IMG/VR virus record: IMGVR_UViG_3300036766_002181
Location: 62,001-126,000 of that record
Reading direction: 5' to 3' (one strand)
DNA length: 64,000 nt
Below are positions 1 to 64,000 of this stretch, piece after piece. A program made the translations under genes and the position numbers. The notes below the pieces were generated by a model. That model was not told where the DNA came from, made no database searches, and saw nothing but the letters and a program-made list of their open reading frames with translations. Each line of letters starts with the position of its first letter. Position 1 is the first letter of the stretch.

Positions 1-103
1 ATTGAATATAGTTTACAGCATCTTCTTTTGATTCATATGAAGTTGAATAAAGATCCTCGCTCTCGGTTAGCTCAATAACAACAAATTCGCCACCAACCCT
101 CAA
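1..103 (-). CDS. Partial small hypothetical protein running off the left edge (LRVGGEFVVIELTESEDLYS...)
   Basis: Open frame from TTG at 103 to the window edge, with AAGGAGG Shine-Dalgarno at 114-120 (minus strand); not in the ORF track. Confidence 0.45.
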   Translation of the reverse strand, partial: MRVGGEFVVIELTESEDLYSTSYESKEDAVNYIQ

Positions 104-105
104 AC

Positions 106-957
106 CTAACCAACCTCCTTTGCATCACCAAAATTTATCATATGCCTTACATCATATCCTCTCTCTGCGACAGAAGCCACATATTGTTGAGATATTTTGT
201 CTAAAATATTATATCTCAGTTCAATCATTGTTCTTTCAATGGGCTGAACACCATCTCCCCTGGTACTTAAGCCTTTTTGTTCATCAAGATAATATCCTAA
301 AATTCCTGGGACCATTCCTATTTTATAGTTTTTTGCAAGTCTAATGGCAAAATCAAAGTCTGCTCCTGATTTTAGTTGCTCATCAAAATAACCAATTTTA
401 TTAATTACTTCTTTTTTAAACATAAAAAATGGACCAAGATGCATTCCTCTTTCAAGCTCTTTTGGATTTTCAATTGTAAAAGAATGGTCTACAAGCTTGC
501 CGGTTTTCAATCCTGGCTTATTCACGATAACAAAATTTCCATGAACCACATCATAATCCCTTTTATTAAACAAAAATTCTATTTGTTTAAAAATGCTATC
601 AGGGGTTCTTAAATCATCCACATTCCAAATAGCCAAATATTCGCCTGAAGCCTCTTGAATACACCTATTCATAGAAACCCCAATTGGGTCCACAGGAGAT
701 GCTATAATATGTCTGATTCTATTTGGATATTTTTCTTGAAATTCTTTAACCAACAAAATTTCTTCTTCAGAGGGTTCATTGTGATCAAGAACGACTTCTA
801 GGTATTCGAAACAATGTTGCCTTGGAAGCTCTTCTAAGAAGAGCTTAAGATAATTCTTCATTTTATAACAGGGCGTAATTGTGCTTACTTTTATTCCCCT
901 GTTATCATCTATTAAAACTTGTGTCATAATATGATAAGGCCTCCTTAACTCCAACAT
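106..957 (-). CDS. Glycosyltransferase family 2
   Basis: GT-A motifs: EVVLDHNEPS, SMNRCIQEASGEYLAIWNVDD (DxD-like), DFDFAIRL; true start may be the downstream MKNYLK. Confidence 0.88.
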   Translation of the reverse strand: MLELRRPYHIMTQVLIDDNRGIKVSTITPCYKMKNYLKLFLEELPRQHCFEYLEVVLDHNEPSEEEILLVKEFQEKYPNRIRHIIASPVDPIGVSMNRCIQEASGEYLAIWNVDDLRTPDSIFKQIEFLFNKRDYDVVHGNFVIVNKPGLKTGKLVDHSFTIENPKELERGMHLGPFFMFKKEVINKIGYFDEQLKSGADFDFAIRLAKNYKIGMVPGILGYYLDEQKGLSTRGDGVQPIERTMIELRYNILDKISQQYVASVAERGYDVRHMINFGDAKEVG

Positions 958-1813
958 CTAAAGATATGGTTGGTTTCCAGTCTGTAAAGGCCTTAAGGGC
1001 AAACCCCGGCTCTATCTTGGCATCCTTTTGAACTCTGTCTTTCTTTTGTGCAAATATCAGCTTGCACTTTGTTGCCTTTTCAAACATTTTAGCAAGGTCT
1101 TTTATTTTAACCCATTCTCCTGAAGAAATCTCAAAGGCTGATAAGTTGTTTGTTTTTAACCAGGTTTTTACATGCCTCTGCTTGTTGGCAAGTCTGATTA
1201 AGGCAGAGCAGGCATCTTTAACGTGCAAAAACTGTCTAGACTCTTCTCCGTCGGTTCTCGTTTCTATTTTGCCATTTTTTAAAGCAGAGATTGCAAAATC
1301 ATTCATAACATGATTTTTTTCTTTCTCATCAGGATGTTTATAGTTTATTCCATAAATGTTCCAAAATTGAACAGAGATCCCATCAACAGAGCCAACATAT
1401 CTTTCTCCAAGCAGTTTTAAAAGACCGTATGTTGACTTTGGAATTTTTGTCATCATGGTAGAAGTAAAAATAACAAGCTTATTTTGTTTCTTAATTTCAG
1501 CAAAAACGTTTTTCATTATTGAAATATTGTTTTCAATAAAGGCATATTCGTGTTCGTGCTTCTCAAGATAGTTTGCCCCGCCTACATCAAAGGCCAAGAA
1601 ATAAACCACGTCTGACTTTTTCATTAGACTTCGTAGAAGTTTTTTTGATGATTCCTTGGAAAGGTCTTGCCTAGTTTTATTATTTCTAATATCAAACTCA
1701 TGTACATTAAAGCCTTTTAGCCCAAGTTCCTGAACCAGATGTGAGCCAATTAGACCTTCGGAACCCAGGACAAGGGCAGAAGGTTTTTTTACTTTGTTTC
1801 TTTTGTGCTTCAT
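905..1813 (-). CDS. NAD-dependent epimerase/dehydratase (extended SDR)
   Basis: Rossmann GSEGLIG, YGLLK (YxxxK), NIYG, DGEESRQFLHVKD. Confidence 0.9.
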   Translation of the reverse strand: MKHKRNKVKKPSALVLGSEGLIGSHLVQELGLKGFNVHEFDIRNNKTRQDLSKESSKKLLRSLMKKSDVVYFLAFDVGGANYLEKHEHEYAFIENNISIMKNVFAEIKKQNKLVIFTSTMMTKIPKSTYGLLKLLGERYVGSVDGISVQFWNIYGINYKHPDEKEKNHVMNDFAISALKNGKIETRTDGEESRQFLHVKDACSALIRLANKQRHVKTWLKTNNLSAFEISSGEWVKIKDLAKMFEKATKCKLIFAQKKDRVQKDAKIEPGFALKAFTDWKPTISLDVGVKEALSYYDTSFNR

Positions 1814-2697
1814 GACTCTTTTGACAAGATGTTAAGGTAATTTTCAGCGCCCTGTTTTAGGGTATGATTCTTTAAAATATAGTCTCTTGGAGAATATGTT
1901 TTTAAATTTGATAAAAAGAAGTCAAATTTTTCTTGCCGAAAAGAGGAGCGAATTGGTTCTTCGTCAAAAACATAGCCACAAAATTTATCGTCAAAATAGG
2001 GAACAGAGGTTGCTGCGGCCGTAAAAGAAGAATCTCGCTCATATGTCCATAAGGCTTTATCAAATACAAAACAAGGAACATCCATACTTTGAATATTCAT
2101 GTTGGCAATTCCCTGGCTTTCTGTGTTTGTAAACAAGATGGCAAACTTGGATCTATTGCAAAGGGAGAGCAGTTGATCCTCCTGATAATAACCGTACTCT
2201 ATTATCTCATATTCTAAAGCCCTTTTTTGAAGAGCCGCCTCTATTTTGTCTAAACCAAGTTTATCCCTATTCTTATAATAAACAAAGCAGTCTAAATCTT
2301 TTTCTATATTTGGATTTGGCTTCCAAGCCTCTGCGTCTATTCCAACAGGCCAAACTGAAATATCTTTTCCCCTCATTCCTTGAAAGGCCAGGTATTTATT
2401 CTTTACCCACAGGCTTGGTACAATGAATCTATTAAATTTGGAACAAATAGCTTTTTCTTCAGTTGGCAAAACAAAAATATTGGGGCCAAATACTGATCTG
2501 TCCATCGGAAGGGACTCAACTACCTCGTTAGATGGTCGCTGAAGACAGCCAAACACGTCTGCCTCTCTTGGGTTGTCCACGATCTTAATGTTGTCTCTGC
2601 CTTCCTTTAAGACCAACTGAAGGCCCTTAACGAGGTTCTCTGCTACTTTGCCCGGTCCAAACTTTTGATTAGGATTGTAATAAAGATATATTTTCAT
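1810..2697 (-). CDS. Putative GT-B fold glycosyltransferase
   Basis: GPGKVAENLVKGL, FIVPSLWVK, VWPVGID, ESQGIA...IQSMDVP resemble GT4-type signatures; start re-set to MKIYLYY at 2697 because a separate small ORF occupies 2669-2845. Confidence 0.6.
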   Translation of the reverse strand: MKIYLYYNPNQKFGPGKVAENLVKGLQLVLKEGRDNIKIVDNPREADVFGCLQRPSNEVVESLPMDRSVFGPNIFVLPTEEKAICSKFNRFIVPSLWVKNKYLAFQGMRGKDISVWPVGIDAEAWKPNPNIEKDLDCFVYYKNRDKLGLDKIEAALQKRALEYEIIEYGYYQEDQLLSLCNRSKFAILFTNTESQGIANMNIQSMDVPCFVFDKALWTYERDSSFTAAATSVPYFDDKFCGYVFDEEPIRSSFRQEKFDFFLSNLKTYSPRDYILKNHTLKQGAENYLNILSKES

Positions 2698-2845
2698 TAT
2701 TATTTTCTTCGGCCAAGCGTTCCTGTTCGGCTCGTCTAGAATCAAATCCACAAACATCACAAATCTCACCGTTGCTTGGGCCGCCATTACCAAGTGTAAT
2801 TTCGCACTTATCACACCATCCAATCTGTCTCCAGTTAGTAGACAC
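2669..2845 (-). CDS. Small zinc-ribbon protein (58 aa), missed by the ORF track
   Basis: GTG start, MSTNWRQIGWCDKCEITLGNGGPSNGEICDVCGFDSRR..., two CxxC pairs. Confidence 0.55.
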   Translation of the reverse strand: MSTNWRQIGWCDKCEITLGNGGPSNGEICDVCGFDSRRAEQERLAEENNNENISLLQS

Positions 2846-2869
2846 TTACTTCTCTTTTAGTCTGGCGTA

Positions 2870-3382
2870 TCATTTTCTAACAAAAAATCTTTCTTCAGAG
2901 TTTTCTCCTGCAAAAGAATCTAAAGAAAAACCCCTGTTTCCAAGATATGCCTCAAGTGCAAGGTTTGCTGTCTCATCTTCATCTTTTTTGCTAATAATAA
3001 CATATTTGAAATAACCCAACATTTCTTCTAGGCCTGTAAGAACTTCTGTTTGATTGTTTTTGCAGGCCAGGTGAAGAAGTTCGTTTGTTTCTACATTAAT
3101 TGAAGCAGCATGTTCTCTCCAGAGATCTTTAAAGGTTTTTGTTTTGGCACGTATATCTGTTTTATTCGACAGATTTTCAATAAGAATCTTTTGAATCATG
3201 CCAAAATTTCTTGTTCCAAGATATAAGTCTGAATAAAGCCCCATTTTCTTTTCAACCCAAAGAACCTGGTGAACGCCAAGCCTGTGATAATACCTGGCAT
3301 ATTCTCCCTTTCCTGCGCCAACATGAACAACTCCATTAATCTTGTATGGAGCCAGATTTAACAATAAATTTTTATCAGTCAT
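2870..3382 (-). CDS. FkbM-like methyltransferase, degenerate
   Basis: N-terminal GVVHVGAGKGE...VLWVE matches FkbM motif I; C-terminal half is short and diverged. Confidence 0.55.
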   Translation of the reverse strand: MTDKNLLLNLAPYKINGVVHVGAGKGEYARYYHRLGVHQVLWVEKKMGLYSDLYLGTRNFGMIQKILIENLSNKTDIRAKTKTFKDLWREHAASINVETNELLHLACKNNQTEVLTGLEEMLGYFKYVIISKKDEDETANLALEAYLGNRGFSLDSFAGENSEERFFVRK

Positions 3383-3414
3383 AATGCCTCTTCAGTATAT
3401 TTTAATGCAAATTA

Positions 3415-4287
3415 TCAAAATTGCATATTTTCTAATTGCAACACAATTGGGCAATGAACAGAAATGTTCTCTTGCGCAAGCCTCGTTGTGTTTCCTAGCG
3501 AAATTCTTTTATTGTGATTTACAAACAAATCATTCAATTGATGTATGTCTGAAGTTTCTTCAAAACGATTATTAAATAAAACCTGAACTCGATTTGTTGG
3601 TATGTTGATTAGTTTACTTTCGCCCTCATAACAGGACATATAACCATAAAGCTTTCCCAGGGAAGCCTTCTTTGCATTTAAATGAACTTCAAACATGTTT
3701 GGATTTTGAAATGCTGGCAAACAAGAAATTATTGATTTTATAAAATCGGTATTATAGATATTACCATCCAAGGAAAATGGATAGCCCCAATCTCCTTCGC
3801 AACCTTGCCATTTCCATGTCAAATATTCCTGGTTGTCTCTCGGTGAAAGATCTGTTGGGAGCTTTGTGTCCGTGCTTAAGGCATAGCACTTTGTTATGCC
3901 TTTATATAGTCTCAAAGAAGCGGCCAACATGTGTATATTTTTATTAAGGGCCCTTTCAAATATAGAATCCTTTAATGAAAATTTTGATTTAAAAATAATA
4001 TCGTCAACAAGAAACATTGTGTATGGATTGGCGTCCAGAATAGAAGCTATGGTTGGCTGATTAAGAGGTAGGCCTGTCGCTCCTTGATTTATAAAGTTAA
4101 ATTCAGGATGAAGCTTCTTTACCTTTTCATAGCCCATTTGAAAATCTTTTTCAGAGGCCCTATAAATAACAGACAGGGACATTCCAGGAAGTTCTTTAAG
4201 ATCAATAAAATTCTCCTTAAAGGAACGCAGACATGCCTCAAGCTGCATTGGGCGGTTAAAGGAATAAGCTACTACATTAAGCGTCAT
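3415..4287 (-). CDS. Putative glycosyltransferase (GT-A-like)
   Basis: SFNRPMQLEACLRSF, FLVDDIIF, WGYPFSLDGNIY; lies inside a glycosyltransferase cluster. Confidence 0.55.
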   Translation of the reverse strand: MTLNVVAYSFNRPMQLEACLRSFKENFIDLKELPGMSLSVIYRASEKDFQMGYEKVKKLHPEFNFINQGATGLPLNQPTIASILDANPYTMFLVDDIIFKSKFSLKDSIFERALNKNIHMLAASLRLYKGITKCYALSTDTKLPTDLSPRDNQEYLTWKWQGCEGDWGYPFSLDGNIYNTDFIKSIISCLPAFQNPNMFEVHLNAKKASLGKLYGYMSCYEGESKLINIPTNRVQVLFNNRFEETSDIHQLNDLFVNHNKRISLGNTTRLAQENISVHCPIVLQLENMQF

Positions 4288-4568
4288 TGTGAAATTTTTA
4301 TAAACGTTGTTTTTAAACGATCATAATCAACAACAATTTCTCTGGATATTTTATCAGGCCTTGTCCATGGATCATTTAGGTATCCTGTCAAGAAAAGAAA
4401 AATTCCTATATTTTCGTCATAACTTTCTTTGCCATAAAGATATGGTCTTTCTTCTATGATTTCTTTGACATAAACTATTAATGGTTTATTCTCGGAGAGG
4501 TTATAGGTTTGCCACCTATAAAGTTCTCCGGGGACAAGATGATGATGATTGCTTTTTTCTTTTATCAC
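4284..4568 (-). CDS. Small PGxLY-family protein (SH3/KOW-like barrel inferred)
   Basis: LVPGELYRW motif; ATGA coupling to neighbours. Confidence 0.6.
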   Translation of the reverse strand: MIKEKSNHHHLVPGELYRWQTYNLSENKPLIVYVKEIIEERPYLYGKESYDENIGIFLFLTGYLNDPWTRPDKISREIVVDYDRLKTTFIKISQ

Positions 4569-4954
4569 TTTTTTACAAGCTTATATACCGGAGATTCCCG
4601 TATCCAGTGAATTCCGCCAACAATCTTATCAGTATTTATTTGTTTCATTTCTATATTATATTTTTCTACATCAATATCCTGCCCAAAGTATTTTGTCATA
4701 TTTTGTGGTTCCTTGTCTTTTGTAAGGACTATAACCACATTGTCTATCTTATATGGAGTTAAGATTTGTGTGGTATGTTCAGGTGCAAAAACCATATACC
4801 ATTGCATAAGCAGCAAAAACAATGTGCCAGAAATGCAAAAAAATGGTACAGCTTCGCTTTTTGGGCTAAATTTATCTGCCGCATATATTACAAGAGATAC
4901 AAAACCTATTATTCCTGTGATCGTTAAAAGTGTAAGAATTCCTGCTTCTGGCAT
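4565..4954 (-). CDS. Membrane protein, two predicted TM segments
   Basis: Hydrophobic stretches ILTLLTITGIIGFVSLVIYA and VPFFCISGTLFLLLMQWYMVFA. Confidence 0.6.
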   Translation of the reverse strand: MPEAGILTLLTITGIIGFVSLVIYAADKFSPKSEAVPFFCISGTLFLLLMQWYMVFAPEHTTQILTPYKIDNVVIVLTKDKEPQNMTKYFGQDIDVEKYNIEMKQINTDKIVGGIHWIRESPVYKLVKK

Positions 4955-4955
4955 A

Positions 4956-5330
4956 TTAGTTTCTCCTATTTTCTATTCTTTCAAATGGAAGCTTATCATT
5001 GTCGTCATAAAGACTATACGTTATTAACTTATTATTTATCAAAAAAGTTAAAACCATTTTTATTGAAATTGTGCTGTCTTGGCGTGGAAATAAAAAATTT
5101 TCAGATGAAGTTCGGCCAACAAACATTGTCGCTATCGTATATTTTTGTAGATTGCCTATGCCCGTGTATCGATAAAGTTCTCCTGGTATTAATAAATTAT
5201 CGACCCTCTGCTCAAGCAACTTCCTTTTGTTTTTTAATTTATTCTTCCACTGCCGCTTTTTTGCGACATAAATCAAACATGGAAAAGCAAGCGAGAACAA
5301 CACCCATAATGTCAACATTATAGGACTCAT
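4956..5330 (-). CDS. PGxLY-family protein with N-terminal TM anchor
   Basis: TM helix, basic coiled segment, then LIPGELYRY...TMFVG...FLINNKLI. Confidence 0.6.
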   Translation of the reverse strand: MSPIMLTLWVLFSLAFPCLIYVAKKRQWKNKLKNKRKLLEQRVDNLLIPGELYRYTGIGNLQKYTIATMFVGRTSSENFLFPRQDSTISIKMVLTFLINNKLITYSLYDDNDKLPFERIENRRN

Positions 5331-5713
5331 ATCTCGGCAGAGCCTTCTTCTTCTTCTTCTTCATAGCTTTTTATAAGTGCATGGTGGTCTTCGAAGAATA
5401 ATTCTTTTCTAACAATACCATCTTCATGCAGAAAAAAGGCTTCTATAAAGAGAAAATCCATATCTGGTTCGTCATGTTGGAATCTTCCGCAGCCTGGCTG
5501 TCTTTTGACAAATATCATATAATGATAATCCCGTTGAAGAATATTTCTTCTTTTGTATAATTCGCCAGGAATAAACTTTTTATCAATCCTATTTTCTAGA
5601 GCCAGCATTTTTGTTTTTAACTTTCTAAATTTTAAGAATTCAATAATTTTAATTGTTAAAGAAAAGCCAAGCAGGCCAAACAAAATTTGGTACAAGAAGA
5701 TTGCAGCCATCAC
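5327..5713 (-). CDS. PGxLY-family protein with N-terminal TM anchor
   Basis: TM helix, then LENRIDKKFIPGELYKR...MIFVK; paralogous to 4956-5330 (LEQRVDNLLIPGELY). Confidence 0.6.
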   Translation of the reverse strand: MMAAIFLYQILFGLLGFSLTIKIIEFLKFRKLKTKMLALENRIDKKFIPGELYKRRNILQRDYHYMIFVKRQPGCGRFQHDEPDMDFLFIEAFFLHEDGIVRKELFFEDHHALIKSYEEEEEEGSAEI

Positions 5714-6462
5714 TTGGCCTCTAACCAGGCACCATTTGTACTTGTATTTCTTCTATAAAAATAAAGCGGTTCTTTAAGCACAGATGTTTTCTGAAGCAAT
5801 AAAGTTAAGGAAGTATTATGAGCAGAATCTTCTGCTTTTTGGCTTCGCAAACCCATATTTCCGGGCATAAATTTTAACCCAAAATTCCAAAACTGTTTAT
5901 AAAATAGGGTGCTTGCTCCATGAACCTCATAGTTCTGACCAACATAATAATGATTTATTCCAGGAGTTTTGAATCCCTTATAAACCTGCCCAAGCACTTC
6001 TTCATGACCCATAACATCCTTGTCCTGTACGGGCCCAGAAGGCGTCCATAGAGAAGCCTTGTCAATGTCTTGTTGGCTATGGCAATGTACAAAACCACAG
6101 AGGTTATGATATGAGCCATTATCCTTCAAAACTTTTAGTTGTCTTTCTAATCTATATATACTGGATACATCGTCGGCATCAGCGACCGCTATCAAATCTG
6201 CTCTTGCCTTTTCTATGCCTGAGTTTAGGGCAAACCATTTTCCTCTGTTTTCCTTTAAAAGAATTGGTTGAGCTATTCTTGCATCTGCGCCAGAAATATT
6301 GTTAATAATCTCTGGGCTGTCATCAGTCGAGCAATCGTCAACAATGATTATTTCTATATTCTGAAGGGTCTGTTTTAAAATCGAATCAACGGCCTGTGTA
6401 ATATATTGAGCATGATTAAGGTTGGGTATAATAATGCTTATTTCAGGTTTCATAATGGTCAA
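5710..6462 (-). CDS. Glycosyltransferase family 2
   Basis: ISIIIPNLN, EIIIVDDCSTD, ALNSGIEKARADLIAVADADD, LYFYRR. Confidence 0.92.
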   Translation of the reverse strand: MTIMKPEISIIIPNLNHAQYITQAVDSILKQTLQNIEIIIVDDCSTDDSPEIINNISGADARIAQPILLKENRGKWFALNSGIEKARADLIAVADADDVSSIYRLERQLKVLKDNGSYHNLCGFVHCHSQQDIDKASLWTPSGPVQDKDVMGHEEVLGQVYKGFKTPGINHYYVGQNYEVHGASTLFYKQFWNFGLKFMPGNMGLRSQKAEDSAHNTSLTLLLQKTSVLKEPLYFYRRNTSTNGAWLEAK

Positions 6463-7104
6463 ACATTAGAATATCTAATTTTGGTATCCTTGTCAATGAA
6501 ATTTAAAACAAAAAAGAAGACTTTAAAATATGCGATAATCATATTTCTTTGTTTAAGCGCCATTATTCATTTTTGTATATTCTATTTTAAGATAATGCCA
6601 AAAGCAAACAATCAAAACAACAATATAACCATTTCTATTGAAGAAGAAAAAGAAACAGAAAAGCCATTAACGCCACAGATGCGGCCAAATATTAAGGTTC
6701 TTCCCAATCTGGTCGTTAAAGAAGAAAAACCTTTGCCCTCGCCAACTAAAACAGAAAAGATAACAAGGGGAGATACAGAAAAAAGGAAGACCACAAAGAA
6801 GAAAACAATGCCAATGCAAAAGCATGAGGCAATAGATACGGACAAGGTTTGTCCCTATAACTGGTATGGCGGAATAGGAATTGCAAAGCTTATCGGTCCT
6901 GATGGCTATACTTCGACCATAACAAGCATATTTGAAGGCTATGCTGCCGACAGAAGCGGCCTAAGAATTGGTGATATAATTCGCTATTATGATGATAGCG
7001 ACATTCGTGGAACTCCTGGCACTCCGCTTACTTTAACCATTGAAAGAAATGGCGGAATATTTAAGATAACCCTAATCAGGGTAAGGGTTTGTTATACCTT
7101 GTAA
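6406..7104 (+). CDS. Membrane-anchored PDZ-domain protein
   Basis: TM helix, Pro/Lys-rich linker, C-terminal YGGIGI...SIFEGYAADRSGLRIGDII...IRGTPGTPLTLTIERNG as in the Prc/CtpA PDZ; likely start MKFKTKK. Confidence 0.8.
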   Translation: MSMIKVGYNNAYFRFHNGQTLEYLILVSLSMKFKTKKKTLKYAIIIFLCLSAIIHFCIFYFKIMPKANNQNNNITISIEEEKETEKPLTPQMRPNIKVLPNLVVKEEKPLPSPTKTEKITRGDTEKRKTTKKKTMPMQKHEAIDTDKVCPYNWYGGIGIAKLIGPDGYTSTITSIFEGYAADRSGLRIGDIIRYYDDSDIRGTPGTPLTLTIERNGGIFKITLIRVRVCYTL

Positions 7105-7498
7105 AATGCCGCAGAGAACAGGCCTTGCATAACGTTCTTTGCCAGCCTGTCTTTATTTTATCTACAGCGGCTACTTGACCACAATCTTCGCAAATATATT
7201 GAGAAACATATTCGTGCATGTTGATTAGGTCTTCGACATACCCGTCGCCATAACTGTCAACATAGACTCTCAAGTGAGCAAATTTTTCTTTTATTTGAGA
7301 AAAGCGAACAGGAAACTCTGGCCTTGTTTTTTGTTGATACTCTGTTATTAGCCAGCAAAGACTTTCTAGCAGGTCATACCATCCGTCGCCTACCTCTGGT
7401 ATTGTTGTCATAGTAAAGGAAGAAATCTTTTTATCGGGTTTAAGAATAAAAAGATCAGGATATTGATCAATAAGCTTATTTGCCAGGTTTGAGTTCAT
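7076..7498 (-). CDS. Conserved phage hypothetical protein with C-terminal zinc ribbon
   Basis: GDGWYDLL, QIKEKFAHLRVY, ICEDCG...GWQRTLCKAC, a pattern I recognise from widespread phage proteins. Confidence 0.7.
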   Translation of the reverse strand: MNSNLANKLIDQYPDLFILKPDKKISSFTMTTIPEVGDGWYDLLESLCWLITEYQQKTRPEFPVRFSQIKEKFAHLRVYVDSYGDGYVEDLINMHEYVSQYICEDCGQVAAVDKIKTGWQRTLCKACSLRHFTRYNKPLP

Positions 7499-7745
7499 TT
7501 GCCTTTGCTATCTCTTCTGTTGATGATAAGAAAAAATCTTCTTCAATTCTTTTCTTTGCCAATTCTCTTAATTCTTGAATTCCTTGGTTGGTCTGACTCC
7601 AATCCAACATTCCCTTTGTTTCTTCTGCCATGGCCTCAAGGGTTGAAACCAGATATTTCTCTATATCCACAAGGCTTAATACTCTTGCATTTCTTAGGTT
7701 TGCCTTAAACCGAATTTCTTTTTCTTGTTGATCAAAGTCTATCAT
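7476..7745 (-). CDS. Hypothetical helical protein
   Basis: 89-aa ORF in the co-directional gene array. Confidence 0.55.
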   Translation of the reverse strand: MIDFDQQEKEIRFKANLRNARVLSLVDIEKYLVSTLEAMAEETKGMLDWSQTNQGIQELRELAKKRIEEDFFLSSTEEIAKANELKPGK

Positions 7746-7748
7746 AGA

Positions 7749-8747
7749 TTATTCCTTGTGTTTGTCGCACCAAGCTCTTGCCACTTCTGGAACTGGTCTG
7801 TTAATTGTAACTGCATTTTTTATGGTTTTGCCGTCATAAGCCGCATGAAAAATGTGGCCATTGGAAGCCTCTAGCCTTTTTGCCTCTTCCCTCATCTCTT
7901 GGTCTGTTACTTGATTCCACGGCTTGCTAAAAAATGGATAGCCGTCAGGGTGCGTATCTCCATATAGACTATCCCAAGATTTACTCCAAAATTTTTGAAA
8001 TTTCTTCATCTTCTCATAAATGCTCCACCAGGAAAGATGATAAATGGTTGGTAACTTGTTTATAACGCCATTTAACCATTGTTCATATTCTTTGGCATAA
8101 GAGATATCCGTCGTCGCCCTTTGCCGAAGCTGTTCAGTCTCTGGTTTCATAAAATTAACAAATGAAATCATTTGCCCTGTATTGCTATCAACAATCTCAC
8201 ACCCGTCACATCCATGTTTTGCATACAACAGCCCGCCTTCATATCTTCTAAGGCTTAATGGAATTCCATGTGTAATATGTGGAAGATTTTTGCTCAATCT
8301 CCATTTCCATGGATTAACATCGCAGCGAATCCTATTTGAATTATTCCATGGCTCAACGATGGGCAGGGCCATTACCGGGATGTTCTCGTCCAATTTTTTA
8401 CATAGACTTTCTATTTGCTCTCTACTAGTGGGCATTAATATCTCATCAATATCCTGGGGCCAAAGATAATCTCCCGTGCAACGAAGACGCGCCATGGCCT
8501 TCATTTTTCCATCATAAATTCCCCCATTTTGGGCTGACCAATTTGCATTGCCCCTTATGATCTTAAATTCTTTTTCACCAAATTCTTTCTTAAGTTCCTC
8601 AAGAACCTCAAGAGTGTTGTCTGTTCCGTCGCTTGTATCACAAACAACAATTTCATCAAAATAAGGAAATACAGACCTTATAGATTCCTTTATTGGGTAA
8701 TCCATAGAAACAGCATTTCGTGAGGTCGCATAGACGGAGATTTTCAT
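7749..8747 (-). CDS. Glycosyltransferase family 2
   Basis: DYPIKESIRSVFPYFDEIVVCDTSDGTDNT, GDYLWPQDIDE. Confidence 0.85.
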   Translation of the reverse strand: MKISVYATSRNAVSMDYPIKESIRSVFPYFDEIVVCDTSDGTDNTLEVLEELKKEFGEKEFKIIRGNANWSAQNGGIYDGKMKAMARLRCTGDYLWPQDIDEILMPTSREQIESLCKKLDENIPVMALPIVEPWNNSNRIRCDVNPWKWRLSKNLPHITHGIPLSLRRYEGGLLYAKHGCDGCEIVDSNTGQMISFVNFMKPETEQLRQRATTDISYAKEYEQWLNGVINKLPTIYHLSWWSIYEKMKKFQKFWSKSWDSLYGDTHPDGYPFFSKPWNQVTDQEMREEAKRLEASNGHIFHAAYDGKTIKNAVTINRPVPEVARAWCDKHKE

Positions 8748-8995
8748 TAAATTCTTTCTTTAATATAATCGACAAACCAATAATCTTGTGGTACATAGAT
8801 TATATTCTTATCGTATAAAAAGATAAGATATTCTTTATCACAAGTAAGATACATCAGTGTAGAAGTGGTCGTGATTATTGGATCTATCATTGGCTGCCAT
8901 CCTTCAGAATTGGCCTTATCAATTCTTGCTTTTGTTGTATATAAAAGGAGGTTAGATGTTTTATACAAATTTCCTGGTATAAACTTAAAAATCAT
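8747..8995 (-). CDS. Small PGxLY-family protein
   Basis: FIPGNLYK...LMYL...IFLYDKNII. Confidence 0.65.
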   Translation of the reverse strand: MIFKFIPGNLYKTSNLLLYTTKARIDKANSEGWQPMIDPIITTTSTLMYLTCDKEYLIFLYDKNIIYVPQDYWFVDYIKERI

Positions 8996-9279
8996 TTTTC
9001 TTGCATTTCATTCAAAACCATCGCATATCTTTCACTGGCCATAAACAGAAAGAAAACCAATCTGCCATTCCATAAGAAAATGGGATCAATATGGTGTTGA
9101 TCAAATGCGTGTTCCCTAACAAACATTAAACAGGTGCCGTTCTTTAAAACGGATCTTCCAGGCAGTAGTGAAGATCCTGAATTATGCCCAACATAATAAG
9201 ATTCTTCGAATGGAATTACAAAATTATTTATCTCGCCCGTGATGTGGTAACAATATAGATTCCCTGGCTTAAAAATCAT
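8992..9279 (-). CDS. Small PGxLY-family protein
   Basis: FKPGNLYC...LMFV...IFLWNGRLV. Confidence 0.65.
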   Translation of the reverse strand: MIFKPGNLYCYHITGEINNFVIPFEESYYVGHNSGSSLLPGRSVLKNGTCLMFVREHAFDQHHIDPIFLWNGRLVFFLFMASERYAMVLNEMQEK

Positions 9280-9572
9280 AAAGAAGAATCATCCTCTTGT
9301 ATTTCTTTGAATTGTGCCTGAAAGTGTGCGACTTGGGCCAGATGTAAATTTGGGAAATAAACCAACTTTCCATTGTGAATAAAAAGATACAGGGCCGGAA
9401 GGACACTTACTAGGTTTTTTTCACTAGTTATAAACATCAAAATCTCAAAGATCTTGCCCGCTTCGTTTAAACGAATATATTCGTTTTGATTCCTTGGCTC
9501 CTGAGCCTGACGAACATAATATATTTGTCCATAAAATCTGTAAAGAGATCCCGGCTTAAAAGTTAATGTCAT
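9276..9572 (-). CDS. Small PGxLY-family protein
   Basis: FKPGSLYR...LMFI...LFIHNGKLV. Confidence 0.65.
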   Translation of the reverse strand: MTLTFKPGSLYRFYGQIYYVRQAQEPRNQNEYIRLNEAGKIFEILMFITSEKNLVSVLPALYLFIHNGKLVYFPNLHLAQVAHFQAQFKEIQEDDSSL

Positions 9573-9591
9573 AATAACGGCAATAAGTTTA

Positions 9592-9834
9592 TTATGAAAT
9601 CAAAGAAAAATCAAGATAGGAAAAAGAGAAAATAGTAATAATCTCATTTTCATAAAGAAACCTAGGATAGGTTTCGTATTTGCTAACTTCTGAATTAATA
9701 TACATTAATTGTCTGTTCTCAGGAACAGGAAACCCAAGGCGTTTACGCTTTTCAGAAAAACAAAAGCGCAATATGTTTTTTGTTTCATATAATTCTCCCG
9801 GAATAAACATGTTTGAATTTGCTATATTCTCCAC
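9592..9834 (-). CDS. Small PGxLY-family protein
   Basis: FIPGELYE...LMYI...RFLYENEII. Confidence 0.65.
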   Translation of the reverse strand: MENIANSNMFIPGELYETKNILRFCFSEKRKRLGFPVPENRQLMYINSEVSKYETYPRFLYENEIITIFSFSYLDFSLIS

Positions 9835-9950
9835 AATTGTTGATATTTATAATCGATTTAAGCCACATCCGATACCATGGCTATCCTGCCATCAGGCTCT
9901 TTTGGAAATGTCACAGAATGGCGTACAGGGCCGCCAAGGGCCAAATATAT

Positions 9951-10940
9951 CTATGTGCAGAACTTTGTTCCCCTGTACGGACAAAAGGGTTCACAGGCCA
10001 TCCTGTTTTTAAAGACAAATCCCTTTCTAACCTGGTTTAACATGCTCTCAACCGTATTAAGGGCACGTTCTACTGCCTTTGGGCCGACCGAAATAGGAAC
10101 AAGCTCAAATCGATCCAAAGGCCTTCTTTGTTTTGCAGGAATTCTCTTCATAAGAACAAAGGCACACTTGGCATCCTTGAGATCAAGGTTCATAAGCTTA
10201 CAAAAATAATGCTTATAAAGAATCAATTGCATTTGGGTTTTAAAATCTCTTTTCTTATTTGCTGGCCAGCCCCAGCTACAAGTTTTTAAATCGATAATAT
10301 AATAGTCATATTCCACGGGTGGGAGCCTACCCTCTTTTTCGCATTGAAGCAGGAGTTTTTTTGTTGGCTCCCTTCTAACCTTGATAATTGTGTCTAGGAA
10401 GCCCTTAAACTTTATGTTGGTTTGTTTTTCAATAGACTCAAATAGGGGATATTCAGTAGCAACAAGTTGCCACCTTGTTCCAAAGGCTTCAAGAAGCCAG
10501 GGTTCAATTTGATTTAATGAATCTTCAATGGCACTTACAAACTCTGGTATTTTGTCCTTAATCTTCTCTAGCTGTTCCTCGTTTAGACTAGACTTTAGCA
10601 TGACGCAAAACTCATTTTCCACATCCTTTGCCTTTGGCAATATCTTTGTTTGAAGATAATTTTCCATTGCCGAGTGCATAATTTTTCCATAAACACTGAA
10701 GATGTTTGAATCAGGTACAGGTGGAGGGATTTTATCTATGTGTTTAAGCTTGTGTCTGTATCTACAATCAATCCAATCAGAAACCTCAGAAAATGAAATA
10801 TGATACTTTCCCGTTGGAAGAATTGTAGGATCCTTAAAAAGAGGAAGCTGAACCCTTCTTCCTTCTTCTGTTGTTGGATTTCTTTTTGTTTCTGCTACTG
10901 CTGCTATTTTTTGTTCTTGCTTGGGAAACGGATATTTCAA
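9951..10940 (-). CDS. Cas4/RecB-like PD-(D/E)xK exonuclease with Fe-S cysteines
   Basis: ISFSEVSDWIDCRY, GKIMHSAME, KGFLD, IIDLKT, QLILY, C-terminal CEPFCPYRGTKFC. Confidence 0.85.
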   Translation of the reverse strand: MKYPFPKQEQKIAAVAETKRNPTTEEGRRVQLPLFKDPTILPTGKYHISFSEVSDWIDCRYRHKLKHIDKIPPPVPDSNIFSVYGKIMHSAMENYLQTKILPKAKDVENEFCVMLKSSLNEEQLEKIKDKIPEFVSAIEDSLNQIEPWLLEAFGTRWQLVATEYPLFESIEKQTNIKFKGFLDTIIKVRREPTKKLLLQCEKEGRLPPVEYDYYIIDLKTCSWGWPANKKRDFKTQMQLILYKHYFCKLMNLDLKDAKCAFVLMKRIPAKQRRPLDRFELVPISVGPKAVERALNTVESMLNQVRKGFVFKNRMACEPFCPYRGTKFCT

Positions 10941-10945
10941 TTTTG

Positions 10946-12001
10946 TTATTTGTTAAACCTCACCCCAAATCTGCACTTGTCATGAAACTCTCTTAAGTTT
11001 CTTGCTCCAACATAGGAAAAAGAACTCCTTATTCCACCGGCAATATCTTCGATAACCTTACTAACTGGCCCTGTTGGTTCAAGAATCTCGCTTTTTCCTT
11101 CTGGCGTTGGCATTTGTTTGTCATTCCTGTATGTTTCTTGAACATCCTTAGAGGCCGAGCCTCTATAGGTTCTTCCTTGTGGAGCCTCGTTACAGGCGGC
11201 CAATAATCTTCCGGTCATAATAAAATCTGCACCAGCGCCGAGGCTTTTACAAATGTCTCCAATCTCAACAAACCCGCCATCGGCAACTATTGAAACATTT
11301 CTGTTGGCAACATGTTCTGACATAAGTCTTGCCTGCCTAAGCCCCTCGACTCCCTTAAGAACAGACTCTAGATTTGGAACCGTTACTCCTGTTACGTTTT
11401 TAGTTTGACAAACGCTTCCTTGGGCAATATTAATCTTTACTGCGTCTGCTCCCCAAAGTGCCAAATCCCTTGCCCCTTCCGGCGTTGCAATATTGCCAGC
11501 GACAACATAAACATTAAAGGTGTTCTTAAGGTATTGAATCATTTGTTTCATATGAAGACTGTGACCATGGGCGATATCAATAACAAAGTATCTTGCTCCT
11601 GCGTCATAAAGGGCCTTGGCTCTTTCGTGAGAATCCCTATTTACACCCACCGAAACAAGACTTGGCAACCTGGCAAAACGTTCATTTTCAGATAATTGTG
11701 TTTTTCTAAATTCATTAACATTGTCTGATATTGACATAAATCGATGAAGAGCCCCAATTGCTCCTGCCTTCTTGAGGGCGAGACACATATTTCCATCTGT
11801 GACAGATTCCATGTTTGCAGAAATAACAGGGACAGGAATTTCTATTTGTCCCAGCTTAGAAGAAATATCTAATTCCTTTCTTGATGAAACATCTGAATAG
11901 TTTGGTATGATAAAAACGTCTGAATAGGATATAGAGCTATCGTATTCAGGACGAATTTTAGGATCTATTACGGTCATACTATTCCTTCTATATTGTTCCA
12001 A
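10946..12001 (-). CDS. IMP dehydrogenase / GMP reductase family protein (no CBS domains)
   Basis: SYSDVFIIP, PVISANMESVT, DIAHGHS, AGNIAT, GSVCQT catalytic Cys, VADGG, KSLGAGAD, YRGSAS, PEG, GGIRSSFSYVGA. Confidence 0.9.
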   Translation of the reverse strand: MEQYRRNSMTVIDPKIRPEYDSSISYSDVFIIPNYSDVSSRKELDISSKLGQIEIPVPVISANMESVTDGNMCLALKKAGAIGALHRFMSISDNVNEFRKTQLSENERFARLPSLVSVGVNRDSHERAKALYDAGARYFVIDIAHGHSLHMKQMIQYLKNTFNVYVVAGNIATPEGARDLALWGADAVKINIAQGSVCQTKNVTGVTVPNLESVLKGVEGLRQARLMSEHVANRNVSIVADGGFVEIGDICKSLGAGADFIMTGRLLAACNEAPQGRTYRGSASKDVQETYRNDKQMPTPEGKSEILEPTGPVSKVIEDIAGGIRSSFSYVGARNLREFHDKCRFGVRFNK

Positions 12002-12906
12002 AAAAAGCTTGGTCGAGATCTAAGATAGGCCATAGTCTCTTTAATGTCTCCATTTTTAAACCAGTCTTCATCCTTGTGTTGAACATTTTCGTTTAAGTCA
12101 AGCTCAAGGCCAAGAAGCTTTGCTTCAATTGTGATTCTTGGTGCTGTATCCTTATCTCTAGGAAAAAATACTAGACCCTTAAATTTAGAAAGACTTATAA
12201 GGAAGTCTTCTGGTTTTAAGCCACCACCAACCACCTCATAAAGAAGATTATTTTTTTTGCAATACTCTTCTGTTTCTTGTTGATTTTTTATCCATGAACC
12301 GCCGCCTAAAACTAACCATTTTCCATTATGACCATTCTTAAGTCTTTCCTGATAAAGCCCTTCAAGTTGATCAAGAGTTTTATCATCAAAGGTAGAGCCC
12401 TGAACAATTAATTTGTTTTTTGGCCAATTGTTCATCTCGGGAAAAAGTCGAAGATATTCATTAAGCTGTCCTTGGGACATAAAGAAAACATGCTCTGCGC
12501 GCTCATAGAAGCCCTTTATAAGCTTACCAGGTTTTTCTAGGTGACAGGCACACTCCTTGCCAGTATTAAGTTTGTGAAGTCCACTGGAGCGAAAAATGCA
12601 TGCCTTAAAATCACATTCAATTACTGAGTATTTTAAACCGCTTGTAGCAACCTCTATTAATATGTCTTGAGTCAGGGCACAAAAGTTTCCAAAGATCCAA
12701 TAGATGCCATGCTCTTTTGATTGTTGTATTAAGTCTCTATATGAGTTAAAAATTTGAGAAGATCTAATCTTAAAAACCCTCTCTGGGCACTTGTTTAAAA
12801 TTGCATCCAGCGTAAGCTCTGCGCCTCCCACTAGATCAGAAGAAAAAAAATCAGCCACTCCAACAAACCTAGTGTTTGTTGGAATATAATATATTGGCAT
12901 ATTCAT
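11974..12906 (-). CDS. Putative GT-B (GT4-like) glycosyltransferase
   Basis: GGAELT N-terminal motif, VFFMSQGQL, DTAPRITIEAKLLG. Confidence 0.6.
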   Translation of the reverse strand: MNMPIYYIPTNTRFVGVADFFSSDLVGGAELTLDAILNKCPERVFKIRSSQIFNSYRDLIQQSKEHGIYWIFGNFCALTQDILIEVATSGLKYSVIECDFKACIFRSSGLHKLNTGKECACHLEKPGKLIKGFYERAEHVFFMSQGQLNEYLRLFPEMNNWPKNKLIVQGSTFDDKTLDQLEGLYQERLKNGHNGKWLVLGGGSWIKNQQETEEYCKKNNLLYEVVGGGLKPEDFLISLSKFKGLVFFPRDKDTAPRITIEAKLLGLELDLNENVQHKDEDWFKNGDIKETMAYLRSRPSFFWNNIEGIV

Positions 12907-12962
12907 TTATTGCAATATGACCAGTATCCTATCTTTGCAACGAAATTTATACCTATGTTACT

Positions 12963-13211
12963 TTATATTTTATAAAGTTCAAATAGATCTGAAAATTCAA
13001 AATTAAAGAATGCTCTTTTTACAAGGCCATATCCACAACAAAAAAAGTAGGCCTCAGAAACACCAAGCACACGCTCGCCATCGACAAATCTAATTGGCAT
13101 AACAATGGTATTTCTTAGGATTTCGACCGATTGTTTCTGATAGTGAAACCAAAAGCTAAGATTTGATCTTGTTCTATATAGACTTCCGAGGAGCAGAGGA
13201 TGATTATTCAT
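12963..13211 (-). CDS. Small PGxLY-family protein
   Basis: LLGSLYR...IVMPIRF. Confidence 0.55.
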   Translation of the reverse strand: MNNHPLLLGSLYRTRSNLSFWFHYQKQSVEILRNTIVMPIRFVDGERVLGVSEAYFFCCGYGLVKRAFFNFEFSDLFELYKI

Positions 13212-13431
13212 GGACTATTTTTTCAAAACAATTTGCGAGTTCTTCTTTTGTAAATCTCCATGAAACAATTTTATTATTGCACCATAGTTCATAATACATG
13301 AATACGCCATACGTGAATACGCCCTGCTTGAAACGAACAGGCATTATAACGGTATTCAAAGAGAGATTGTGATAACTGCAAAAATTATCTGTTTCCCTTA
13401 TCCGATATAGTTCGCCAAGTACAAGAATCAC
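13204..13431 (-). CDS. Small PGxLY-family protein
   Basis: VLGELYR...VIMPVRF...NNKIV. Confidence 0.55.
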   Translation of the reverse strand: MILVLGELYRIRETDNFCSYHNLSLNTVIMPVRFKQGVFTYGVFMYYELWCNNKIVSWRFTKEELANCFEKIVHE

Positions 13432-13649
13432 AAGGCTTCGTCAACTTTTTTAAAATGATTTTTTAACTGCTGGCGATTGAAAGCGGAACTATAAACTTGA
13501 CCAAAAACAAGAAAAGTTACCACAATGATCTTATAGCGGACAACTTCTTTCTTTATGAAAACCAAAACAGTGTTTTTCTTAAATTCGGCATTATCTTGAG
13601 CAGACCAAAATGGATTTTTAACAAGATAAAGACTACCGGGAACCAGCAT
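13428..13649 (-). CDS. Small PGxLY-family protein
   Basis: VPGSLYL...VLVFIK...FLVFGQV. Confidence 0.55.
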   Translation of the reverse strand: MLVPGSLYLVKNPFWSAQDNAEFKKNTVLVFIKKEVVRYKIIVVTFLVFGQVYSSAFNRQQLKNHFKKVDEAL

Positions 13650-13652
13650 AAA

Positions 13653-14759
13653 TCATTTTAATTCTTTGTAGTGATGCATCATGTCAAGATCTTGAGCAAC
13701 GCCCCTGTTCGCAATCTTTCCTTCTCTTGTATTGATTCCCTTTAGTAGTTGCTCAGAAATTCGTCTACTACCTTCTGAAGCGGCAAGCCATTCTTCAATA
13801 TAGGACAAGGTTATCTCTGTAAGCTTGACAGAGGCCTCTTCTGGCCTCTGTCCAGGAAGATTGGGGATGCAACAATAGGTTTTATTTTCAAAGACATAGG
13901 TTGGATCTGAATAAGAGGTTACTTTAGATCCACATATACAACCGCCCTGGTCAATTGCAATATCGAAAATCATTCCATTTTTTTGCACCAAAAACTCAAG
14001 ATCCTCTTTTGCAACAACTGTTGGGGCTCTGGTTCCTTTAACAAGAACTGCCCCAATAAGAAGATTTGCTGTCTTAAGGGCAAATCTTAAATCAGAAACT
14101 CCACCATAAAGAGACTTCTCCATATTTTTAATTCTAACCAGTGGGTAATGTTCCAAGAATAAGAAATTAAGTTCCTTAATTCTTTCTTCTCGCTTTTCAA
14201 AAATTGTGATTCTTTTAATGTCTGGCTTTAAAAGTGCCTGTCTTGCTGCCTCTTCGCCAACCACTCCCCCACCCACAATAACAACCTCTTCAAGAGGGCT
14301 TGTCAAATATCTTTCTGCCAAATCAATAGAGGCCCGCCCGGCAATTTCGCTCATTGGCTTTAGAGCAGGAATATTTCCTTTAATGTCTTCAATGGTATCA
14401 TAAGAAATTCCTGTGATATTGTTATTGATCAGTTCTCTGGCCAGACCTTTATTTGCCGCAAGATGCAAAAAGGCAAATAGAGTCTTTCCCTTAAACTCTG
14501 AAAGCCAGGTATTAAATTCTCGACCAACAGGTTCCTTAACCTTGGCAATTACATCACAAATCTTTGCAACGGCAATTGCATTTGGGAGAATCTTGGCACC
14601 AACATCAAGATAGTCTCTGTCTGAATATCCTGAAAGAACGCCAGCTTTGCTTTCAACAAAAACCTCAAAGCCACGAGACTTAAGAAGCATGGCGCAAGTA
14701 GGGGTTAAACCAACTCGGCCTTCATGATCCTTAACTTCTTTAATCGTACCAATTTTCAT
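13653..14759 (-). CDS. ald: Alanine dehydrogenase
   Basis: MKIGTIKEVKDHEGRVGLTP, KVKEP, FLHLA, LKPMSEIAGR, GGGVVG, DIAIDQGGC, CIPNLPG; start at 14759 by ATGA coupling. Confidence 0.92.
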   Translation of the reverse strand: MKIGTIKEVKDHEGRVGLTPTCAMLLKSRGFEVFVESKAGVLSGYSDRDYLDVGAKILPNAIAVAKICDVIAKVKEPVGREFNTWLSEFKGKTLFAFLHLAANKGLARELINNNITGISYDTIEDIKGNIPALKPMSEIAGRASIDLAERYLTSPLEEVVIVGGGVVGEEAARQALLKPDIKRITIFEKREERIKELNFLFLEHYPLVRIKNMEKSLYGGVSDLRFALKTANLLIGAVLVKGTRAPTVVAKEDLEFLVQKNGMIFDIAIDQGGCICGSKVTSYSDPTYVFENKTYCCIPNLPGQRPEEASVKLTEITLSYIEEWLAASEGSRRISEQLLKGINTREGKIANRGVAQDLDMMHHYKELK

Positions 14760-15070
14760 TGCTCGGATCCATAGTAATGAAAGCCTAACTTTTCGTTCCA
14801 TTCCTTAAGAATCCCTTGGGTCATTGAATGAAAGGCATGTCCATAACTTCCGCTCATCAGTTCTTCAAGAGAAATATCAGCTTCATCTAAACGGATTTTT
14901 TGCTCAGGGGTTCGAAGGTACCTTTTAATTGCAGCCATATGATACTTTTCTTCAAAAAACTCCCCATCTTCTTTCCAAAACCTAACAACTTCTTCCCAAG
15001 TTGGATTTCCATGCAATAGCTCTTCCAGGTCTATTGGCGGCTTTACAATTATTTTATTTGCCTTTAACAC
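14756..15070 (-). CDS. Hypothetical protein
   Basis: 104-aa ORF coupled to ald. Confidence 0.55.
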   Translation of the reverse strand: MLKANKIIVKPPIDLEELLHGNPTWEEVVRFWKEDGEFFEEKYHMAAIKRYLRTPEQKIRLDEADISLEELMSGSYGHAFHSMTQGILKEWNEKLGFHYYGSEQ

Positions 15071-15248
15071 AAAGTCTCCTAATCCTATATTTTATTCTAT
15101 AGCATCCGGCAAGCAAAACAAGAGCAAAAACAACAAAATAACCAAGGGCATAAATAATTGCCTTTTCGCCAAAATATAAATTTTTTCTCCTGTTGTTAAA
15201 GGCATCATAAACCCGTCTTGCTCTTTTGCCTACTTTTCTCTTTTTCAT
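15054..15248 (-). CDS. Small single-TM basic protein
   Basis: Hydrophobic IIYALGYFVVFALVLLAGC flanked by Lys/Arg. Confidence 0.5.
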   Translation of the reverse strand: MKKRKVGKRARRVYDAFNNRRKNLYFGEKAIIYALGYFVVFALVLLAGCYRIKYRIRRLCVKGK

Positions 15249-15249
15249 A

Positions 15250-15546
15250 TCAATATAAAGTTACAGAACAATTTTCCCCAACCACAAGGGTTCTATTTTG
15301 CTCTACTTTTACAGTAAGAGGAGAATTTGAAATAACCTTAAAAATGCTGTGATTGGGAACAAAGGCAGGGCAATTAACGTATCCTATGGCGAGCGGCAGC
15401 AACACACGGTTTTCGTCCTCATTCTTTGCCGTCTTGAGAAACTCAACTCCAAACAACAACAATACAATTAACGTAATTCCAGCAATAGAGTATCTGACGG
15501 CATTTTCTTTTCGAGAAAATGGAACCAATCTATTATAACCTGACAT
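15250..15546 (-). CDS. Single-TM protein
   Basis: YSIAGITLIVLLLFGV TM segment. Confidence 0.55.
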   Translation of the reverse strand: MSGYNRLVPFSRKENAVRYSIAGITLIVLLLFGVEFLKTAKNEDENRVLLPLAIGYVNCPAFVPNHSIFKVISNSPLTVKVEQNRTLVVGENCSVTLY

Positions 15547-15549
15547 ATA

Positions 15550-15756
15550 TTATCTCTGCTCCTGTTGCATCAGGCTGTGTTTAAACTCCAAGACATTCTT
15601 TCGACAAGAAGAACAGTCGTTACAACTGGCGAAACAAATGGCAATAATAACAAGCAAAAATCCGGCATTTGTGAAATTGATCAAAAAATCATTAAAATTA
15701 GAAGGAGCCTTTTGGTGCTTCTCTGTCTCTTCTTTGTTTTCGCCTGCCGTTGTCAT
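15550..15756 (-). CDS. Small single-TM protein
   Basis: AGFLLVIIAICFA, followed by a Cys-rich CNDCSSC. Confidence 0.5.
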   Translation of the reverse strand: MTTAGENKEETEKHQKAPSNFNDFLINFTNAGFLLVIIAICFASCNDCSSCRKNVLEFKHSLMQQEQR

Positions 15757-16394
15757 TGTGCTGTATCGGCCTTTTCTTCCCGTGCAACAATGTCAGCAGC
15801 AGGAGCAATGGCAGGCGAAGCCTCGACTTCTGATTCCTGCCCTGCCTCAACATCCTTGCTTCCTGAAACGGCCTCGTGGATTCTAACTTCCATTTCAATC
15901 TCTTCTGAGACACCAAACGGCTTTCCGTCTCTTTCAAGAATTTCTCCAAAGCCCATTCCAAGGGCCACAGACAAGTCCTCAAAGGCAATCTCTGTTTCGA
16001 TTCCCTGATAATCTGGGTTTCTCTTGGCATCTTCCCAGGTCACGTTTCGCGCCTTCATCAAATCCTTTTTTCGATCAATGTCAAGAATCTTAAATTGGTA
16101 GGCAGCCGGTTCGTGGCGGGGATTTGAACCATTTTCATCAATTCCCTTCAAAATACCAAGGCCAACAACGTCCCCGACCAGAATTCCATCAAAAAACTCA
16201 GCAGAGGCTTCGTCCTCGACAACAAGACGACCCTCTTGAAACTTGTCAAGCTGATCATTGTCCAGGTCATACATGAACTTCCTAAGAGCCGTGCCAAAGG
16301 TCATGGAAGGACGGCCAGGATACCTCTCAGCATTGGGGTGGCTCTTTCTCTTGCTCTTTAGCTTAAAAGTATCAACAACCTTGGTTTCTGACAT
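15753..16394 (-). CDS. Hypothetical acidic protein
   Basis: 213-aa ORF with ATGA coupling; overlapping alternative-frame ORFs look like shadows. Confidence 0.65.
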   Translation of the reverse strand: MSETKVVDTFKLKSKRKSHPNAERYPGRPSMTFGTALRKFMYDLDNDQLDKFQEGRLVVEDEASAEFFDGILVGDVVGLGILKGIDENGSNPRHEPAAYQFKILDIDRKKDLMKARNVTWEDAKRNPDYQGIETEIAFEDLSVALGMGFGEILERDGKPFGVSEEIEMEVRIHEAVSGSKDVEAGQESEVEASPAIAPAADIVAREEKADTAQ

Positions 16395-16406
16395 TTGTTC
16401 TTCTTT

Positions 16407-16643
16407 CTATCCTCTTTCCAGTTTTTCAAGAATTGCCGTTGCGTGAAGAAGCTTTTTAAGATTTCCAGGGGTTCGTAGAATCAAAGAAGAAACCTCATAT
16501 TCCTCTTCAATGGGATGCTTCTTCCATTGACAAACTGCCAATTTCTTATTGTCCAGAAACTTCTTTACAACGACCGTATAAAAGCCAAATCTTCCCTCCA
16601 TGGAGAGATCTTCAACAAATACCTCGTCGCCAACCTTTAGCAT
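16407..16643 (-). CDS. Small KOW/SH3-like protein
   Basis: MLKVGDEVFV N-terminus. Confidence 0.55.
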   Translation of the reverse strand: MLKVGDEVFVEDLSMEGRFGFYTVVVKKFLDNKKLAVCQWKKHPIEEEYEVSSLILRTPGNLKKLLHATAILEKLERG

Positions 16644-16649
16644 ATAATG

Positions 16650-16678
16650 ACATTAGCAAAATCCCACGAGCTTGTCAA
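16650..16678 (-). promoter_or_regulatory. Sigma70-type promoter, probably giving a leaderless mRNA
   Basis: TTGACA (16678-16673), N17, extended TGn-TAATGT (16655-16650), then 6 nt to the ATG at 16643. Confidence 0.7.
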
Positions 16679-16686
16679 GCTTATTG

Positions 16687-16875
16687 CTATTCCTGTTTTG
16701 ATTCCTTGAATAACAACATATTAATATAGGGTGTTCCACTTTGAGAATAAACAATTTCTAAGTCAAAATGAGTTGCACCTTCGGGCAGTTGATCCTTGTT
16801 TTTACAGCCGGCATAAATGCAATACTTTCTGTCAAAAGTAAATTTTTGGTTTTGTTTCTTAATAGTCGAGATCAT
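16687..16875 (-). CDS. Small hypothetical protein
   Basis: 62-aa ORF in the co-directional array. Confidence 0.45.
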   Translation of the reverse strand: MISTIKKQNQKFTFDRKYCIYAGCKNKDQLPEGATHFDLEIVYSQSGTPYINMLLFKESKQE

Positions 16876-16976
16876 AGATTATTTATGCCCTTCATCCTCT
16901 GTCAAATCAAGTATTTGGACTTCCTTCTTTTACAAGACAAAAGATGTGTATCTTTTGATGGTTTCATTTTCTAAAT

Positions 16977-17174
16977 TCACTTTTTAGTAAAAGTTACGAC
17001 TCTTACACGTTTTGGATCAAAGCCGAAATCTTGATCTATCTCTACGATGCCGCTGTTAATGGCCTCTTTTAGCCAGTCAAGCCATCCGATTGCACCCAGC
17101 TTAAAATCGGCCTTTTTCTTTTGGGCAGACATTAAAATATTTCTATAATAATTGCCATCCTCGCCCGGCACCAC
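16977..17174 (-). CDS. Small hypothetical protein
   Basis: 65-aa ORF in the co-directional array. Confidence 0.45.
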   Translation of the reverse strand: MVPGEDGNYYRNILMSAQKKKADFKLGAIGWLDWLKEAINSGIVEIDQDFGFDPKRVRVVTFTKK

Positions 17175-17220
17175 CGCACCTACAACGCATCCAGAGTTCT
17201 TCTGTTTCCATGCTCATATC

Positions 17221-17439
17221 CTATGGCTTGTGGTGTTGGTTGTCAACCGGATAAGCATGCAAGAAGCCATCATTATCCTCAACATAATTCTCGTCGGCCT
17301 GCTCACGAGGAAAGCTCCCGTGCCACTTGCCAATATCTGGATCACATTCTGAGCATAGAGCAACCCTTGGTTTCGACCAAAAATATGACAATGCCGTGTT
17401 CTCCACAACGCCACACTTTTTGCACTTATATAGACTCAA
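17221..17439 (-). CDS. Small zinc-ribbon protein
   Basis: YKCKKCGVVENTAL...LCSECDP..GKWHG. Confidence 0.65.
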   Translation of the reverse strand: MSLYKCKKCGVVENTALSYFWSKPRVALCSECDPDIGKWHGSFPREQADENYVEDNDGFLHAYPVDNQHHKP

Positions 17440-17518
17440 CGCCTTCTCTTTCGCTTGGGCACTGGTCTATTATAGCAACTTGTGGCTCAATGTCAAGCAA
17501 TAAAGGCGACGCTTTATG

Positions 17519-18700
17519 TCAAAGAATGCGGGCAGCCAGGGCACTTAGCTCGCTTCTCAGACCCTCATGTAGGGAAACGTGACCAAACAGGGCATATCCG
17601 TGGAACTTCTGAATGGCCGTTGTAAGGGCATTAAACTTGATACTAAGATCAAGTCTATCAATCTGTTCTATATCTCCTGTAAAGATAACCTTTGTATTTT
17701 GCCCGGCTCTTGTTAAAACTGCCTTAAGTTCGTGCGCAGAAATATTTTGTGATTCATCAAGCAATATGATTGAATTATTAATTGATCTGCCACGAATATA
17801 GGTCAAAGCCTCTACCTCAATAATTCCCTTATTAAGAAAATAATCAAGAGTGGTTCCCGGCTGGTGGTGTTGGGTGGCGGCACCACTGGCCTGTCGCTTC
17901 TCATCATGATAACGCCTGTTGCCTTTTCGATTTCTTTTTTGGCCGTTGTATCGAGCGGTTTCAAATCCGGGTTTAAGAACTTTGTTGCCTCCAAAGCTAT
18001 CAACCGAGGCTGCCATCTCTTCATTGTCTTCCAAAAGAAATTTTAGATTATCCTTTATTGGGCTCATCCAAACGTCCAATTTTTCTCGCATATCGCCCGG
18101 CAAATAACCGATATCTTTTCCAACCGGATGGATCGGCCTTATAATAACGAGCCTCTTATATTTTTTGTTTGGTCCCATGATCTGTTCTAGGGCAGATTCA
18201 ATTGCAATTATGGTTTTTCCTGTGCCCGAAGAACCAATCAGAGTTACAAAGTGAACAGAAGGATCTGTAAGAAGCTCAAAGGCAACGACCTGCTCTACAT
18301 TAAGGGGTTTTAATTTTTCGAATCTTTGTTCTTTAACAAACCTATATTTTCCTTCGTCGCAATACCTTAAAAGCATATAAGGCTTTATATTCTTGTCATA
18401 ATTGATAATCAAAAAGTCATTTTCTTTTAAGGGACAATTTTTTGGTTTAATTTGATCTCCCATAGAAAAATGTGGGCTTGCACTAAAGTCGCCATGAGCA
18501 AATCCCTGATATTCTTCCCAAAATCTAGAAAGGGTTTCTTCGTTTGAAATCTTAATGAAGTAACAAGATGGCGGAATAAAGGAATTTTTCTTTTTTGTTC
18601 CTTCTTCTAAAGACACAGAAGGAGTAGCCTTTGGAGAACTTACCACTGTGGCCTTTTTTAATCTTGAAGAAGAAGCGATCGGAGCTTTTGGTTTTTTCAC
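17519..18700 (-). CDS. phoH: PhoH-family ATPase
   Basis: PLNVEQ, GSSGTGKT Walker A, IGYLPG..REKL..W, YIRGRS, LDESQN, RAG, GDIEQID, RSELS. Confidence 0.95.
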   Translation of the reverse strand: MKKPKAPIASSSRLKKATVVSSPKATPSVSLEEGTKKKNSFIPPSCYFIKISNEETLSRFWEEYQGFAHGDFSASPHFSMGDQIKPKNCPLKENDFLIINYDKNIKPYMLLRYCDEGKYRFVKEQRFEKLKPLNVEQVVAFELLTDPSVHFVTLIGSSGTGKTIIAIESALEQIMGPNKKYKRLVIIRPIHPVGKDIGYLPGDMREKLDVWMSPIKDNLKFLLEDNEEMAASVDSFGGNKVLKPGFETARYNGQKRNRKGNRRYHDEKRQASGAATQHHQPGTTLDYFLNKGIIEVEALTYIRGRSINNSIILLDESQNISAHELKAVLTRAGQNTKVIFTGDIEQIDRLDLSIKFNALTTAIQKFHGYALFGHVSLHEGLRSELSALAARIL

Positions 18701-18721
18701 TGTTTTTATTATTGCTATTGT

Positions 18722-19234
18722 TTAAAAAATCAACGGCCAAAGCGCCTTAACAATAATTGCTATGGCCGCAAGAAGAAAGGCCCACAAAACCTTGTTTGTA
18801 TTCTTGTTTAGTCTAACTGCTCCATCCAGGTGTTCTAAACCCTGCCCGCCTATTTTTTTTAAACTGTTTTCAAGATTTTCAACCATCATCAATCTGCTGC
18901 TATATGATTTGGTACTTTCAGAAAGTTCTCTTATCTCGTCAACCAGACCGGCACTTATATTTTTTGTATCCTGAATTCTTCGATAGATGCCATCATCAGG
19001 ATTATATAGGGCCTGTCCTATTTCTCCAATCTTCTCCTTTGTTTCATCCTGTTTAATCATAACCGAGTTAAGATCAGAAACAATTTTTCCTTGAATATCC
19101 TTAATTTCATTTACCTTATTAACAAGCTCGTGAAATTCCCCATTCATGGCTGGTGAGTTTTTTATTTCTCTTAATAGGGAAAGGATTTCTTTTTCTTCTT
19201 GTTGTGCCGAGGGCATACTATTCCAATCCAACAA
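18722..19234 (-). CDS. Coiled-coil protein with C-terminal TM anchor (holin/haemolysin-XhlA-like architecture)
   Basis: Heptad-rich body and C-terminal VLWAFLLAAIAIIVKALWPLIF. Confidence 0.55.
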   Translation of the reverse strand: MLDWNSMPSAQQEEKEILSLLREIKNSPAMNGEFHELVNKVNEIKDIQGKIVSDLNSVMIKQDETKEKIGEIGQALYNPDDGIYRRIQDTKNISAGLVDEIRELSESTKSYSSRLMMVENLENSLKKIGGQGLEHLDGAVRLNKNTNKVLWAFLLAAIAIIVKALWPLIF

Positions 19235-19264
19235 TCGAACAATAACGTATTATAAGATATAAAT

Positions 19265-20794
19265 ATGGAAGAATTTAACAAAATCAATAAATTTACCAAT
19301 TTTAATAATCGACAAGGGTTCTTGGCCGAACTCACAAGAGTCTCTGATAAGTTTGTCAAAAACTATACGAATATAGAGAGCCTAATAACACAAAATTTAA
19401 TTCTTATAGACAAAAATAATTCTTATCATTTTCTTAACGAAATTCTAAAGCCCGACTTAAACAACAAAATAGAAGTTAATATATGTAGGCTTTTAAGCAA
19501 AACAATGCACCAATCAGAATTATTGGCCTGTGATGCTTCTCGCATGGTTTTTGCCGGGGCCTTATTGGCACTTGAAAAAATATTAAGAAATGAAAAGCTG
19601 TTAAATACAATTCTTCATAAAGATGATGATTTTGAGCAGAGCCTAGAACAGGCCATGAGAAAAATCAAGGAAGCAATTCAAAATTGTGCCTCTATACCAA
19701 CAAAAAATACAATAAAAAGCCAATCAGCATTTTTTGCCCAATTCACAACACAAGGTACAGAGCAGTTGCATCGTGTCTGTATTGAAGCAGTTGAATTGGC
19801 CGGCCTAGAAGGCAAGATTTTTATAAAAAATGGAACACAGAATAATCACTACATTCTTGAATTAAAGGATGGCTATACCTTTGACTTGTTAGAATCTTTT
19901 GAAATGTTTTCTCAGCAGCCATCGGGTGGAGTTTGGGAAAAAAGAGAATGCAAGGCCCTTGTTGTTGATGGCTTTGTTGAAAAGGTTTCTGAGATTGATC
20001 AACTTTTGAATGTTGCCTATGAAACAAAACAACCTATGATTATTGTTTCCCAGGGCTTTTCTGAGGAGGTTGTCTCCACTTTATTTACAAATTGGAGACA
20101 AGAAAAACTTCAGGTTTTGCCAATTAAACTAAAACAAGATATAGATAGCCTCAATGTTATTAATGACATTGGTGCGGTTTGCGGTATGGAGCCTATTTCA
20201 TATCTGCGAGGCGAACTATCAAAATATATTAAGTTTGAAAATTTGCCAACAATTGATCGTATTACCGTTGCCTTTAACAAAAAAAGTAGCAAGTCAAAAC
20301 ACCAGGTTTCCTTTGAAAACAATAAAACAAAAAAGGCAGTCTTTGCTCAAATAAAAGCCCTCTCAGAAAAAAGAGAACAAAATAAATTTGTTGAGGACGT
20401 ACAGGGCTTCATGGACAATAGAATTAAAAGCCTATCTCCAAATTCTGTTTATTTTTATTTGCCAAATGAAAGCCCTGCCTCTTTGGATCAAAAAAGAATA
20501 ATAATAGATACCAAGCTAAGACAAATAAAAGGCATGTTTAATTATGGCGTTGTTGACAGCGACGACTGGTGTTATCACCTAACCCGAGATTATTTGCTTC
20601 ATCATAGCGGAATTTATAGCATGGCGGAAAATGAGTTTGAAGAAATTTTTTTCAAGTTTATTACTGAGATTTTTTTCGATATCAGATACGGACACAGCTT
20701 CTCTTCTTTGGCAGTCTACGTAGGACTCCTTTTGGGGATTAAGCTTGGCTTCTCTTTAATTTCTTCGGGTGGAATCATAACAACAGAAAGCTAG
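19265..20794 (+). CDS. Divergent GroEL/chaperonin-like protein lacking the canonical ATP-binding motif
   Basis: Apical-domain-like ALVVDGFVEKVSEIDQLLNVAYETKQPMIIVSQGFSEEVVSTLFTN, DIGAVCG, NYGVV; GDGTT is replaced by CDASR. Confidence 0.8.
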   Translation: MEEFNKINKFTNFNNRQGFLAELTRVSDKFVKNYTNIESLITQNLILIDKNNSYHFLNEILKPDLNNKIEVNICRLLSKTMHQSELLACDASRMVFAGALLALEKILRNEKLLNTILHKDDDFEQSLEQAMRKIKEAIQNCASIPTKNTIKSQSAFFAQFTTQGTEQLHRVCIEAVELAGLEGKIFIKNGTQNNHYILELKDGYTFDLLESFEMFSQQPSGGVWEKRECKALVVDGFVEKVSEIDQLLNVAYETKQPMIIVSQGFSEEVVSTLFTNWRQEKLQVLPIKLKQDIDSLNVINDIGAVCGMEPISYLRGELSKYIKFENLPTIDRITVAFNKKSSKSKHQVSFENNKTKKAVFAQIKALSEKREQNKFVEDVQGFMDNRIKSLSPNSVYFYLPNESPASLDQKRIIIDTKLRQIKGMFNYGVVDSDDWCYHLTRDYLLHHSGIYSMAENEFEEIFFKFITEIFFDIRYGHSFSSLAVYVGLLLGIKLGFSLISSGGIITTES

Positions 20795-21240
20795 GGCAAG
20801 CCACCAAGATATACAACGGAAAGAGTGGGAGTAAGACCGAGCGCAACGCCCGTTACATTAAACCCGCACATTTCTACATAGTCTCCTACAACAAGCCTTA
20901 CGATGGAGGAGACAATGAAGTTTGCTCCTGACTGAGCAACGCTTGTTTCAGACAGTATTGTCGTTCCATTTTTTCTTAGGGCCACAGAAAATCTTTGATA
21001 TGGTGGTAGAGCATATGCGCCTGCTGCCACTTCTCCTGCAAAAAAATAAATACCAGGCCAGCCATCAGGGATTGTTATTCTGCTTGTATTGGTTGTAAGG
21101 CTGTGAAGGCCTCCGTTATTGTAGGTTTGTGCCGTGTAGACTATTGCCACATATGTTGAATTACCTGCAATGAGAGTGCCGGCGGCAGCAGTTACTCTAC
21201 AGCCTGGCGTGACAAAATCATGACCATTTAAGGCTACCAT
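20791..21240 (-). CDS. C1q/TNF-like jelly-roll protein, paralogue 1 (putative receptor-binding subunit)
   Basis: HSLTTNTSRITIPDGWPGIYFF...LRKNG...LVVGDYVE. Confidence 0.65.
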   Translation of the reverse strand: MVALNGHDFVTPGCRVTAAAGTLIAGNSTYVAIVYTAQTYNNGGLHSLTTNTSRITIPDGWPGIYFFAGEVAAGAYALPPYQRFSVALRKNGTTILSETSVAQSGANFIVSSIVRLVVGDYVEMCGFNVTGVALGLTPTLSVVYLGGLP

Positions 21241-21569
21241 GGTATGCCGCCAACATAATGAATGTTAAGACTTGCATATGCGTTTACACTTCCTCCGGAA
21301 GAAGAGTGCTTACCTTGAATCTCCAAGTAATCTCCTGGAACAAGGAAGGCAACTGTTTCGAAAAAATAATATGTATAGTTTAAATACGGATATATGTTGG
21401 TTTTTCCCCAGGTTTGCAGGGTGGTTGCACCGTTTTTTATTATCCAACAAGAATGATCTGTAGTAAAGTTTGCCTTGGTCACAGACCAAATTATTTTACC
21501 GCAAATCAAATATTGTCCAGGCCAGCCATCAGGGATTGTTATTCTGCCTGTATTTGTTGTAAGGCTATG
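21053..21569. repeat. 53-bp direct repeat (21053-21105 and 21517-21569), 50/53 identical
   Basis: CCAGGCCAGCCATCAGGGATTGTTATTCTGC(T/C)TGTATT(G/T)GTTGTAAGGCT(G/A)TG read in both copies. Confidence 0.9.
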
Positions 21570-21722
21570 CATACTATGTGTATCATAGTTTTCAACCGGA
21601 AGAGTAATCGTTGTTGCTACACCTCCATTTGGAACAGATTGGGCACCACTAAAATTTGTAGATTCACATCTTGGCACAATTGGATTAATGCTATCATCGT
21701 TTTTTGAAGTTAAGGATTTCAT
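21234..21722 (-). CDS. C1q/TNF-like jelly-roll protein, paralogue 2
   Basis: ENYDTHSMHSLTTNTGRITIPDGWPGQYLI...IIKNG...LVPGDYLE. Confidence 0.65.
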   Translation of the reverse strand: MKSLTSKNDDSINPIVPRCESTNFSGAQSVPNGGVATTITLPVENYDTHSMHSLTTNTGRITIPDGWPGQYLICGKIIWSVTKANFTTDHSCWIIKNGATTLQTWGKTNIYPYLNYTYYFFETVAFLVPGDYLEIQGKHSSSGGSVNAYASLNIHYVGGIPW

Positions 21723-21725
21723 TAT

Positions 21726-22211
21726 TTAAAATCCTATCCATTGTGCTGAAAAAAACTGCCCTGACATAGTAAATGTGTTTACTTGCACGGTCTGAAATTC
21801 AAAGTAATCTCCGGCAACAGCATTGGCAACCTTGGAAAACGCATAGCCGTGTTGCGTCTCGGGGCCATCACCGACGACCATATAATCTATATTTGTATTA
21901 TTTTTTACAATTGCAAAATGGAGTCCATCTTCATCTCCAACATCTGCTCCTAGACCACCGGCACAAAAAAGATAATATCCTGGCCAGCCTGCCGGTATGG
22001 TTATTCTTCCCGTATTTGTTGTTGTACTATGCATGCCCCCAAAGTCATGATCTTCTGTATTAAAGGTCACAACAACCCACCCACCCCCAGAAGACATTGA
22101 TTGTGTCGTAGAGTTTGTCAGACGACAACCGGGAGCACCAAGCTTGTAAGTTAGACTTGGCCTTCCTCTGCCGTTAATGCCGGCAGGATTTCCTCTACCA
22201 CAACTAATCAT
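21726..22211 (-). CDS. C1q/TNF-like jelly-roll protein, paralogue 3
   Basis: EDHDFGGMHSTTTNTGRITIPAGWPGYYLF...IVKNN...AVAGDYFE. Confidence 0.65.
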   Translation of the reverse strand: MISCGRGNPAGINGRGRPSLTYKLGAPGCRLTNSTTQSMSSGGGWVVVTFNTEDHDFGGMHSTTTNTGRITIPAGWPGYYLFCAGGLGADVGDEDGLHFAIVKNNTNIDYMVVGDGPETQHGYAFSKVANAVAGDYFEFQTVQVNTFTMSGQFFSAQWIGF

Positions 22212-23080
22212 TGATACTTAAACCCAAATTTTACTTGCACACCAGTTGCAGTATATACCGGCGTGTTTGTTGTCCCGTTTACTATGGCAACATAAAGATT
22301 GCTGTCTCCTGCTGCGGCTTTAACCGGCATACTAAGCCCTGACAGGTTTACTACCTTTGCACCGCTTATTGTCACATAATCGCCAGTCGATATACCAACT
22401 GCTGCCACAACGTTTCTTAGATTTGCATCTGAAATGTTTGGAACAGATCCTTCTGTGCCAAACGAAGTATTTGTGCTGCTAATATATAGATAAAAAGAAG
22501 CACCCTGGGCATCTTCGTCTAGGACAAAAATTGAATCAAGAATTGCAGAGCCACCAGCCTCTTGTACGGCAGAGGCTATGGCCTGAGTATCAGCCAACAA
22601 AGAACTTGTTCCATATGTTAAACTTGCTGAAAGAGTCATTGTAACCGTAAAAAGATTTGCAGGGACAGGTCTTACCCATAAACGCTGGTATGAATCTACT
22701 CTGGCAAATTCAAATTGAGCATTTGCTCCAGCACTAGCAGTTGGTGCCGTTTGCATCTCAAACAACGAGGCAACTCCTATGTCTGTCGAACTGGTTGTTG
22801 TATTTATTGATCTCGTGTGTGGAATGTTTGAAATCGAAGCCGTGATCGCTGAATCTGCTGTAACGTGTGCCCATATCCTATGCTTGTCATCTACTCTTGG
22901 TGTTGCATATTTTGCATCGGCCTGCCCTGTAAGGGGCACAAATTGCACCTCAAACAGTGGAGTTAGGCCAACATCGCTAGAGCCTGTAACCTGGCCCTGT
23001 GCCTTTCCGAGCTGAGTTGAGCCTGTTCCAGGAATATGAGAAACTATAGAAGAGCTTAAATTGCCAAAATCTGTTGTCAT
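22208..23080 (-). CDS. Putative tail/baseplate structural protein
   Basis: Ser/Thr/Ala/Gly-rich beta-type composition, internal repeat (LFEVQ..YATPRVDDKHRIW / LFEMQ..FARVDSYQRLW), late-promoter motif upstream. Confidence 0.6.
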   Translation of the reverse strand: MTTDFGNLSSSIVSHIPGTGSTQLGKAQGQVTGSSDVGLTPLFEVQFVPLTGQADAKYATPRVDDKHRIWAHVTADSAITASISNIPHTRSINTTTSSTDIGVASLFEMQTAPTASAGANAQFEFARVDSYQRLWVRPVPANLFTVTMTLSASLTYGTSSLLADTQAIASAVQEAGGSAILDSIFVLDEDAQGASFYLYISSTNTSFGTEGSVPNISDANLRNVVAAVGISTGDYVTISGAKVVNLSGLSMPVKAAAGDSNLYVAIVNGTTNTPVYTATGVQVKFGFKYQ

Positions 23081-23102
23081 AAATTATATTTAAATATTTC
23101 TC

Positions 23103-24602
23103 CTATGGAATTCTTATAATGCTTGATAATGTAAAAAGATTTATCATACTAGCCGCACTAGAAAAATAGCCCTTATTTTGTGCCGAGCCATTCCCCACAT
23201 CCCAATCAAGGTTACTTGCATGACCCAGGGCCGGGGCAGTTGGCAGCAAAAGCTTTCCGCCATAGTTAACGGCAACCGCCAGCCCTGCGCCAGAGGGCTG
23301 TCCTGTTACATCTCCTGCCAAGACAACGTTTGCCGTTGTTACTCTTAGACAGGCTCCAGTAACCGTAGAAAGTTCCGCATTGTCAATTCGTACGCTTGTG
23401 GGATAGGCCGAATATGCTCCAAGCAAGGTTCCTGCATGGATGGCATCATCAGAACTAAGGGCAACAAGTTGTGTGGCCGGATGGAGCGAAGAGCCAACAA
23501 TGGCCACTCCTGTGGCCGGATGAAAAATTCCAAAACCTGCTGTATAACTTGAAGCAGAGGGCGGTGCAATTCGACCAATAAATTTAATTGTCGAATGTTT
23601 GCTATCGCCATTTGACTGATATCTTATTTCGCCAATTAAAATCAAAAAATTAAAATCTTGCAACAAAGCAAAGGTAGCTCGATCCGAGGCATCCTGATGA
23701 GCCCCCCAACCAAGCCATAGATTTGCATTTGAAAGACTTATTGGCGAATTAAGCAAAAAAATTGGCGCTCCAATATTTCCGATCGCTCCAAATCCTACAT
23801 TTGATCTAAAAAAGCTAGGAAACCATCCTGCATAGTCTGCTGTGGCGCCATCAAATGTTTTTTCACAACCAAAAAAAGCGTAATTACAATCTGAAAAAAT
23901 TGGTCTAGCAGTAGAGTTGCTTGCCGCCAATCCAACTCCAATAAAACAATAACCTCCACTTTGGGCCGTATTTTGAGATTGCATGGAGGTTCCTTCAAAA
24001 AATGATTCAGATGTGGCGGCAGGCGTATTAAAAACAATTCTACAAGTATTCCATCGTGTAATTTTATACGAGTCTCCAACGCCCGGCACGGGCGAAAAAG
24101 TAATACAGGGAACAATGTCTGTCGTAGTGTTGTTCCTGATGGTTCTTCTGGCACCGTTTGCCGCACCAGAGGTTAGTTCTACGGTGTAGCCATTCCAAGA
24201 ATCTGCTATCAAGCCCGAATCCTTAACAACCTGGGCTCCTGTTGAGGCTCCTGTTGTTCCTGTTGAAATTGTTGTTTCTACAGTAGAATCCCAATCTTTA
24301 TCTGCTATAAAATAAACCCATTCTGCCAGGGTTCTTTTTCTAAACTTAGATGCCACATAATCCAGTCCCTTTAAATGAATCACCACTGGATTTGTAACAA
24401 TGAAAGGAATCATTGTTTCTGCCTTGCCAAGTGTTTGAATTGCGCTCAATTGAGACAAGCCATCGTTAGTGTCGTCACCAAAAGCAGAATCGACATAAAT
24501 GTGCAAAACCCCTGTCCCGATAGAAATAAGATTAGACAAATCAACATCAACAAGATGCTGCCTTCTGGTGGAGGTATCTATTGTTATAACCTTTTTTGTC
24601 AT
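23103..24602 (-). CDS. Putative tail fibre/tailspike with beta-helix region
   Basis: IYVDSAFGDDTNDGLS...QTLGKA beta-helix cap motif, Gly/Ser/Thr-rich body. Confidence 0.7.
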   Translation of the reverse strand: MTKKVITIDTSTRRQHLVDVDLSNLISIGTGVLHIYVDSAFGDDTNDGLSQLSAIQTLGKAETMIPFIVTNPVVIHLKGLDYVASKFRKRTLAEWVYFIADKDWDSTVETTISTGTTGASTGAQVVKDSGLIADSWNGYTVELTSGAANGARRTIRNNTTTDIVPCITFSPVPGVGDSYKITRWNTCRIVFNTPAATSESFFEGTSMQSQNTAQSGGYCFIGVGLAASNSTARPIFSDCNYAFFGCEKTFDGATADYAGWFPSFFRSNVGFGAIGNIGAPIFLLNSPISLSNANLWLGWGAHQDASDRATFALLQDFNFLILIGEIRYQSNGDSKHSTIKFIGRIAPPSASSYTAGFGIFHPATGVAIVGSSLHPATQLVALSSDDAIHAGTLLGAYSAYPTSVRIDNAELSTVTGACLRVTTANVVLAGDVTGQPSGAGLAVAVNYGGKLLLPTAPALGHASNLDWDVGNGSAQNKGYFSSAASMINLFTLSSIIRIP

Positions 24603-26716
24603 TAGTCTATTTCGATTATCTCGCCCTTTTCAATCACCATATAAGTATCCAAACCTGGAGCTTCATTGCTAAGAACAATCTTTCCAACAGGAACAATAAA
24701 TTCACCAGATCCGGTAGGCATAAGATTTGTATAACTTCCACTTGTTATAGTTGATAGATAAATTCTATCTCCTTCTAACCAAGTAGTTCCCTCTTGAAGA
24801 GAGGCGGTGATAAAGGCATCTCCTGCCCGTTGCACCTCACCAACAGACCCGGCAGCAATCGTGCCTGTCCATCCCTCGGGAATGGCTTGTGGAACAATTC
24901 CTAAAAATTTAGAACCCGTTGCATCATTTGCTATGGCAAGCATCATTTCGTGATTACCGCCTGGGGGCTCAAAAACTGCCTGACCCTCTGTAATTGAAAA
25001 AGCCATGCTGTTTGTTAGGGCAATCGGAAGCTTTGAAGTAAACAAATAATGTTTATAGAAGGTTGTTCCCCCGGCTATAACCGGATCATAAAACCAAAGC
25101 TCGCCATTTCTTGATTGAATTTTGGTTGCATCATCATTTCCTATGTTTAAAGCACCAGAAAATCTTACAGATCCGCCAAAAACAGGAATTCTGTCGCCAG
25201 ATGAACCAGAAGAAATTGTTCCTGATATAAAAACGTGTACATCCGAGCCTATGCTTTTTGCGCTAGTTTCTTTAATTGGTCCAATTACAACATCCTTATC
25301 TGTATAAAGAGACGAATCAACAGAGGTCCAACGAAAATCTGGCAAAGAATATTGCTCTGGCTTTAGATAATAAACATCTAGCAGATCCGTGTTGTTCATG
25401 CCTGGTGCTTCGCCAGTTCCTGCCAACCACCTGATGGTTCTAAAGGATTTTCCTGTTAAAAGGTAATCTCTGCCCTGTCTCTGTTCGCTTCCATTTAAGA
25501 AAAGCAAAACTGAAGATGGATGTTTTGGTGTAAAACTAAGAAATGTACCTAGATTTTGGTCAATGCCAAAAATAGTTTCTGAATCTATTCTTTCTTGGAC
25601 AAGGCCCACATTTGAATCTGCTTGAAAATAAAAGGCCGTTAATATATCGCTTGAAGAAAGCGGAGTTGCCGTGCCTGTATCGGCAAGCCATCTGATTGTT
25701 TGGTTATCTGAGCCTGTTAATAAATAATCCTTGGTTGATCCTTGCGCTTGATAAATTCCATTTAAAAACAATAAAACGCTAGAAGTAATAGGCACATCAA
25801 ATAAGGTTGCCACAAGGTCCACGTCTGAGCCGCTTAAAACGTCTTCTGTGGTTATTTGCTCTTGATTTATCTTTATTCGTTCTGAATCTGAGGCAACATA
25901 GTATACGTCAAACACGTCTGTCGCATCTACATTTTGAGCCACGCCAGAACCGTTGAGCCACCGAATTGTACGAAAATCTTCGCCAGAAGATGTGATGGTA
26001 TATTCTTGTCCATCTCCCTGAAGAGCATGCAGCCCATTCAAAAATAAAAGAACACTTCCAGTTGTTGCAGGATCAAATGAAAGCTGCGTTGGCAGATTGG
26101 CATCATTTCCATCATCTATAAGAGTTGATTGAATTTTTTCTTGTAGATTGTTAATGGTTAACGTATTAAATTCAACATTTTCTTGAGATTGCGAAACTTC
26201 TATTCCATGCTTTTGAACAAGAGTACGAAAATCTAAAGTATCCGTTGCCGATGCCGAAGCAAAAACCTCTGCTCCCTGACCGAGATTGATACCAGAAACA
26301 GGCTTAATTAAAACATCCAGATAACCATCAACCGAACCAGTTACATCCACATTGCCTATAAAATTATAAGATTCAGTATCTCCCTCAACCAGGGCTCCTG
26401 TTAGTTTAGTTTCAAGAGGATTTATAGAGCCTGAACCAAGGTTTAGATTTCCTGAAACGAAAACGTCTCCACCAAAAACAGTTACACCATGACTATCTGA
26501 TTCGTCTCTACTATTAACGGCTCCAGAAACATATAAAAACACATCAGAGCCAATGCTTCCAGAATCAAAGGCATTTGGATTAATTTGTCCTGTATTTGGA
26601 TTTAATCCATCCTCAGATTCAATTGGGTATATTAATATGCTTGCTCCGGTCCCCGTGGAACCCGAGCTTATAATCTTGTTAAGCTGTATTTGATCTGCAC
26701 GAAAATCGCTTGTCAT
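24602..26716 (-). CDS. Tail fibre/virion structural protein with three tandem ~85-aa Ig-like repeats
   Basis: Three copies of SVLLFLNG...QG..Y.(L/I)T....TIRWL.GTG; repeated SIGSDV..SG and VFGG.V..SG segments. Confidence 0.75.
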   Translation of the reverse strand: MTSDFRADQIQLNKIISSGSTGTGASILIYPIESEDGLNPNTGQINPNAFDSGSIGSDVFLYVSGAVNSRDESDSHGVTVFGGDVFVSGNLNLGSGSINPLETKLTGALVEGDTESYNFIGNVDVTGSVDGYLDVLIKPVSGINLGQGAEVFASASATDTLDFRTLVQKHGIEVSQSQENVEFNTLTINNLQEKIQSTLIDDGNDANLPTQLSFDPATTGSVLLFLNGLHALQGDGQEYTITSSGEDFRTIRWLNGSGVAQNVDATDVFDVYYVASDSERIKINQEQITTEDVLSGSDVDLVATLFDVPITSSVLLFLNGIYQAQGSTKDYLLTGSDNQTIRWLADTGTATPLSSSDILTAFYFQADSNVGLVQERIDSETIFGIDQNLGTFLSFTPKHPSSVLLFLNGSEQRQGRDYLLTGKSFRTIRWLAGTGEAPGMNNTDLLDVYYLKPEQYSLPDFRWTSVDSSLYTDKDVVIGPIKETSAKSIGSDVHVFISGTISSGSSGDRIPVFGGSVRFSGALNIGNDDATKIQSRNGELWFYDPVIAGGTTFYKHYLFTSKLPIALTNSMAFSITEGQAVFEPPGGNHEMMLAIANDATGSKFLGIVPQAIPEGWTGTIAAGSVGEVQRAGDAFITASLQEGTTWLEGDRIYLSTITSGSYTNLMPTGSGEFIVPVGKIVLSNEAPGLDTYMVIEKGEIIEID

Positions 26717-26786
26717 ATCCGTAAAGTTAAATATGGCTAATACAGATACTAAATCAGACTATATTAAAACGAATTATTGATATTAA

Positions 26787-27455
26787 TCAAAGCCACAATC
26801 TGGTAAGATTTGCATAAGAAAAAGCTAAAAGCTTTTCTAATTCGGCCTTATCTAAGTTTCCCCTGGCCACATGATTAGAGGCCTTGGCCAGATTCCAAAG
26901 AATTTCTCTTTTTCTTGAATCTGAAATTCTTGAGGTTAGCCAGGTTAGGGCTACAAATCTTTCTCCCTTGACAATTGGCATAATTTGATGTTCTAAAAAA
27001 GATGAAAATACAACTGCCGTTCCTGCTGCTGGTTTAAAAGTAGAATTGACCGAGCCAAAATTAAAAACCATTTCGCCACCGTCATATTCTTCTGGCTCAC
27101 TAAGCAAAATAGAAACTGAAAGATCCCTTCTTTTTAACTTTCCTCTTATTCCCGAATCTACATGTAGGCCGTAATGATCCTTTGTTGCCGAATCATATCT
27201 TGATATAAAAGCTCTTTCTACTTCTTCTGGCCAGGCAATGCTAGAAAATGATGGAGTATTTCTTAATTTGTCCTCTACTAGATCTGATATTTTTTGGGGC
27301 GGCTTTAGCATCTGACTATTTTTCTTTTGACTCTTTGCTCCAAACCCGGCAGTTGTGGCACCCTCTGACCAGCTTTCTTTTGGCTCTAAACTTATGGCAT
27401 TTCTTACTTCTGAAACTTCGTTTTTTGTTAATAGGTCAATTAAAAATATAGACAT
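26787..27455 (-). CDS. PKHD-type 2OG-Fe(II) hydroxylase (PiuC/YbiX-like)
   Basis: TAG..AK..K.N, YGLHVD (HxD), RDLSVSILLSEPEEYDGGE, LEH, GERFVALTW. Confidence 0.9.
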   Translation of the reverse strand: MSIFLIDLLTKNEVSEVRNAISLEPKESWSEGATTAGFGAKSQKKNSQMLKPPQKISDLVEDKLRNTPSFSSIAWPEEVERAFISRYDSATKDHYGLHVDSGIRGKLKRRDLSVSILLSEPEEYDGGEMVFNFGSVNSTFKPAAGTAVVFSSFLEHQIMPIVKGERFVALTWLTSRISDSRKREILWNLAKASNHVARGNLDKAELEKLLAFSYANLTRLWL

Positions 27456-27463
27456 AATTTTTA

Positions 27464-28210
27464 TTATTGACTAGTAACGATAAAATGGATTTTATTTGTC
27501 AGATTTGAACTAATTGTATTTGCAGATCCGCTAAGATTAAAGGATTCGTTTGTAAGCTCAACATTGGCAGTGTTGTTTCCAATCGAATCGTGTGCAGAGG
27601 CCCTGTATTCTATAGTTCCTGGTGTAATGGTATAACTTGCCGTATACGCTGATTGATCTGTCACATCGACTTCTCCGCCATAAATTGTAAACAATGAAGC
27701 CGTAAATGGACTATTTGTTTTGGGAGAACCGCCATGAAGAACCAGGGCCGGATAGTTTGGTGAAAGATCTGAAAATACTGCCCTATATCTAACCGCACCA
27801 GAAAATGGCGCAGAAACACCTACGACAAATTGGCCAGAAATTGGAAGGCTTAAACCAAAGGCATTAATATTTGAAGAACTATTTTCAGTTGGTTCCACAG
27901 AGAAAACAACAAAGGGATCGCCAGAGAACTCAAAATTGTAGTTTCCGGTTACAAAGGTTTCATTATCAAAGTAAACCAATCCTTCATCATACTCGGCATA
28001 CTTGACAATAACCACGCCCTGAAGGTCGTTGTCTTTTATTACAAAATAGTCCCTGTGTCTGTAGGTTTGATTTAAGTCAAATGAAATGCTCTTGGAAGAG
28101 TGGATATCAACAAAGTTTAATATTTTTGGTTTTTGTCTGTTATAAGAATATACCTTGCGCCAAATGTTTCTTTTTCCAGCATAACGAAAGTCTTGACCAT
28201 CTCCAGACAT
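27464..28210 (-). CDS. Putative virion structural protein
   Basis: Beta-rich composition, late-promoter motif at 28215-28222. Confidence 0.55.
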   Translation of the reverse strand: MSGDGQDFRYAGKRNIWRKVYSYNRQKPKILNFVDIHSSKSISFDLNQTYRHRDYFVIKDNDLQGVVIVKYAEYDEGLVYFDNETFVTGNYNFEFSGDPFVVFSVEPTENSSSNINAFGLSLPISGQFVVGVSAPFSGAVRYRAVFSDLSPNYPALVLHGGSPKTNSPFTASLFTIYGGEVDVTDQSAYTASYTITPGTIEYRASAHDSIGNNTANVELTNESFNLSGSANTISSNLTNKIHFIVTSQ

Positions 28211-28256
28211 AGACTTAAGTATTTGTAGGGGCGTTTAATAAGAGGAATAAGGCTTA

Positions 28257-29954
28257 TTACTCTTGTCTTGGAACTATATTAAATCCAGATTTTGACAGGG
28301 CAATAAGCTGGGTATGAACATCTCCAAGTCTAGCCTTCGGTATCTTGTTTTTGTCCATAAATTTTAAGGCAATTTGTTCTAGCTCCTCAGAACTTTGTTG
28401 CTTAAGCGGTTCGGTTCCTGGAAGTGGCTTGCCTGTTGTCTGGCCTGTTGGCTCTACTCCTGCCTGTTCTGTGCCCTGAGTTGGTCTGGCAGGCTTTGCG
28501 CCGCCAAAGGCACTCTTTGCTGCCTGCTGTTGCTGGGATCTACCAGAAGGATCAATTTGAGACACTTCAGGAAGTTTTAATCCTGAGTCTACCTGATCTA
28601 TTTCATTTGCTGACAGGGCCGTAATTTCACTTGCAAATACATCGGGTGAAAGAATTTGTTTTCTAAAGTTAAGGAGTCTTCTTGTGACCGATCGCTTAAC
28701 CATGCTTATAACGGCTTTTGAAGTCTCTTCATATTTGTCACGGTCATCTATAGAAGGAGGCTGTGTCTCGGCCTTGTCTGTATCCAGGGCGCGGTCTACA
28801 GGATAGTCTCCCATTCTGCCCTTGATTGTTGGCCAGGCCTTTAGAAAGGCCTTTAATTCTCCATAGACGTTTAGGATGTCTGCCTCTACGTTTCTACCGA
28901 AAATACTTAAAAGTTTGTCCTTTGCGGCAGAACCTCTTTGCGTCATCACGTCATTTATTTTTTTATTGATTGCATCAATCACTTGTTTTGTTTGCGGCAT
29001 GCGCTTTGCATAGGGAGCAAAGACTTGAGTTACTTTATTAAACTGGCTACCAAGATTTGTTAGCTTTTTATCATCAAGAACAAACTCTCCACCTGCCTCG
29101 CCAAGAAACTCCCTTTCTTTTTCTTCTTCTGTTGGCTCATCCCATTCCTTTAATATTTTTGCAATATCGCCATCAACAGATTCAACGGCATCTGCGGTAG
29201 CACTACCAGCATTGGCAGGAGGCTGCACTGTTGGCTCAGCGGGCGTAGATGATGGAGTTGCCTCTGCTGGTGGAGCCGGCTCTGCCGGCTCCACTTCTTC
29301 TGTGGCAACGACCATTGGAACCTTCCCGATTTCTTTAAGCCTTACCAACTCGTTATAACTTAGGCCCAGAAGTTGGGTTGCAATTCCAGGAGCATCAATA
29401 AAGGGTATTGTTCTAGATCTGTAAATTGCGCTAACAAATCTTTGCTCTTCCTTGCTGGGAACGAGGGCAAAGGTAAAGGCATCCTTTATTGCCTTTGGAT
29501 TATATTTTTCTGTGCCTTCTCCAGGTTGCAAAGAGTCAAGTCTAACGTCTGGGGAATTTTTTGGGGCCAGGAAAAGATGTGAAGATAATAGAACCGGAAG
29601 ATCTGAAGTAAAAAATCTGGAAAAGGCATTATAAAGAAAGCTTAGTCTCTTAAGCGTGTCAGAGGCCTTTTTTTCATTTACCTTGCCTGTTATAACCTTT
29701 TGAAGATCATCTTCTGCCGCATTAAGCTGGGCAGCAATCATGGGAATTTTTGTTTTATAGGGGCCGAAGGTTTCGTCAAACTTGGTTATGGCATTTATAA
29801 TACGCTTAACAGTTATTCTGTTTATTTGCTCATTAACCAAAATAACATTGTTTTCAACCCAACCATAGGCAGCCTTATCAAGGAGTTTTTTCTTGTGCTC
29901 AATGAATTTCTCATATTCCTCTCTGAGCAAGCCGCTTTTTTTAATTCCACTCAT
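28257..29954 (-). CDS. Putative internal head protein with two homologous helical domains and Pro/Ala-rich linkers
   Basis: LLREE, LVNE, ILKE and FLGE motifs; F.PY.. helical block occurs twice; late promoter at 29969; start MSGIKK at 29954. Confidence 0.55.
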   Translation of the reverse strand: MSGIKKSGLLREEYEKFIEHKKKLLDKAAYGWVENNVILVNEQINRITVKRIINAITKFDETFGPYKTKIPMIAAQLNAAEDDLQKVITGKVNEKKASDTLKRLSFLYNAFSRFFTSDLPVLLSSHLFLAPKNSPDVRLDSLQPGEGTEKYNPKAIKDAFTFALVPSKEEQRFVSAIYRSRTIPFIDAPGIATQLLGLSYNELVRLKEIGKVPMVVATEEVEPAEPAPPAEATPSSTPAEPTVQPPANAGSATADAVESVDGDIAKILKEWDEPTEEEKEREFLGEAGGEFVLDDKKLTNLGSQFNKVTQVFAPYAKRMPQTKQVIDAINKKINDVMTQRGSAAKDKLLSIFGRNVEADILNVYGELKAFLKAWPTIKGRMGDYPVDRALDTDKAETQPPSIDDRDKYEETSKAVISMVKRSVTRRLLNFRKQILSPDVFASEITALSANEIDQVDSGLKLPEVSQIDPSGRSQQQQAAKSAFGGAKPARPTQGTEQAGVEPTGQTTGKPLPGTEPLKQQSSEELEQIALKFMDKNKIPKARLGDVHTQLIALSKSGFNIVPRQE

Positions 29955-30031
29955 GTACACCACCAGGGTTAAATATTACCAAATTTATCTAAATTGGCTA
30001 AATAAAAAGCAAACACAATAATACATCTTGA

Positions 30032-30334
30032 ATGGAATATCACATATTATTGATAAAAGGATTTGTCATTATGAGCACACCACAACAGAAAAAGAACAAA
30101 ATCTCACTAGAAGTAGAGAGAACTCTCCATAAACACATGGATAGAGTCAAGGAAGGAACAATAGACTTCGTACATCTCTATATTCAAAAGAACAATATTC
30201 CCGTGGATCGTCCTTCCTTGGCAAAAATTCTTGACATTGTTAGACTTGCTCTAGACAGCGAGCATATGAATAAAATGGATATCTTCCTTAAGGATCTTGA
30301 TTCTGCTCTAACTTCAGCAGTTAAAGACGAGTAA
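30032..30334 (+). CDS. Hypothetical helical protein
   Basis: 100-aa ORF; likely start MSTPQQ. Confidence 0.6.
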   Translation: MEYHILLIKGFVIMSTPQQKKNKISLEVERTLHKHMDRVKEGTIDFVHLYIQKNNIPVDRPSLAKILDIVRLALDSEHMNKMDIFLKDLDSALTSAVKDE

Positions 30335-30354
30335 ACTCGCTAGTTATTTTAGCC

Positions 30355-31044
30355 GTGTCAGGAATTGATAATGATAAGATACAAATTCAACTCGTTGGTC
30401 AACAGAAATCAAAAAAATCATCTACTGTAGTTGAATTGCCTGCCGATGTTTCTTCTTCTTTTAATGTCGAACCTACTGTGACGCCGAAACCCGTCAATAT
30501 ACCGCTCGATAACCAAACTCTCTCTTCCAAGCAAGAGGTTATTCCAAATGTCCCCAAACAACATCAAGCCGATTATATAACGCATCTTATTGAATGCAAC
30601 TGCTTTATTCGTCAATTTAAAAATTCAACAAACCCGCCGAGTCATAAATTTATCGTTTTCAGCGAGCTTGATGAAAGCGCAAATGTTAAGCCAAGTTATG
30701 CCAAGTGTAACAACTGTGGGGCCGTTAGAAGAATAACAGAAATTTGTGTTTCACAGGCAGCACCCTCAATGAACGAAGATTCTAGATCCCTAGAAACAAT
30801 AGATGATATAAGACTAGAACTGCCACAGAATCTTATTAAGATTCTTGAGAAACACGAATGCGAGTTACATACCTGGCAGGAGGCCCGCTTTATTTTAAAG
30901 GCTGGGCTTTTTGGGAGGTTTGTTGTTTTGTCAAAAGAAAGAACAAAAGAGGATCTTGTTATTGGCAAAACATGCCAAATATTGGGAAATGATCTTTATA
31001 AAATTGAAAATTTTGAAAGAGACGAACGTGGGATTTCTTTTTAA
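30355..31044 (+). CDS. Hypothetical Cys-containing protein
   Basis: LIECNC, KCNNCG...EIC suggest zinc binding. Confidence 0.65.
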   Translation: MSGIDNDKIQIQLVGQQKSKKSSTVVELPADVSSSFNVEPTVTPKPVNIPLDNQTLSSKQEVIPNVPKQHQADYITHLIECNCFIRQFKNSTNPPSHKFIVFSELDESANVKPSYAKCNNCGAVRRITEICVSQAAPSMNEDSRSLETIDDIRLELPQNLIKILEKHECELHTWQEARFILKAGLFGRFVVLSKERTKEDLVIGKTCQILGNDLYKIENFERDERGISF

Positions 31045-31376
31045 ATCTCTTCTACTTCGATTCCATTTTCTTCATTTTGTCTATCCTCGATAGCCTGACT
31101 TGCCCAAATCCTAACCTGTTTAGAAGCTTTTTCTAGATGCTCTGCTATCACAAGTAGCTCTTCTTCAAAGATATGGCGTTCTTTTTTGGAATCATTTCTA
31201 TCATAATAGGGATCAAAGTCCCTGTATTCAACATACTGTCTTCCGCTTGGAAGAGTTGATTTTACCAGGGTCCACTGATTTGGTATAACCGCTATTGAAT
31301 CATTTCTTCCAACCTTAGAACGTAGTTTTTTCTTGCTGTTATTCATGTCTTCTATTATACAACTAACATGAAACAA
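31041..31376 (-). CDS. Hypothetical protein
   Basis: 111-aa ORF. Confidence 0.5.
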   Translation of the reverse strand: MFHVSCIIEDMNNSKKKLRSKVGRNDSIAVIPNQWTLVKSTLPSGRQYVEYRDFDPYYDRNDSKKERHIFEEELLVIAEHLEKASKQVRIWASQAIEDRQNEENGIEVEEI

Positions 31377-31460
31377 GTTTAAAATGTTTTAAGTTTTCCC
31401 GCTTCAACTTCATGTACGCACTATACTTTTTCTTATTTTTGGCTCATTATTAAATGAATC

Positions 31461-31766
31461 ATGGAAAATAATAACGACGTTATAGATCCGCTTTCTCCTT
31501 CGGGCCTGCTTGCAGACGAGCCAGAAGAGGGAGTGAAATATATCAATCCAAACATTGAAGTTAAACTTCCTGCCAACAAGAGAATGGAATGTAGAGAAAT
31601 TGTTAAAAAGATAAAAGACTATGGAATAAACCAAAGGCAGCTTGTCTATCTTGTTTATTTATTGGCCCTTGAGCTTGAAAACAGAGAAATGATGTTAACA
31701 ATAACAAAGACGGTTGGGGAACAGAGAAACAATGTTCCAATCTCTGAATTGATTATACCAGAATAA
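31461..31766 (+). CDS. Hypothetical protein
   Basis: 101-aa ORF, CREIVKKIKDYGINQRQ...LALELE. Confidence 0.6.
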   Translation: MENNNDVIDPLSPSGLLADEPEEGVKYINPNIEVKLPANKRMECREIVKKIKDYGINQRQLVYLVYLLALELENREMMLTITKTVGEQRNNVPISELIIPE

Positions 31767-31789
31767 TTGGCATTTTGATCATCAAGATG

Positions 31790-32212
31790 TTATTTCTGTT
31801 GCTTATATTTCTTAGTGTTATATTCTTTCCAATAGATCCAACCACCATTTTCTGTGTGGAAGCCCCATTCTCTTACCTTTGGTCCCATTAGACAGACTGT
31901 GAGGGTTCCAGGAGACACAGAAACAATTGTATGAGCAGTACCCGCACCAATCAGGTTCAACCACCTGTGGGTTTCCAGGCCCGCCATTCGTCTTTCTGTA
32001 TACTGTCCTCTAAGAATAAGAGACAAAAAGGATACAGGATGATCGTGAAGATAGGGCTCGGGATCAGGGTGATTAAGCCAGTGCAAACAAATGGCAAACC
32101 ATGGAGTCTTAAACAGGTGCAACCTGGTGATATAGTTTGTTGGAACAAAGGTCCAACGCCAAAAGCACCAATTGGTTCCTGACTTATATTCTCTGTTTTT
32201 AAACATATTCAA
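31790..32212 (-). CDS. Cupin-fold protein
   Basis: LHWLNHPD...LHDHP.SFLSLILRG.YTE...AHTI...GPKVREWGF (His/His/Glu/His metal ligands). Confidence 0.75.
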   Translation of the reverse strand: MNMFKNREYKSGTNWCFWRWTFVPTNYITRLHLFKTPWFAICLHWLNHPDPEPYLHDHPVSFLSLILRGQYTERRMAGLETHRWLNLIGAGTAHTIVSVSPGTLTVCLMGPKVREWGFHTENGGWIYWKEYNTKKYKQQK

Positions 32213-32796
32213 TATTTTCCAAGAAGCATTCTTACCTGAAGATTCACAAGAGTCTTGCGCAAAACATTATTCCTAATAAAGCCCTGAACAATTGAATTTA
32301 AAACATGTGGCAAGCCTGGATCTGCTCGAAGTCCAAGAAAAACCCTTGTTCCCTTTTCTTGCTGATATTCTGATAGGGCAATCTTCCCTTCAAAAACAGG
32401 AACATTTCCTGATAATTTTCTTATTTCAATATCTACTGTTTTTTTATCAAAGCCCGTTCTTTTATTTACCTGAACCCGCATCCAAAGAATATCTTGGTAA
32501 ACCTTGGTTTCAAGATAACATTCACTTTTAGACAGTCCCACAGAACGATATATGTGCGGAAAAAGTTTATTATAGGATTTACAATCTCCAAGAATATCTG
32601 AAACCTCTTGAACAGAATGCCCTGAAATTGTAATTTCATCCTGTTCCCAGGCAGGAAATGGCCTCTCATCTATTGCCGGCTGTTGTTGCTGGGCCCAAAC
32701 AACTGCCGAGCACATCAAACAACAAGCAACGCCCATAATAAGAGACTTAAAATCGACCATATCGAGTGTCTTCAATGTCATAACCAAGGGCAACAA
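32209..32796 (-). CDS. Exported SRPBCC/START-like domain protein
   Basis: Signal-like N-terminus (MGVACCLMCSAVVWAQ); VQEVSDILGDCKSYNKLFPHI resembles SRPBCC helix 1; ADPGLP. Confidence 0.55.
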   Translation of the reverse strand: MLPLVMTLKTLDMVDFKSLIMGVACCLMCSAVVWAQQQQPAIDERPFPAWEQDEITISGHSVQEVSDILGDCKSYNKLFPHIYRSVGLSKSECYLETKVYQDILWMRVQVNKRTGFDKKTVDIEIRKLSGNVPVFEGKIALSEYQQEKGTRVFLGLRADPGLPHVLNSIVQGFIRNNVLRKTLVNLQVRMLLGKY

Positions 32797-33043
32797 GTCT
32801 GGTTGGCTTGGCGTCTCCCGGAAACAGGTATTCTACTTCGCCATAGGCACTGATCTGTGTATCAGATTTTTTATAAAGCCTTCCTGGAATTTGTTTGTCT
32901 AGTTTAGAAGACTGAAGAGAGCCATCTTCATTTATGAACTGAAGATAGTGAAGATAAAATTCTTTATAAAGTCCATTTGGTAGGCGGCGAAAAACCCGCT
33001 CAATGGAGGTATTCATTCTTGTTGCACTTCTGCCCGTAATCAT
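32747..33043 (-). CDS. Hypothetical protein
   Basis: 98-aa ORF containing IPGRLYK, a possible distant PGxLY member. Confidence 0.45.
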   Translation of the reverse strand: MITGRSATRMNTSIERVFRRLPNGLYKEFYLHYLQFINEDGSLQSSKLDKQIPGRLYKKSDTQISAYGEVEYLFPGDAKPTRLVALGYDIEDTRYGRF

Positions 33044-33066
33044 ATTAAAAGTCTTTCTTTATTTGC

Positions 33067-33633
33067 TCAGTTGCTATCCACAAAAATATTCACGGTAAGA
33101 TCATAAAGCTCTTCGTTGGCAATAGGCTGTCTGCCAACAAAGGTTCTTAGGGAATGGGCTGTACTATTAAGTACATAATAGCCGTCACTAACTCTATGAA
33201 CTCCAAGTGGAAACAGGCCCTTAAGGCTAGTTAAAAGCGCCAGTCTGGTATCCTCTGCCCTGTTCCAGGTAGCAAAGTTTCCCCAAAGAAAACTTGCCTG
33301 CTGAAGTCTTTGTCCATTGGCTTGAAACCAAAAGTAAATCTGGCCCGGCTTTGTTGGCTCCTGGGAATAAAAGCTTGTTTTTTTGACCATCCCACCATTG
33401 CCATAGTTGCAGTTTCTTAAAATTTGGTCATCTTCATATACCTTCCAGGTGCCGCCCTGTTTTAAGCAGGTCTGTTCAACCTCTTCGACGGTTGTTTTTC
33501 CTACCTGGTAACCGGCGAATTTAACATATTCAGAATATGCTCTCTTGTTGTTTTGATCATTGGCAGAAACGCTACTTGCCGCCAGAAGTGCCAGGGATAA
33601 AATTATTGATATTGCCGATACGGTTTTGATCAT
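33067..33633 (-). CDS. Exported protein with signal peptide
   Basis: MIKTVSAISIILSLALLAASSVSA signal peptide; AAAGGA SD upstream. Confidence 0.7.
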   Translation of the reverse strand: MIKTVSAISIILSLALLAASSVSANDQNNKRAYSEYVKFAGYQVGKTTVEEVEQTCLKQGGTWKVYEDDQILRNCNYGNGGMVKKTSFYSQEPTKPGQIYFWFQANGQRLQQASFLWGNFATWNRAEDTRLALLTSLKGLFPLGVHRVSDGYYVLNSTAHSLRTFVGRQPIANEELYDLTVNIFVDSN

Positions 33634-33841
33634 ATTGTTTCCTTTGAATTAAAGAATTGTTGCTATAATTTATTATAAAGCCATTGTTGTTGGTTTTATA
33701 ACAATTATTGCACTTTGCTCACCAATGCATAAAGAATTATTTATATTCGTTTTAAGGGCAGCATAGATCTGCCTGTAGTCGGACCCGTCCAGCATTGATG
33801 GAGTGTCTTAAAATGGCTTCTAGGGGCTCTGGCGACAGAAT

Positions 33842-34600
33842 TTAACTCTTAGCGCCAGCTCTATTAATTTGGCAGAGAATTTCTTGTTTAACAAATTCTC
33901 TTATTAACCTATTTTTTGTTGCTCTTTGCCTTTGTTCCTCTTTAAGATCTTCCAATGGAATATCGGTTATTGTATTTCCCATAAGATCGATTATCTTAAA
34001 GTTGCCTCTCTTGTCTTTTAAGACATTTCTCTGGTGTATGTCGATTAACTCAACCCCAATCTTATTGAGATATTTGGCCGTATTATAACACATTACCAGC
34101 ATTGGAAGATCATTCCTGGAAAAAATATGATGATTGTCTTTTCTTACTCTATAAATCACATCCTTAAGATTTAATAAATGGCCCTCAAAAAAAGTTTGAT
34201 CAGAAACCCTTTCAAAAAAGGCAAACTCTTCCTTGGATAGGGGATATAGCCTTTCTTGAATAATGACATAAAGTTCCAACTCCCAGGTATCATGTTCGTC
34301 TCTTGGCTTGGGATTCTGTACAGTAATCCTTGGAAGTTTATAAACACCATAAATGTTTGATATGTGTTTAAGCTTCTTTCCTTTAAGTCTGGCACTGACT
34401 CTGGCTTCAGACCTGTCTGTTGTAAGCTTAACCACATGACCAGATTTTGTAAGATATGCCTCTCCAAAGGCTCCCTTGCCAAGTTGCTGCAAATCAAATT
34501 TAGAGGTCGGGGTTAGACCAAGTTTGTTTGCCAGACTTGGGTGATGCTCAATTAGGGCATCCTTAAAAAATGTTTCTTTTTCAAACGTGCTCATTGACAA
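33842..34600 (-). CDS. Ser/Thr protein kinase-like protein
   Basis: LGKGAFGEAY, VVKLT, IIQERL, DIHQRN catalytic loop, IIDL. Confidence 0.88.
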   Translation of the reverse strand: MSMSTFEKETFFKDALIEHHPSLANKLGLTPTSKFDLQQLGKGAFGEAYLTKSGHVVKLTTDRSEARVSARLKGKKLKHISNIYGVYKLPRITVQNPKPRDEHDTWELELYVIIQERLYPLSKEEFAFFERVSDQTFFEGHLLNLKDVIYRVRKDNHHIFSRNDLPMLVMCYNTAKYLNKIGVELIDIHQRNVLKDKRGNFKIIDLMGNTITDIPLEDLKEEQRQRATKNRLIREFVKQEILCQINRAGAKS

Positions 34601-34607
34601 ATTATAA

Positions 34608-36008
34608 TTATTTCTTTTTATTGCTGCTGGCGAGCTTAATGTTTCTTATGGCTCCCCTTGCCAGCTTGTCTTGGGTTGGTACTGTTTCGTCGTCAAAGGT
34701 TTGTGAATTAACATTAGATCTAACCCAAATATAGGCCATTTGATCAAGTTTAATATCTCCTATAGAAATAACCTCTTTTTGATATCCATATTCATCAGCA
34801 ATTTCTGATTTGCCAAGAATGTCTGGATTTAATAAGAAGTCATTTCCTCCACCATGAATTTTGGCCCTCATTACAACGAAAAACTTATTTCCCTTGCTAT
34901 ACAGCAACGTTCCCCAATCCTCTTTTATTTTCTTAATAATGGCAGGATTGACTGTCCAGGAAAAGTGATCTCTGGATTGATGGCCTGCAAAAAAATTTCC
35001 ACCTACTTGGGATCTCCATTTTCCATCCTTTTCTTTTTGTCCGTCAATTGCCTTTTTATTGCCACCCAACATTTGTTGAAGAATTTTTGGATCTACCTCC
35101 ATAAATCTATAGGCATACTGATATCTTTGAGGAACCTCTAAAACTTTTTCATATTTTCCTGCATTCTTAAGTTGATCTAGTTTTTTAATCCAAGGATTTA
35201 ATGCTGATGGACTACCGTGGTAATGAACATTCATGGCATTTTTTAAATCTATTTCTTTTCTGGTATTTGGTTCTTTTGGCTTTGGCGTATCTTTTCTTTC
35301 TGGTGCAAATAAATATTGGCCAAAGACTTCATCCTTAGATGCTTCTGGCGCTTCTGATAATAACAATGTTAACTTTATAAGTTCTTCCCTGATCAGGTCT
35401 ACTAATAGCTGCTCATTTTTTATTTTTGGTATTTTTGATTTTTTTGATGAAAAGCCACGAAGATCAATTATTTTTATATTTCCATCTTTATCTTTAAGAA
35501 CATTTTCGCCGTGAACATCTGATAGATAAATTCCCATTTTTAGTAGGTCATTTGACAGTTCTAGACACATGTTTAATAATGGCAAGTCTTCTTTTACAAA
35601 GCCATCGTCTCCTTCCTCATTTTGTTTTGCTACTTCAATTTCATTTTCCAGACCATTGGTAGTAAGCGTTCCCTCAAAAACTTCATGCAGCTTCCAGAAG
35701 AACTCTTGTTCGTGGGCCGACAAGGGATACAATCTTTCTTGTATGATTGCAAACCAATCCTTCATATAGGGAATCTCTGGCAATCTATATACTTCCAAAA
35801 TATTTGCTATATGCTTTATTTTTTTTCCCTTAAGTCTTGCACTAACCGCAACCTCTTTAGTATCTGTTGTAAGCTTAAGAACGTGACCTGATTCTAACTG
35901 GTAGGCATAACCCCAGGCCCCGCCTCCAAGCTCAAGAGAATGCTCTGTTAGACCAAGCTTCTTGGCAACCTTTGGATAAGATTCAATCAGGTCTTCTTTG
36001 AGAGTCAT
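34608..36008 (-). CDS. Protein kinase fused to an R-S-E clade ADP-ribosyltransferase-like domain
   Basis: Kinase: LGGGAWGYAY, VLKLT, DVHGEN, IIDL. C-terminal domain: YAYRFM, FSWT, YQKEVI. Confidence 0.78.
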   Translation of the reverse strand: MTLKEDLIESYPKVAKKLGLTEHSLELGGGAWGYAYQLESGHVLKLTTDTKEVAVSARLKGKKIKHIANILEVYRLPEIPYMKDWFAIIQERLYPLSAHEQEFFWKLHEVFEGTLTTNGLENEIEVAKQNEEGDDGFVKEDLPLLNMCLELSNDLLKMGIYLSDVHGENVLKDKDGNIKIIDLRGFSSKKSKIPKIKNEQLLVDLIREELIKLTLLLSEAPEASKDEVFGQYLFAPERKDTPKPKEPNTRKEIDLKNAMNVHYHGSPSALNPWIKKLDQLKNAGKYEKVLEVPQRYQYAYRFMEVDPKILQQMLGGNKKAIDGQKEKDGKWRSQVGGNFFAGHQSRDHFSWTVNPAIIKKIKEDWGTLLYSKGNKFFVVMRAKIHGGGNDFLLNPDILGKSEIADEYGYQKEVISIGDIKLDQMAYIWVRSNVNSQTFDDETVPTQDKLARGAIRNIKLASSNKKK

Positions 36009-36018
36009 TGGCCAACCC

Positions 36019-36909
36019 TCAAAATAGGTTCTTTACAAAGTCAAGAACTCTTTCAAAGAAGCCGGCTTTCTTTTTCTTTTTTGATGGCAATGGCTTGCCC
36101 GATTCAGAGTCAACAGTTGTCCATACCTCTGATTGCAATCCCCAATCCTCATAGGGAAAATAGGTGTAACCATTATCGGCATATCTTTTGCCCCAAGAGT
36201 TTCTAACAATAAATCCTCCCTTGTCTTTTAGATACCCAACAATGCAAGTTGCATGGTAGCCGAGAAGAGCCTGCTTGTCATTTGCCTGTTTCCACATTCT
36301 TGGTCCATAGTTGTACACGGGAATTGTAAGCAGACAGGGACCATTTTTTACAAGAGCCTTCTTTAGGGCATCTATGCTCTTAACAACAGCATAACCCTGA
36401 ACCCTATATTCTGATGCCTCTTTTTTAAGGGCCTCTGTAATTGGTAGGGTTGTAAGATAGGGATAGTCTTTTTCTGGAACAGAGCCTACCTTTGTTAGGA
36501 TTCTCATCACATCTCTTGGATACATTCCCTCACCCTTTGTAGATCTACTATTATAGATAAACTGGGGGCTCATATAGTCCAAGAAATGAACATCCCTTCT
36601 TTCCTGCCATTCCTTCATTGCGGCAGAGGACATTCCAAAGCAACAACCTTGCTTTCCCTGATCTCTTATGGGAAGAAGCTCTGGTCTATAATCAAGATTG
36701 TCTGGAAGGTCATTTAGATTAATGGCCTGATAAATTGTTTCTGCCTCGTGATCTCTTGGATCGTGTGGACTCCTTTGTACTCTATCCAAACGAACATCCA
36801 GTGCCTCTGTTACCTTTCCACCAGAAGGAGGGGAAACAACAGTAGCAGGATAGATGGTCGTGATTGTTGATGATGGTGATGATTTTTTTGATTTTGATTT
36901 TTTGGCCAT
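36019..36909 (-). CDS. Papain-like (C1) cysteine peptidase
   Basis: LPDNLDYR, IRDQGKQGCC (Q, C), SPQFIY, YHATCIVGY (H), VRNSWG (N). Confidence 0.92.
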   Translation of the reverse strand: MAKKSKSKKSSPSSTITTIYPATVVSPPSGGKVTEALDVRLDRVQRSPHDPRDHEAETIYQAINLNDLPDNLDYRPELLPIRDQGKQGCCFGMSSAAMKEWQERRDVHFLDYMSPQFIYNSRSTKGEGMYPRDVMRILTKVGSVPEKDYPYLTTLPITEALKKEASEYRVQGYAVVKSIDALKKALVKNGPCLLTIPVYNYGPRMWKQANDKQALLGYHATCIVGYLKDKGGFIVRNSWGKRYADNGYTYFPYEDWGLQSEVWTTVDSESGKPLPSKKKKKAGFFERVLDFVKNLF

Positions 36910-36921
36910 ATTGTGATATCC

Positions 36922-36929
36922 TTAAATAT
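36922..36929 (-). promoter_or_regulatory. Putative late promoter ATATTTAA upstream of the peptidase-kinase operon
   Basis: Same GCCATATTTAA context as upstream of the tail fibre gene (26727-26737); one of 11 (A/C)TA(T/C/G)TTA(A/T) sites before late genes. Confidence 0.55.
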
Positions 36930-36956
36930 GGCTTTTCCTATATAAAGCCAATGACT

Positions 36957-37439
36957 TTATTGAGCAATAAGAACTATATTTTCAAGAACTTCTTTTTGGG
37001 AATAGGTAACCCATCTTTTTCCATCAGGCCCCACAAAAACAAGACCATTAAGAAGGTGCCGTCTTTTGCATTCTTTTGCATTGTAACACTTGCCAACATA
37101 CATTAGAATTGTGCCGGTCATGAATATCCCAATATTCATTGTTAGATTGCCTCCTCCTATGTTTGATGCTCCGGTGTTGCAGATGGTTATGTTGTTGTGA
37201 ATATGGCTTGGGTTTCTTATGATCTGATCAACGTCTGTAGGGGGCCAGGAAGAAAATATCAATATTCCATCCAACAATGAAATGTTTGACGATGATGGGG
37301 CATATGGATTAACGATAACAAGAGGAGGATTGCGGGGCAGCCGGTTCTTGTATCTTTGTGATTCTATAAAGACTTCCTGGAATAAGTTCCTTATTCTTGT
37401 TGTTTTCTTTTCTTTTTTGTGACCGGCCTCATATAACAA
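36957..37439 (-). CDS. Hypothetical protein, possible extended PGxLY-family member
   Basis: TILMYVGK...FVGPDG motif shared with the neighbours. Confidence 0.5.
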   Translation of the reverse strand: MLYEAGHKKEKKTTRIRNLFQEVFIESQRYKNRLPRNPPLVIVNPYAPSSSNISLLDGILIFSSWPPTDVDQIIRNPSHIHNNITICNTGASNIGGGNLTMNIGIFMTGTILMYVGKCYNAKECKRRHLLNGLVFVGPDGKRWVTYSQKEVLENIVLIAQ

Positions 37440-37441
37440 TA

Positions 37442-37748
37442 TTAGGTTATTTTAATCAAAAAGTCTTTTTCAATATCAGATTCATGTGTTCCATAGGATC
37501 TCTTTGTTCCAAAGTCATAAAATGTTTTATATGAAAACGGTTCTTCAATAGTCTTATCAGCGGGGCCTTCACCAAGATACATCAAGAGAGTGGCTGCTCC
37601 CTCATGGGTTGGCAGGGTAAAGTAACGAGAACCATTTACTATCAATACCGCCTTCATCTTTTCTGTTTTCTCTTATAAAGAATTCACAAACATGCCAGGC
37701 CACGGGCTTGGTCTTTATTCTTAATCGATATAAGTCTCCTGGGATCAT
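37442..37748 (-). pseudogene. Frameshifted PGxLY-family gene (ORF1 37602-37748, ORF2 37442-37657)
   Basis: ORF1 MIPGDLYR...EGGIDS and ORF2 TLLMYLG...FYD...GTHE together align with the intact neighbour 37745-38080. Confidence 0.6.
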
Positions 37749-38080
37749 ATTAATTTCTTAAAAAACAAAGATATAAAATTATCTTCATGTGTTCCAATCC
37801 ACTGGCTTGCTTGTGGTTCATAAAACAATATACCATCTGGAACTTCTTCTGAATGGCCCATATACATCAGGGTTGTGCCGGCCTTTACGGTATAGCCCTC
37901 TAGATCTGCACGACAATCTATAAACCCTCCTTCAGAAGCGCATATATCTTCCAGACTTGCATCTGACTTAAATCGCCAAAAAGAATAATACCTTGTTTTT
38001 CTTCTTCCCTTTAAAGAAAATAAATCGCCTTCCTTTAAAAATAAAACAGATTTTTTATTTACTTTTTTCTTTTTTATCAT
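37745..38080 (-). CDS. PGxLY-family protein
   Basis: KEGDLF...EGGFID...TLMYMG...FYE...GTHE. Confidence 0.6.
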   Translation of the reverse strand: MIKKKKVNKKSVLFLKEGDLFSLKGRRKTRYYSFWRFKSDASLEDICASEGGFIDCRADLEGYTVKAGTTLMYMGHSEEVPDGILFYEPQASQWIGTHEDNFISLFFKKLI

Positions 38081-38081
38081 A

Positions 38082-38999
38082 TTAAAAATTTAAACTCTTA
38101 TGCTTTTTCTTATGACAATCATGACAAAGAACAATACCAGAAACCTTGTTTGTCAAATGATAATCCGTAACCGCCTTAATAATTTCTTGTTTTAATTGAA
38201 AGGTTTCTATGCTGTATGGCGTGGCAACAGCATAGTGATCAGCCCAACCCAATCGCCTTGCCTCGGATATAACAATAGAAGACATAGATTCTTGATTGTG
38301 ATGGACGTTTAATTTTGGATTTTTATTGCCATTGTTATAAAAATCTTTTCCACATTCCTGACAGGCAAATCTCGCCGCTTCCAAGAAGGGGCGCTTCCAT
38401 TCCTTATAAAGCCTTTTGCTGCTGCTACACATTGTGTGCAACGGAGCAATTCCTCCCTTCCATTGAGAATGCTCTGGTCCGCTTTTTCCCTTAAAAGTTC
38501 CATCTTTCCAATACTTCTTTGCCCTTTCACTTAACCTGGGATCTGCCGATCTGTTTTCGGCCATCTTCTTAATACTTTTATTGGTTTCCTTGGTCTTGCC
38601 CTGTGCCCAATGTTGTCCGGTTTCTTTTTCAAAGAATGGGTGAAAGGTTCCATCCTCAATCATTTTCTTTCGAGTCTCAAGGGACTTTTCTCTTGCCTTC
38701 TGATTGTGACCCCAATTGTTGTTCACACGAGCAGCATGACCACGAATATATTCTCGAAATCCTTCTCGAATTCCAAGAAACTTGGTTTTTTCTCCACAGC
38801 CACAGGCACATCTTGGTTCCGAGCCATTCAATAAGATATAAAGTTCTTTCGATGGTTTTTTGTGGCCTTTTCGAAAGTGAACCGACAAGGAAAGCAAAGA
38901 GGGAAAAAGGGCTGTGCAAAGCGGGCATACATGAGGTTTAATTTCCTCCTCTTCCTCCTCCTCTTTTGATGCTACAATTGCTGCTGTTTTGTTTTCCAT
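38082..38999 (-). CDS. HNH endonuclease with zinc finger and NUMOD-like segments (free-standing homing endonuclease)
   Basis: CPLC...H...H, CACGCG, KSGPEHSQWKGG, CQECG...LNVHH...LCHDCHKKKH. Confidence 0.8.
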   Translation of the reverse strand: MENKTAAIVASKEEEEEEEIKPHVCPLCTALFPSLLSLSVHFRKGHKKPSKELYILLNGSEPRCACGCGEKTKFLGIREGFREYIRGHAARVNNNWGHNQKAREKSLETRKKMIEDGTFHPFFEKETGQHWAQGKTKETNKSIKKMAENRSADPRLSERAKKYWKDGTFKGKSGPEHSQWKGGIAPLHTMCSSSKRLYKEWKRPFLEAARFACQECGKDFYNNGNKNPKLNVHHNQESMSSIVISEARRLGWADHYAVATPYSIETFQLKQEIIKAVTDYHLTNKVSGIVLCHDCHKKKHKSLNF

Positions 39000-39183
39000 A
39001 TCGACTTAATCTCCATCGCCATTTTATTGGGTTATGAAAATTAGTCTAACATAGAACTTTACAAATGTAAACAACAATGTGATGCTGCCATTTTCAACTA
39101 TCGGCTTCGATAATATGGTAGCTCAAGAAACAAGCAGAATAGATCCAAGAAAACGTCGCCACTACATTGTCGAATCAGAGTGT

Positions 39184-39675
39184 CTAGTATTGTGCCACGG
39201 CGTTATCAAATCTCAAAGTTAATGTGATCTCCATCAGGTCAGTTGCAGAGTCATAGGCAAGATCTCCGAACTTGGCCTCTGTAATAAAGGCACCCTTGAT
39301 ATCCCAAAGTTGGACCACTGTTCCAACTGGATCTAACATCTTGATCTGTACGTCTCTCTTGTAAAAGTCAGCATAACCGGCTCTGCCTGAAACTGATTCA
39401 AAACAAAGACGAATCCATTCCATGACCTGCTGGGCTCCTGAAGGGGCAATAGGATCATGAAGGACTACGGCAAGAGTATCAAAGGTGGTTTTTCCGGCAA
39501 CATATCTGGTTGAGTTAATCCAGGGAATAGGAATTTCCTCTGTTTTATAACCAGGGCGAGCAGCAGACTTAACAATAAAAGAATCAATGCCTTCTATGGC
39601 AAAAACGAATCTTCGCTTTGCCAGTGGTTCAAACTTGTTTGGCAACAGGGCAGAGCTATCTAGCGTGATCGTCAT
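39184..39675 (-). CDS. Tail tube protein (T4 gp19-like)
   Basis: RRFVFAIEG, ARPGYKTEEI, YVAGKTTF, QVMEW, YKRD..I.MLDPVG..V..W...GAF, LTLRFD. Confidence 0.9.
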   Translation of the reverse strand: MTITLDSSALLPNKFEPLAKRRFVFAIEGIDSFIVKSAARPGYKTEEIPIPWINSTRYVAGKTTFDTLAVVLHDPIAPSGAQQVMEWIRLCFESVSGRAGYADFYKRDVQIKMLDPVGTVVQLWDIKGAFITEAKFGDLAYDSATDLMEITLTLRFDNAVAQY

Positions 39676-39749
39676 TGTGCTATAATTTCCTTACTTTTTG
39701 AATATCAGTTTATTCTTCTTTTAAGTATGCTAGAATTAACAAAATTTCT

Positions 39750-40847
39750 ATGATATTTGTTCAAAAAGAAGCTGCTGGTGACTCTGGCATGATAGAAAAA
39801 TCTGGAATTTATCAAATTAAAAATATCATAAACAATAAGTTATATATCGGTTCTGCTAGAAACTTCAGAATAAGATTTAATGACCATATTCATAAACTTA
39901 AAAGGAATAGGCATCCAAATAAATATCTTCAAAACGTTTATAATCAAAACCCAAAAAGCTTGGCTTTTACCATAATAGAAATTGTTGAAAACTGGCAACT
40001 TAATCTTCTTATAAAGGAACAAGAATATTTGAATGTCTTCCACGACAAACAGCAGACCTGTTATAACATGTGTCCTACGGCTGGCTCGGCTTTTGGAAGA
40101 AGACACTCAGAAGAAACCAAGAAAAAGATGTCACGATCTGCTATTGGACAACCGTGTTCTATAGAAACCAGGGCCAAAATGTCTGAGATAAGCAAAAAAA
40201 GAATTAAAGATCACTTTAAATCTGGCAAAGAAAATCCAATGTTTGGAAAAACCGGGAGCAAACACCATTTTTATGGAAAGCACCAAAGCTCAGAATCAAT
40301 TCTTAAAAGAAAAGAAACCATAGCAAAAAGAGACAAACCAATTGCCTATCATGCCAGACAAATTGCCCAATATGATATGGAGGGAAATTTAATTCAGATT
40401 TTTAAATCCGTATCAGAAGCAGAAAGACAATTGAAAAACAAAGGCATCAGTAGTTGCATGTATAGAAAAGCACAAACTTCTGCTGGTTTTGTCTGGAGAG
40501 ATCCGCTAGAGGATGGTTCTTTTCCGTCAAAAATTGATGCAATTACAAAAAAGCCCACTGGCTTTTTTGGCAGACATTCACAAGAGACAATAGAGAAAAT
40601 AAGAAAAAATCATCCAAGCAAAAGATCAGTACAACAATTTGACAAACTCAATCAAGCCATATCTCTTGAAACATATTCCAGTCTAAAGGAAGCCAGCAGA
40701 AAAACTGGAATAGTCTATTCTACAATTTGTGCCTGCTGTAAAGGCAAAAGACCATCTGCCGGCGGATTCATATGGAAATATCTTTTAGAAAAAGAACCGC
40801 CAGCAGATAATCAATATCCACCATCATCATCTTCTGGCTTGTTATAA
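39750..40847 (+). mobile_element. Free-standing GIY-YIG homing endonuclease with NUMOD3/NUMOD1 repeats, opposite to the structural operon
   Basis: SGIYQIKNIINNKLYIGSA, HSEETKKKMS, GKENPMFGK, IAQYDMEGNLI..F.S..EA; likely start at 39789. Confidence 0.9.
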
Positions 40848-40951
40848 ATATTGCCGTTTCCAGGCTCATAAAGATCCGTTGTTATCCTCCCCATCTGCTC
40901 AAAATCAAGGCTTCTTCTTTGTAGTAGGCCGGCCGAAGGATCAACAGGCAT
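40811..40951 (-). CDS. Small 46-aa ORF, not in the ORF track
   Basis: ATG directly abuts the upstream stop (TAAATG); MPVDPSAGLLQRRSLDFEQMGRITTDLYEPG... Confidence 0.35.
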   Translation of the reverse strand: MPVDPSAGLLQRRSLDFEQMGRITTDLYEPGNGNIYNKPEDDDGGY

Positions 40952-42385
40952 TTATTTTCCTATTTTAAGCAAAAGTCTCTTTCCAAGTCTTTTTGCTCTT
41001 TCATCGATATCCTCGCCTGACTTATTCCATTCTTCTGGATCAAAGTCCTTATAATAGGCCTCAACTATATTTTCTACAGACATATAGGCGTTATAGGTAA
41101 GTTCTCCTACTGGAAGAACATTAAGAAGGGCCATAATGGTCTGTTGACTGAGAAGATCCTTTTCTTTTCCATTCTTTTCTATGCCGGCCAAAGAAAAGGC
41201 ATACTTCAGGGCAAGTCTATCTTTCTTAGAAAGAGCCATCTCTGCTTCAAGATTTGAAAGAAGTCTTAAACTCTTTTTTCTGTAGCCCTCTGGATTTCCG
41301 AGAAAGTTATCTGCATTATTGTCCTCTTCTGTGTCATCGTCGTCATCATTTTTCTTCATAAAAGGAAGAACCGTACCTTCTTGTTTCATGGTATGGGCAT
41401 CTGCCTTGTAGGGCATTTTAACAGCACCAGAAAATGTTGGATTCTTTGATTTCTTTACAATTCTATCATTGGCCTCAAAGGTTACCTGGGCAATGGCATA
41501 AATCTTTTCAAGAATCTTTGTTCTGATTTTCTTTGATAATGTTTTTATCATGGTTTGAAGTTTTGGTGCAATTCTATAATCTGGGCTTCGATTCATAAGA
41601 ACCTTATGGAGAGCCCAGTTGCTATCATAAATTTTCATAAATTCTTCCCTTGAGGGAAATCCTTTTCTTCCCTTTCCATGAAAAATAAAGGCATCAAGAA
41701 TTTCTTGCAATAAAACAACCTTTATTGCCTCCATTAATCTATCTGTAAGCTCTGCATTTCCAATAACAAGGGCCCGTCTTTCTGGATCCTCTATATATTG
41801 ATCCTCGCAGAAGATTGCATCCTTAAGAACCTTGTCGGTATCAAGATCCCTGTCTTCTTCTTCCTTGTCATCATCATTGGATTCTTTTTTAAGAGGCTCT
41901 TTTTCTTGATCTAGAATTTCTGGATTGTGGTAATGATCGGGCTCATATTCCTCTTTATCATCATAGGGATTATAACGTTTTTTCTTCTTTGCGCCGCCAT
42001 ATCCCCAGCCAAAATCATCGTCGCCATCATCTAAAGAGGTTCTTTTGTTATTAAAATGACCCGGATAACCCCTTGCTTCCTCTACCTCTGTTTTTTCCTT
42101 TGCATCCAAAGAAGTTTTTTTATTATCAAAATGATGATAGCCCCTTGTTGTCCTATCCTTTAATGAAGCATGAAGTTCAATTTCTTTTTGCAGGTCAAAG
42201 TTTGCCTTTAAAAGAGTTTCGTTGGCAAGCTCTACAACCCTATTGTGCGAAACCTCTGCTGCCGTAAAGATGTAGTCGTTAAGGTTTTCTAAATACTTTA
42301 TAAGATAGTTCTTTGCAAGCTCACGACTTTCTCTGGCAGCCTCTTGCATCCAGGGCTTCTGTCTTCTTGGAGGGCGATTGTTCAT
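40952..42385 (-). CDS. Hypothetical acidic/basic protein in the structural operon
   Basis: 477-aa ORF; internal duplicated RGY(P/H)..F.NK(K/R)TSLD. Confidence 0.65.
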   Translation of the reverse strand: MNNRPPRRQKPWMQEAARESRELAKNYLIKYLENLNDYIFTAAEVSHNRVVELANETLLKANFDLQKEIELHASLKDRTTRGYHHFDNKKTSLDAKEKTEVEEARGYPGHFNNKRTSLDDGDDDFGWGYGGAKKKKRYNPYDDKEEYEPDHYHNPEILDQEKEPLKKESNDDDKEEEDRDLDTDKVLKDAIFCEDQYIEDPERRALVIGNAELTDRLMEAIKVVLLQEILDAFIFHGKGRKGFPSREEFMKIYDSNWALHKVLMNRSPDYRIAPKLQTMIKTLSKKIRTKILEKIYAIAQVTFEANDRIVKKSKNPTFSGAVKMPYKADAHTMKQEGTVLPFMKKNDDDDDTEEDNNADNFLGNPEGYRKKSLRLLSNLEAEMALSKKDRLALKYAFSLAGIEKNGKEKDLLSQQTIMALLNVLPVGELTYNAYMSVENIVEAYYKDFDPEEWNKSGEDIDERAKRLGKRLLLKIGK

Positions 42386-43620
42386 TATGGCGCCTGTAGA
42401 TCTACGTCGGGCGGGCCATAGGAATCTGCTATGTCCTGCTGCATTTCATTCCAGGCATCAACTGCCTGTTCCTTGGTTACTTCATCTACAAATTCATTAC
42501 GATTAGAGCTATCAGGGGCTCCGTCATAACAGTTGCCACAACTAATTGTATATCCCCAATAGGATCCATCATAAAGCGTTGGCAAATCTCCACAATCATG
42601 GCATGGAAGAACACCTGGAAGATCCTTGCCTTCTACTTTTCCGCCAGCAAGATCTCTAGGGCCCTCTTCCAAAGCGGGTCTTCTTCCAAATTTATTTGAA
42701 CTTTTATGTCTTCTTTTTTGTTCGTCATAGTCAAAAATAGAACCCAGATCAAAATCATCCTCGCCACAATTTGGACACTTTATGTTTCTCTCATCATCTC
42801 CTATACCAAATCGAGAACCGCAACCATTGCAGCGTATGCGCACCTTTCTAACATCTTCCTTCAGACCTTCTTCTAAAACATCAATATCTGTGCCATGACA
42901 CTTCGGACAGGTAGGATTCATTGAATTTGTACTAAACTTTCTGCCGCATTCCATACATTCAACCCTTACTTTGTGATTATCTTTTCGGGGCTTCTCGGCA
43001 TGTTCGCCTACCGTACCAACAAGAGATCTTTTTGCCACGTTGTTCCTTTTTTCCGTATGCCATGGTTCATAGGCAGAGGGTATTTCCATCCAGGTTGATC
43101 CATCATGGGCACTTGCAAATACTTGGGCAATTTTCTTTTGGATTGGAAACTCATCCAAGACTTTTCTAACCTCTTTGCTATCCTTAACATAGAGATCAGA
43201 TTCAAAATGATGCATTGTCGCATCAATTCCTAAAAGCTCCTGATAAAGACTAGAATGTCCCATTTCTTCATTAACGGGGGCCGGTCTATAGAGGGGTTCT
43301 AATTTGTTTCTTAGCCATTCATAGGGATCGCCTGATCTTGCCTTCTGGATTTCATGGGGCATTTCATCACTATAATAATCAGTTAATACAGACACTAGCT
43401 CTTGAGAAAGGTTGTCTGTTTCTCCTTTAACAAAGGCTTCGAGTTCCTGATCCTCTACAGGATCAAGATCCAATCTTACCTCTTGCTTTTTTACGTAGGG
43501 CCGGAAGCCAAGTTTTTGTGCAACTTTCCTACCAAAAGAAGATTCTTTTAATACAATAGAAGAAACAATTTCTTTCAAATGCCTCTCTGTGAGTTTTGTC
43601 TTAATTGCCATGATTGCCAT
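42385..43620 (-). CDS. Multidomain zinc-ribbon protein with C-terminal Lar-like domain; putative internal head protein
   Basis: CMECG..CPKC, CNGCG..CPNC, and PCHDCG...ISCGNC...EQAVDAWNE; KLTE, LKE and LEE linkers. Confidence 0.65.
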   Translation of the reverse strand: MAIMAIKTKLTERHLKEIVSSIVLKESSFGRKVAQKLGFRPYVKKQEVRLDLDPVEDQELEAFVKGETDNLSQELVSVLTDYYSDEMPHEIQKARSGDPYEWLRNKLEPLYRPAPVNEEMGHSSLYQELLGIDATMHHFESDLYVKDSKEVRKVLDEFPIQKKIAQVFASAHDGSTWMEIPSAYEPWHTEKRNNVAKRSLVGTVGEHAEKPRKDNHKVRVECMECGRKFSTNSMNPTCPKCHGTDIDVLEEGLKEDVRKVRIRCNGCGSRFGIGDDERNIKCPNCGEDDFDLGSIFDYDEQKRRHKSSNKFGRRPALEEGPRDLAGGKVEGKDLPGVLPCHDCGDLPTLYDGSYWGYTISCGNCYDGAPDSSNRNEFVDEVTKEQAVDAWNEMQQDIADSYGPPDVDLQAP

Positions 43621-43645
43621 GATTGCCTCTTAAAACTCCCCTTGA

Positions 43646-46624
43646 TTACACTTGGTTTGTAACCACAAAGTCAATGCTCACCGTTTCAAGCGTCTTGCTA
43701 GGCGTAATAAATATGGATCCTCTTATAATCCTGTTTTCTAAGTCTGCCTGAGTGGTCGTTGTTGTATCGATCTTAACCAAGAATCTTTCAACTCCCTTTT
43801 GATCCTGTATGGCCTTTAAAATTGGGGTTGTAAGCTGGGCAAATCTTGCAAGGGTTTCTTCACGACCCTGCTCAAAGAGCATTCTATAACCAACGGCCTT
43901 AACCTTGCGTCTAATGTCAATTAGAAGCCTTCGAACGTTAACTCTATCAAGAGAGCTTTCAGTTTGAAGAAGTGTCTTTTGTCCCCAAACCACAACTCCT
44001 TCTGAACCTGCAAAAGAAACAAGTGGATTAATGTTTGCATCCTGAAGAGTGTCCATGTTTTCTTTAGACAGTCTAACGGCTGCCGATTCTACTGTGTCTA
44101 GAGAGCCTCTGGTAAATCCAGCAGGAGCAAACCATGGATGGGCTACTGCATCATTCTTTGCAAAGGCACCAAGAACGGCGACTGAGGGTGGCACCACTCT
44201 GGTTCTTCCTGTAAAACTATCTCTAAGAACAACATCTGGGAAATAGGCAGCACCAAAAGAGCTGTTAATTCCACGGGCTGTATGTTGGTTGGAGGTGTTC
44301 TTAACGCTCAAAATCTGATTACTTGAAGAAATTGGCAAATTCTGAATATCATACTGTGGAACATCCATAATAAAGACAGAATCAAATCTGTTTTCATTAA
44401 CAAGAAGCGCCCTATCAGTGATTACTGTATGGCGAATTCCTGGAACTGCCATCATTTGAATGTCAATTTCTGTAACATCCTCAAAGATATCCAATGCCTT
44501 ATTAAAAGCAGCAACCGTTGGTCCGTCAGTAAGGCCACGATCTGCATAGGTCATTTCTTCTGTCACGGCCAAGTCTGTCATGTTGACGGCATCTCTGTCG
44601 AAAACATTTGTTCCATCAAATCCGCCATGCAAGAAGAAGGAGAACTTGGCAACATTGCGTGTTGCGGCATCAGTCAAATCATTTACAGAAAGGGCTCTAG
44701 TGTCGCTGTCCACTGTAACATTACCATCTCTTACATAAATCCACTCATCCATTTTTTGTGTATTTGGTTTATCAAAGGCATTAATTGCAATTTGTATATT
44801 TCCCAGGGAGAACTTATTATGATTAAATCTATCAGCATCAAGAATGCCATTCTCGGCAGAATCGGCAACTCCCTGGTTATTGCTTAAGACCATATTCATA
44901 AAGTCTGTATGGAAATTTGGATAATACTTGTTAAACGACAGGATGTTGGTATCCTGGGCCGTGCTTAGGTTTGGCTCTGCAACGCTGGTCTTTTCTTCAA
45001 ATTGAATGCCCCAATAAAGAGCCTTATCAACAACTCTATTTGGCGTTGAGCCTCTGGTAATTCTTTCTCTAAGAGGAACAGGCAATTGAACAATATTAAA
45101 GAAGGGATCAGAAACAGAAAGATAATCACCATCATCAAAACTGTTAAATGGAGCCGACCCAGAAGTTACAAGGTGTGGAACCCCACGGAAACCAAATGGA
45201 ACTGCGGCAGGAGAAAGTTCGCCATCAGAAACCTTGTTGGCCATTTCAACTCTCATATATCTTGAATTGTTTTCAAAATTGCCTTCGGTAATAAGCTTTT
45301 GTGAGCCAATTGCTGCATCAAAATTAAAGAAGGTTTTTGTATCTCCAACAATTCGAGCAACATATTGCGGAGAATCAGGATTTAGACTTAATCCTCTCCA
45401 TGCCTCAACTGCAACAGGAGCCTTGTCATTGTCGTTAAAATCTCTTACAAGGAGATCAAACTTGCCATAAGGCTCTGCATCTGTGCCTGGGATAATATTC
45501 TCAATTGAGAACTTAAGTCTAGAGTTTGGTTCCTTGCCATCTGAAAGGGCAGAAATCTTAAACAGATTTTCTTCCTGGCCACCAAATTTCTGTGAAACCA
45601 CATAAACAGATTCGGCAGTACGATATCTGTCTTCAAAATTTTCAAAACTTGGGATCGTGGTTGAGCCCGAGTTTCTAGTTGGCGAAGCTGACGTTAATAG
45701 GAAAACAACGTCTTCAGTTTCGAGTGCTCCCGAGACTGCGCCTACACCAAAATCCTCTAAAACAACACCTGAGCCTGTTGGCGTGGCTAGGGCTGGGTGA
45801 ATTTTATAATCAGCATATAGGAGGTGGCCTGCCTGCTCGACCTTATAAGGATCTGTATTAAGCACCTTGGTAAGATAGTTTGGTGCCGTTGGGTCAAAGG
45901 AGGCTGTAATAACATTTGGAAAGGCTGGATCAGGATTGCTGTGTCCATTTAGAAGCACAACAAATTCTTGACGCCCGTTGGCTATGTTTAGAGAGCCTGT
46001 AAGGCTCCCTGAAGCCGTTGAAGAAGTGCCTGTGGCATCTGGTGCATTGTCTGCCACTCTGCTGCTAGAGAGGGTTGCATACACTCCTGAAGCTGCAAAA
46101 ACAATACCACGAACAACCGGAACTCCTTCTATTGGTAGGCCAGCATCGGAAAAAATTGTTGAGGAACCTGTTTGCTTCATATAGCAACCAAGGACAAAGG
46201 TTCTGCCTTCATCTCCTTCGCCAGGAACGGTTACATATTGATTATCATCAAGACCACCACCAGGAGCCTGTGGAAGAACCGCACCGACAACAAAGCCGCC
46301 AAAAACAACACGGCCAGAGTTGTCACCAGCATCTTCTCTTGCCTTGCCTGAACCGGCACCAAGAACCCTAAGAAAGGTTAATGCCTGTGAATTTCTTAGC
46401 CATTCGATGGCTGCCATGGGAGCAGCAGCCTGATCATCTGTCGATGTACCAAAATCTACCACGAAGTCTGAATCCGTTGGAAGGGTTACAGGAACGAAGG
46501 CTGGTCCCTTTTGAGAAGTGCCTATAACTCCAGCCGGAATACCGGCAGGACGAATTGAAGTTGGACCAGTTCTATTGATTACCCTTGTCGTAACTCCTGC
46601 GCTCTTGTATGTTATTTGTGACAT
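43646..46624 (-). CDS. Tail sheath protein (copy 1)
   Basis: GVIGTSQKGPAFVP, LRVLG, GGFDG, AVPGI, YFPDV, PPSVA, PWFAPAG..RG, INP, WGQKTL, RVNVRRL. Confidence 0.95.
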   Translation of the reverse strand: MSQITYKSAGVTTRVINRTGPTSIRPAGIPAGVIGTSQKGPAFVPVTLPTDSDFVVDFGTSTDDQAAAPMAAIEWLRNSQALTFLRVLGAGSGKAREDAGDNSGRVVFGGFVVGAVLPQAPGGGLDDNQYVTVPGEGDEGRTFVLGCYMKQTGSSTIFSDAGLPIEGVPVVRGIVFAASGVYATLSSSRVADNAPDATGTSSTASGSLTGSLNIANGRQEFVVLLNGHSNPDPAFPNVITASFDPTAPNYLTKVLNTDPYKVEQAGHLLYADYKIHPALATPTGSGVVLEDFGVGAVSGALETEDVVFLLTSASPTRNSGSTTIPSFENFEDRYRTAESVYVVSQKFGGQEENLFKISALSDGKEPNSRLKFSIENIIPGTDAEPYGKFDLLVRDFNDNDKAPVAVEAWRGLSLNPDSPQYVARIVGDTKTFFNFDAAIGSQKLITEGNFENNSRYMRVEMANKVSDGELSPAAVPFGFRGVPHLVTSGSAPFNSFDDGDYLSVSDPFFNIVQLPVPLRERITRGSTPNRVVDKALYWGIQFEEKTSVAEPNLSTAQDTNILSFNKYYPNFHTDFMNMVLSNNQGVADSAENGILDADRFNHNKFSLGNIQIAINAFDKPNTQKMDEWIYVRDGNVTVDSDTRALSVNDLTDAATRNVAKFSFFLHGGFDGTNVFDRDAVNMTDLAVTEEMTYADRGLTDGPTVAAFNKALDIFEDVTEIDIQMMAVPGIRHTVITDRALLVNENRFDSVFIMDVPQYDIQNLPISSSNQILSVKNTSNQHTARGINSSFGAAYFPDVVLRDSFTGRTRVVPPSVAVLGAFAKNDAVAHPWFAPAGFTRGSLDTVESAAVRLSKENMDTLQDANINPLVSFAGSEGVVVWGQKTLLQTESSLDRVNVRRLLIDIRRKVKAVGYRMLFEQGREETLARFAQLTTPILKAIQDQKGVERFLVKIDTTTTTQADLENRIIRGSIFITPSKTLETVSIDFVVTNQV

Positions 46625-46676
46625 TATTTCTTCCTATGTATCTATTTCTTTTCTATAACTATTGGTTTTATTCTTT

Positions 46677-49600
46677 TTATACGAAACTGGTCCCGGACCT
46701 AGTTATGACAAAATTCATATCAATAAATTCTACTGATCTAACCGGCTTTAAAACAATTCGACAATTGATTTTATGAGCATTGATATCTGCATCAGAATTG
46801 TTCGAACTATCGCAGATAATCTTAAAAGTCTGGATTCCTTGTCTAATTTGAACGCTTGTCATTACTGAATTAATTTGATTTTTTAATTGATCCCTCAAGT
46901 CAGGAGTAATGTTTTCCCAAATTAGGCGATTTCCAATATCGATAACCTGGCGCTTAAGATCATTAAGCATTCTTACAACGTTTACGCTACCAAGAGCAGA
47001 CTCTTGCTGCTCTAAAGTATTTTGTGAAAATATGACATAACCTTCTCTTGGGAATTTAACAATTGGGTTGATATGAGCCGAGAAAAGTCTATTTCTTTCT
47101 GGCTGGGTGATTCTCGTGGTTGTTCTTTTAACAAAATCAAGAGCAGCTCTGTTAAACCCTGCGGGTGCAAACCAGGGATAGGCAACCCTATCGTTGAAGG
47201 CAAGAGCAGATACGGCTGCCACAGAAGCAGGAGCGGTTACTCTTCTTCCATTTGCCTCGTCGTCCATAACAATTTCTGGGAAATAAGAAGCCACGAATTC
47301 ATTATCAATTGCCCTGCCTTCAAGGGCATTTGCAGTTTTCTGTGGATCTGGAAAAATTCCAGTTTCTCCATCAAAAACTCTTTCGCCTGCGGCGTTATAG
47401 TTTGGAACATCCATTACATATAATGCCAGACCATAATCTCTAACCTTGTCGGCATAAAAATCGGTTACAAGTGGATCTCTCTGTCCCGGCACAGCAACCA
47501 CATTAACATTAGATGCCATTGCATCTGTAATAATCTTGGCCGATTCTCTATATGAGGCAACCGTATTATTGGCTATTCCTACTCCGTTTTGATTAAAATC
47601 AAATCCGGGAGAAATAAATGAGCCGTTAACATTTCCTAGAGTACCATCTGTTCTGTCTTCTGTTGAAGAGGCTCTATCGTCATAGGTGGCAGCATGCTTG
47701 TCAAGAATGTTTGCCCCATCAAACCCGCCTTGAAGAACCAGAGTAAATTTAGCAAATTGTGAAAATGCATTAAAGGTAGCAGCAGTTGCTCCCTTGTTAA
47801 CAAGAGTGGCAAAGGTAATCCTGTTGGTTGCATCGTCTGCATCTGTAATCATATAGTTTGTTACGTCAGGAATACCGTTTCTTATATAGGCAGCTTCCTT
47901 AATGTGCGCTTCAGCAGAAGAGGTTAAATCATTTAAACTGGTATTACCAAATGCAACCTTGGCCAGGGTAAACTTGTGATTGTGGAATCTATCCTGATTC
48001 ATAGAACTCGTTACGACAGCATCAAGCTCAGAAATTCCATTAAATTGAGTGTAGGCTGCAATAAGAGCATTTGGCTCTGTTACAGGATTTGGGTTTAGAA
48101 CATCCTTAATTCTTTCTAGTTTAACGCCCCAGAAGAATCTTCCGTCAACAATTTCAAAGTTGCCAGGAGCACCTTCTAGCTTACCAGCCTCTGTGGATAC
48201 TGCTCCACGGGTAATCTTAAATCTAAATGGAATTGGTGGTACAACGGCGGCCAACAACTCTGCATCTGCACCCGAAGTGCCAAGATTTGCATGCAATCTT
48301 TTGATATCTGCGAAATCAGCAAGAGAGCCAGATCGATCAAGCAATCTAGAGTTTGTGCTTAAAACTTCATAGCCTCTAAAGCCAAATGGAAGCGATTCGG
48401 CTGGAATCAATTTGCGCTCGACTTCATCTGAGGCAACAACCCGAACAACCTTTGATATGTTTGCATATCGGCCAGAAACGATAAGTCTACGGTCCTGCTC
48501 GTCTTCTGCATCAAAGTTATAAAAGGCTTTTCTGTCGCCAATCTTATGACAAATATAGTTTTCTGATTCAGGATCAAGATTCACATTATTAAATTGTTCA
48601 AGTATACTAATGTTCGTATCTGTATCCTCAAAGTCTCTTACAAGAACCGTAAATGTGCCAAACTTATATCTTGGATTTGAGGACTTCTTAATATCAGAGA
48701 TAGAAATCTTAAATTTCTTATTTGGAAAAGCCCCATCATCACGGGCTTCGAAATGGAAAAGATTGTGCTCGGTAATGCCAAAGGGCTGAGAAATAATTGA
48801 AGGAGTCTTTGCCTGTTTATATCTTGTATCAAATCTTCCAAAGGCATTTAAGAAAGGAAGACCCGTATCTCCTGAAAGATCGCTGGTCTGTGCAGAGCCA
48901 GAAGCAATAACAACATCTCCGCTGCTTGTTCCTACGCTTGCAACGGCGTCATCTACGGCGAAGTTTGCATAAACAACGTGCTTATATGTGCTAAATTGTT
49001 CTGGATCGGTGTTAAGTACCTTGGCAAAATAATCATCATTTGAAGGATCAAGAGAGGCGGTTACAATTCTAATTCCAGGATTTCCTTCATCGGCGGCAAA
49101 GCTTGCACCCAAGGAACAAGAAATAACAATCTTAAACTTTTTGGTTGTACTGTTTGCGGTCGCAGCATCATCTGCACCAATGGCCCAGGATTCATCATGA
49201 TCAAGAACCTGAATTCTTGTATCATTGGCCGTAAAGATAACGCCTCTTACAAGACGAGCATCTGAGCCAGAAAGACTGGTATTATGTGAAAATCCTGCCT
49301 GTCCAAAAGATTCACTCACTGAAATCTCGTGTCTTGCCACAAGAAACTGAACGGCACCATGAATTGGCTCTGAAGCCAAGGAGGCACTAACCTTAAAGCC
49401 GGCATTTACAACCGTTCCCTGTGTTCTTGTTGTTTCTATATCATCGGCGGTTGTGTTGCCACCAGCCCCCAAAACACGCACGAAAGTAAGGGCAGACCTA
49501 CTGTTGAGATGTTCGATTACAGCATAGGGAGCAGCAAATCTTGGGTTTAAATTGCCAAATCTTGTTTTAAAATCAGGAAAGGAACCAACCGTAACCGGAA

Positions 49601-49727
49601 CGAAGGCAGGGCCTCTTTCTGAGGCCCCTATGATACCCGCAGGAATACCAACTGGCTCTTGAACTTCGGCACTTAAGTCAACTTCTGTAGAAAAAAAGCC
49701 TGGAAATTTAAACACTTGACTCGTCAT
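46677..49727 (-). CDS. Tail sheath protein (copy 2)
   Basis: FPGFFSTEVD, GASERGPAFVP, VRVLG, GGFDG, AVPG, PWFAPAGFNRA, INP, VNVVRML. Confidence 0.95.
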   Translation of the reverse strand: MTSQVFKFPGFFSTEVDLSAEVQEPVGIPAGIIGASERGPAFVPVTVGSFPDFKTRFGNLNPRFAAPYAVIEHLNSRSALTFVRVLGAGGNTTADDIETTRTQGTVVNAGFKVSASLASEPIHGAVQFLVARHEISVSESFGQAGFSHNTSLSGSDARLVRGVIFTANDTRIQVLDHDESWAIGADDAATANSTTKKFKIVISCSLGASFAADEGNPGIRIVTASLDPSNDDYFAKVLNTDPEQFSTYKHVVYANFAVDDAVASVGTSSGDVVIASGSAQTSDLSGDTGLPFLNAFGRFDTRYKQAKTPSIISQPFGITEHNLFHFEARDDGAFPNKKFKISISDIKKSSNPRYKFGTFTVLVRDFEDTDTNISILEQFNNVNLDPESENYICHKIGDRKAFYNFDAEDEQDRRLIVSGRYANISKVVRVVASDEVERKLIPAESLPFGFRGYEVLSTNSRLLDRSGSLADFADIKRLHANLGTSGADAELLAAVVPPIPFRFKITRGAVSTEAGKLEGAPGNFEIVDGRFFWGVKLERIKDVLNPNPVTEPNALIAAYTQFNGISELDAVVTSSMNQDRFHNHKFTLAKVAFGNTSLNDLTSSAEAHIKEAAYIRNGIPDVTNYMITDADDATNRITFATLVNKGATAATFNAFSQFAKFTLVLQGGFDGANILDKHAATYDDRASSTEDRTDGTLGNVNGSFISPGFDFNQNGVGIANNTVASYRESAKIITDAMASNVNVVAVPGQRDPLVTDFYADKVRDYGLALYVMDVPNYNAAGERVFDGETGIFPDPQKTANALEGRAIDNEFVASYFPEIVMDDEANGRRVTAPASVAAVSALAFNDRVAYPWFAPAGFNRAALDFVKRTTTRITQPERNRLFSAHINPIVKFPREGYVIFSQNTLEQQESALGSVNVVRMLNDLKRQVIDIGNRLIWENITPDLRDQLKNQINSVMTSVQIRQGIQTFKIICDSSNNSDADINAHKINCRIVLKPVRSVEFIDMNFVITRSGTSFV

Positions 49728-49829
49728 TATTTATTAACCTCTTTTAAAGATAAAATTAGATTATTGCTAATTCTTAAATAGGTTCCCAAATATTGAAATT
49801 CGTGTTATTTCTTTTTGTATTCTTTATAT

Positions 49830-51035
49830 TTAAGGAGTTTTTAAAAACTCATCCAGGGTTTCTTGGTCTGAGGCATAAAACACCGTTTCTCCCTTTTTTT
49901 GGTTTGATTCTAAGATAGAAACTGTCTTTTTAATAAGCCTGCCTGTCCTTGGATCCAATATCTCTTTGTGAGAGGCATATCTCTGAAGAGTGGTAGAAGT
50001 TTGCCTTCCTTCTTCTGCCTGATCAATATCATTTAAAACATATTTGTCTTTATTTTCTAGGGCCTCATTTTTTTCAAGATGCGATTTTGGTATAATGTCA
50101 GCCGTTGGAAAAGTATCAAAAACCACGACAGGAGATAACACCTCTCTGCGAATTGGAACCATTCCTGTTTCTGGATTCGGGGCCAGAATAAAACCCTTAA
50201 TTGTTACCTCAAAGGTGTATCTCAAAATCCTGGAATCCTCAGAAAAGTCATCAAGATTATCAGAACCAGAAAAACTGTCCCCAACATAGGCCATAAACCA
50301 ATAACCCTTATCAGTGGTCAATTTATATCCCCTAACCTGCGGCAAGAATGAGCCAACAAGGGTTTCAATTAGATAATTCATGTGTTGGGTATAGCTGGTC
50401 CAAAAAACAACCTCATAGGTTGTTGTAAAGAATTGAGGTTGTGGAATTGTTATAATTTCCCACATATTGTTTCCTAGCCTTGGGCTTAAAAGACCACCAG
50501 AGGCAATCTCTGGATCTCTTCCTGCCTCGCCCTGATTGGCTCTCAGGGAGGATCTCCGTGAATTGTCCATATTCTTTAAGGCCAATTTATTGATAAAGTT
50601 TTGATAATCTAGATCCTGCTCCTTTGTAATTCTTCTTTTTATTCTTAATGTGCCAGTAAATTGGTTTATTCCTCGGCCATTAATATCCTCTGAAGTTTGG
50701 GTAAATGATTTTCGTCTAATTGATATGGCAGGAAGCATTATCTGCTTATTCCTATCTCTTGGCGGGCGAAGACGCTTGGCCACGGCAAAACGTTCCCCTG
50801 TGGCGAATATAACAAATGGCTTTTTTATGGCTATTTTCTTATTTGCCGAGGCAATATTTTTTGCTGAAAATCCTATGTCCTTGTCAAACAGATTAAAAAG
50901 AGCAACATCTGCATCTTCGATTCCGGCCGGTGCGATGGCAAAGTCTGTTACAGGAGAATCTCCCTCATATCCCGAATCTAGGTGTGGTTCTGGATTTCTG
51001 GGATCCCTCTCTATCGTCTGTCTGGTTGTGGCCAT
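49830..51035 (-). CDS. Tail completion / sheath stabiliser (T4 gp15-like)
   Basis: IEDADVALF, LPAISIRR, IPQPQFFTTTYEVVFWT..MN..IE; position next to the sheath. Confidence 0.75.
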   Translation of the reverse strand: MATTRQTIERDPRNPEPHLDSGYEGDSPVTDFAIAPAGIEDADVALFNLFDKDIGFSAKNIASANKKIAIKKPFVIFATGERFAVAKRLRPPRDRNKQIMLPAISIRRKSFTQTSEDINGRGINQFTGTLRIKRRITKEQDLDYQNFINKLALKNMDNSRRSSLRANQGEAGRDPEIASGGLLSPRLGNNMWEIITIPQPQFFTTTYEVVFWTSYTQHMNYLIETLVGSFLPQVRGYKLTTDKGYWFMAYVGDSFSGSDNLDDFSEDSRILRYTFEVTIKGFILAPNPETGMVPIRREVLSPVVVFDTFPTADIIPKSHLEKNEALENKDKYVLNDIDQAEEGRQTSTTLQRYASHKEILDPRTGRLIKKTVSILESNQKKGETVFYASDQETLDEFLKTP

Positions 51036-51054
51036 TTATTAATAAATAGAGATA

Positions 51055-52818
51055 TTAACCGTTATAGTGTAATTGATAAACTTCACGAGAAAGACCATAA
51101 TCAAGCAAAACAACCCTGCCGTCTGCTGTCTTGCCCCAGTGTTCTATGGTCCTTAGATCTCCATTGAGCAGTCCTGTGTCTTCCATGAGATACAAAATAC
51201 TTTGAAAGAATTTATTGTGAATTCTACGAGGATGTTTGGCGAACTCTTCTCTGCCGCCTAGCCTATCTGGAAACTTTGTTACATAAAACAAATCTGCAAC
51301 ATCCTGCTCAAAATCCAGTCCTGTTAATTTTTGGAATTCATTATAATCTGTTATTGGTCTAACAATTTCAGAAACTAACCACTGAAACTTTGGATCATAA
51401 TCGTAAATCTTGGCAACAACCGGCTTTGTTTTGGGATTGGTAAAAACATCTACTTCTGTTTCGTTTTGGGCCAGGCCTCTTGCTCCCTTTGCCCACTTTA
51501 AAACGCTTTTATTATCAACAAGATAAACTCTTCTGGCACTTCCACTGTTAAGAAAGGTTCCGTGTCTTTTAAGATAAAGTTCTTGTACCTCTTCTTTTGA
51601 GAAATGCACAGCATCTCCTGCCGACTGTAAATTTTTAAACCTTTGCAAATCAAGAAATTTCTTTTCCAAAAGAAAAGAACCATAGGCTTCTCTTAGGCCT
51701 TTTGGAAGCCGGGCAGATTCTTCTACTGTCTGTTTACCATTGTTATTTATTCTCCGTCTTAGCTCTTCGTTGCCACCTTCAACGGCAATGCCATAATCCA
51801 ATACAACCAATCTTCCATCTGCCGTTTTACCCCAATGTCCGATATAGGTAAGTTCCGAAGCGTATATACCAACATCTGTAATGAAACTAACAATCTTTTT
51901 TAAAAAAGAATTGTCTTTATATCTGTTGAGCACGCGGCCGAGGCTCTCTTGTTGCCAACAGACGGCATTAAATTCTTCAAAAGGAATTCCTGTTAAAATT
52001 TCAAAGTCCCGGTCGCTTGTTAATTCTTTTACCAACTCAGAAACAAGCCATCTAGGACGTTCAAAGTTTGTATCATAATCAAAAATCCTCGTTACAAGAT
52101 CTTTTGTTTTTGGATTTGTAAACACGTCTAGCTCGGCCTGGTTTTGTCTTAATCCAAACTTGTTATAGGCAAACTTTAAAACCTTGTTGTTTGAAAGCAT
52201 ATAGGTTTCCCTTGAAGAGCCCTGACCAAGATATGCCTCTTTTGGAACTCTATGTGCCAAATAGTATTGTTGATCCTCCCAATTTATTATTTTCTTAAAC
52301 TCATTAAAATCAAAGAATTTTTTCCCTTCATTTATAACAACGGGAAAATAAACCTCTCTTAGTGAGAGCACCTCTTGCTGTGTCACCGTCGCAATTGGCT
52401 CATTAAAACCTTTTGTGTTATAATGATATGGCGCAAGCTGTTGCCCTGTAAGAACATGGGCAAAGTCATTATTTTTGTCTCTATTTGGTTCGTCTCCTGA
52501 ATAAAGATTTGGTGTAGACATAAGCTTACTATAGGCAGCATAGACAGCCTTGTGAAGCTTCTCGCTGGTCAGGGATTGGGTTGTATAGGTTGCCATGCTC
52601 CCAAGCTCTTCCATGACGCCCAGACGAAGCTCGTTCATAACAACCTTTCTAAGATCCAAGCCAAGTCTTTTTGCTATATTCTCTACAAACTCTTCTGTTA
52701 TCGTTTTTGGATTAAGGGGGCGGATTCCTGGATTTGCCAGTCCCATGCCAAGATCATCTCGATTGGTAGCCTGCATGTCTTGCTCTAAATAGATCAATAG
52801 TTGGCCCAAATTATTCAT
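51055..52818 (-). CDS. Tandem double atypical protein-kinase-like protein
   Basis: Two copies of L.(Q/S)GS.R..Y..VLK.A..QN..E..VFTNPKTK..WLVSE..HWGKTADGR.V.LDYG; start probably MNNLGQ at 52818. Confidence 0.8.
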   Translation of the reverse strand: MNNLGQLLIYLEQDMQATNRDDLGMGLANPGIRPLNPKTITEEFVENIAKRLGLDLRKVVMNELRLGVMEELGSMATYTTQSLTSEKLHKAVYAAYSKLMSTPNLYSGDEPNRDKNNDFAHVLTGQQLAPYHYNTKGFNEPIATVTQQEVLSLREVYFPVVINEGKKFFDFNEFKKIINWEDQQYYLAHRVPKEAYLGQGSSRETYMLSNNKVLKFAYNKFGLRQNQAELDVFTNPKTKDLVTRIFDYDTNFERPRWLVSELVKELTSDRDFEILTGIPFEEFNAVCWQQESLGRVLNRYKDNSFLKKIVSFITDVGIYASELTYIGHWGKTADGRLVVLDYGIAVEGGNEELRRRINNNGKQTVEESARLPKGLREAYGSFLLEKKFLDLQRFKNLQSAGDAVHFSKEEVQELYLKRHGTFLNSGSARRVYLVDNKSVLKWAKGARGLAQNETEVDVFTNPKTKPVVAKIYDYDPKFQWLVSEIVRPITDYNEFQKLTGLDFEQDVADLFYVTKFPDRLGGREEFAKHPRRIHNKFFQSILYLMEDTGLLNGDLRTIEHWGKTADGRVVLLDYGLSREVYQLHYNG

Positions 52819-53524
52819 TATAGAATCCATTATTGCCCTGTTCCTCAAAGGCTTCATCCTTTGGATTTCCAAGATCATCCTTCTTTTCTGTGTCTATTTT
52901 TCTTGGGCCATCTCCAAGGGCAATCTCGGCCATATCATTGCCAAGGTGCTCTCGAATCTCTCTCTTGTCTGCCGTAGGCCCCTCTTCGGTTTCTGGGAGG
53001 CCCCTCTGTTGAACAAACTTATTTTGAACCTGGCTATCATTAAAGTTTTTGCTTTTAAACAAAAGCTCCTTAAATGTCTCTATATCAAACTGACCGACTC
53101 TTGATAGCTTGCCGGTTACCTTAACCGCCTTATCATATTCGACCTGGCCATAGATGTTGTCTACGTCTATTGCATTCAATATTTCATAAACCTCTTCACC
53201 ATAAACAAAGAAGTCACCAGAGGTAACAGAAATATCTTTATCAACCAAGTCTCTTGTTTGAATATAAAGCTCAATTGAAGTATCTCCTTCCATGCCAAAG
53301 GCATTCCACTTGGCAGATCTCGTTGGCTGGCCGGCAAGAACATCAAGCTTTATTGGGTTCTCAAAAATCTTTTCAATTGCCTCCTCATAAACCTCATGAA
53401 CCCTTGTCTGAAGCATAGAGATGGGAAAATAAACAATGTATTGGCCAATTACATCTTTTACTAACTCCCTGTTAATATCAGATATAAAATTTTGTTCTTT
53501 AGAACCTATGAATAATCTTGCCAT
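52811..53524 (-). CDS. Neck/head-closure protein (T4 gp14-like)
   Basis: INRELVKDVIGQ..VYFPI, YEEAIEK.F..P, GDFFVYG..VYEI, YGQ; position between gp13-like and gp15-like genes. Confidence 0.8.
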   Translation of the reverse strand: MARLFIGSKEQNFISDINRELVKDVIGQYIVYFPISMLQTRVHEVYEEAIEKIFENPIKLDVLAGQPTRSAKWNAFGMEGDTSIELYIQTRDLVDKDISVTSGDFFVYGEEVYEILNAIDVDNIYGQVEYDKAVKVTGKLSRVGQFDIETFKELLFKSKNFNDSQVQNKFVQQRGLPETEEGPTADKREIREHLGNDMAEIALGDGPRKIDTEKKDDLGNPKDEAFEEQGNNGFYNE

Positions 53525-53559
53525 TTTTTAATTCATTTTCATGTTACATGCAGGACATT

Positions 53560-54645
53560 TTAAAACAAAACCCAGCCTCGATATTTGCCATGTTTCTTTT
53601 TGCCACGTATAAGCTGGCGCAAATTGTGTCTCTCAAGACTGTGTTTCTGACAAATCTCAACTATTGAGTAGCCTTCTACCACTTCTCCCAGCGGAGACAA
53701 AAGTCTTGTCAGAGAGCGGGCTTCAATAGTGTTTAAACAATTGCTTTGATTCCATTCCTCATTATTATAATTTTTATATCGAGTCCAGCCTTTATAAAAC
53801 CACAGACTTTCTCTCGTTATGTCCCTAACCTTTGTTTCAGACAGATTATTTTCATTGGCAAAATCTTGAAGATTTGTTATATTTTTGTAAAGAATACCAC
53901 CTGGCGAAAGAAGATTTGCATTTTGAAAACCTTTGAAATTTCTTGTGTCCTTTCCAACAAAATCAAGTTCTTTTAGAATTGGCCTTGAACAAACCAGCTT
54001 ATGCTTTTCTTTTATATTCTCCAATAATGCCTGTCGGCGCTTTTCTATAGCCTCTTTTGAATGAGTCTTTTCATGCCTATCAGGATCTTCTTGCCACATT
54101 TTTTTGAGCATTTCAGATGTGGCTTGTTTTCTTTTTTCATTGCCTTTCCATTGTTCCTTTCGAATTTCTGAAAGATTTTTTCTATGTTCCTCTGTTTGCG
54201 CAAGTCTATTATTTTCCATCATTTTCTTTCGAATTTCTGGGTTTGCCCAATTGGCAAGAGCAACTGCCGATATTTTTTTGCTTGTTTCTTCAGGTGTTTT
54301 TGAATAACAAGAACGGCCTTCTCCTTTTGATTGTTTTTTGAAGTTATAGCACAGGGCTTGTTTGTCATAATATTTTTCAATATATGATTCCTCAATCAAA
54401 AGCCTATCTTCTTGTGGTCCTTCTACTGTCTCCAAAATATGAAATTCAAATGCCTCTTCTCCGCATTTGTTAAAATCATTCTGAAGAAACTTGTTGTGGT
54501 GGGTTCCCTTTCTTAGGGATTTTAAATGGGCATTGCCACGAGATTTAAACTCTTTTGCAGAACCAACATAAATGCGACCATTTATTATATTAACGATTTT
54601 ATAAACTCCTGACTTAAGAGAATTTCCTTCATATAAAAATTTCAT
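53560..54645 (-). mobile_element. Free-standing GIY-YIG homing endonuclease between the two neck genes
   Basis: SGVYKIVNIINGRIYVGSA, HHNKFLQNDFNK; duplicated C-terminal LLSP.G...GW DNA-binding module. Confidence 0.9.
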
Positions 54646-54721
54646 TTTGATTTTTGTTTTCCTATGATTGTTAAGATGGTTGTTTTTTTAGCCTAGCATG
54701 TGAAGGGGACGTTTTAAACCG

Positions 54722-55990
54722 CTATGCAATCGTCAATGTAACATTTGGTGGCATCGGCACCATCAAAAGTTTCTTCATGTTGTTTTCTGCCAACGTTGCC
54801 TCCAGCTCTGCCAACTTGGCAAAGGTTAGGCTATCCAACTTTGCCGTGAGTCCTGTATCTCCTACCAACAGCCTCTCCTTGTCTTCTTTTGCCTGTGTAA
54901 GCAAGGACTCTGCATTCAGCTTAAGTTCTGCTCCACCAATTGGTATTGTATCTATTTTTCCTCTTACTCTTCCCAGAATCTCTGTACAAAGAGCAAAGGT
55001 GTATTGAAAGATCCAGTTCTTGGCCCAAGGGTTTAGACTTGAATAATTGATAAGACCAAAGGGAATATTGGCAGGGCTGTTAACCCCAAACATGGTATCA
55101 TCTGGAATGTTAATTCCGCCCATACCTCCAATGCTACCAGAAACGCCCATTGCATTTGCAAGGATCTCTGATGTGGGTGATGCAGGAAAGCCAACTCTAA
55201 TCCAGACCCTATTGTTTATTCTTTCTACGGCCGGCCTTGGAATAGGAAAAATACGAATATCCCTACCTGATATTCTATATCGATAATGAGATCTCCTAAC
55301 CCTTTGAGCCTCCTTTAACATACTTGCTCTAAGAACGTCCTCGAAGATCGGCAAGATATAAAATCTTGTATCTGGTATATAACTTTCTACAGGAAGGCCC
55401 GAGGCAATAAAGTTTGAAGCCAGGTTGCTGTTAAAAACATATTGAATTGGGGCGAAGTGAAACACCTCCAAGATTTTCATGACGCCTCTACTACCAGAAG
55501 GCATCTGACTGGCAATTGGCACTCCAGCCCCATCTACAAGATCTGTATATAAATCATAGTCCTGCTTGCCATCTATGAGAGTAATAGAGCCTGAAACCGA
55601 ACCCCTGCTTTGACCATAGCCAATTTCTGCCGAATAGGGTTCAACCTGACGAAGCAGGAATTCTAAATTTGGCTTAATATAATTGTTGGTTAGGTTTATT
55701 GATAGATTGGCCGTATTGGGATCATTTGGATCTACAGAGCCTGTTTGGGTTCCCAGAAGGCTTGTTAGGTTTGACTTGGCCTGATATTCAACTATGTTTG
55801 CATTGAATGTAAAGGTTGCCTCTTCAAAGCAACACCATATCATCTTCTTTGTTAGTTCAACGTTCAATACATCTTCTCCATGCTTCCTTAAGATATAGAA
55901 CACAATCTTGTCTGCGTCTTTTTGAAATACCGGGTCTTTATCAAAAAAACCGAAAGAAGTGGGCTTGATTGTCGAATTAAAGGAAGACAT
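54722..55990 (-). CDS. Neck/head-tail adaptor protein (T4 gp13-like)
   Basis: LRKHGEDVLNVELT, FEEA, QDYDL, WIFQY..AL..EILG.VRGK...IP; start MSSFNS at 55990. Confidence 0.85.
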   Translation of the reverse strand: MSSFNSTIKPTSFGFFDKDPVFQKDADKIVFYILRKHGEDVLNVELTKKMIWCCFEEATFTFNANIVEYQAKSNLTSLLGTQTGSVDPNDPNTANLSINLTNNYIKPNLEFLLRQVEPYSAEIGYGQSRGSVSGSITLIDGKQDYDLYTDLVDGAGVPIASQMPSGSRGVMKILEVFHFAPIQYVFNSNLASNFIASGLPVESYIPDTRFYILPIFEDVLRASMLKEAQRVRRSHYRYRISGRDIRIFPIPRPAVERINNRVWIRVGFPASPTSEILANAMGVSGSIGGMGGINIPDDTMFGVNSPANIPFGLINYSSLNPWAKNWIFQYTFALCTEILGRVRGKIDTIPIGGAELKLNAESLLTQAKEDKERLLVGDTGLTAKLDSLTFAKLAELEATLAENNMKKLLMVPMPPNVTLTIA

Positions 55991-57580
55991 ATGAATTTCT
56001 CTATAATAAATAGAAACACGACGAGGATAACCTATGAAGAGGCGAGAAAAAGATTCGAAGAATACCATCCAGATATTATTCTGCTTGAAAATGGGTATAT
56101 GGGCTGGAGGAAGCCTGCTTGTTTCTTTGATAGAATTATAAATAAACCATTTTCAGGGTGCAGGCCAAAGGATGTACTTCGTTTTAAATCGGTGCATCCT
56201 GATAGACGCAAAGAAAAACAAAAAAAATCATATAGAAAAACTTTAGAAAAACGACCAAAAAAAGAAATAAAACCAAAAAGAACATGGAAAGAAGTGGTCG
56301 AAAGTAGAAAAAAAACAATGAAACAAAAATATGGATTTGAGAATCCCTCTCAAATAAAAGAATTTCAAGAAAAGAAAAAGATAACAAGTCTAAAAAATTG
56401 GGGTGTTATATCTCCGTTGTCTCTTGGATCGGAAATTCGTAAAACAATTGTTAAAACAAATATTAATAAATACGGTGGCAAATCTCCAAGCCATTCAATT
56501 GAAGTTCGCAAAAAAATGAAAGAAACAAATTTAAGAAAATATGGAGTAGAATATTATTCTCAAAGCAAAAAACGCAATTTTGATACGTCAAAAAAAATAT
56601 TATTAAATGATGGGATCACGCTATTAACAATTAAAGAATTTTTTAAAAAATATATTGTTAAGCCGTGGCCAACAAAGGCTACAAATGTACACTGGTTTCC
56701 TGGCCAGGAAATTATCAACGAATCGAATATGATGGAAAAAATAAAAGTTTATCAAAGTCACAAAACAGGATTAGAACATCTGTTTCAAAATCTTTCTGGT
56801 CTATCTCACTTTAATAAAAAGCCAAAAAAAATCAAAAGACTTTTTCGACCAGACTTTTGTTTAAATGATAATGTTTTTGTTAATGTGGATGGACTTTATT
56901 GGCACAGCGAAAAATACCATAATAAACACAGTCACAAAGAAGTAAGAGAATCTTTTGAAGAGGCCCAATTAAGAATTTTGCAGTTTAGAGAAAACGAAGT
57001 ACGACATAATTTTCCAATTGTTTGGTCGATTTGCCAAAATTCTATAGGAAACACAAAAGATAAAATTTTTGCTAGAAAATGCTATATAGAAAAAATTTCT
57101 CAAAAAGAAGCCAATAGTTTTTTACTTAAAAATCATTTAAAGGGAAGCAAAAATGCAAAACATTTTGGTTTAAAAACAAAAGATAATAATGTTTTGGTAT
57201 CTGTTATGTCTTATAAAATCATAAAAAACATTTGTAAAATTGAACGCTTTTGTTCTGTAATAAATACAAATATAGTTGGTGGATTTGGCAAGCTTCTAAA
57301 AATAATAGAAACCAATCTACCGAAAGAATGTACGGCTATTCATTATTGGGTTGATTTAAGATATGGTATAGGAAAATTTTTAACAAACTTTAATTTTATT
57401 CATAAACGAGATACAATTGGGTGGGAATGGACCGATGGATATAGTTGCTTTAACCGTCTTAGGTGTGTCGCCGAAAAGGAATATTCTGAAAAAGAAAATG
57501 CTAAAAGAAAAGGAATCTTTCGTATTTATGATTCAGGACAACGATTATGGGAAAAGAAACTTATCGATGAATCAGAATAA
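55991..57580 (+). mobile_element. Hef-like endonuclease: KYG repeats, Vsr/PD-(D/E)xK-like core, C-terminal GNAT-like module
   Basis: KYGFENPSQ / KYGGKSPS / KYGVEYYSQ repeats; RPDF...VDGLYWHS; FL.KNHLKG...IERFC...GGFGKL...RIYDSG; AGGA SD before the ATG at 55991. Confidence 0.75.
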
Positions 57581-58112
57581 GAGATTATTTGCCTATGACT
57601 TTGACAGTACCCTTGTCACGGATATGGGCCCAAAAATGTGGGTTGTTAAGATAACTGGTGAAAAGATACCAATTGGCCAAACTGATTACCAAAATGAAAT
57701 TTATAAGTTAAAGCCGGGAGAATACATAGATTCTAGCGAATATACGGATGTAGAAGATCCTGTTCTTCACCTAGACATACTTGAATCCTTAAAATCAAAT
57801 CTATCAGAGTCCTGCATTCTTACGGCAAGAACCGAGGCAAGTCCTGTTAGGAGATTCATGAATAAGCTGGGAATATACGTTCCAGTAATTGCTGCCGTTG
57901 GCATACACAATAAACACCATGATTCTGTTAAACTTAATGCCCACAGAAAAAAGTCTTGGCTAGATCAAGAGATTTCTAAAACAAGAATAACCTATCTAGA
58001 AGTCTGGGATGACAATTTGACTAATTTAATTGTTATTAAAACACTAACAGAAAAATATCCAGAATTAACAATAAATGTTAACCTGGTAGATCACAAAGTC
58101 GAAGGAAAATAG
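57567..58112 (+). CDS. HAD-superfamily phosphatase
   Basis: YDFDSTL motif I, ILTAR motif II, K, WDDN motif IV; start MNQNKR at 57567. Confidence 0.85.
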   Translation: MNQNKRLFAYDFDSTLVTDMGPKMWVVKITGEKIPIGQTDYQNEIYKLKPGEYIDSSEYTDVEDPVLHLDILESLKSNLSESCILTARTEASPVRRFMNKLGIYVPVIAAVGIHNKHHDSVKLNAHRKKSWLDQEISKTRITYLEVWDDNLTNLIVIKTLTEKYPELTINVNLVDHKVEGK

Positions 58113-58119
58113 ATTCTTC

Positions 58120-58347
58120 TTATTTTCCTTTAGGAGTGGCCTTGGTGACGGCCTTTTTCTTTGAGTCTTGAATAACCTCATTAAGAGATTCTCGAATCAT
58201 TTTTCTAAGCTCGTCTATTGAAAGCTTCTTTCCTTCTTTTTGAACAGGCAATTGTTTCTTTGCCTTTTGAACAGATTCTTTGACCATCTTCTTTACAAGG
58301 GCCACGAATTGTTGCTCCGTTAGCTTAATTTCTTTGTTTTTTGTCAT
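58120..58347 (-). CDS. Small basic late protein (scaffold/internal-protein-like)
   Basis: IKLTE, MVKES, MIRESLNE motifs; late-promoter motif at 58366-58373. Confidence 0.6.
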   Translation of the reverse strand: MTKNKEIKLTEQQFVALVKKMVKESVQKAKKQLPVQKEGKKLSIDELRKMIRESLNEVIQDSKKKAVTKATPKGK

Positions 58348-58462
58348 ATTTGTTTATTCTCTTATTTAAATAGCCTATATTAGGCTTAAGCATCATTCTG
58401 CTTAGGATTAAGTATCCATAATAAGAATGAAATAGTAATATAAAAACAACGAGGTATTTTTA

Positions 58463-59164
58463 ATGAATAAAAACAGCATGTGTCTTCTTTTTTTCTGTCT
58501 TGCAACTCTGACATCCCTATCTTTTATTGGGGGGTGTGATGGTGGCTTTGATGTTGATACAGGCCAGGATAATACGCCCCAGCATTCAGACTGCACTCAT
58601 CAAACCTATTTTGAAAGAGACTTTCAGGGAAATGGGATATTCCTAGATCCTGTAACCTTGCAACCATATGAGATGACCATTGATGTTGAAAACTTTGAAG
58701 ACTATTTTGGTCTATCTGCGAAACAAACAGCAGAATTTGCCTATTATCTAACCCGGGCTCATAAGAATCTTGGTCTGCCTCATAATGACCTGGTTTATAA
58801 GTATCTAAAATCTGGTCACTATGTCGTTGTTAATGATGACGAAGTTTTTGGTCAGCTTTGGGGAGATCAAGAGGCTGCAAAACATATAGGTGCCTTTGTT
58901 AATTTCTCAAGACGACACTGCTATGAAATTCCAAGAGGAGCAGTTTGGTCCTCTGTTATTCGAGCCCAATATTGGAATCTAAGAGGATCCAATGTTATAG
59001 TTCACGAAATGATTCACATGGTTTCATCGGCCACCTTTGGCGATTCTGATTCTGACCACAAAAATCCTTTGCTATGGGATTTCTTGGATAAGCAAAAATC
59101 CTTAATGGCAGAAACCTTTAGAGAATACGAAAGGGATCACGGAAATGTTCTTCCGTATAACTGA
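58463..59164 (+). CDS. Lipoprotein with zincin HExxH motif
   Basis: Lipobox-like FIGG-C after a hydrophobic stretch; IVHEMIH...DHKNPLLW; GAGGT SD. Confidence 0.7.
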   Translation: MNKNSMCLLFFCLATLTSLSFIGGCDGGFDVDTGQDNTPQHSDCTHQTYFERDFQGNGIFLDPVTLQPYEMTIDVENFEDYFGLSAKQTAEFAYYLTRAHKNLGLPHNDLVYKYLKSGHYVVVNDDEVFGQLWGDQEAAKHIGAFVNFSRRHCYEIPRGAVWSSVIRAQYWNLRGSNVIVHEMIHMVSSATFGDSDSDHKNPLLWDFLDKQKSLMAETFREYERDHGNVLPYN

Positions 59165-59939
59165 TAGCAAGCGCAACAATCCCTATTTTAAAGAAGCCCT
59201 TATAAGACACCTAACCATACTTTCTGTTTGTCTTGGTATTTTATTTGTTCCCCTGTTTATACCAAAAACCGTTCAGGCCTATCAACAAAGAGCCCCCTAT
59301 GTTTCAAAAACAAAACAGGTTTTTGAATACTTCACAAAGCCAAATCCCAATGCATCTTCTAGCTGCATGACCGTTCCAAGTTTTTATTACAAGGAAGATG
59401 ATTTTGGGGTTTATTTTGATGTTATTAATAGTGATAGATTTTTTATTACCCAAATAGAAAGTCAAATACACCTTGATACTGATAAAACCCTATCCGAGGA
59501 TCAGGCCTCTTATTTGCTTTATTTGACCTATGAGGTTGTAACAAAAGAAGAATATAAGAATTTGTCAAAAGACAAAAAAGAAGAACTTTATCACATGTTA
59601 AACAATGTTATGATTGTTGTTTTAAGGGACGAAAAAACAACAAATGCCTTTTGGACCTTTGATAGATCCTATGTTTTATGGGCAGCCATGGACCTGCCTG
59701 ATTATGCCTGCTTTAAAACATCGCCAAAAGCCAAGTGGTTTATGGGAATAACCGGGGAGAGATTTATTAAAAAAGATCCTTCTACCGTTATTCATGAGAT
59801 AATGCATGCTGTTTCCTATGTGATTTATGGACGGAATTTTGATGTTGATCACAAGAATCCAAAACTCTGGACAGACGTTGGAAAAGACAGATCCCTGCAA
59901 TCAAGGGTTTTAAAAAAGTTTCGTCAATATCCTCTATAA
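59145..59939 (+). CDS. Membrane-anchored zincin-like protein, paralogue of the upstream gene
   Basis: TM ILSVCLGILFVPLFI; VIHEIMH...DHKNPKLW. Confidence 0.7.
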   Translation: MFFRITDSKRNNPYFKEALIRHLTILSVCLGILFVPLFIPKTVQAYQQRAPYVSKTKQVFEYFTKPNPNASSSCMTVPSFYYKEDDFGVYFDVINSDRFFITQIESQIHLDTDKTLSEDQASYLLYLTYEVVTKEEYKNLSKDKKEELYHMLNNVMIVVLRDEKTTNAFWTFDRSYVLWAAMDLPDYACFKTSPKAKWFMGITGERFIKKDPSTVIHEIMHAVSYVIYGRNFDVDHKNPKLWTDVGKDRSLQSRVLKKFRQYPL

Positions 59940-59998
59940 AACTCTATGTGATTGGTCAAAAATCTTGCCGTTAAGGCCGCCAGGAGCCCTTCTAAGAC

Positions 59999-60057
59999 GT
60001 TGAGTGTTCCCTGCCCTTACCCGAGGACACTCAACTATCGGTGGTCTTTAAAAGACC
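59999..60057. terminator. Stem-loop plus palindrome between convergent genes
   Basis: GTTGAGTGT (59999-60007) / ACACTCAAC (60027-60035) stem; GGTCTTT-A-AAAGACC (60043-60057). Confidence 0.5.
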
Positions 60058-60062
60058 TGGAA

Positions 60063-60473
60063 TTATGAGTTAATAGGAATATTGAGATATTCAAAAAGAG
60101 CCTTATTATATTCTTTAAAGGAACATTCTGGCCTGGTAATCTCGAAAGGATATACCCATTTGATTATGGCTCCATCCTCTAAAGAGGTAGGAGTTTCTTC
60201 GTAATCTTTTATCAGGAAAGTATGACTTTGAAAGATGCCGCATGGATACTGAAAAATCCTCTCCATGCCAATAACAGATATCCCAATTTCCTCTTTTAGT
60301 TCCCTACACATTGCTTCTTCTAAAGATTCTCCGTCTTCTACTTTGCCCCCTGGCAGACCTGTGTCTTTATGATTATTCTTTCTTGATATGGCCAAGAGAA
60401 GCCTGTCGTTGTTATTTCCTTGCCAGATTAAACCAACAACAGCCTGTGGCCACTTCTCCAACAAGGTGATCAT
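60063..60473 (-). CDS. Nudix hydrolase
   Basis: Nudix box GLPGGKVEDGESLEEAMCRELKEEIGI. Confidence 0.93.
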   Translation of the reverse strand: MITLLEKWPQAVVGLIWQGNNNDRLLLAISRKNNHKDTGLPGGKVEDGESLEEAMCRELKEEIGISVIGMERIFQYPCGIFQSHTFLIKDYEETPTSLEDGAIIKWVYPFEITRPECSFKEYNKALFEYLNIPINS

Positions 60474-60537
60474 GTTTGTTTAATAATAAATAAACAACAG
60501 AGCCCAAACGGCAGCCACAATTGTTACATATAACATT

Positions 60538-60735
60538 TCAGTTAAATCCAATACGCCTTTTGCCACCAAGAGAAGGATCGTCTTTTTTTCTATTTTCTCG
60601 TCGAGAAGCAAGAAATGGGCTTGAAGTTATCGTATGATTGTCTCTGTTACGATCATCCCATTCAAGAAAAAGCCATGAGGCTACCAAGACCAATACGGCT
60701 CCTGTAATCGTTCCACAAATAAAGGTCCATAACAT
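60538..60735 (-). CDS. Small single-TM protein (65 aa)
   Basis: TFICGTITGAVLVLVASWLFL. Confidence 0.6.
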   Translation of the reverse strand: MLWTFICGTITGAVLVLVASWLFLEWDDRNRDNHTITSSPFLASRRENRKKDDPSLGGKRRIGFN

Positions 60736-60744
60736 AATATTTTT

Positions 60745-60885
60745 TTATTTCCTACTTGTTTGTTTCTTTCGACGGCGAAATTGCCGTTCTTGAATTTGAT
60801 GTTCGGATGGCCACAGGGCAAGGATCATATAAACCATACCATACCAGGCAACGCAATAGGCAAGAATTAACAATGAACCCATCAT
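60745..60885 (-). CDS. Small single-TM protein (46 aa), not in the ORF track
   Basis: MMGSLLILAYCVAWYGMVYMILALWPSEHQIQERQFRRRKKQTSRK; ATGA coupling. Confidence 0.55.
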   Translation of the reverse strand: MMGSLLILAYCVAWYGMVYMILALWPSEHQIQERQFRRRKKQTSRK

Positions 60886-60971
60886 AGATTCTTATTTGCC
60901 CAAAAGATAAAGACTCCTGACACGACAAGGCCAATAGCCACTCCAAGAACAATTGCTCCAATGCTATACAT
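60882..60971 (-). CDS. Small single-TM protein (29 aa), not in the ORF track
   Basis: MYSIGAIVLGVAIGLVVSGVFIFWANKNL. Confidence 0.5.
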   Translation of the reverse strand: MYSIGAIVLGVAIGLVVSGVFIFWANKNL

Positions 60972-61013
60972 GATTTTTGTTTCCTTTCAAAATTGCCAAA
61001 TAGAAGCCCTCAT

Positions 61014-61403
61014 TTAGTTGATTTCCTTATCTGTTCCCAGGCACTTCCTACAGGCCCACTTCTTTGGATCATGGATCTGATCTCCCTCAACATGGATTGC
61101 AACATACCCAACCTTTCGTGCCCTGTCTGCTGCAATGCCAGCATCCCTGCCTGTCTTGCCTGAAAGACTTCCACAGAAGTCACAGACAACCTCCCAAACC
61201 GTTCGTGGCCTAAAGGAATAGGATTCCTCTTCTTGCTCCTGTCGTTGTTGTTGCTGCTCGCCAGTGACTTCATCTGACGTTGATGAATCCTCTGATTCAA
61301 ATCTCTGACTCTGACGACGAGACATGCTCTTTCTTCCTTTCCCGTTGCCTCTCTTGTTATCAGAGCGAGGCTCAAAGGGTTGAAGTTTTTCTTGAATTGC
61401 CAT
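61014..61403 (-). CDS. Zinc-ribbon protein with charged N-terminal tail
   Basis: VVCDFCG...WACRKC. Confidence 0.6.
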   Translation of the reverse strand: MAIQEKLQPFEPRSDNKRGNGKGRKSMSRRQSQRFESEDSSTSDEVTGEQQQQRQEQEEESYSFRPRTVWEVVCDFCGSLSGKTGRDAGIAADRARKVGYVAIHVEGDQIHDPKKWACRKCLGTDKEIN

Positions 61404-61440
61404 AATTTATATGTAACCTATTCTTTCTTTTTCTTTTTTG

Positions 61441-62118
61441 TTAGAACCAAAAATGTAAGGAAAACAACTTAGACCAGAATCCTGAAATTTTAGATGTTCC
61501 GTGGGCCATATTACTGCCATCAAGCCTAGCATTCCCTGTTATTTCTGCATTGCCTATAACCGTAGCATGGCCAGAGACTTCTGCGTTGCCCTTGACCCAG
61601 GCCCGATCAGAAACATGACCAAAATCAGAAACCAAGGCTTTATCAGAAACAATTGCATTGTCACTAATAAAGGCACAATCCCTAATATATGCATGATCTT
61701 TTACACAGACCCGGCGTGCCATAAAGACAGAACCACAAACCCTGGCATTACCACAGACTGAGGCATGATCATAAATTTCGGCCAGATCATAAACCTTGGC
61801 ACGATCAAAAACCGTGGCATACCTGCCAACATAGGCCGTAGGAGCCACATAGGCTGTATCTGCTACCCAGCCGCCGCCATTAACGTGGCGATGCGCAGGA
61901 ACAGGACCATTGCCACTGAGAAAATCATGAAAATTGTCTGTTGTGTCTGGAAACAATTTTGATGAAGGCACAAGGAGTCTTCTATTTTCTTCGAATGCAT
62001 CGAAGAGATTTTCAATAGGCTCGCTTGAAAGAGATGCCTTGGTGTGTCTTATATCCAAGGGAGGCCTTTTCTTAGATTGCCTTTTCTTTTTCTTTGAAGA
62101 TTTCACAAGGGTTGTCAT
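61441..62118 (-). CDS. Hexapeptide-repeat (left-handed beta-helix) protein
   Basis: GGGWVADTAYVAPTAYVG, then repeated A.V..(N/D/H/K) hexapeptides. Confidence 0.85.
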   Translation of the reverse strand: MTTLVKSSKKKKRQSKKRPPLDIRHTKASLSSEPIENLFDAFEENRRLLVPSSKLFPDTTDNFHDFLSGNGPVPAHRHVNGGGWVADTAYVAPTAYVGRYATVFDRAKVYDLAEIYDHASVCGNARVCGSVFMARRVCVKDHAYIRDCAFISDNAIVSDKALVSDFGHVSDRAWVKGNAEVSGHATVIGNAEITGNARLDGSNMAHGTSKISGFWSKLFSLHFWF

Positions 62119-62135
62119 AATGCGTGTATGCTCTC

Positions 62136-62438
62136 CTAGTAGGACATTAGTCTTGAGAAGATTTGAATTCTCTCATTTTCTGAAATATCAGGAATGGTTT
62201 CCTGTCTACAAAGTTCCCTTGGAACATCATGCAAAATCTGATTGCAGGATACTCGAATCCAGCCTGGTCCCTTGTCAGGAGAGGGATCATTTAAGACATT
62301 AACAGGAAACCAACCATTTCTAAATTTTACAAACATGTTATTCAACGACAAATTCTTTCTTTGCTTCCTTGATATGCTGAAGAGTAATATCCAACATTTT
62401 CTCTGCCTTGTCAAGGGCATCCTTTTTTGCAGTCTCAA
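62136..62438 (-). CDS. Small hypothetical protein; likely only the C-terminal MFVKFRNGWFP... portion is real
   Basis: SH3-like FRNGWFPVNVL...WIRV; overlaps the upstream gene. Confidence 0.4.
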   Translation of the reverse strand: MRLQKRMPLTRQRKCWILLFSISRKQRKNLSLNNMFVKFRNGWFPVNVLNDPSPDKGPGWIRVSCNQILHDVPRELCRQETIPDISENERIQIFSRLMSY

Positions 62439-62610
62439 TATCTTTGGAAGTGCCCTCTGCTATCCTATTCATTTCTTCGCCATGACCAGGTGTCTCTATA
62501 TACCAATATCCGCTTTTTGCAACATACAAATCAAGCGGACCAAAGGTTATTTCCCATTCGTCTTTGCGGCCATAGGCTTTATTCCAGACGTATCTTTTCA
62601 CGTTCTCCAT
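62338..62610 (-). CDS. Hypothetical protein
   Basis: 90-aa ORF, WYIE...AEGT.KD.ETAKKDA. Confidence 0.55.
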   Translation of the reverse strand: MENVKRYVWNKAYGRKDEWEITFGPLDLYVAKSGYWYIETPGHGEEMNRIAEGTSKDIETAKKDALDKAEKMLDITLQHIKEAKKEFVVE

Positions 62611-62682
62611 ATTATCACCCTTTTCTAAAATGTCAAGAAAATATGACTTGGCCTACTACCTTTCCCTACATGGCATTTGTGG

Positions 62683-63198
62683 TTATAGATCATAAACGGT
62701 GACATCTAGACCGCCCAATGTACGAAGAATAATGGGTTCTATTTGAACCCAGGAGGCACCACCCAAGCCAGTGCCTATTCGGGGCATATGAATGGTTCTG
62801 CTTTCGCTAGTCCTTACTATATTGGCCACCTTTGTAAGACACTGTTCTAGGGCCTCATAGCTAAGTGGAGGTTTGGCATTTGGCTCCTTAGAAGAGTAAT
62901 GAAGGTTGGTATTGTTTTTTCCATATCCATTCTGTGCCAGCATATTAATGACGTTTAAATTCTGCTCAACTTGAATATTTTGAATATTTCCCAACTGAAA
63001 GGTTCCATAGATTGGATGTTCCTGTACCCTGAACCATTCTCGATAGGCTCTTTCTGGCTCAAACCAACGTGCCGATATGGCCAGCACCACGCCACGACCC
63101 CAACCTCCCCGATTATTGCATACATGAATGATATAATGCTCGCCAGTGCCGTTGGCCTCTGGCCTTGTAACGTCTCCCTGCTTATAGGTTATTGTCAC
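62683..63198 (-). CDS. Macrodomain (Poa1p/TARG1/DarG-like ADP-ribose processing)
   Basis: YKQGDVT, IIHVCNNRGGWGRGV, NMLAQ, YEAL..CL, IHMPRIGTGLGG.SW. Confidence 0.92.
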   Translation of the reverse strand: MTITYKQGDVTRPEANGTGEHYIIHVCNNRGGWGRGVVLAISARWFEPERAYREWFRVQEHPIYGTFQLGNIQNIQVEQNLNVINMLAQNGYGKNNTNLHYSSKEPNAKPPLSYEALEQCLTKVANIVRTSESRTIHMPRIGTGLGGASWVQIEPIILRTLGGLDVTVYDL

Positions 63199-63248
63199 AA
63201 TAAAACAATAATAACATCGTTAAGCAAAAAGATATACCACCATCTTTA

Positions 63249-64000
63249 TTATTTCTTTTTGTTATTGCCATCACCAGAAAAACCTGCCTTAACAGATTTT
63301 ATAAAGGCTCTCTTAAAAGAGTCGGCCGTTGGTCCGCTGATATTAAATGGCGTTTTTTTGGATGCGTCTGCAATGGCATCTGCAATAATATCATCAATAT
63401 TTGCCTCTGCCTGTTCTTCTGTTGCTTCTTCTTTTACTATTACTGCTTCTGGTGGTAATGATGATGGTGGTGGTGGTGGTGGTGGTGGTGGTGGCGTTTG
63501 CCTTTGTTGCTCATTGTCGGCAGAATAAAAAGAAGAGGATGATGAGGATGATGAGGAGGAGGAGGAAGAGGAGGAAGAATTTGGAATATTTACAGCTTTC
63601 TTCTCAAGAGCTGGCAACCCATTTACTATTTCTTTTTCTTCTTCTTCTTCTTCTGTGATTTCTATGTCTACGGCCTCTTCTTGTTGCTGTTGTGCCATGG
63701 GCAGGGGTTTTGCTTTTGATAAAAACTTATTTGCCAATCGATCATTTTCGGCAATCTGCTCCCTTGTCCATGTTGTTGTTTCTGCTACCGAAGAAGGCAC
63801 CTCTTTTGTTTTCTTTGGTAACAACAGGGCTTCCTTAAGAGACATGTTTCCTGCAACAACAAGCATAACCGCAAGGGGATCAAAGACAAAGATTAACATC
63901 ATAATAACCCATCTGATGGTTTGATCCAAGTGTGCCTTGGCTCCCTGCTCTCCATAGACAAGTTCTGCAATATATTTGACAGGACCAACCTCTGCCTCAA
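63249..64000 (-). CDS. Conserved phage membrane protein (partial; continues beyond the right edge) with low-complexity tail
   Basis: EVGPVKYIAELVYG...IRWVIMMLIFVFDPLAVML, then poly-E, poly-S and poly-P tracts. Confidence 0.75.
   Translation of the reverse strand, partial: EAEVGPVKYIAELVYGEQGAKAHLDQTIRWVIMMLIFVFDPLAVMLVVAGNMSLKEALLLPKKTKEVPSSVAETTTWTREQIAENDRLANKFLSKAKPLPMAQQQQEEAVDIEITEEEEEEKEIVNGLPALEKKAVNIPNSSSSSSSSSSSSSSSSFYSADNEQQRQTPPPPPPPPPPSSLPPEAVIVKEEATEEQAEANIDDIIADAIADASKKTPFNISGPTADSFKRAFIKSVKAGFSGDGNNKKK
63465..63494. repeat. Perfect (TGG)10 microsatellite encoding Pro10 (CCA x10)
   Basis: Read directly from the sequence; nearby GAT/GAG and TTC triplet runs encode the poly-Ser and poly-Glu tracts. 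Confidence 0.9.

What the first reader, a model, noticed from the sequence alone, without database searches (positions are those of the whole stretch)
4284..38080. Lineage-specific expansion of at least 12 small PG(E/N/S/D)LY genes in four clusters
Members lie at 4284, 4956, 5327, 8747, 8992, 9276, 9592, 12963, 13204, 13428, 37442-37748 and 37745, and possibly 36957 and 32747. They share x-PG-[ENSD]-LY, then a central [LIV]-M-[YF]-[LIV] strand, and often F-L-x-(N/D)-x-K-[LI]-V; this pattern suggests a small SH3/KOW-like barrel. Two members have N-terminal TM anchors. Loops between the conserved strands are highly divergent. This looks like an accordion family of diversified binders, such as anti-defence proteins or host-protein decoys, interleaved with the glycosyltransferases.
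Basis: partly seen in the sequence, partly recalled or inferred. Interest (0 to 1): 0.6.

Follow-up and report, generated by a model that had tools for sequence, protein, structure and literature searches.

The report
Expanded small beta-barrel family in huge phage
A partly assembled huge bacteriophage from sediment spends about 8% of its DNA on some 55-60 very divergent copies of one unannotated small protein (13 in this window); the protein is predicted to be an SH3-like beta-barrel with variable loops, and what it binds or does is unknown.

Summary
The window is bases 62001-126000 of a 244,715-bp IMG/VR virus record, a myophage that CheckV rates 57% complete. PG.LY occurs 44 times in its open frames against 2.1 expected.

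A profile built only from metagenomic relatives finds 54 frames in this genome. With the motif masked, 33 of 43 copies still rank in the top 1% of frames. This is therefore a true protein family, not a convergent turn.

In the window:
- 10 copies are intact, two of them membrane-anchored.
- 2 copies are broken by frameshifts (36957-37428 and 37442-37748).
- 1 copy is borderline (37745).
- 32747 is not supported.

AlphaFold (pLDDT 79) gives a small SH3-like barrel with a C-terminal helix. The conserved blocks are the core strands and the loops vary 17-54 and 5-37 residues. Nothing matches in Pfam, PHROGs, NCBIfam, PADLOC or PDB sequences.

About 82 small relatives exist in metagenomes, often in tandem arrays. 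One related phage contig has at least 16 copies, while 15 other relatives have 0-5.

The paralogues are old: the best pair is 49% identical. This is a diverged array, not a recent accordion. A role as diversified cytoplasmic binders, possibly against host defence, is inferred and not shown.

The parts
4284..4568 (-). Probable divergent member (94 aa, PGELY at residues 13-17). It overlaps the downstream ORF 3415-4287 by 4 nt.
   Evidence: Combined HMM gives E 3.6e-4, but this copy was in the seed. The external-only HMM does not reach 0.01. With the motif masked and this copy left out, it ranks 40 of about 3300.
4956..5330 (-). Member with an N-terminal TM anchor (124 aa). The motif is at residues 49-53.
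   Evidence: External-only HMM gives E 9e-5. Hydropathy is 2.26. The AF2 model has a helix at 3-44 followed by strands.
5327..5713 (-). Member with an N-terminal TM anchor (127-128 aa) and a poly-Glu tail. It overlaps the GT2 gene 5710-6462 by 4 nt.
   Evidence: External-only HMM gives E 2e-3. Its best hit is its neighbour 4956, at 36% identity. Hydropathy is 1.97.
8747..8995 (-). Member (82 aa), the last gene of a four-gene array that runs into the GT2 gene 7749-8747.
   Evidence: External-only HMM gives E 1e-8. The genome search gives E 8.6e-10.
8992..9279 (-). Member (95 aa).
   Evidence: External-only HMM gives E 1.6e-7. With the motif masked and this copy left out, it ranks 1 at E 3.5e-5.
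9276..9572 (-). Member (98 aa) and the best-scoring copy. This is the protein that was modelled.
   Evidence: External-only HMM gives E 6e-14. AF2 gives pLDDT 79.4 and pTM 0.70. Fold searches are.
9592..9834 (-). Member (72-80 aa). The likely start is the ATG at 9810.
   Evidence: External-only HMM gives E 3.8e-13.
12963..13211 (-). Member of the LG.LY sub-type (82 aa).
   Evidence: External-only HMM gives E 1.8e-6. Its best hit is its neighbour 13204, at 33% identity.
13204..13431 (-). Member of the LG.LY sub-type (75 aa, GTG start).
   Evidence: External-only HMM gives E 9.7e-6.
13428..13649 (-). Member (73 aa), directly downstream of the AlaDH/PNT gene 13653-14801.
   Evidence: External-only HMM gives E 3.7e-10. 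The motif-masked leave-one-out test gives E 9e-6.
36957..37428 (-). Broken copy. PGSLY lies in the frame 37312-37428, which has no start codon. The LMY and VFV-G-x-x-GK strands lie in the 160-aa frame 36957-37439. An A-rich tract sits at the 5' end.
   Evidence: Sequence is. The N-terminal fragment scores E 2.9e-5. Read through with X, it scores E 3.7e-6 over HMM positions 24-90.
37442..37748 (-). Broken copy. The 48-aa frame from the ATG at 37748 holds MIPGDLY, and the 71-aa frame 37442-37657 holds the LLMYLG strand. One frame shift lies near 37655-37700.
   Evidence: Evidence is. Read through with X, it scores E 6.4e-4 over HMM positions 25-83. An independent Logan contig from the only run that holds this stretch (probably the source sample) is identical, with no indels.
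37745..38080 (-). Borderline divergent member (111 aa), with EGDLF, TLMYMG and ILFYE blocks.
   Evidence: Combined HMM gives E 0.05 over HMM positions 14-81. It is not found by the external-only HMM.

Best explanation
Shown:
- The window carries 10 intact copies, 2 frameshift-broken copies and 1 borderline copy of an unannotated phage protein family of about 72-125 aa.
- Four blocks define the family: [LF][IVK]-P-G-x-L-Y-[RK] close to the N-terminus; [GND]-x-[IV][LV][ML][FY][ILV]; F-L-x-x-[GN]-x-h-[VI]; and a C-terminal F-[EK]-[EK]-[IV].
- The whole 245-kb record is an incomplete huge myophage from a sediment metagenome. It holds 55-61 such frames, about 19 kb or 7.8% of its DNA. Most lie in tightly packed, co-directional arrays, and many genes overlap by 4 nt.
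- Related phage contigs carry the same family in arrays.

Predicted:
- Each copy is a single small SH3-like beta-barrel closed by a C-terminal helix.
- The conserved blocks are the core strands. The two stretches between them vary in length (17-54 and 5-37 residues) and in sequence.

Inferred:
- The family grew by repeated tandem duplication, followed by deep divergence and occasional decay.
- The copies act inside the infected cell as a repertoire of binding modules on one scaffold, each with different loops and surface charge.
- Two copies are tethered to the cytoplasmic face of the membrane. This follows from the Lys/Arg-rich segment directly after their TM helix.
- The most likely ligands are host proteins, in host take-over or counter-defence. 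Nothing here shows what they bind.
For: Family is real:
- PG.LY occurs 44 times against 2.1 expected.
- With the motif masked and each copy left out, 13 of 43 reach E<0.01 and 33 of 43 rank in the top 1%.
- A profile made only of external proteins finds 54 frames here at E<0.01.
- The genome search finds 45 matches.
- Synonymous codons vary at the motif.

Fold:
- AF2 gives pLDDT 79.4 and pTM 0.70, with six strands and one helix.
- The best structural match is 3g1j, at Z 6.6 with 75 residues aligned and rmsd 2.9. SH3, Tudor, KOW, Mfd-RID and NdhS domains follow at Z 4-5.
- The Foldseek list is dominated by SH3 domains.

Variable loops and conserved core.

Charge is not uniform. pI runs from 4.7 to 10.1, with 18 acidic and 27 basic copies.

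Tandem origin:
- 18 of 57 copies have the adjacent gene as their best hit, and 27 have it within 5 kb.
- 11 junctions overlap by 4 nt.

Decay: broken copies, confirmed by a second assembler.

Distribution in the clade:
- The array next to dCMP deaminase is syntenic between this genome and L007.
- L089 holds at least 16 copies.
- 15 relatives hold 0-5 copies.

Non-structural context: the arrays lie among GT2, IMPDH-like, AlaDH, nuclease, ligase, amidoligase and HD genes.
Against: - There is no functional evidence at all: no expression data, no known relative and no ligand.
- Structural matches are weak (Foldseek E >= 0.03, Z < 8), so 'SH3-like' is a fold-level description and not proven homology.
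- The second model (TM-anchored copy) is poorly confident in residues 60-90. Its fold search was swamped by the helix.
- Both models share most of their alignment, so they are not independent tests of a shared fold.
- The invariant G-x-L-Y could itself be a functional site common to all copies. That would argue for one shared partner rather than many.
- Copy counts in relatives come from incomplete records.
Confidence: 0.55

Rival explanations
1. The motif is a generic beta-turn that arose many times, and the ORFs are unrelated.
For: The bare motif does recur by convergence. The profile's top library hits include long FN3-repeat and T9SS proteins that match only at the 11 positions around the motif, which reads PGNLY or PGQLY there.
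Against: The motif-masked leave-one-out test, the external-only profile and three further conserved blocks in register all show common descent of the small proteins.
Confidence: 0.02
2. It is a recent genomic accordion: copies were amplified lately under acute selection, as with poxvirus K3L, and are now collapsing.
For: Tandem arrays, broken copies and very different copy numbers among relatives.
Against: No near-identical copies exist. The best pair is 49% identical and the next are 43% and 39%. One array position is syntenic with a phage whose core genes are only about 60% identical. So much of the expansion is old, or divergence is extremely fast.
Confidence: 0.1
3. The copies are small nucleic-acid-binding or transcription/translation factors, in the manner of Sm/Hfq, KOW, Tudor or CarD-RID barrels. 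They would tune phage or host gene expression.
For: The same small-barrel fold class includes Hfq, KOW, Mfd/CarD RID and ribosomal proteins, at Z 3.8-5.0. One external copy is fused to a zinc ribbon.
Against: pI ranges from 4.7 to 10.1, with 18 acidic copies. There is no conserved basic patch in the profile, because the conserved columns are hydrophobic core. No Pfam KOW, LSM or CarD match was found.
Confidence: 0.12
4. The copies are virion-associated, as packaged or ejected internal proteins or as capsid or tail decoration, and are diversified like T4 internal proteins.
For: Cluster 4 (36957-38080) lies about 1 kb from the tail tube gene. Huge phages package many small proteins (general knowledge).
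Against: Most copies lie among metabolic and DNA-handling genes, far from the structural module. No propeptide or known targeting sequence was recognised. Two copies are membrane-anchored.
Confidence: 0.08
5. The frames are not translated, and the repeat is a DNA-level element.
For: SD-like motifs precede only 12 of 59 copies.
Against: Conservation is at the amino-acid level, with free synonymous variation at the motif. The frames are long and open, and their starts and stops are coupled. Low SD use fits SD-poor hosts, not non-coding DNA.
Confidence: 0.01

Closest known systems
VCH_CASS4, Vibrio cholerae integron cassette protein (PDB 3g1j)
   Same: It is the best structural match to the model, at Z 6.6 with 75 of 87 residues aligned and rmsd 2.9, and is first in Foldseek at E 0.06. 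It is also a small mobile-element protein of unknown function.
   Different: There is no sequence relation. The profile search of PDB sequences gave nothing better than E 0.4, and 3g1j was not among those hits. Its function is also unknown (PMC3548836), so the match adds no mechanism.
SH3-like small beta-barrels (SH3, Tudor, KOW, Mfd/CarD RID, NdhS/PsaE, FeoA)
   Same: The strand order and size are similar. A conserved aromatic-containing motif sits at the start of strand 1 and is followed by a long variable loop, which recalls the ALYDY motif and RT loop of SH3 (general knowledge). Many SH3 chains fill the Foldseek list.
   Different: Scores are weak (E 0.2-0.6, Z 4-5). No Pfam SH3, KOW or Tudor model matches any of 91 members. 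The family also has an extra C-terminal helix.
DUF3601 (PF12208)
   Same: The ESM Atlas structure search gives TM 0.61/0.64, and the feature search gives 0.79.
   Different: The PF12208 HMM finds nothing in the six frames of this genome even at E 10.
Multigene families of large DNA viruses (poxvirus accordions; ankyrin, BTB and MORN families of giant viruses)
   Same: One scaffold is copied many times in tandem, with diversified surfaces, decaying copies and copy number that varies between relatives.
   Different: This is a phage, the scaffold is different and unannotated, and the copies are old (49% identity or less), with no sign of recent amplification. The comparison rests on general knowledge and was not tested here.
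Arrays of polymorphic-toxin immunity genes (for example SUKH and Imm families)
   Same: Tandem arrays of small, highly diverged single-domain paralogues that each bind a different protein partner (general knowledge).
   Different: No toxin genes are adjacent. No NCBIfam, Pfam or PADLOC match was found. The context is a lytic-type huge phage.

Membership tests
SH3 / KOW / Tudor Pfam families | A significant match to a curated sequence model of the family. | tested here: not met
   In hmmscan of 10 window members and of all 91 rows of A2 at E <= 1, no SH3, KOW, Tudor or LSM family recurs. Every family listed is hit by a single member only.
SH3-like small beta-barrel fold | A five- or six-stranded closed barrel of about 60-80 residues that superposes on solved SH3-like domains. 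| tested here: inconclusive
   The model has pLDDT 79. SH3, Tudor and KOW chains align at Z 4-5 with rmsd 2.4-3.7 over 50-65 residues. Foldseek probabilities reach 0.8-1.0, but E is 0.06-0.6. The tool notes that Z under 8 can mean only a common arrangement.
DUF3601 (PF12208) | A match to the PF12208 HMM above 22.3 bits. | tested here: not met
   There are no matches in G000 at E <= 10, and the family is not listed in the Pfam scans.
VCH_CASS4-like proteins (3g1j) | Sequence similarity to the 3g1j chain. | tested here: not met
   A profile of A2 against all PDB sequences gives a best E of 0.42, and 3g1j is absent from the hits. The resemblance is structural only, at Z 6.6.
Known phage protein families (PHROGs) | A match to a PHROG profile. 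| tested here: not met
   At E <= 0.01, 3 PHROGs are each hit by 1 of 91 members, and none recurs. The 10 window members give nothing below E 0.07.
Defence or anti-defence proteins | A match to a curated defence or anti-defence model, or a demonstrated inhibition of a defence system. | not testable with these tools
   PADLOC, which covers defence systems only, gives 0 of 33 members matched. No anti-defence library or assay was available.
Genomic accordion (recent amplification) | Near-identical tandem copies. | tested here: not met
   The highest paralogue identity is 49%, and the next are 43% and 39%.

The most novel reading that the evidence does not exclude
This clade of huge phages keeps a germline-encoded repertoire of dozens of loop-diversified mini-barrels. 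These would serve as a binder library against variable host proteins such as defence sensors, toxins or surface-biogenesis enzymes. With about 60 members it would be among the largest paralogous families seen in any phage genome, and it would be a new scaffold class for counter-defence.
Probability: 0.2. Interest if true: 0.85.

Novelty: new variant of a known kind. Interest (0 to 1): 0.6.

Why it matters
Phage genomes are compact, so spending about 8% of 245 kb on one small scaffold implies strong and sustained selection. The family has no annotation in any library searched, yet it recurs in arrays in related uncultured huge phages. It therefore marks a sizeable unexplored piece of huge-phage biology.

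If the copies are diversified binders, they offer two things:
- a natural panel for finding host targets or defence systems of an uncultured host;
- a compact, evolvable protein scaffold.

If they share one partner, the invariant G-x-L-Y motif points to a conserved interaction worth finding.

Tried and rejected
- Single-sequence phmmer and jackhmmer among the candidates linked only three neighbour pairs and did not propagate. Motif-anchored alignment and profiles were needed.
- The word-index protein search found only this genome's own copies and one outsider with A1. With A2 it found only 7 proteins, six of them external, and added little to the exhaustive search.
Relatives were reached through the tail tube instead.
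- Pfam, PHROGs, NCBIfam, PADLOC and PDB sequence searches gave no recurring hit.
- The DUF3601 lead from the Atlas did not hold up against the Pfam HMM.
- BFVD and Atlas shape searches gave only weak matches to uncharacterised proteins.
- The fold search of the TM-anchored model was dominated by its long helix and says nothing about its barrel.
- dN/dS on loops was not attempted. The closest paralogues are 49% identical or less, so synonymous sites are saturated.
- Three literature searches were made. Two found no description of such a family. The third found only the structural-genomics paper on 3g1j.
- Only one public run holds the stretch, and it is probably the source sample. There is therefore no RNA evidence and no independent sample.
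- 32747-33043 and 4565-4954 were considered as members and rejected.
- Complex prediction was not used, because there is no candidate partner.
Full report
**What the window is.** The window is bases 62001-126000 of a single 244,715-bp contig with 38.9% G+C. The genome search identifies it as an IMG/VR virus record that is linear and that CheckV rates 57% complete.

It encodes a contractile-tail phage:
- The tail tube gene lies at 39184-39675. It is about 44% identical to those of Microcystis phage Mel-JY01 and the Flavobacterium 'immuto' phages.
- Two tail-sheath paralogues lie at 43646-49727.

The only public run that holds the stretch is a sediment metagenome, which is probably the source sample. 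This is therefore an incomplete genome of an uncultured huge phage.

**Checking the observation.**
- Genome-wide, PG.LY occurs 44 times in stop-to-stop frames against 2.1 expected from composition.
- At the motif, all four Pro codons, all four Gly codons and all six Leu codons are used. The conservation is therefore in the protein and not in the DNA.

Single-sequence searches link only neighbour pairs, so I aligned 43 motif-bearing frames. Three tests followed.
1. Leave-one-out profiles were built with the motif and its flanks removed. With these, 13 of 43 copies reach E<0.01, and 33 of 43 rank within the top 1% of about 3300 frames. The rest of the protein therefore carries family signal of its own.
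2. An exhaustive profile search of 1.84 billion cluster representatives returned 116 hits at E<=1e-3, which break down as follows:
   - 26 are this genome's own proteins.
   - About 82 are external small proteins of 72-123 aa, matched end to end.
   - Three are two-domain fusions.
   - Five are long repeat proteins matched mainly at the motif. Of the four scanned, two are FN3 repeat proteins, one carries galactose-binding-like repeats with a T9SS sorting domain, and one has no Pfam hit. So the bare motif does recur by convergence elsewhere.
3. A profile built only from the 82 external proteins finds 54 frames in this genome at E<0.01.

The combined profile finds 55 frames at E<1e-3 and 61 at E<1e-2. 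The tool's own genome search gives 45 matches. The family is real.

Across 139 sequences the conserved columns are as follows:
- [LF][IKV]-P-G-x-L-Y-[RK], in which G is invariant, L is kept in 138 of 139 and Y in 132 of 139.
- An aromatic residue about 8 positions later.
- [GND]-x-[IV][LV][ML][FY][ILV].
- F-L (126 and 111 of about 138), followed by [GN]-x-x-[VI].
- A C-terminal F-[EK]-[EK]-[IV].

**Members in the window.**
- Solid members are 4956, 5327, 8747, 8992, 9276, 9592, 12963, 13204 and 13428.
- 4284 is probable. It scores E 3.6e-4 with a profile that included it, and it ranks 40th when masked.
- 37442-37748 and 36957-37428 are broken copies. In each, the motif lies in one frame and the later strands lie in another. 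Read through with X at the break, they score E 6.4e-4 and 3.7e-6 across both halves.
- A Logan contig assembled independently from the holding run is identical over 36000-38500 at depth 13. The breaks are therefore not an artefact of one assembler, although the data are probably the same sample.
- 37745 is borderline, at E 0.05.
- 32747 matches only at the motif and is rejected.
- 4565-4954 is an unrelated TM protein.

**Anatomy and context.** From 14801 down to 3415, the minus strand is one tight gene train. In transcription order it reads:
- AlaDH/PNT
- three family members
- a 310-aa ORF
- an IMPDH/GMP-reductase-like gene
- a PD-(D/E)XK nuclease
- four family members
- GT2
- two small ORFs
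- GT2
- two TM-anchored members
- a TM protein
- one family member
- a 290-aa ORF

Eleven junctions between family genes genome-wide overlap by exactly 4 nt.

Genome-wide, the 61 frames total about 19 kb, or 7.8% of the record. The main array runs from 206.3 to 217.0 kb with about 25 copies. Further arrays lie at 3.6-4.4, 12.7-13.4, 181.3-182.1, 186.5-187.1, 194.6-197.1 and 219.6-220.8 kb. They sit among DNA ligase, AAA ATPase, two amidoligases, an HD domain protein and an exonuclease. This is the non-structural part of the genome.

The members 4956 and 5327 each have a hydrophobic N-terminal segment followed by a Lys/Arg-rich stretch. By the positive-inside rule this places the barrel in the cytoplasm, which is an inference.

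**Structure.** AlphaFold2 on the 9276-9572 protein with 33 paralogues gave the following:
- pLDDT is 79.4 and pTM is 0.70.
- Strands lie at 10-13, 19-21, 31-33, 43-51, 60-66 and 69-76.
- A helix lies at 78-86, and a short strand at 88-90.

The conserved blocks map to strands 1, 4, 5 and 6 and to the helix. The low-confidence, length-variable parts are the stretch between strands 1 and 4 and the turn between strands 4 and 5 (17-54 and 5-37 residues between the motif anchors).

Fold searches gave only modest matches:
- VIA-align against 48,161 chains puts 3g1j (integron cassette protein VCH_CASS4) first, at Z 6.6. Mfd RID, myosin and RecD2 SH3, TraI, NdhS, Tudor, KOW and FeoA follow at Z 4-5.
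- Foldseek lists 3g1j first and then dozens of SH3 domains, at E 0.06-0.6.
- BFVD and the Atlas give only weak matches to uncharacterised proteins.

It is not established homology.

The TM-anchored copy modelled as a long helix followed by the same order of strands. Its middle was poorly confident, and its fold search was uninformative.

**Known families.** No recurring match was found in Pfam, PHROGs, NCBIfam, PADLOC or PDB sequences. The DUF3601 lead from the Atlas fails against the Pfam model.

**Evolution.**
- 18 of 57 copies have the adjacent gene as their best hit, and 27 have their best hit within 5 kb. This fits tandem duplication.
- The best pair is only 49% identical, and most pairs are 20-35%.
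- 22 copies are closest, though weakly, to external proteins.
- A phage contig from another sample (L007) shares core genes at 44-62% identity. It has a six-copy array next to its dCMP deaminase, the same place as copies 12738-13366 of this genome.
- An 80-kb contig from that sample (L089) ends in at least 16 copies within 5.3 kb, and one of them is fused to a zinc ribbon.
- Short contigs L006 and L008 hold four and at least five copies.
- By contrast, 15 IMG/VR records whose tail tubes are 68-79% identical hold 0, 2, 0, 5, 1 and then ten times 0 matches. Together they total about 2.4 Mb, and all are incomplete.

The family is therefore old in this phage group. Its copy number swings widely, and this genome is the extreme seen so far. 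'Lineage-specific expansion' is fair. 'Accordion', in the sense of recent amplification, is not.

**Mechanism.** The following are shown: the family, its arrays, the broken copies, the conserved-core and variable-loop pattern, and the mixed charge (pI 4.7-10.1). The barrel fold is predicted.

The following are inferred:
- The copies are cytoplasmic single-domain binders with different specificities. They are most plausibly aimed at host proteins during take-over or counter-defence.
- The mixed charge argues against a uniform nucleic-acid-binding role.
- The genomic position argues against a virion role.
- The invariant G-x-L-Y could instead mark one partner shared by all copies. I cannot exclude this.

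I put about 0.9 on 'one homologous family with a small-barrel fold'. I put about 0.3 on the diversified host-protein-binder role. The single figure of 0.55 given for the best explanation blends the two.

- Read laying was given 2501 letters.
- The broken genes were read through only with X at the break.
- No alternative genetic code was used.

Noticed in passing
window 43646-46624(-) and 46677-49727(-): Two adjacent large tail-sheath paralogues (992 and 1016 aa) both match PHROG 23 in their C-terminal parts.
   Followed up: no
window 33842-34600(-) and 34608-36008(-): Two adjacent paralogous ORFs share a roughly 70-residue N-terminal region. By eye they carry kinase-like glycine-loop and HxxN motifs. 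Neither has a Pfam hit.
   Followed up: no
window 36019-36909(-): A papain-family (C1) cysteine peptidase in a phage, at E 9e-18. It lies next to the broken family copies.
   Followed up: no
window 39750-40847(+) and 53560-54645(-): GIY-YIG/NUMOD homing endonucleases lie inside the tail module.
   Followed up: no
window 10946-12001(-), 13653-14801(-), 9951-10940(-): An IMPDH/GMP-reductase-like gene, an AlaDH/PNT-like gene and a PD-(D/E)XK nuclease are co-transcribed with the family arrays.
   Followed up: no
window 6406-7104(+): This is the only plus-strand ORF inside the minus-strand gene train. By eye it has an N-terminal TM segment and a PDZ-like C-terminus. It has no Pfam hit.
   Followed up: no
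whole genome (family gene starts): Only 12 of 59 family genes have an SD-like motif upstream. This would fit an SD-poor host such as Bacteroidota or cyanobacteria. The host is unknown.
   Followed up: partly
L089:6583-11836 (ENA ERZ925377, 80-kb contig): A related phage contig ends in at least 16 family copies, and one (9340-9753) is fused to an N-terminal zinc ribbon. The contig end cuts the array.
   Followed up: partly
genome 218128-219303, 228441-230117, 215351-215914 (L004, L005): Two Amidoligase_2 proteins and an HD_4 protein are interspersed with the largest arrays.
   Followed up: no
window 5327-5713, 38082-38999; genome 209158-209865: Several ORFs in or near the arrays contain poly-Glu runs of 6-8 or more residues.
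   Followed up: no
genome 195955-196219, 196454-196799, 186200-186548, 212611-212966: Outside the window, further family copies appear split between two frames. They were not examined base by base.
   Followed up: partly

What the first reader, a model, noticed from the sequence alone, without database searches (positions are those of the whole stretch)
19265..20794. Chaperonin with an eroded ATP-binding site
Apical and intermediate GroEL features are recognisable, but the equatorial GDGTT is replaced by CDASR. The N-terminal TLGP motif and the GGG after EEGVV are missing; only an Asp in the D398-like position (RIIIDTK) seems to remain. Established: phage chaperonins (EL gp146, OBP gp246) retain ATPase motifs. 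Inference: this is an ATP-independent holdase, a subunit that poisons or redirects host GroEL, or a partner of a second active phage chaperonin. It is one of the few plus-strand genes, and TAAGAT lies 6 nt before its ATG (possibly leaderless).
Basis: partly seen in the sequence, partly recalled or inferred. Interest (0 to 1): 0.6.

Follow-up and report, generated by a model that had tools for sequence, protein, structure and literature searches.

The report
Nucleotide-site-less GroEL paralogue of huge phages
This huge phage carries a second, highly diverged copy of the GroEL protein-folding machine that has lost its whole ATP site yet is strongly conserved and always found alongside a normal phage GroEL, so it probably works as an ATP-independent binding partner rather than as a folding motor.

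Summary
The ORF at 19265-20794 (+) is real (509 aa) and has a full GroEL fold (AF2 pLDDT 89.7; VIA-align Z 25.8 over 465 residues). It fails every sequence model cut-off (no Pfam hit; NCBIfam 46 bits against 352).

About 70 word-search relatives, 121 viral loci and several unannotated ESM Atlas clusters lack the TLGP loop, D52, GDGTT, D398, GGG414-416 and D495.

The key new fact is that the same 244.7-kb phage record encodes a canonical, motif-intact Cpn60 (631 aa) about 70 kb downstream, outside the window. In relatives, 12 of 12 contigs of 157 kb or more (4 of 4 near-complete) carry both genes. The two gene trees are congruent. The divergent family is one clade, absent from cellular genomes and from cultured phages.

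Selection is purifying (dN/dS 0.11) but inverted. The apical domain is kept; the equatorial domain is decayed and variable in length.

The model adopts the GroES-bound-like open state, while the canonical partner modelled the same way is closed.

Best reading: an ATP-independent apical-groove binding module, functionally tied to the phage's own chaperonin. The physical partnership is untested. The TAAGAT/leaderless idea has no support.

The parts
19265..20794 (+). Gene for the divergent GroEL-fold protein (P0001, 509 aa, stop included)
   Evidence: ORF and translation. Full-length GroEL fold: Foldseek E 8e-25; VIA-align Z 25.8, 465 aligned, model 9-509 = GroEL 2-525. hhalign 99.5 % to canonical Cpn60.
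19265..19684 (+). N-terminal equatorial segment (res 1-140), degenerate. It keeps the N-terminal strand (10-15) and the stem-loop hairpin (39-41 / 47-49) in the model. The TLGP loop is replaced and D52 is deleted.
   Evidence: Secondary structure of the model; site mapping. Mean pairwise identity among 12 family members is 20.5 % against 52.8 % in their canonical partners. A 388-aa Atlas cluster aligns only to residues 91-506.
19526..19546 (+). Former phosphate-binding loop (res 88-94, ACDASRM in place of AGDGTTT)
   Evidence: Profile-profile mapping. The family has S/A-A/G/S-G/K-S/A-G/A/S at these columns, with D at the D87 column in 2 of 62. The canonical copies are invariant, 14 of 14.
19685..19867 (+). 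Intermediate-domain segment 1 (res 141-201), with the conserved AGLEGKI motif (res 178-185)
19868..20446 (+). Apical domain (res 202-394), the best-conserved part of the family
   Evidence: Fits solved apical domains at Z 24.3, rmsd 1.9 A over 180 residues (5cdj_B). Pairwise identity is 39.7 % against 47.6 % in canonical partners, ratio 0.83. 44 of the 66 strongly conserved positions lie here.
19979..20092 (+). Equivalents of GroEL helices H and I (res 239-276). This is the substrate/GroES groove, remodelled into family-specific acidic motifs (ExVSEID..L and GFSEEVV..T...N).
   Evidence: Family-specific conserved residues: E239, V241, S242, E243, D245 (= GroEL L234), G264, F265, S266, E267, V269. 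Framework residues L248, E268, T272 and N276 are shared with GroEL.
20447..20542 (+). Intermediate-domain segment 2 (res 395-426, helix M equivalent), with invariant D415 and R419 and near-invariant K422
   Evidence: D415 62/62, R419 62/62, K422 61/62. The D398 column itself is variable.
20543..20791 (+). C-terminal equatorial segment (res 427-509), shortened. GGG414-416 is replaced by SDD. About 30 residues are missing relative to GroEL 417-496. The last helix and the C-terminal strand are kept.
   Evidence: The length of this segment varies from 34 to 83 aa among family members and is bounded by stop codons.
18722..19234 (-). Divergently transcribed 170-aa gene of unknown function, conserved next to the gene in relatives (context, function not linked)
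   Evidence: tblastn hit in the same relative position in 47 of 80 related loci; no family above cut-off.
17519..18700 (-). PhoH-like ATPase gene, syntenic with the divergent chaperonin gene in relatives (context)
   Evidence: PF02562 E 8.4e-45, phrog_2765 E 1.7e-67; present in 47 of 80 related loci.

Best explanation
P0001 belongs to a phage-restricted, so far unannotated family of GroEL-fold 'pseudo-chaperonins'. It is an old paralogue of the group I chaperonin.

Shown: it keeps the three-domain fold but has lost every element of the nucleotide site. It is under purifying selection. It is inherited together with a canonical, motif-intact phage Cpn60 in one lineage of huge contractile-tailed phages.

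Inferred: it neither binds nor hydrolyses ATP. Its selected surface is the apical domain, above all the helix H/I groove that in GroEL binds substrates and the GroES loop. That groove is remodelled here into a conserved, partly acidic site, which suggests a specific conserved ligand rather than promiscuous hydrophobic binding.

Further inference: the protein sits permanently in an 'open', GroES-bound-like conformation. The invariant helix-M residues (D415, R419, K422) and the invariant equatorial E85 may hold the intermediate domain down where nucleotide would normally do so.

Most likely role: an ATP-independent holdase or adaptor that captures particular phage proteins and acts in the same pathway as the phage's own ATP-driven chaperonin. 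Whether the two proteins touch is not shown.
For: Fold: AF2 pLDDT 89.7, pTM 0.79. Foldseek E about 1e-24 to GroEL/Hsp60. VIA-align Z 25.8, 465 residues, model 9-509 = GroEL 2-525.

Site loss across the family: the T30-G35, D52, G86-T91, D398, G414-G416 and D495 equivalents are all replaced or deleted in 62 sequences, while 14 canonical copies are invariant at these positions.

Family and selection: 70 relatives at 30-41 % identity. 19 invariant columns. 121 viral loci. dN/dS 0.111 against 0.091 for the canonical partner. Atlas clusters of 283, 125, 71 and 73 members, 95-100 % viral, unannotated.

Second chaperonin: G000:C1:152538-154433, 631 aa, PF00118 185 bits, with TIGPGG, GDGTST, VGGSTEVE, IVPGGG and IIDP.

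Co-inheritance: canonical Cpn60 is present in 14 of 24 relatives' contigs, in all 12 contigs of 157 kb or more, and in 4 of 4 at least 90 % complete. The divergent family is monophyletic (support 100) and its topology is congruent with the partners' clade. Chaperonin-bearing phages outside that clade lack it, e.g. G031, 100 % complete. It is absent from 185,579 prokaryote species genomes and from GenBank phages.

Inverted constraint: the ratio of divergent to canonical pairwise identity is 0.83 for the apical domain but 0.38-0.48 for the equatorial and intermediate domains. 44 of 66 conserved positions are apical and 5 are equatorial; the family-specific ones lie on helices H and I.

Conformation: P0001's model is 4.2-4.7 A from GroES-bound subunits and about 16 A from apo GroEL. 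P0002, modelled the same way, is 3.4-3.9 A from apo and 11-14 A from GroES-bound subunits.
Against: No biochemical or expression data exist; the only runs that hold the sequence are sediment DNA. Co-inheritance may reflect only shared vertical descent of two useful genes. Gene neighbours (PhoH-like ATPase, unknowns) give no functional hint, and the two chaperonin genes lie about 70 kb apart. The open conformation is a prediction from a 62-sequence alignment, not a measurement. No ligand for the apical groove has been identified. An unconventional nucleotide site cannot be excluded by sequence alone.
Confidence: 0.5

Rival explanations
1. Catalytically dead subunit of a hetero-oligomeric ring. 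P0001 would co-assemble with the canonical phage Cpn60, as chloroplast Cpn60 alpha/beta or the low-activity CCT subunits do, and tune its cycle or client range.
For: Strict co-occurrence and co-divergence with a canonical Cpn60. P0001's model keeps the N-terminal strand, the stem-loop hairpin and the C-terminal strand, which build the intra-ring sheet in GroEL. Most relatives have no Cpn10.
Against: The equatorial domain, which makes the ring contacts, is the least conserved part (20-21 % against 45-53 % in partners). It also varies in size: the C-terminal segment is 34-83 aa, and an Atlas cluster of 73 members lacks roughly the first 90 residues. A subunit that must fit a conserved partner interface should show the opposite pattern.
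Confidence: 0.15
2. Self-standing homo-oligomeric ring that acts as an ATP-independent holdase or cage for large phage structural proteins.
For: The full three-domain fold is retained, including the ring-sheet elements, in P0001 and its closest relatives. Isolated GroEL apical domains are solved as 'mini-chaperonins' and match the model. That they have ATP-independent chaperone activity is established knowledge, not tested here.
Against: The ring-forming parts are variable and partly lost in short family members. No evidence for self-association was obtained.
Confidence: 0.15
3. Exapted GroEL scaffold with a non-chaperone role, for example an assembly factor, a structural or injected virion protein, or a regulator that uses the apical groove to bind one partner.
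For: Family-specific charged residues replace the hydrophobic groove residues (L234 to D, V263 to K, Y199 to K), and they are highly conserved, as expected for a specific partner. The window is rich in structural genes such as tail sheath.
Against: Nothing links it to the virion. Conserved neighbours are a PhoH-like ATPase and unknowns. This rival overlaps with the main explanation and differs only in the nature of the ligand.
Confidence: 0.1
4. Dominant-negative poison or redirector of the host's GroEL, acting by co-assembly or capping.
For: GroEL fold. Phages are known to manipulate host GroEL through gp31/GroES-like proteins (established knowledge; PMC5649160, PMC7824862 for the distribution of phage Hsp10).
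Against: The equatorial interface is fast-evolving and shrinking, while bacterial GroEL is highly conserved. The phage brings its own canonical chaperonin, which makes dependence on host GroEL less likely. The host is unknown.
Confidence: 0.05
5. Still a nucleotide-dependent chaperonin that uses a non-canonical site.
For: D415 on helix M is invariant and lies next to the D398 column; a one-residue register error is possible. Invariant E85 lies at the end of the helix that precedes the former P-loop.
Against: All five motif groups that contact phosphate, Mg and the base are lost, and most of their columns are variable within the family. The corresponding equatorial segment is shortened.
Confidence: 0.05

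Closest known systems
Group I chaperonin GroEL/Cpn60 (PF00118, TIGR02348)
   Same: Three-domain fold from end to end (Z 25.8; apical domain at rmsd 1.9 A). Shared framework residues: G170, G173, G192, F195, L237, P246, E257, T261, N265, D291, R368, G410.
   Different: About 14 % identity. Below all curated cut-offs. Every nucleotide-site motif is lost. The equatorial domain is shortened and poorly conserved. Groove residues are partly charged. The predicted conformation is open rather than closed.
Phage-encoded chaperonins (EL gp146, OBP gp246, AR9; PMC7185714, PMC9598537)
   Same: GroEL-like proteins of large phages. Like them, this phage lineage mostly lacks its own Cpn10.
   Different: Those are ATP-dependent, motif-bearing chaperonins. 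Their counterpart in this genome is the other gene, P0002. P0001 has no tblastn match in 50,697 GenBank phage records, whereas P0002 matches 243 of them.
Chlamydial GroEL2/GroEL3 (NCBIfam NF038369 'variant chaperonin GroEL3'; PMC1892554)
   Same: Extra group I paralogues kept beside a canonical GroEL1, with divergence at ATP-binding/hydrolysis and GroES-binding positions. NF038369 gives a weak hit (29.9 bits).
   Different: The chlamydial paralogues are full-length, far less diverged and cellular. P0001 scores 29.9 against a cut-off of 600, and its site loss is complete. No specific relationship is shown.
BBS6/MKKS, BBS10, BBS12 chaperonin-like proteins (group II; PMC2846930)
   Same: Chaperonin-fold paralogues with degraded ATP-hydrolysis motifs (unrecognisable in BBS12) that exist alongside an active chaperonin.
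   Different: Those are eukaryotic group II relatives and still keep the Gly-Pro ATP-binding dipeptide (PMC2846930). P0001 is group I-like (best matches GroEL/Hsp60; CCT ranks lower) and has lost that dipeptide too.
GroEL apical-domain 'mini-chaperonins' (e.g. PDB 1kid, 3vz6)
   Same: The part of P0001 under strongest constraint is exactly this domain, and it superposes at rmsd 2.2-2.4 A. This is the functional analogy for nucleotide-independent binding.
   Different: Mini-chaperonins are engineered fragments with a hydrophobic groove. P0001 is a natural full-length protein with a partly acidic groove.

Membership tests
Group I chaperonin Cpn60/GroEL | Scores above the curated cut-off of the family's sequence models (Pfam PF00118 34.3 bits; NCBIfam GroEL models 352-1041 bits) | tested here: not met
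   No PF00118 hit at E up to 10. The best NCBIfam GroEL model gives 46.5 bits against 352. Homology is nevertheless significant: E 1.6e-12, and hhalign 99.5 %.
Group I chaperonin Cpn60/GroEL | Equatorial-intermediate-apical three-domain fold | tested here: met
   AF2 pLDDT 89.7. Foldseek E 8e-25. VIA-align Z 25.8, 465 residues, model 9-509 to GroEL 2-525.
Group I chaperonin Cpn60/GroEL | Nucleotide-site motifs: TLGP loop, D52, GDGTT, D398, GGG414-416, N479-A481/D495 | tested here: not met
   All are replaced or deleted in P0001 and in the 62-member family, but invariant in 14 canonical copies.
Group I chaperonin Cpn60/GroEL | ATP binding and hydrolysis | not testable with these tools
   Needs purified protein. 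The sequence predicts loss.
Group I chaperonin Cpn60/GroEL | Assembly into heptameric rings through the equatorial domain | tested here: inconclusive
   P0001's model keeps the strands and hairpin that build the intra-ring sheet. But this domain is the least conserved, and it is truncated in short family members. The oligomeric state itself is unknown.
Group I chaperonin Cpn60/GroEL | Hydrophobic helix H/I groove for substrate and GroES (Y199, Y203, F204, L234, L237, L259, V263, V264) | tested here: inconclusive
   L237, L259, Y203 and F204 equivalents stay hydrophobic (L248, V270, F/Y, F/M). But L234 becomes D (59/62), Y199 becomes K (43/62) and V263 becomes K/Y/F.
Phage-encoded ATP-dependent chaperonins (EL gp146 type) | Retained ATPase motifs and recognisable similarity to other phage Cpn60s | tested here: not met
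   Motifs are lost. No tblastn match in GenBank phages. The tree places all divergent copies apart from all canonical viral copies on a branch of about 6 substitutions per site.
Chlamydial variant chaperonin GroEL3 (NF038369) | Score above the model's cut-off (600 bits) | tested here: not met
   29.9 bits, residues 33-309.
New family: phage nucleotide-site-less GroEL paralogues (proposed here) | Monophyly; the shared signature AGLEGKI / DG..E.VSEID / GFSEEVVATL..N / D415-R419-K422; absence of ATP motifs; co-residence with a canonical Cpn60 | tested here: met
   Alignment A2. Clade support 100. Motif table. Co-residence in 12 of 12 large contigs plus the window's own genome.

The most novel reading that the evidence does not exclude
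The family is a chaperonin-derived cofactor. It would be a GroEL-fold protein frozen, without nucleotide, in the GroES-bound-like open state. It would use its remodelled apical groove to dock onto, cap or feed clients to the phage's own GroES-less chaperonin. That would make it a new kind of co-chaperonin or adaptor that evolved from the chaperonin itself, and a natural example of a nucleotide switch replaced by fixed intramolecular contacts.
Probability: 0.12. Interest if true: 0.85.

Novelty: new variant of a known kind. Interest (0 to 1): 0.62.

Why it matters
Chaperonins are defined by their ATP-driven cycle. Natural group I relatives that have dropped the nucleotide site entirely yet stay under strong selection are rare, and I found none described for viruses in the searchable literature. 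Here such a protein forms a large viral family, with several hundred members in Atlas clusters. It always rides with a normal phage chaperonin.

If the family proves to be an ATP-independent client adaptor or a locked-open conformer, two things follow. It would show how a folding machine can be reduced to its binding module. It would also give structural biologists a nucleotide-free mimic of the GroES-bound state, and it would identify a dedicated folding or assembly pathway in huge phages.

In practical terms, these genes are currently annotated as hypothetical or mislabelled as GroEL, and could now be named correctly.

Tried and rejected
(1) Complex prediction on two copies of P0001 residues 11-509 gave 'no answer', score 0.00.

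(2) The hetero-complex P0001 + P0002 was not run. Pairs from relatives (e.g. G012, 424 + 549 aa) would fit.

(3) megablast and tblastn of the locus and of P0001 against 50,697 GenBank phage records found no match.

(4) The pattern-seeded scan of 185,579 prokaryote species genomes found no relative. Because it is pattern-based, very distant members could be missed.

(5) The look-up of sequencing runs found only two sediment DNA runs, one of them the probable source, and no RNA. Read laying was therefore not used, and transcription, the 5' end and the leaderless idea remain untested.

(6) TAAGAT-N6-ATG as a signal was rejected (2 against 0.92 expected). The sigma-70-like scan was at chance. Absence of SD is common in this genome.

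(7) The forced global hhalign mapping of the C-terminus (G503 to G492) was rejected in favour of the structural alignment (model 509 = GroEL about 525). The D495 equivalent was re-read accordingly.

(8) The N-terminal lengths of three short relatives (G001, G002, G005) are uncertain, because alternative GTG/TTG starts could add 21-55 codons. I rely instead on the stop-defined C-terminal lengths and on the independent 388-aa Atlas cluster.

(9) Pseudogene was rejected: intact frames in more than 60 relatives, and dN/dS 0.11.

(10) Gene neighbourhood gave no functional lead.

(12) The proposed E85/D415/R419/K422 clamp could not be checked, because model coordinates are not exposed.
Full report
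1. What is at the coordinates.

The window holds an ATG-initiated ORF at 19265-20794 on the + strand, encoding 509 aa. The start is supported by relatives, whose alignment begins at the same Met. The window is bases 62001-126000 of a 244,715-bp linear IMG/VR virus record that CheckV rates 57 % complete. Its only DNA holders are sediment metagenomes. The window also encodes two tail-sheath paralogues, so this is a huge contractile-tailed phage. Most ORFs run on the minus strand.

2. Is it GroEL-like?

By sequence, only marginally. There is no Pfam Cpn60_TCP1 hit at any threshold. NCBIfam GroEL models give at most 46.5 bits against cut-offs of 352 or more, covering residues 122-430. PHROG 5725 'chaperonin groEL' gives E 3.4e-15. 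PDB chains of GroEL/Hsp60 match at about 1e-6, over the intermediate and apical part only.

By profile and structure, the answer is clearly yes. hhalign of the family against 14 canonical Cpn60s gives 99.5 % probability over the full length. An AlphaFold2 model built on the family alignment is confident (pLDDT 89.7, pTM 0.79). Foldseek finds GroEL/Hsp60 at E about 1e-24. VIA-align gives Z 25.8 with 465 aligned residues, model 9-509 spanning GroEL 2-525, and the apical domain alone fits solved apical domains at rmsd 1.9 A.

3. The nucleotide site.

The mapping onto E. coli numbering gives the following.

- T30-L31-G32-P33-K34-G35 aligns to L40-I41-T42-Q43-N44-L45.
- D52 falls in a deletion.
- G86-D87-G88-T89-T90-T91 aligns to C89-D90-A91-S92-R93-M94.
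- D398 aligns to T416.
- G414-G415-G416 aligns to S432-D433-D434.
- In the structural register, the D495-P496 pair corresponds to F479-S480.

Two refinements apply. The Asp of 'RIIID' (D415) aligns to E397, not D398, though a one-residue slip cannot be excluded. The apparent survival of D87 as D90 is peculiar to this sequence.

4. It is a family, and the loss is ancient.

The word-based search returned 70 proteins of about 460-505 aa at 30-41 % identity. None has a Pfam domain, and they sit on contigs of up to 365 kb. A 62-sequence alignment has 19 invariant columns. IMG/VR holds at least 121 loci, on contigs of up to 461 kb. The ESM Atlas holds several unannotated clusters (283, 125, 71 and 73 members), 95-100 % viral.

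Across the family, the ATP-site columns are either consistently non-canonical or variable. For example, the D87 column reads G41 K12 N4 D2, and the D398 column I18 N17 T8 L7. The canonical copies from the same phages are invariant at every one of these positions.

The gene is not decaying. dN/dS between the two closest genomes is 0.111, against 0.091 for their canonical chaperonin.

5. The second chaperonin.

A Pfam search of the whole record found one canonical Cpn60 at G000:C1:152538-154433. This lies outside the window, about 70 kb downstream of P0001. It scores 185 bits and encodes 631 aa, with TIGPGG, AGDGTSTATVLA, VGGSTEVE, QEGIVPGGG and IIDPCKVT. It is only 36-38 % identical to any GenBank phage or bacterial GroEL. 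P0001 and P0002 share 23 % identity over 184 apical residues. No Cpn10 is present in the record. Four of four near-complete relatives also lack one, and one 81 %-complete relative has one.

6. Co-inheritance.

Among 24 related contigs that carry the divergent gene, 14 also carry exactly one canonical Cpn60. These include all 12 contigs of 157 kb or more and all 4 that are at least 90 % complete. The 10 without it are fragments estimated at 27-40 % complete.

The reverse does not hold. Of 18 other large chaperonin-bearing viral contigs, only one clearly (G029) and one possibly (G032) carry the divergent gene. Well-sampled records such as G031 (100 %), G030 (87 %) and G027 (83 %) have only the canonical one. 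None of the 243 GenBank phage records with a Cpn60 matches P0001.

A maximum-likelihood tree (LG+C20, 42 rows) shows four things.

- The divergent family is one clade (support 100), separated from all canonical sequences by about 6 substitutions per site.
- All partner canonical copies fall in one clade (support 97).
- The branching order within the two clades is the same: (G003), (G002, G001, G005), (G012, (G000, G008, G010), (G020, (G009, (G007, G019)))).
- Terminal branches of the divergent copies are roughly three times longer.

The pair therefore dates to the ancestor of this phage lineage and has been kept since. Whether the divergent copy arose by duplication of that lineage's canonical gene cannot be decided on so long a branch. 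A pattern-seeded scan found no member in 185,579 prokaryote species genomes.

7. Where selection acts.

I compared the same 12 genomes for both genes. Mean pairwise identity, divergent against canonical, is as follows.

- Equatorial, N-terminal part: 20.5 against 52.8 % (ratio 0.39).
- Intermediate 1: 29.1 against 60.0 % (0.48).
- Apical: 39.7 against 47.6 % (0.83).
- Intermediate 2: 28.9 against 75.6 % (0.38).
- Equatorial, C-terminal part: 21.2 against 44.6 % (0.47).

The C-terminal equatorial segment ranges from 34 to 83 aa and is bounded by stop codons; GroEL has about 115. N-terminal lengths also vary, although three short starts are uncertain. Independently, a 73-member Atlas cluster of 388 aa aligns only to P0001 residues 91-506.

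Of 66 positions conserved in at least 85 % of members, 5 are equatorial, 17 intermediate and 44 apical. Twenty are GroEL framework residues. The 46 family-specific ones concentrate on the equivalents of helices H and I: E239, V241, S242, E243, D245 and G264, F265, S266, E267, V269. GroEL's L234, Y199 and V263 are replaced by D, K and K/Y/F.

This is the opposite of a canonical chaperonin, where the equatorial ATP domain is the conserved core. I take it as the main argument that the selected function is binding through the apical domain. It is also the main argument against obligate insertion into a conserved ring, whether the phage's or the host's.

8. Conformation.

The monomer model of P0001 superposes on GroES-bound (cis / 'football') subunits at rmsd 4.2-5.7 A (TM 0.63-0.70). 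It superposes on apo or T-state GroEL only at about 16 A.

As a control, I modelled the canonical partner by the same procedure (45-sequence alignment, pLDDT 86.2). It gives the reverse result: 3.4-3.9 A to apo GroEL and 11-14 A to GroES-bound subunits. The contrast is specific to the divergent copy, but it is a prediction.

My inference is as follows. The invariant helix-M residues D415, R419 and K422, together with invariant E85 at the end of the helix preceding the former P-loop, may hold the intermediate domain down on the equatorial domain in place of nucleotide. I could not verify this, because coordinates are not exposed.

9. Mechanism proposed, and its status.

Shown:
- GroEL fold.
- Complete, family-wide loss of nucleotide-site residues.
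- Purifying selection centred on the apical domain.
- Restriction to phages.
- Long-term co-inheritance with a canonical Cpn60.

Inferred:
- No ATP binding or hydrolysis.
- A specific ligand for the remodelled H/I groove.
- A constitutively open conformation.
- Action in the same pathway as the canonical phage chaperonin, as a holdase or adaptor for particular phage proteins.

Not shown:
- Any physical contact.
- The oligomeric state.
- Any client.
- Expression timing.

Rivals and their weights are given in the structured fields.

10. Comparison with known systems.

It works most like an apical-domain 'mini-chaperonin' embedded in a vestigial GroEL body. Its evolutionary situation resembles chlamydial GroEL2/3, which are extra paralogues diverged at ATP and GroES sites (PMC1892554). 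It also resembles the eukaryotic BBS12/MKKS chaperonin-like proteins, whose hydrolysis motifs are degraded (PMC2846930).

It is not a member of Cpn60 by the curated models, and it fails the defining nucleotide-motif test. It is not related to the characterised phage chaperonins EL gp146, OBP gp246 or AR9, which are ATP-dependent (PMC7185714, PMC9598537). Their counterpart here is P0002. Surveys of viral chaperonins (PMC5649160, PMC7824862) do not mention such paralogues, as far as the searchable library shows.

11. Expression signals.

The intergenic gap to the divergently transcribed upstream gene is 30 nt. TAAGAT-N6-ATG is not enriched. Promoter-like matches are at chance. 18 of 31 ORFs in the window lack an SD-like element. 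No RNA data exist. The leaderless suggestion is therefore neither supported nor testable here.

12. Verdict.

The finding is a new, phage-specific variant of the chaperonin fold, with a clear and testable hypothesis. Interest 0.62.

Noticed in passing
L177:516-3299 (+) = G011:C1:18515-21298, a 189-kb related phage contig: The canonical Cpn60 of this relative is a single 928-aa open frame. An in-frame insert of roughly 336 aa sits between Cpn60 profile positions 62 and 63. The insert carries a LAGLIDADG homing-endonuclease domain (PF05204 32.8 bits against cut-off 21.1; PF14528). This is a probable intein in a phage chaperonin.
   Followed up: partly
window 43646-46624 (-) and 46677-49727 (-): Two tandem tail-sheath paralogues of about 1000 aa each (phrog_23, E 4.6e-51 and 3.2e-44). 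The sheath domain lies in the C-terminal third and the large N-terminal parts are unexplained.
   Followed up: no
window 39750-40847 (+): A homing endonuclease (phrog_314 E 1.2e-33, with HNH and GIY-YIG-like matches). It is one of the few + strand genes and sits between minus-strand genes just upstream of the sheath region.
   Followed up: no
G000:C1:152538-154433 (outside the window; L003:1303-3198): The canonical partner chaperonin is unusually long (631 aa). It has three low-confidence insertions relative to GroEL (about res 45-65, 465-490, 530-570). It is only 36-38 % identical to any GenBank GroEL.
   Followed up: partly
G034:C1:113483-114547 (-) and G034:C1:59155-59964 (-): An unrelated 132-kb viral contig holds two Cpn60-like frames of normal length (534 and 548 aa). 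This is a different kind of chaperonin duplication in phages.
   Followed up: no
G004:C1:143360-143599 (-): One relative (320 kb, 81 % complete) has a Cpn10 gene (45.3 bits) about 8 kb from its canonical Cpn60. Four near-complete relatives have none.
   Followed up: no
window 17519-19234 (-): A PhoH-like ATPase (PF02562 E 8e-45) and a 170-aa unknown protein are conserved immediately upstream of the divergent chaperonin gene, in divergent orientation, in 47 of 80 related loci. A 229-aa unknown gene (window 30355-31044, +) recurs downstream in 75 of 80.
   Followed up: partly
P0027 (family member, 464 aa, 319-kb contig): NCBI files this family member as a hypothetical protein of a 'Candidatus Paceibacterota' MAG. 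It is either a huge-phage contig binned into a bacterial MAG or a hint at the host group.
   Followed up: no

Follow-up and report, generated by a model that had tools for sequence, protein, structure and literature searches.

An uncultivated phage contig of 244.7 kb in IMG/VR raises the question of whether enzymes encoded among its tail genes could be loaded into the prohead, cut by the prohead protease and delivered with the DNA. The window analyzed here is a 64,000-nucleotide stretch (positions 62001-126000 of the contig), and an initial annotation had proposed that six of its proteins are virion-packaged effector polyproteins processed at (L/I/V)-x-E sites. This packaged-effector interpretation is partly supported.

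The window covers the morphogenesis genes for neck, sheath and tube in a T4-related jumbo myovirus (Table 1), and its domain and gene annotation can be given with high confidence. The late, structural setting originally claimed is borne out by the two sheath paralogues, which match the Mel-JY01 sheath by tblastn, by the tube protein (44% identity to the Mel-JY01 tube; the Phage_T4_gp19 match is weak), and by three neck/tail genes syntenic with those of Microcystis phage Mel-JY01 (tblastn). Accessory genes are inserted between these conserved structural genes. They encode a papain-family peptidase, a protein with three zinc ribbons, several homing endonucleases and four C-lobe-less kinase domains, of which one stands alone, one is joined to a putative ADP-ribosyltransferase (ART)-like domain and two form a tandem pair. 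For example, the tandem-kinase gene sits between two of the conserved neck/tail genes by synteny, and together with a GIY-YIG endonuclease it interrupts their series. The candidate genes lie 10, 7, 25, -1, -8 and 19 nt from their neighbors in the tail operons, the zinc-ribbon gene overlapping the next gene by 1 nt. This tight spacing argues for late synthesis and, since the genes are packed into late structural operons, we infer that the inserted-gene products are made while proheads form.

Table 1. Coordinates of the features discussed, numbered from the first nucleotide of the window.
Feature	Position	Strand	Evidence
565-aa protein, no assigned function	28257-29954	(-)	alignment of 6 homologues
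Stand-alone kinase paralogue, C-terminal helical tail with LKE and IRE	33842-34600	(-)	alignment, 46% identity
Two-domain protein, 466 aa, kinase and ART-like domain	34608-36008	(-)	identical gene call on public contigs
Candidate R-S-E type ADP-ribosyltransferase-like domain, residues 225-445	34674-35336	(-)	residue pattern, weak leads
Helical linker, residues 188-224, with IRE208 and LSE219/APEA	35337-35447	(-)	helix in both models
Kinase domain without C-terminal lobe, residues 1-187	35448-36008	(-)	alignment, AF2 model, fold search
Papain-family (C1) cysteine peptidase	36019-36909	(-)	Pfam PF00112 E 9e-18, 65.6 bits, cutoff 20.7
Tail tube protein, T4 gp19 type	39184-39675	(-)	phrog_4542 E 2e-25
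Protein with three CxxC..CxxC zinc ribbons, 411 aa	42385-43620	(-)	Pfam HypA E 3e-11; CxxC map
Two tandem tail-sheath paralogues, 992 and 1016 aa	43646-49727	(-)	phrog_23 E 5e-51, 3e-44; Phage_sheath_1C
Three conserved neck/tail genes	49830-51035, 52811-53524, 54722-56068	(-)	tblastn synteny, PHROG, Pfam
Two tandem divergent kinase-like units, 587 aa	51055-52818	(-)	phrog_4301 E 3e-29, two stretches; jackhmmer; alignments
Inter-kinase linker sites LRE397/A and LLE405/KKF	51661-51696	(-)	kept in 3/3 homologues
GIY-YIG homing endonuclease	53560-54645	(-)	inserted among conserved neck/tail genes
75-aa basic protein, leader-like stretches VKKMVKESV and KLSIDELRKMIRESL	58120-58347	(-)	leader HMM

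A prohead protease, which the initial annotation had expected elsewhere in the genome, is indeed encoded on the same contig. This T4 gp21-family enzyme (Pfam Peptidase_S77, E 3e-17) lies about 11 kb past the window, and it shares the region 4-13 kb past the window end with a portal and a major capsid protein (MCP), both of the type found in T4, the phage that packages Alt and IPI-III. The protease gene is split by an intein, so that splicing would be required for function. The MCP has (L/I)-x-E60, kept in three relatives, about at the T4 gp23 cut position and shortly before the segment aligned with mature T4 gp23*. Scaffold-like head proteins are rich in (L/I)-x-E (21 vs. 11.9, 11 vs. 5.1 and 6 vs. 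2.3). In addition, five small proteins of the head module have a common leader whose last residues are (I/L/V)-K-E; they score 24.7-30.6 bits, and the next best hit 5.5.

The capsid targeting sequence (CTS) of T4 acts at the N-terminus, and the T4 leader sequence is MKTYQEFIAE. The CTS comprises 10 residues, the last of which cannot be Asp without processing being blocked (PMC9026906); T4 Alt is trimmed by gp21 at two places, losing six residues at ITE-6 and a further 63 at LTE-619 (PMC5694885). Like IPI-III, the hypervariable small proteins of the present phage share an N-terminal leader ending in (L/I/V)-x-E, but unlike that of T4 this leader reads M-(K/R)-(I/L)-T-x-x-Q-L-x-x-(I/V)-(I/V)-x-E. 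The giant myoviruses phiKZ, 201phi2-1 and SPN3US also pack many enzymes into the head, from which propeptides are removed at a three-residue, Glu-ending motif, and phiKZ-type ejection paralogues bear identical N-terminal propeptides (PMC5694885). Those phages use an S80 protease and an (S/A/G)-x-E motif, whereas here the protease matches Peptidase_S77 and Leu or Ile stands at P3 of the conserved sites.

The motif positions originally listed are all present, with the exception of IKNE in the kinase/ART-like protein, where two residues separate I and E. When each protein is shuffled 1000 times with its composition kept, about 42 (L/I/V)-x-E sites are expected in the six candidates and 53 are observed, such that the number of motifs fits composition and overall enrichment is absent. 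Only the 75-aa protein is nominally enriched (5 sites vs. 1.5, p 0.007, with 84 ORFs tested), and the GIY-YIG endonuclease, with 12 sites vs. 7.1, stands out as much as any of the candidates. Nor is MTLKE at the start of the kinase/ART-like protein special, since 9 of 84 ORFs have such a motif in their first 10 residues. An excess at linkers was found (16 of 48 sites in inter-domain linkers making up 15% of length, with 9.0 predicted from linker composition, P 0.006, the segment boundaries having been set after the sites had been seen), yet the mirror motif E-x-(L/I/V) is equally in excess (16 vs. 8.5, P 0.002), and the linker signal is therefore not directional. Finally, L-x-E occurs 10-11 residues past the DxG of kinase domains, and it follows C-terminal or stand-alone domains (81%) as well as internal ones (92%); it is thus probably a structural part of the domain itself.

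These counts, the undirected linker signal and the intrinsic kinase-tail motif would all be expected if the accessory enzymes were late or constitutive cytoplasmic proteins from moron-type insertions that never enter the virion, a serious possibility that we consider only slightly less likely than the reading preferred below. The enzymes would then work in the cell that makes them, for example by countering abortive-infection defences or by acting on phage proteins, and L-x-E would be a by-product of Leu/Glu-rich amphipathic helices. In keeping with such a role, the candidates fill the same type of inter-gene slot as homing endonucleases, and the canonical head-module N-terminal leader is absent from five of the six (the three kinase proteins, the zinc-ribbon protein and the 565-aa protein). 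The T7 kinase, an early gene product that is made after injection and not packaged, is reportedly the known precedent for a phage kinase acting in this way. However, a host-takeover enzyme made only late would be of little use unless carried to the next cell.

Among the sites listed, four are conserved in homologues, namely LSE219/A of the kinase/ART-like protein, LGE286/A of the 565-aa protein, and LRE397/A and LLE405/K of the tandem-kinase protein. The 565-aa protein consists of two conserved regions joined by an unalignable Pro/Glu/Ala spacer, with a small domain at the C-terminus, and no recognizable domain was found with Pfam, PHROG or Atlas. At its spacer/domain-2 junction (LGE286/AG), (L/I)-x-E/A is present in five of six homologues. 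In the tandem-kinase family, which is small, (L/I/F)-x-E-(x)-K-K-F-x-D precedes every kinase unit. The retention of junction sites amid otherwise unalignable spacers argues against an entirely non-virion role, although these motifs could equally be the opening residues of the next domain.

Four kinase domains lacking the C-lobe are confirmed, the kinase fold by alignment, model and fold search and the tandem pair by phrog_4301, jackhmmer mapping and alignment. That of the kinase/ART-like protein, an architecture found in this protein alone among its 150 best relatives, keeps the G-loop, Lys45, Glu52, Asp164, Asn169 and Asp182 in the alignment, with DLR replacing DFG. Its AF2 model has a pLDDT of 92.4 and yields 761 PDB fold matches at E<=1e-3 (top matches p38, ERK2 and Fus3, probability 1.0), and phrog_18305 “kinase” matches at E 9e-5. 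In the tandem-kinase protein, for which an alternative ORF start is possible at 52878, the catalytic loop reads H-W-G in place of the expected Asn. Relatives form arrays of 3-5 kinase domains (jackhmmer).

The second domain of the kinase/ART-like protein is a plausible but unproven ADP-ribosyltransferase. The ART call draws on a residue pattern (an invariant Arg, then Ser-Trp-Thr, then Gln-x-Glu) and on weak leads, those from the Atlas being DRAT, NarE and ADPrib_exo_Tox; the domain model has a pLDDT of 88.8. A PDB fold search found no significant match to a solved structure (pertussis S1, probability 0.23), the BFVD matches are three uncharacterised phage proteins (E about 6e-5), and a Pfam ART match was found in none of 35 family members. 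In 30 of these 35, a single conserved (L/I/V/M/F)-x-E column lies in an N-terminal leader, and LSE219 is aligned with its Glu. The leader of these relatives, two hydrophobic residues, any residue and Glu, is found in 56% of first-22-residue segments vs. 6% of random windows; the mirror gives 28% vs. 9%, and an Asp variant is unenriched (7% vs. 11%). Judged by these comparisons, the leader motif is directional and Glu-specific, which speaks against a purely cytoplasmic role. On another contig, nine adjacent genes share the ART-like-family leader, and an ART-ART protein is among them. The family thus resembles T4 Alt in bearing an (L/I/V)-x-E type leader. Unlike in Alt, the ART-like domain here stands behind a kinase, making the leader equivalent internal, and it has no Pfam match to Alt or another ART family. 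LSE219 also falls within a confidently predicted helix, as the non-virion alternative would have it.

The kinase/ART-like gene belongs to one tight three-gene unit, 10 nt downstream of the papain-family peptidase gene and 7 nt upstream of the stand-alone kinase gene. The peptidase has the Cys, His and Asn motifs and no signal peptide, and it could be an alternative processing enzyme, separating effector domains before or after delivery in the style of polyvalent proteins, for which peptidase-mediated domain release has been proposed (PMC5512222). We regard this as unlikely, even with an apparently active C1 enzyme next door. The peptidase described for polyvalent proteins is a metallopeptidase that forms part of the effector chain itself, the word “papain” is absent from PMC5512222, the cleavage motif of the present peptidase cannot be inferred, and the enzyme could equally be an effector or lysis factor.

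The zinc ribbons claimed earlier are real and span residues 222-241, 264-285 and 340-364, following an N-terminal region with no recognized fold. The anti-restriction label is unproven: the third ribbon matches the Lar profile (PF14354, Lar_restr_allev) over 53 of 58 positions at a borderline 28.3 bits, 0.3 bit under the curated cutoff of 28.6, the match amounts to little more than a CxxC..CxxC ribbon, from which no anti-restriction function can be read, and unlike Lar this longer protein has two further ribbons and no homologue. L-x-E sites lie between the ribbons, and a search of 5.8 billion proteins returned only the protein itself. The fullest form of the original proposal, in which all six candidates are packaged strings, most listed sites are cut and each domain or ribbon is released, seems very improbable. 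A gp21-family protease is encoded, sites flank each zinc ribbon and kinase unit, and multiple cuts are possible, as in T4 gp22 and Alt. However, the motif is no commoner than chance, and many of the listed sites fall within conserved parts of folded domains, such as IQE91 at the kinase hinge and VNE42 in domain 1 of the 565-aa protein (kept in 6/6 homologues). To our knowledge, the freeing of a 35-residue ribbon by cutting has no precedent.

By its sequence, the 75-aa protein is the sole candidate that resembles the head-module leader. It scores 9.9 bits with the leader HMM (null maximum 5.7), and seven of nine residues are identical to the leader of L003:8923-9291; no recognizable domain was found in it.

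Taken as a whole, we tentatively prefer, at somewhat less than even confidence, the reading that some of the candidates enter the prohead, are cleaved there at a few conserved sites by the gp21-type protease and are delivered with the DNA; these steps of packaging, cutting and injection we infer. Synteny, tight spacing, the head machinery, the leaders and the conserved junction sites are in favor, while the lack of enrichment, the mirror motif, the missing leaders, the LSE219 helix, the unconfirmed ART fold and the intein count against. The likeliest packaged subset would be the kinase/ART-like, 565-aa and 75-aa proteins. Cutting would be confined to the four conserved sites, those of the tandem-kinase protein included, rather than extend to every listed L-x-E. 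The products would enter the cell with the DNA in the manner of T4 Alt and internal proteins, and may phosphorylate, and perhaps ADP-ribosylate, host proteins as infection starts.

Such a payload may be compared with polyvalent proteins, phage proteins predicted to be delivered, whose kinases have lost the whole C-terminal subdomain, keep the ATP-binding and phosphotransfer residues intact, and also occur in stand-alone versions (Iyer, Burroughs and Aravind 2017, PMC5512222). The present kinases likewise resemble Kinase-PolyVal (PF18762) in their truncated core with catalytic residues intact and in having a stand-alone copy. Unlike polyvalent proteins, they score below threshold (18.4 vs. 27 bits, in the tandem-kinase protein only), and each chain contains one or two domains, none of them a peptidase; the section of PMC5512222 on these kinases does not mention arrays of 3-5 kinases. 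It also cites the T7 protein kinase (gp0.7) as functional precedent, and the present enzymes would resemble it as phage-encoded Ser/Thr kinases used against the host. What would be new in this phage is a variant of the T4 internal-protein/Alt theme combined with polyvalent-protein kinases.

The enzymes of T4-type head assembly lie beyond the window end, on two further pieces of the same contig (L003 and L004), and the prohead protease that the initial annotation hoped to locate elsewhere in the genome is indeed encoded there, about 10.8 kb past that end. A LAGLIDADG intein is placed directly after the protease's GELDH motif, and splicing is required before either of the two essential head enzymes, protease or portal, can work. 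Several sequence features suggest that the protease keeps a T4-like specificity. Scaffold-like head proteins contain significantly more (L/I)-x-E than shuffled sequences do (21 sites vs. 11.9, 11 vs. 5.1, and 6 vs. 2.3), and the major capsid protein (MCP) carries an (L/I)-x-E60 site, shared by three relatives and located a few residues N-terminal to the part aligning with mature gp23*. In addition, five small proteins encoded around the protease and MCP genes begin with the leader M-(K/R)-(I/L)-(T/S)-x-x-x-L-x-x-(I/V/L)-(I/L/V)-K-E, scoring 24.7-30.6 bits with a leader HMM, while no other match in 84 kb exceeds 5.5 bits. Relatives retain one of the five, and the remaining four are specific to this phage, the same pattern as that of T4 core and internal proteins bearing a capsid targeting sequence (PMC3012670, PMC9026906).

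Six minus-strand genes of the window had been proposed to encode virion-packaged polyproteins that a gp21-type protease cuts after (L/I/V)-x-E. The motifs cited are all present as described, although one of them, IKNE, does not have this form; the motif is short and common, and occurs within the first ten residues of 9/84 ORFs. Its supposed enrichment did not survive composition-keeping shuffles, with 53 sites in the six candidates against about 42 expected. Only the 75-aa protein was nominally enriched among the candidates (5 sites where 1.5 are expected; p 0.007 in a set of 84 tests), and one homing endonuclease was as "enriched" as the candidates. The scaffold-like head proteins served as positive controls and pass this test, which can therefore detect probable substrates. 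A linker test proposed with the original idea was also run, with domain limits taken from HMM envelopes, models, and alignments and drawn after the sites had been seen, such that any bias favors the hypothesis. Inter-domain linkers, 15% of the length, hold 16 of 48 sites, more than the 9.0 predicted from linker composition (P 0.006), but the excess is equaled by the mirror motif E-x-(L/I/V) (16 vs. 8.5; P 0.002), leaving no directional signal. Since the mirror motif shares the excess, it reflects Leu/Glu alternation in helical linkers rather than a protease; no excess was seen for (L/I/V)-x-D, (L/I/V)-x-K, or (S/A/G)-x-E. Composition and helical periodicity thus explain the counts, and protease substrates cannot be identified by counting a three-residue motif such as L-x-E in a handful of proteins. 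The full proposal of many cuts in all six proteins is very improbable.

The proposed kinases are real. Protein kinase domains make up residues 1-187 of the kinase-ART protein, all of the single-kinase protein (46% identical to those 187 residues), and two units of the tandem-kinase protein. Their alignment retains the G-loop, the catalytic Lys45, Glu52 of helix C, the catalytic Asp164 and Asn169, and Asp182, the DFG equivalent. A confident AlphaFold model (pLDDT 92.4) matched 761 kinases among PDB folds (E<=1e-3), with p38, ERK2, and Fus3 at the top (probability 1.0); at the sequence level, phmmer of the kinase-ART protein against the PDB reached kinases at no better than E about 0.7. Each domain ends about 15 residues past the DFG equivalent (a DLG equivalent), followed by the next domain or the protein end, and this loss of the C-terminal subdomain fits the description of the polyvalent-protein kinase in PMC5512222. 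The corresponding Pfam family, Kinase-PolyVal (PF18762), matched the longer form of the tandem-kinase protein (51055-52878) at 18.4 bits, below the gathering threshold of 27, and gave no match to the kinase-ART or single-kinase proteins. The activity of the tandem-kinase protein is uncertain because H-W-G replaces the catalytic-loop Asn. The kinase-ART stop codon (34608-34610) is no in-frame read-through junction, as the kinase gene that follows uses a different frame, and the two pieces were searched separately.

The database homologues P0006-P0153 include metagenomic phage proteins of 1000-2500 aa (e.g., P0006, P0007, P0008, and P0009) with 3-5 tandem kinase domains that have no C-lobe; many have a PGYPVP motif after an N-terminus of the type M-x-x-L-D-(D/E)-L-I-x-E. 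A P-(V/M)-(L/I)-E motif after the kinase domains of these giant arrays was considered as a cut site and rejected as specific evidence. It belongs to the domain itself: it is kept in stand-alone and last domains, where a conserved helix follows (81% vs. 92% of internal domains), and its distance from DxG is constant at 10-11 residues.

The C-terminal half of the kinase-ART protein belongs to a large viral family, whose members are mostly stand-alone proteins of 225-260 aa in an exhaustive search; P0005, P0015, and P0033 are ART-ART proteins with the two domains in tandem. Across 35 aligned sequences, the invariant residues are, in order, Arg102, Ser151-Trp152-Thr, and Gln-x-Glu213, each of them within a predicted strand or at its beginning. 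This order is the R-S-E signature of ADP-ribosyltransferases (ARTs), and language-model features likewise lead to the DRAT, NarE, Lart1, and exotoxin ART families, as does one BFVD name to ARTs in general. The ART assignment of the initial annotation thus fits the motifs but is not backed by profile or fold: a Pfam scan of all 35 members found no ART family, the family profile matched nothing among PDB sequences, and the model found no significant PDB fold, with pertussis S1, CARDS, and PltA at probability 0.12-0.23 and TM at most 0.25. That the domain is ART-like is about an even bet.

Of the remaining candidates, the zinc-ribbon protein has its three ribbons as claimed, but the third falls just short of the Lar restriction alleviation family (PF14354; 28.3 bits vs. 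a cutoff of 28.6); the collection's precomputed Pfam list includes PF14354, and no homologue was found among 5.8 billion proteins. Its 477-aa partner, whose start overlaps the zinc-ribbon stop by 1 nt, is highly charged (Asp/Glu/Lys-rich) and matches no PHROG or Pfam entry. The 28257-29954 protein has five homologues and no known domain, and an Atlas search gave no lead.

The kinase-ART protein and the last ORF of the window match IMG/VR contig IMGVR_UViG_3300036766_002181 (244,715 bp) at 100% identity, and the window corresponds to its positions 62001-126000, read in the same direction. Almost all window genes lie on the minus strand (see table). At the DNA level the region is close to no GenBank phage: megablast with 12 kb of it against 50,697 phage records gave no match, nor did tblastn with the kinase-ART protein against the same records. 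The claim of a late, structural region holds for about 39-56 kb, with its sheath, tube, and Mel-JY01-collinear genes, and is unproven for 28-38 kb. Both sheath paralogues (992 and 1016 aa) have a long N-terminal extension and match the single, 812-aa sheath of Microcystis phage Mel-JY01, for which a literature search found no publication. Relative to this conserved backbone, the tandem-kinase gene, the zinc-ribbon gene with its partner (40952-43620), and three or four homing endonuclease genes are insertions. The endonucleases (GIY-YIG, HNH, and one GIY-YIG+HNH fusion adjoining the MCP) are unusually dense between structural genes, in slots like those taken by the kinase and zinc-ribbon insertions. 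The non-structural left third of the window contains genes for sugar modification, PhoH, a GroEL-like protein, and an exonuclease. Within the late operons, the candidate genes fit tightly, -8 to +25 nt from their neighbors. Regulatory signals are uninformative: there are 6 copies of the T4 late-promoter consensus TATAAATA where 4.4 are expected, and scans for sigma-70 promoters and terminators equaled shuffles.

Coordinates of the candidate genes and other features (window positions unless prefixed)
Feature	Coordinates	Strand	Remarks
Kinase-ART protein (candidate)	34608-36008	-	466 aa
Single-kinase protein (candidate)	33842-34600	-	
Tandem-kinase protein (candidate)	51055-52818	-	ORF could start at 52878
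Zinc-ribbon protein (candidate)	42385-43620	-	
28257-29954 protein (candidate)	28257-29954	-	
75-aa protein (candidate)	58120-58347	-	
Papain-family (PF00112) cysteine peptidase	36019-36909	-	65.6 bits vs. cutoff 20.7; not listed initially
477-aa partner of zinc-ribbon protein	40952-42385		
Giant tail-sheath paralogue 1	43646-46624	-	tandem with paralogue 2
Giant tail-sheath paralogue 2	46677-49727	-	tandem with paralogue 1
Tube protein, T4 gp19-type	39184-39675	-	
Further structural proteins	54722-56068, 52811-53524, 49830-51035	-	collinear with genes preceding sheath in Microcystis phage Mel-JY01
Homing endonucleases	39750-40847 (+), 53560-54645 (-), 55922-57580 (+), 38082-38999 (-); L003:5658-7712		
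Sugar-modification cluster	900-12000		nucleotide-sugar epimerase, GtrB-like and other glycosyltransferases, dehydrogenase
PhoH-like ATPase	17519-18700		
GroEL-like chaperonin	19265-20794	+	opposite strand
2OG-Fe(II) oxygenase	26787-27455		
Possibly exported proteins or lipoproteins	33067-33633, 58463-59164 (+)		N-termini signal-peptide-like or lipobox-like (…LALLAASSVSAND; …LSFIGGCDGG)
ORF at window end	63249-63929 to L003:9350-10681		443 aa; several hydrophobic helices, long poly-Ser and poly-Pro runs
MCP	L003:3590-5503		phrog_138 E 8e-72; T4 gp23 in PDB 1e-28
Acidic scaffold-like protein	beyond window end		864 aa
T4-type portal	L004:69-5906 = contig 139629-145466		1945 aa; several intein, Hint, HNH, LAGLIDADG matches
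Prohead protease, Peptidase_S77 (T4 gp21 family)	L004:6979-8706 = contig 136829-138556		PF03420 E 3e-17, two stretches around LAGLIDADG intein

Resemblance of the candidates to known substrates was sought in leaders and in conserved sites. Searching all six translated frames of the window with strict and broad leader HMMs turned up nothing convincing outside the 75-aa protein, which scored 5.2 and 9.9 bits (null maximum 5.7) and is identical to one leader at 7/9 residues; the leader HMM detected no shared head-protein leader in the other five candidates. The string MAIKTKLTERHLKEIV at the start of the zinc-ribbon protein, considered as a leader, is unsupported by the HMM and has no homologues for comparison. 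Comparison across protein families is more favorable. Among relatives of the ART-like domain, a leader of two hydrophobic residues, any residue, and Glu is found at 56% in the first 22 residues against 6% in random windows, with the mirror motif at 28% vs. 9% and the Asp variant at 7% vs. 11%. By analogy, this preference for Glu over Asp fits the T4 protease, where Asp at P1 blocks processing (PMC9026906). The leader also holds the sole (L/I/V/M/F)-x-E column conserved throughout the ART-like family (30/35), a column that aligns with LSE219, followed by APEA, in the helical linker of the kinase-ART fusion. Likewise, (L/I)-x-E followed by A(G) at LGE286 is kept in 5/6 of the 28257-29954 family, where it ends an otherwise unalignable spacer. 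In the tandem-kinase family, LRE397 (before Ala) and LLE405 (before KKF) are kept in 3/3, and such a motif precedes every kinase unit.

These observations are tentatively best explained by a narrower reading, in which a few of the candidates would enter the prohead, be cut at a few conserved sites, and then be delivered like T4 Alt, on the grounds of late synthesis alongside a gp21-type protease and leader system, family-level leaders, and conserved junction sites. In Alt itself, the cuts at ITE-6 and LTE-619 remove just six residues and a C-terminal piece, respectively (PMC5694885). Each of the conserved sites (LGE286, LRE397, LLE405, and the leader Glu/LSE219) might also form the opening turn of the domain that follows it, and it is almost as likely that the candidates are cytoplasmic accessory enzymes with incidental motifs. 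Processing might instead fall to the neighboring C1 peptidase, encoded 10 nt upstream of the kinase-ART gene and bearing the catalytic Cys/His/Asn motifs GCCFG, GYHATC, and RNSWG; this is given little credence.

The family-level evidence also includes the Logan contig SRR14492199_7387 (L008:6823-19067), where nine adjacent genes with unrelated bodies all start with MRITESQLRRI or a close variant, and they include one ART-ART protein and one protein that weakly matches PARP; as a cluster, they resemble a locus of internal proteins. The contexts of three ART-like or kinase relatives held T4-like replication genes and no head genes within reach. It is conceivable, although on balance doubtful, that jumbo phages related to T4 and so far seen in metagenomes alone rely on an N-terminal leader for capsid targeting, approximately M-(K/R)-(I/L)-T-x-x-Q-L-x-x-(I/V)-(I/V)-x-E and cut after Glu by a gp21-type protease, to load hypervariable effector sets that include the new ART-like family and arrays of kinases without a C-lobe. 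Here, fusion of a kinase gene with an ART-like gene that bore the leader would have turned the old leader into an internal linker, at which a single cut would free kinase and ART from one packaged precursor. No description of this leader was found in the literature consulted.

The concept of packaged effectors is already known from T4 Alt and internal proteins, the ejection proteins of phiKZ and SPN3US, and polyvalent proteins. What appears to be new is the leader sequence and its attachment to an uncharacterized ART-like family, the stringing of as many as five minimal domains into kinase arrays, and a kinase/ART-like fusion with an internal leader equivalent, unique among the 150 best relatives. 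Even if packaging proves wrong, arrays of 3-5 minimal kinases and leader-sharing gene clusters are still useful for jumbo phage annotation and provide testable leads. If packaging is real, this phage group would deliver protein kinases, and probably an ADP-ribosylating enzyme, with its DNA before phage gene expression, thereby extending the principle of T4 Alt and internal proteins to a new enzyme class. The shared leader would then serve as a sequence tag for finding injected effectors in uncultivated phages, and the effectors so tagged would be candidates for counter-defense functions.
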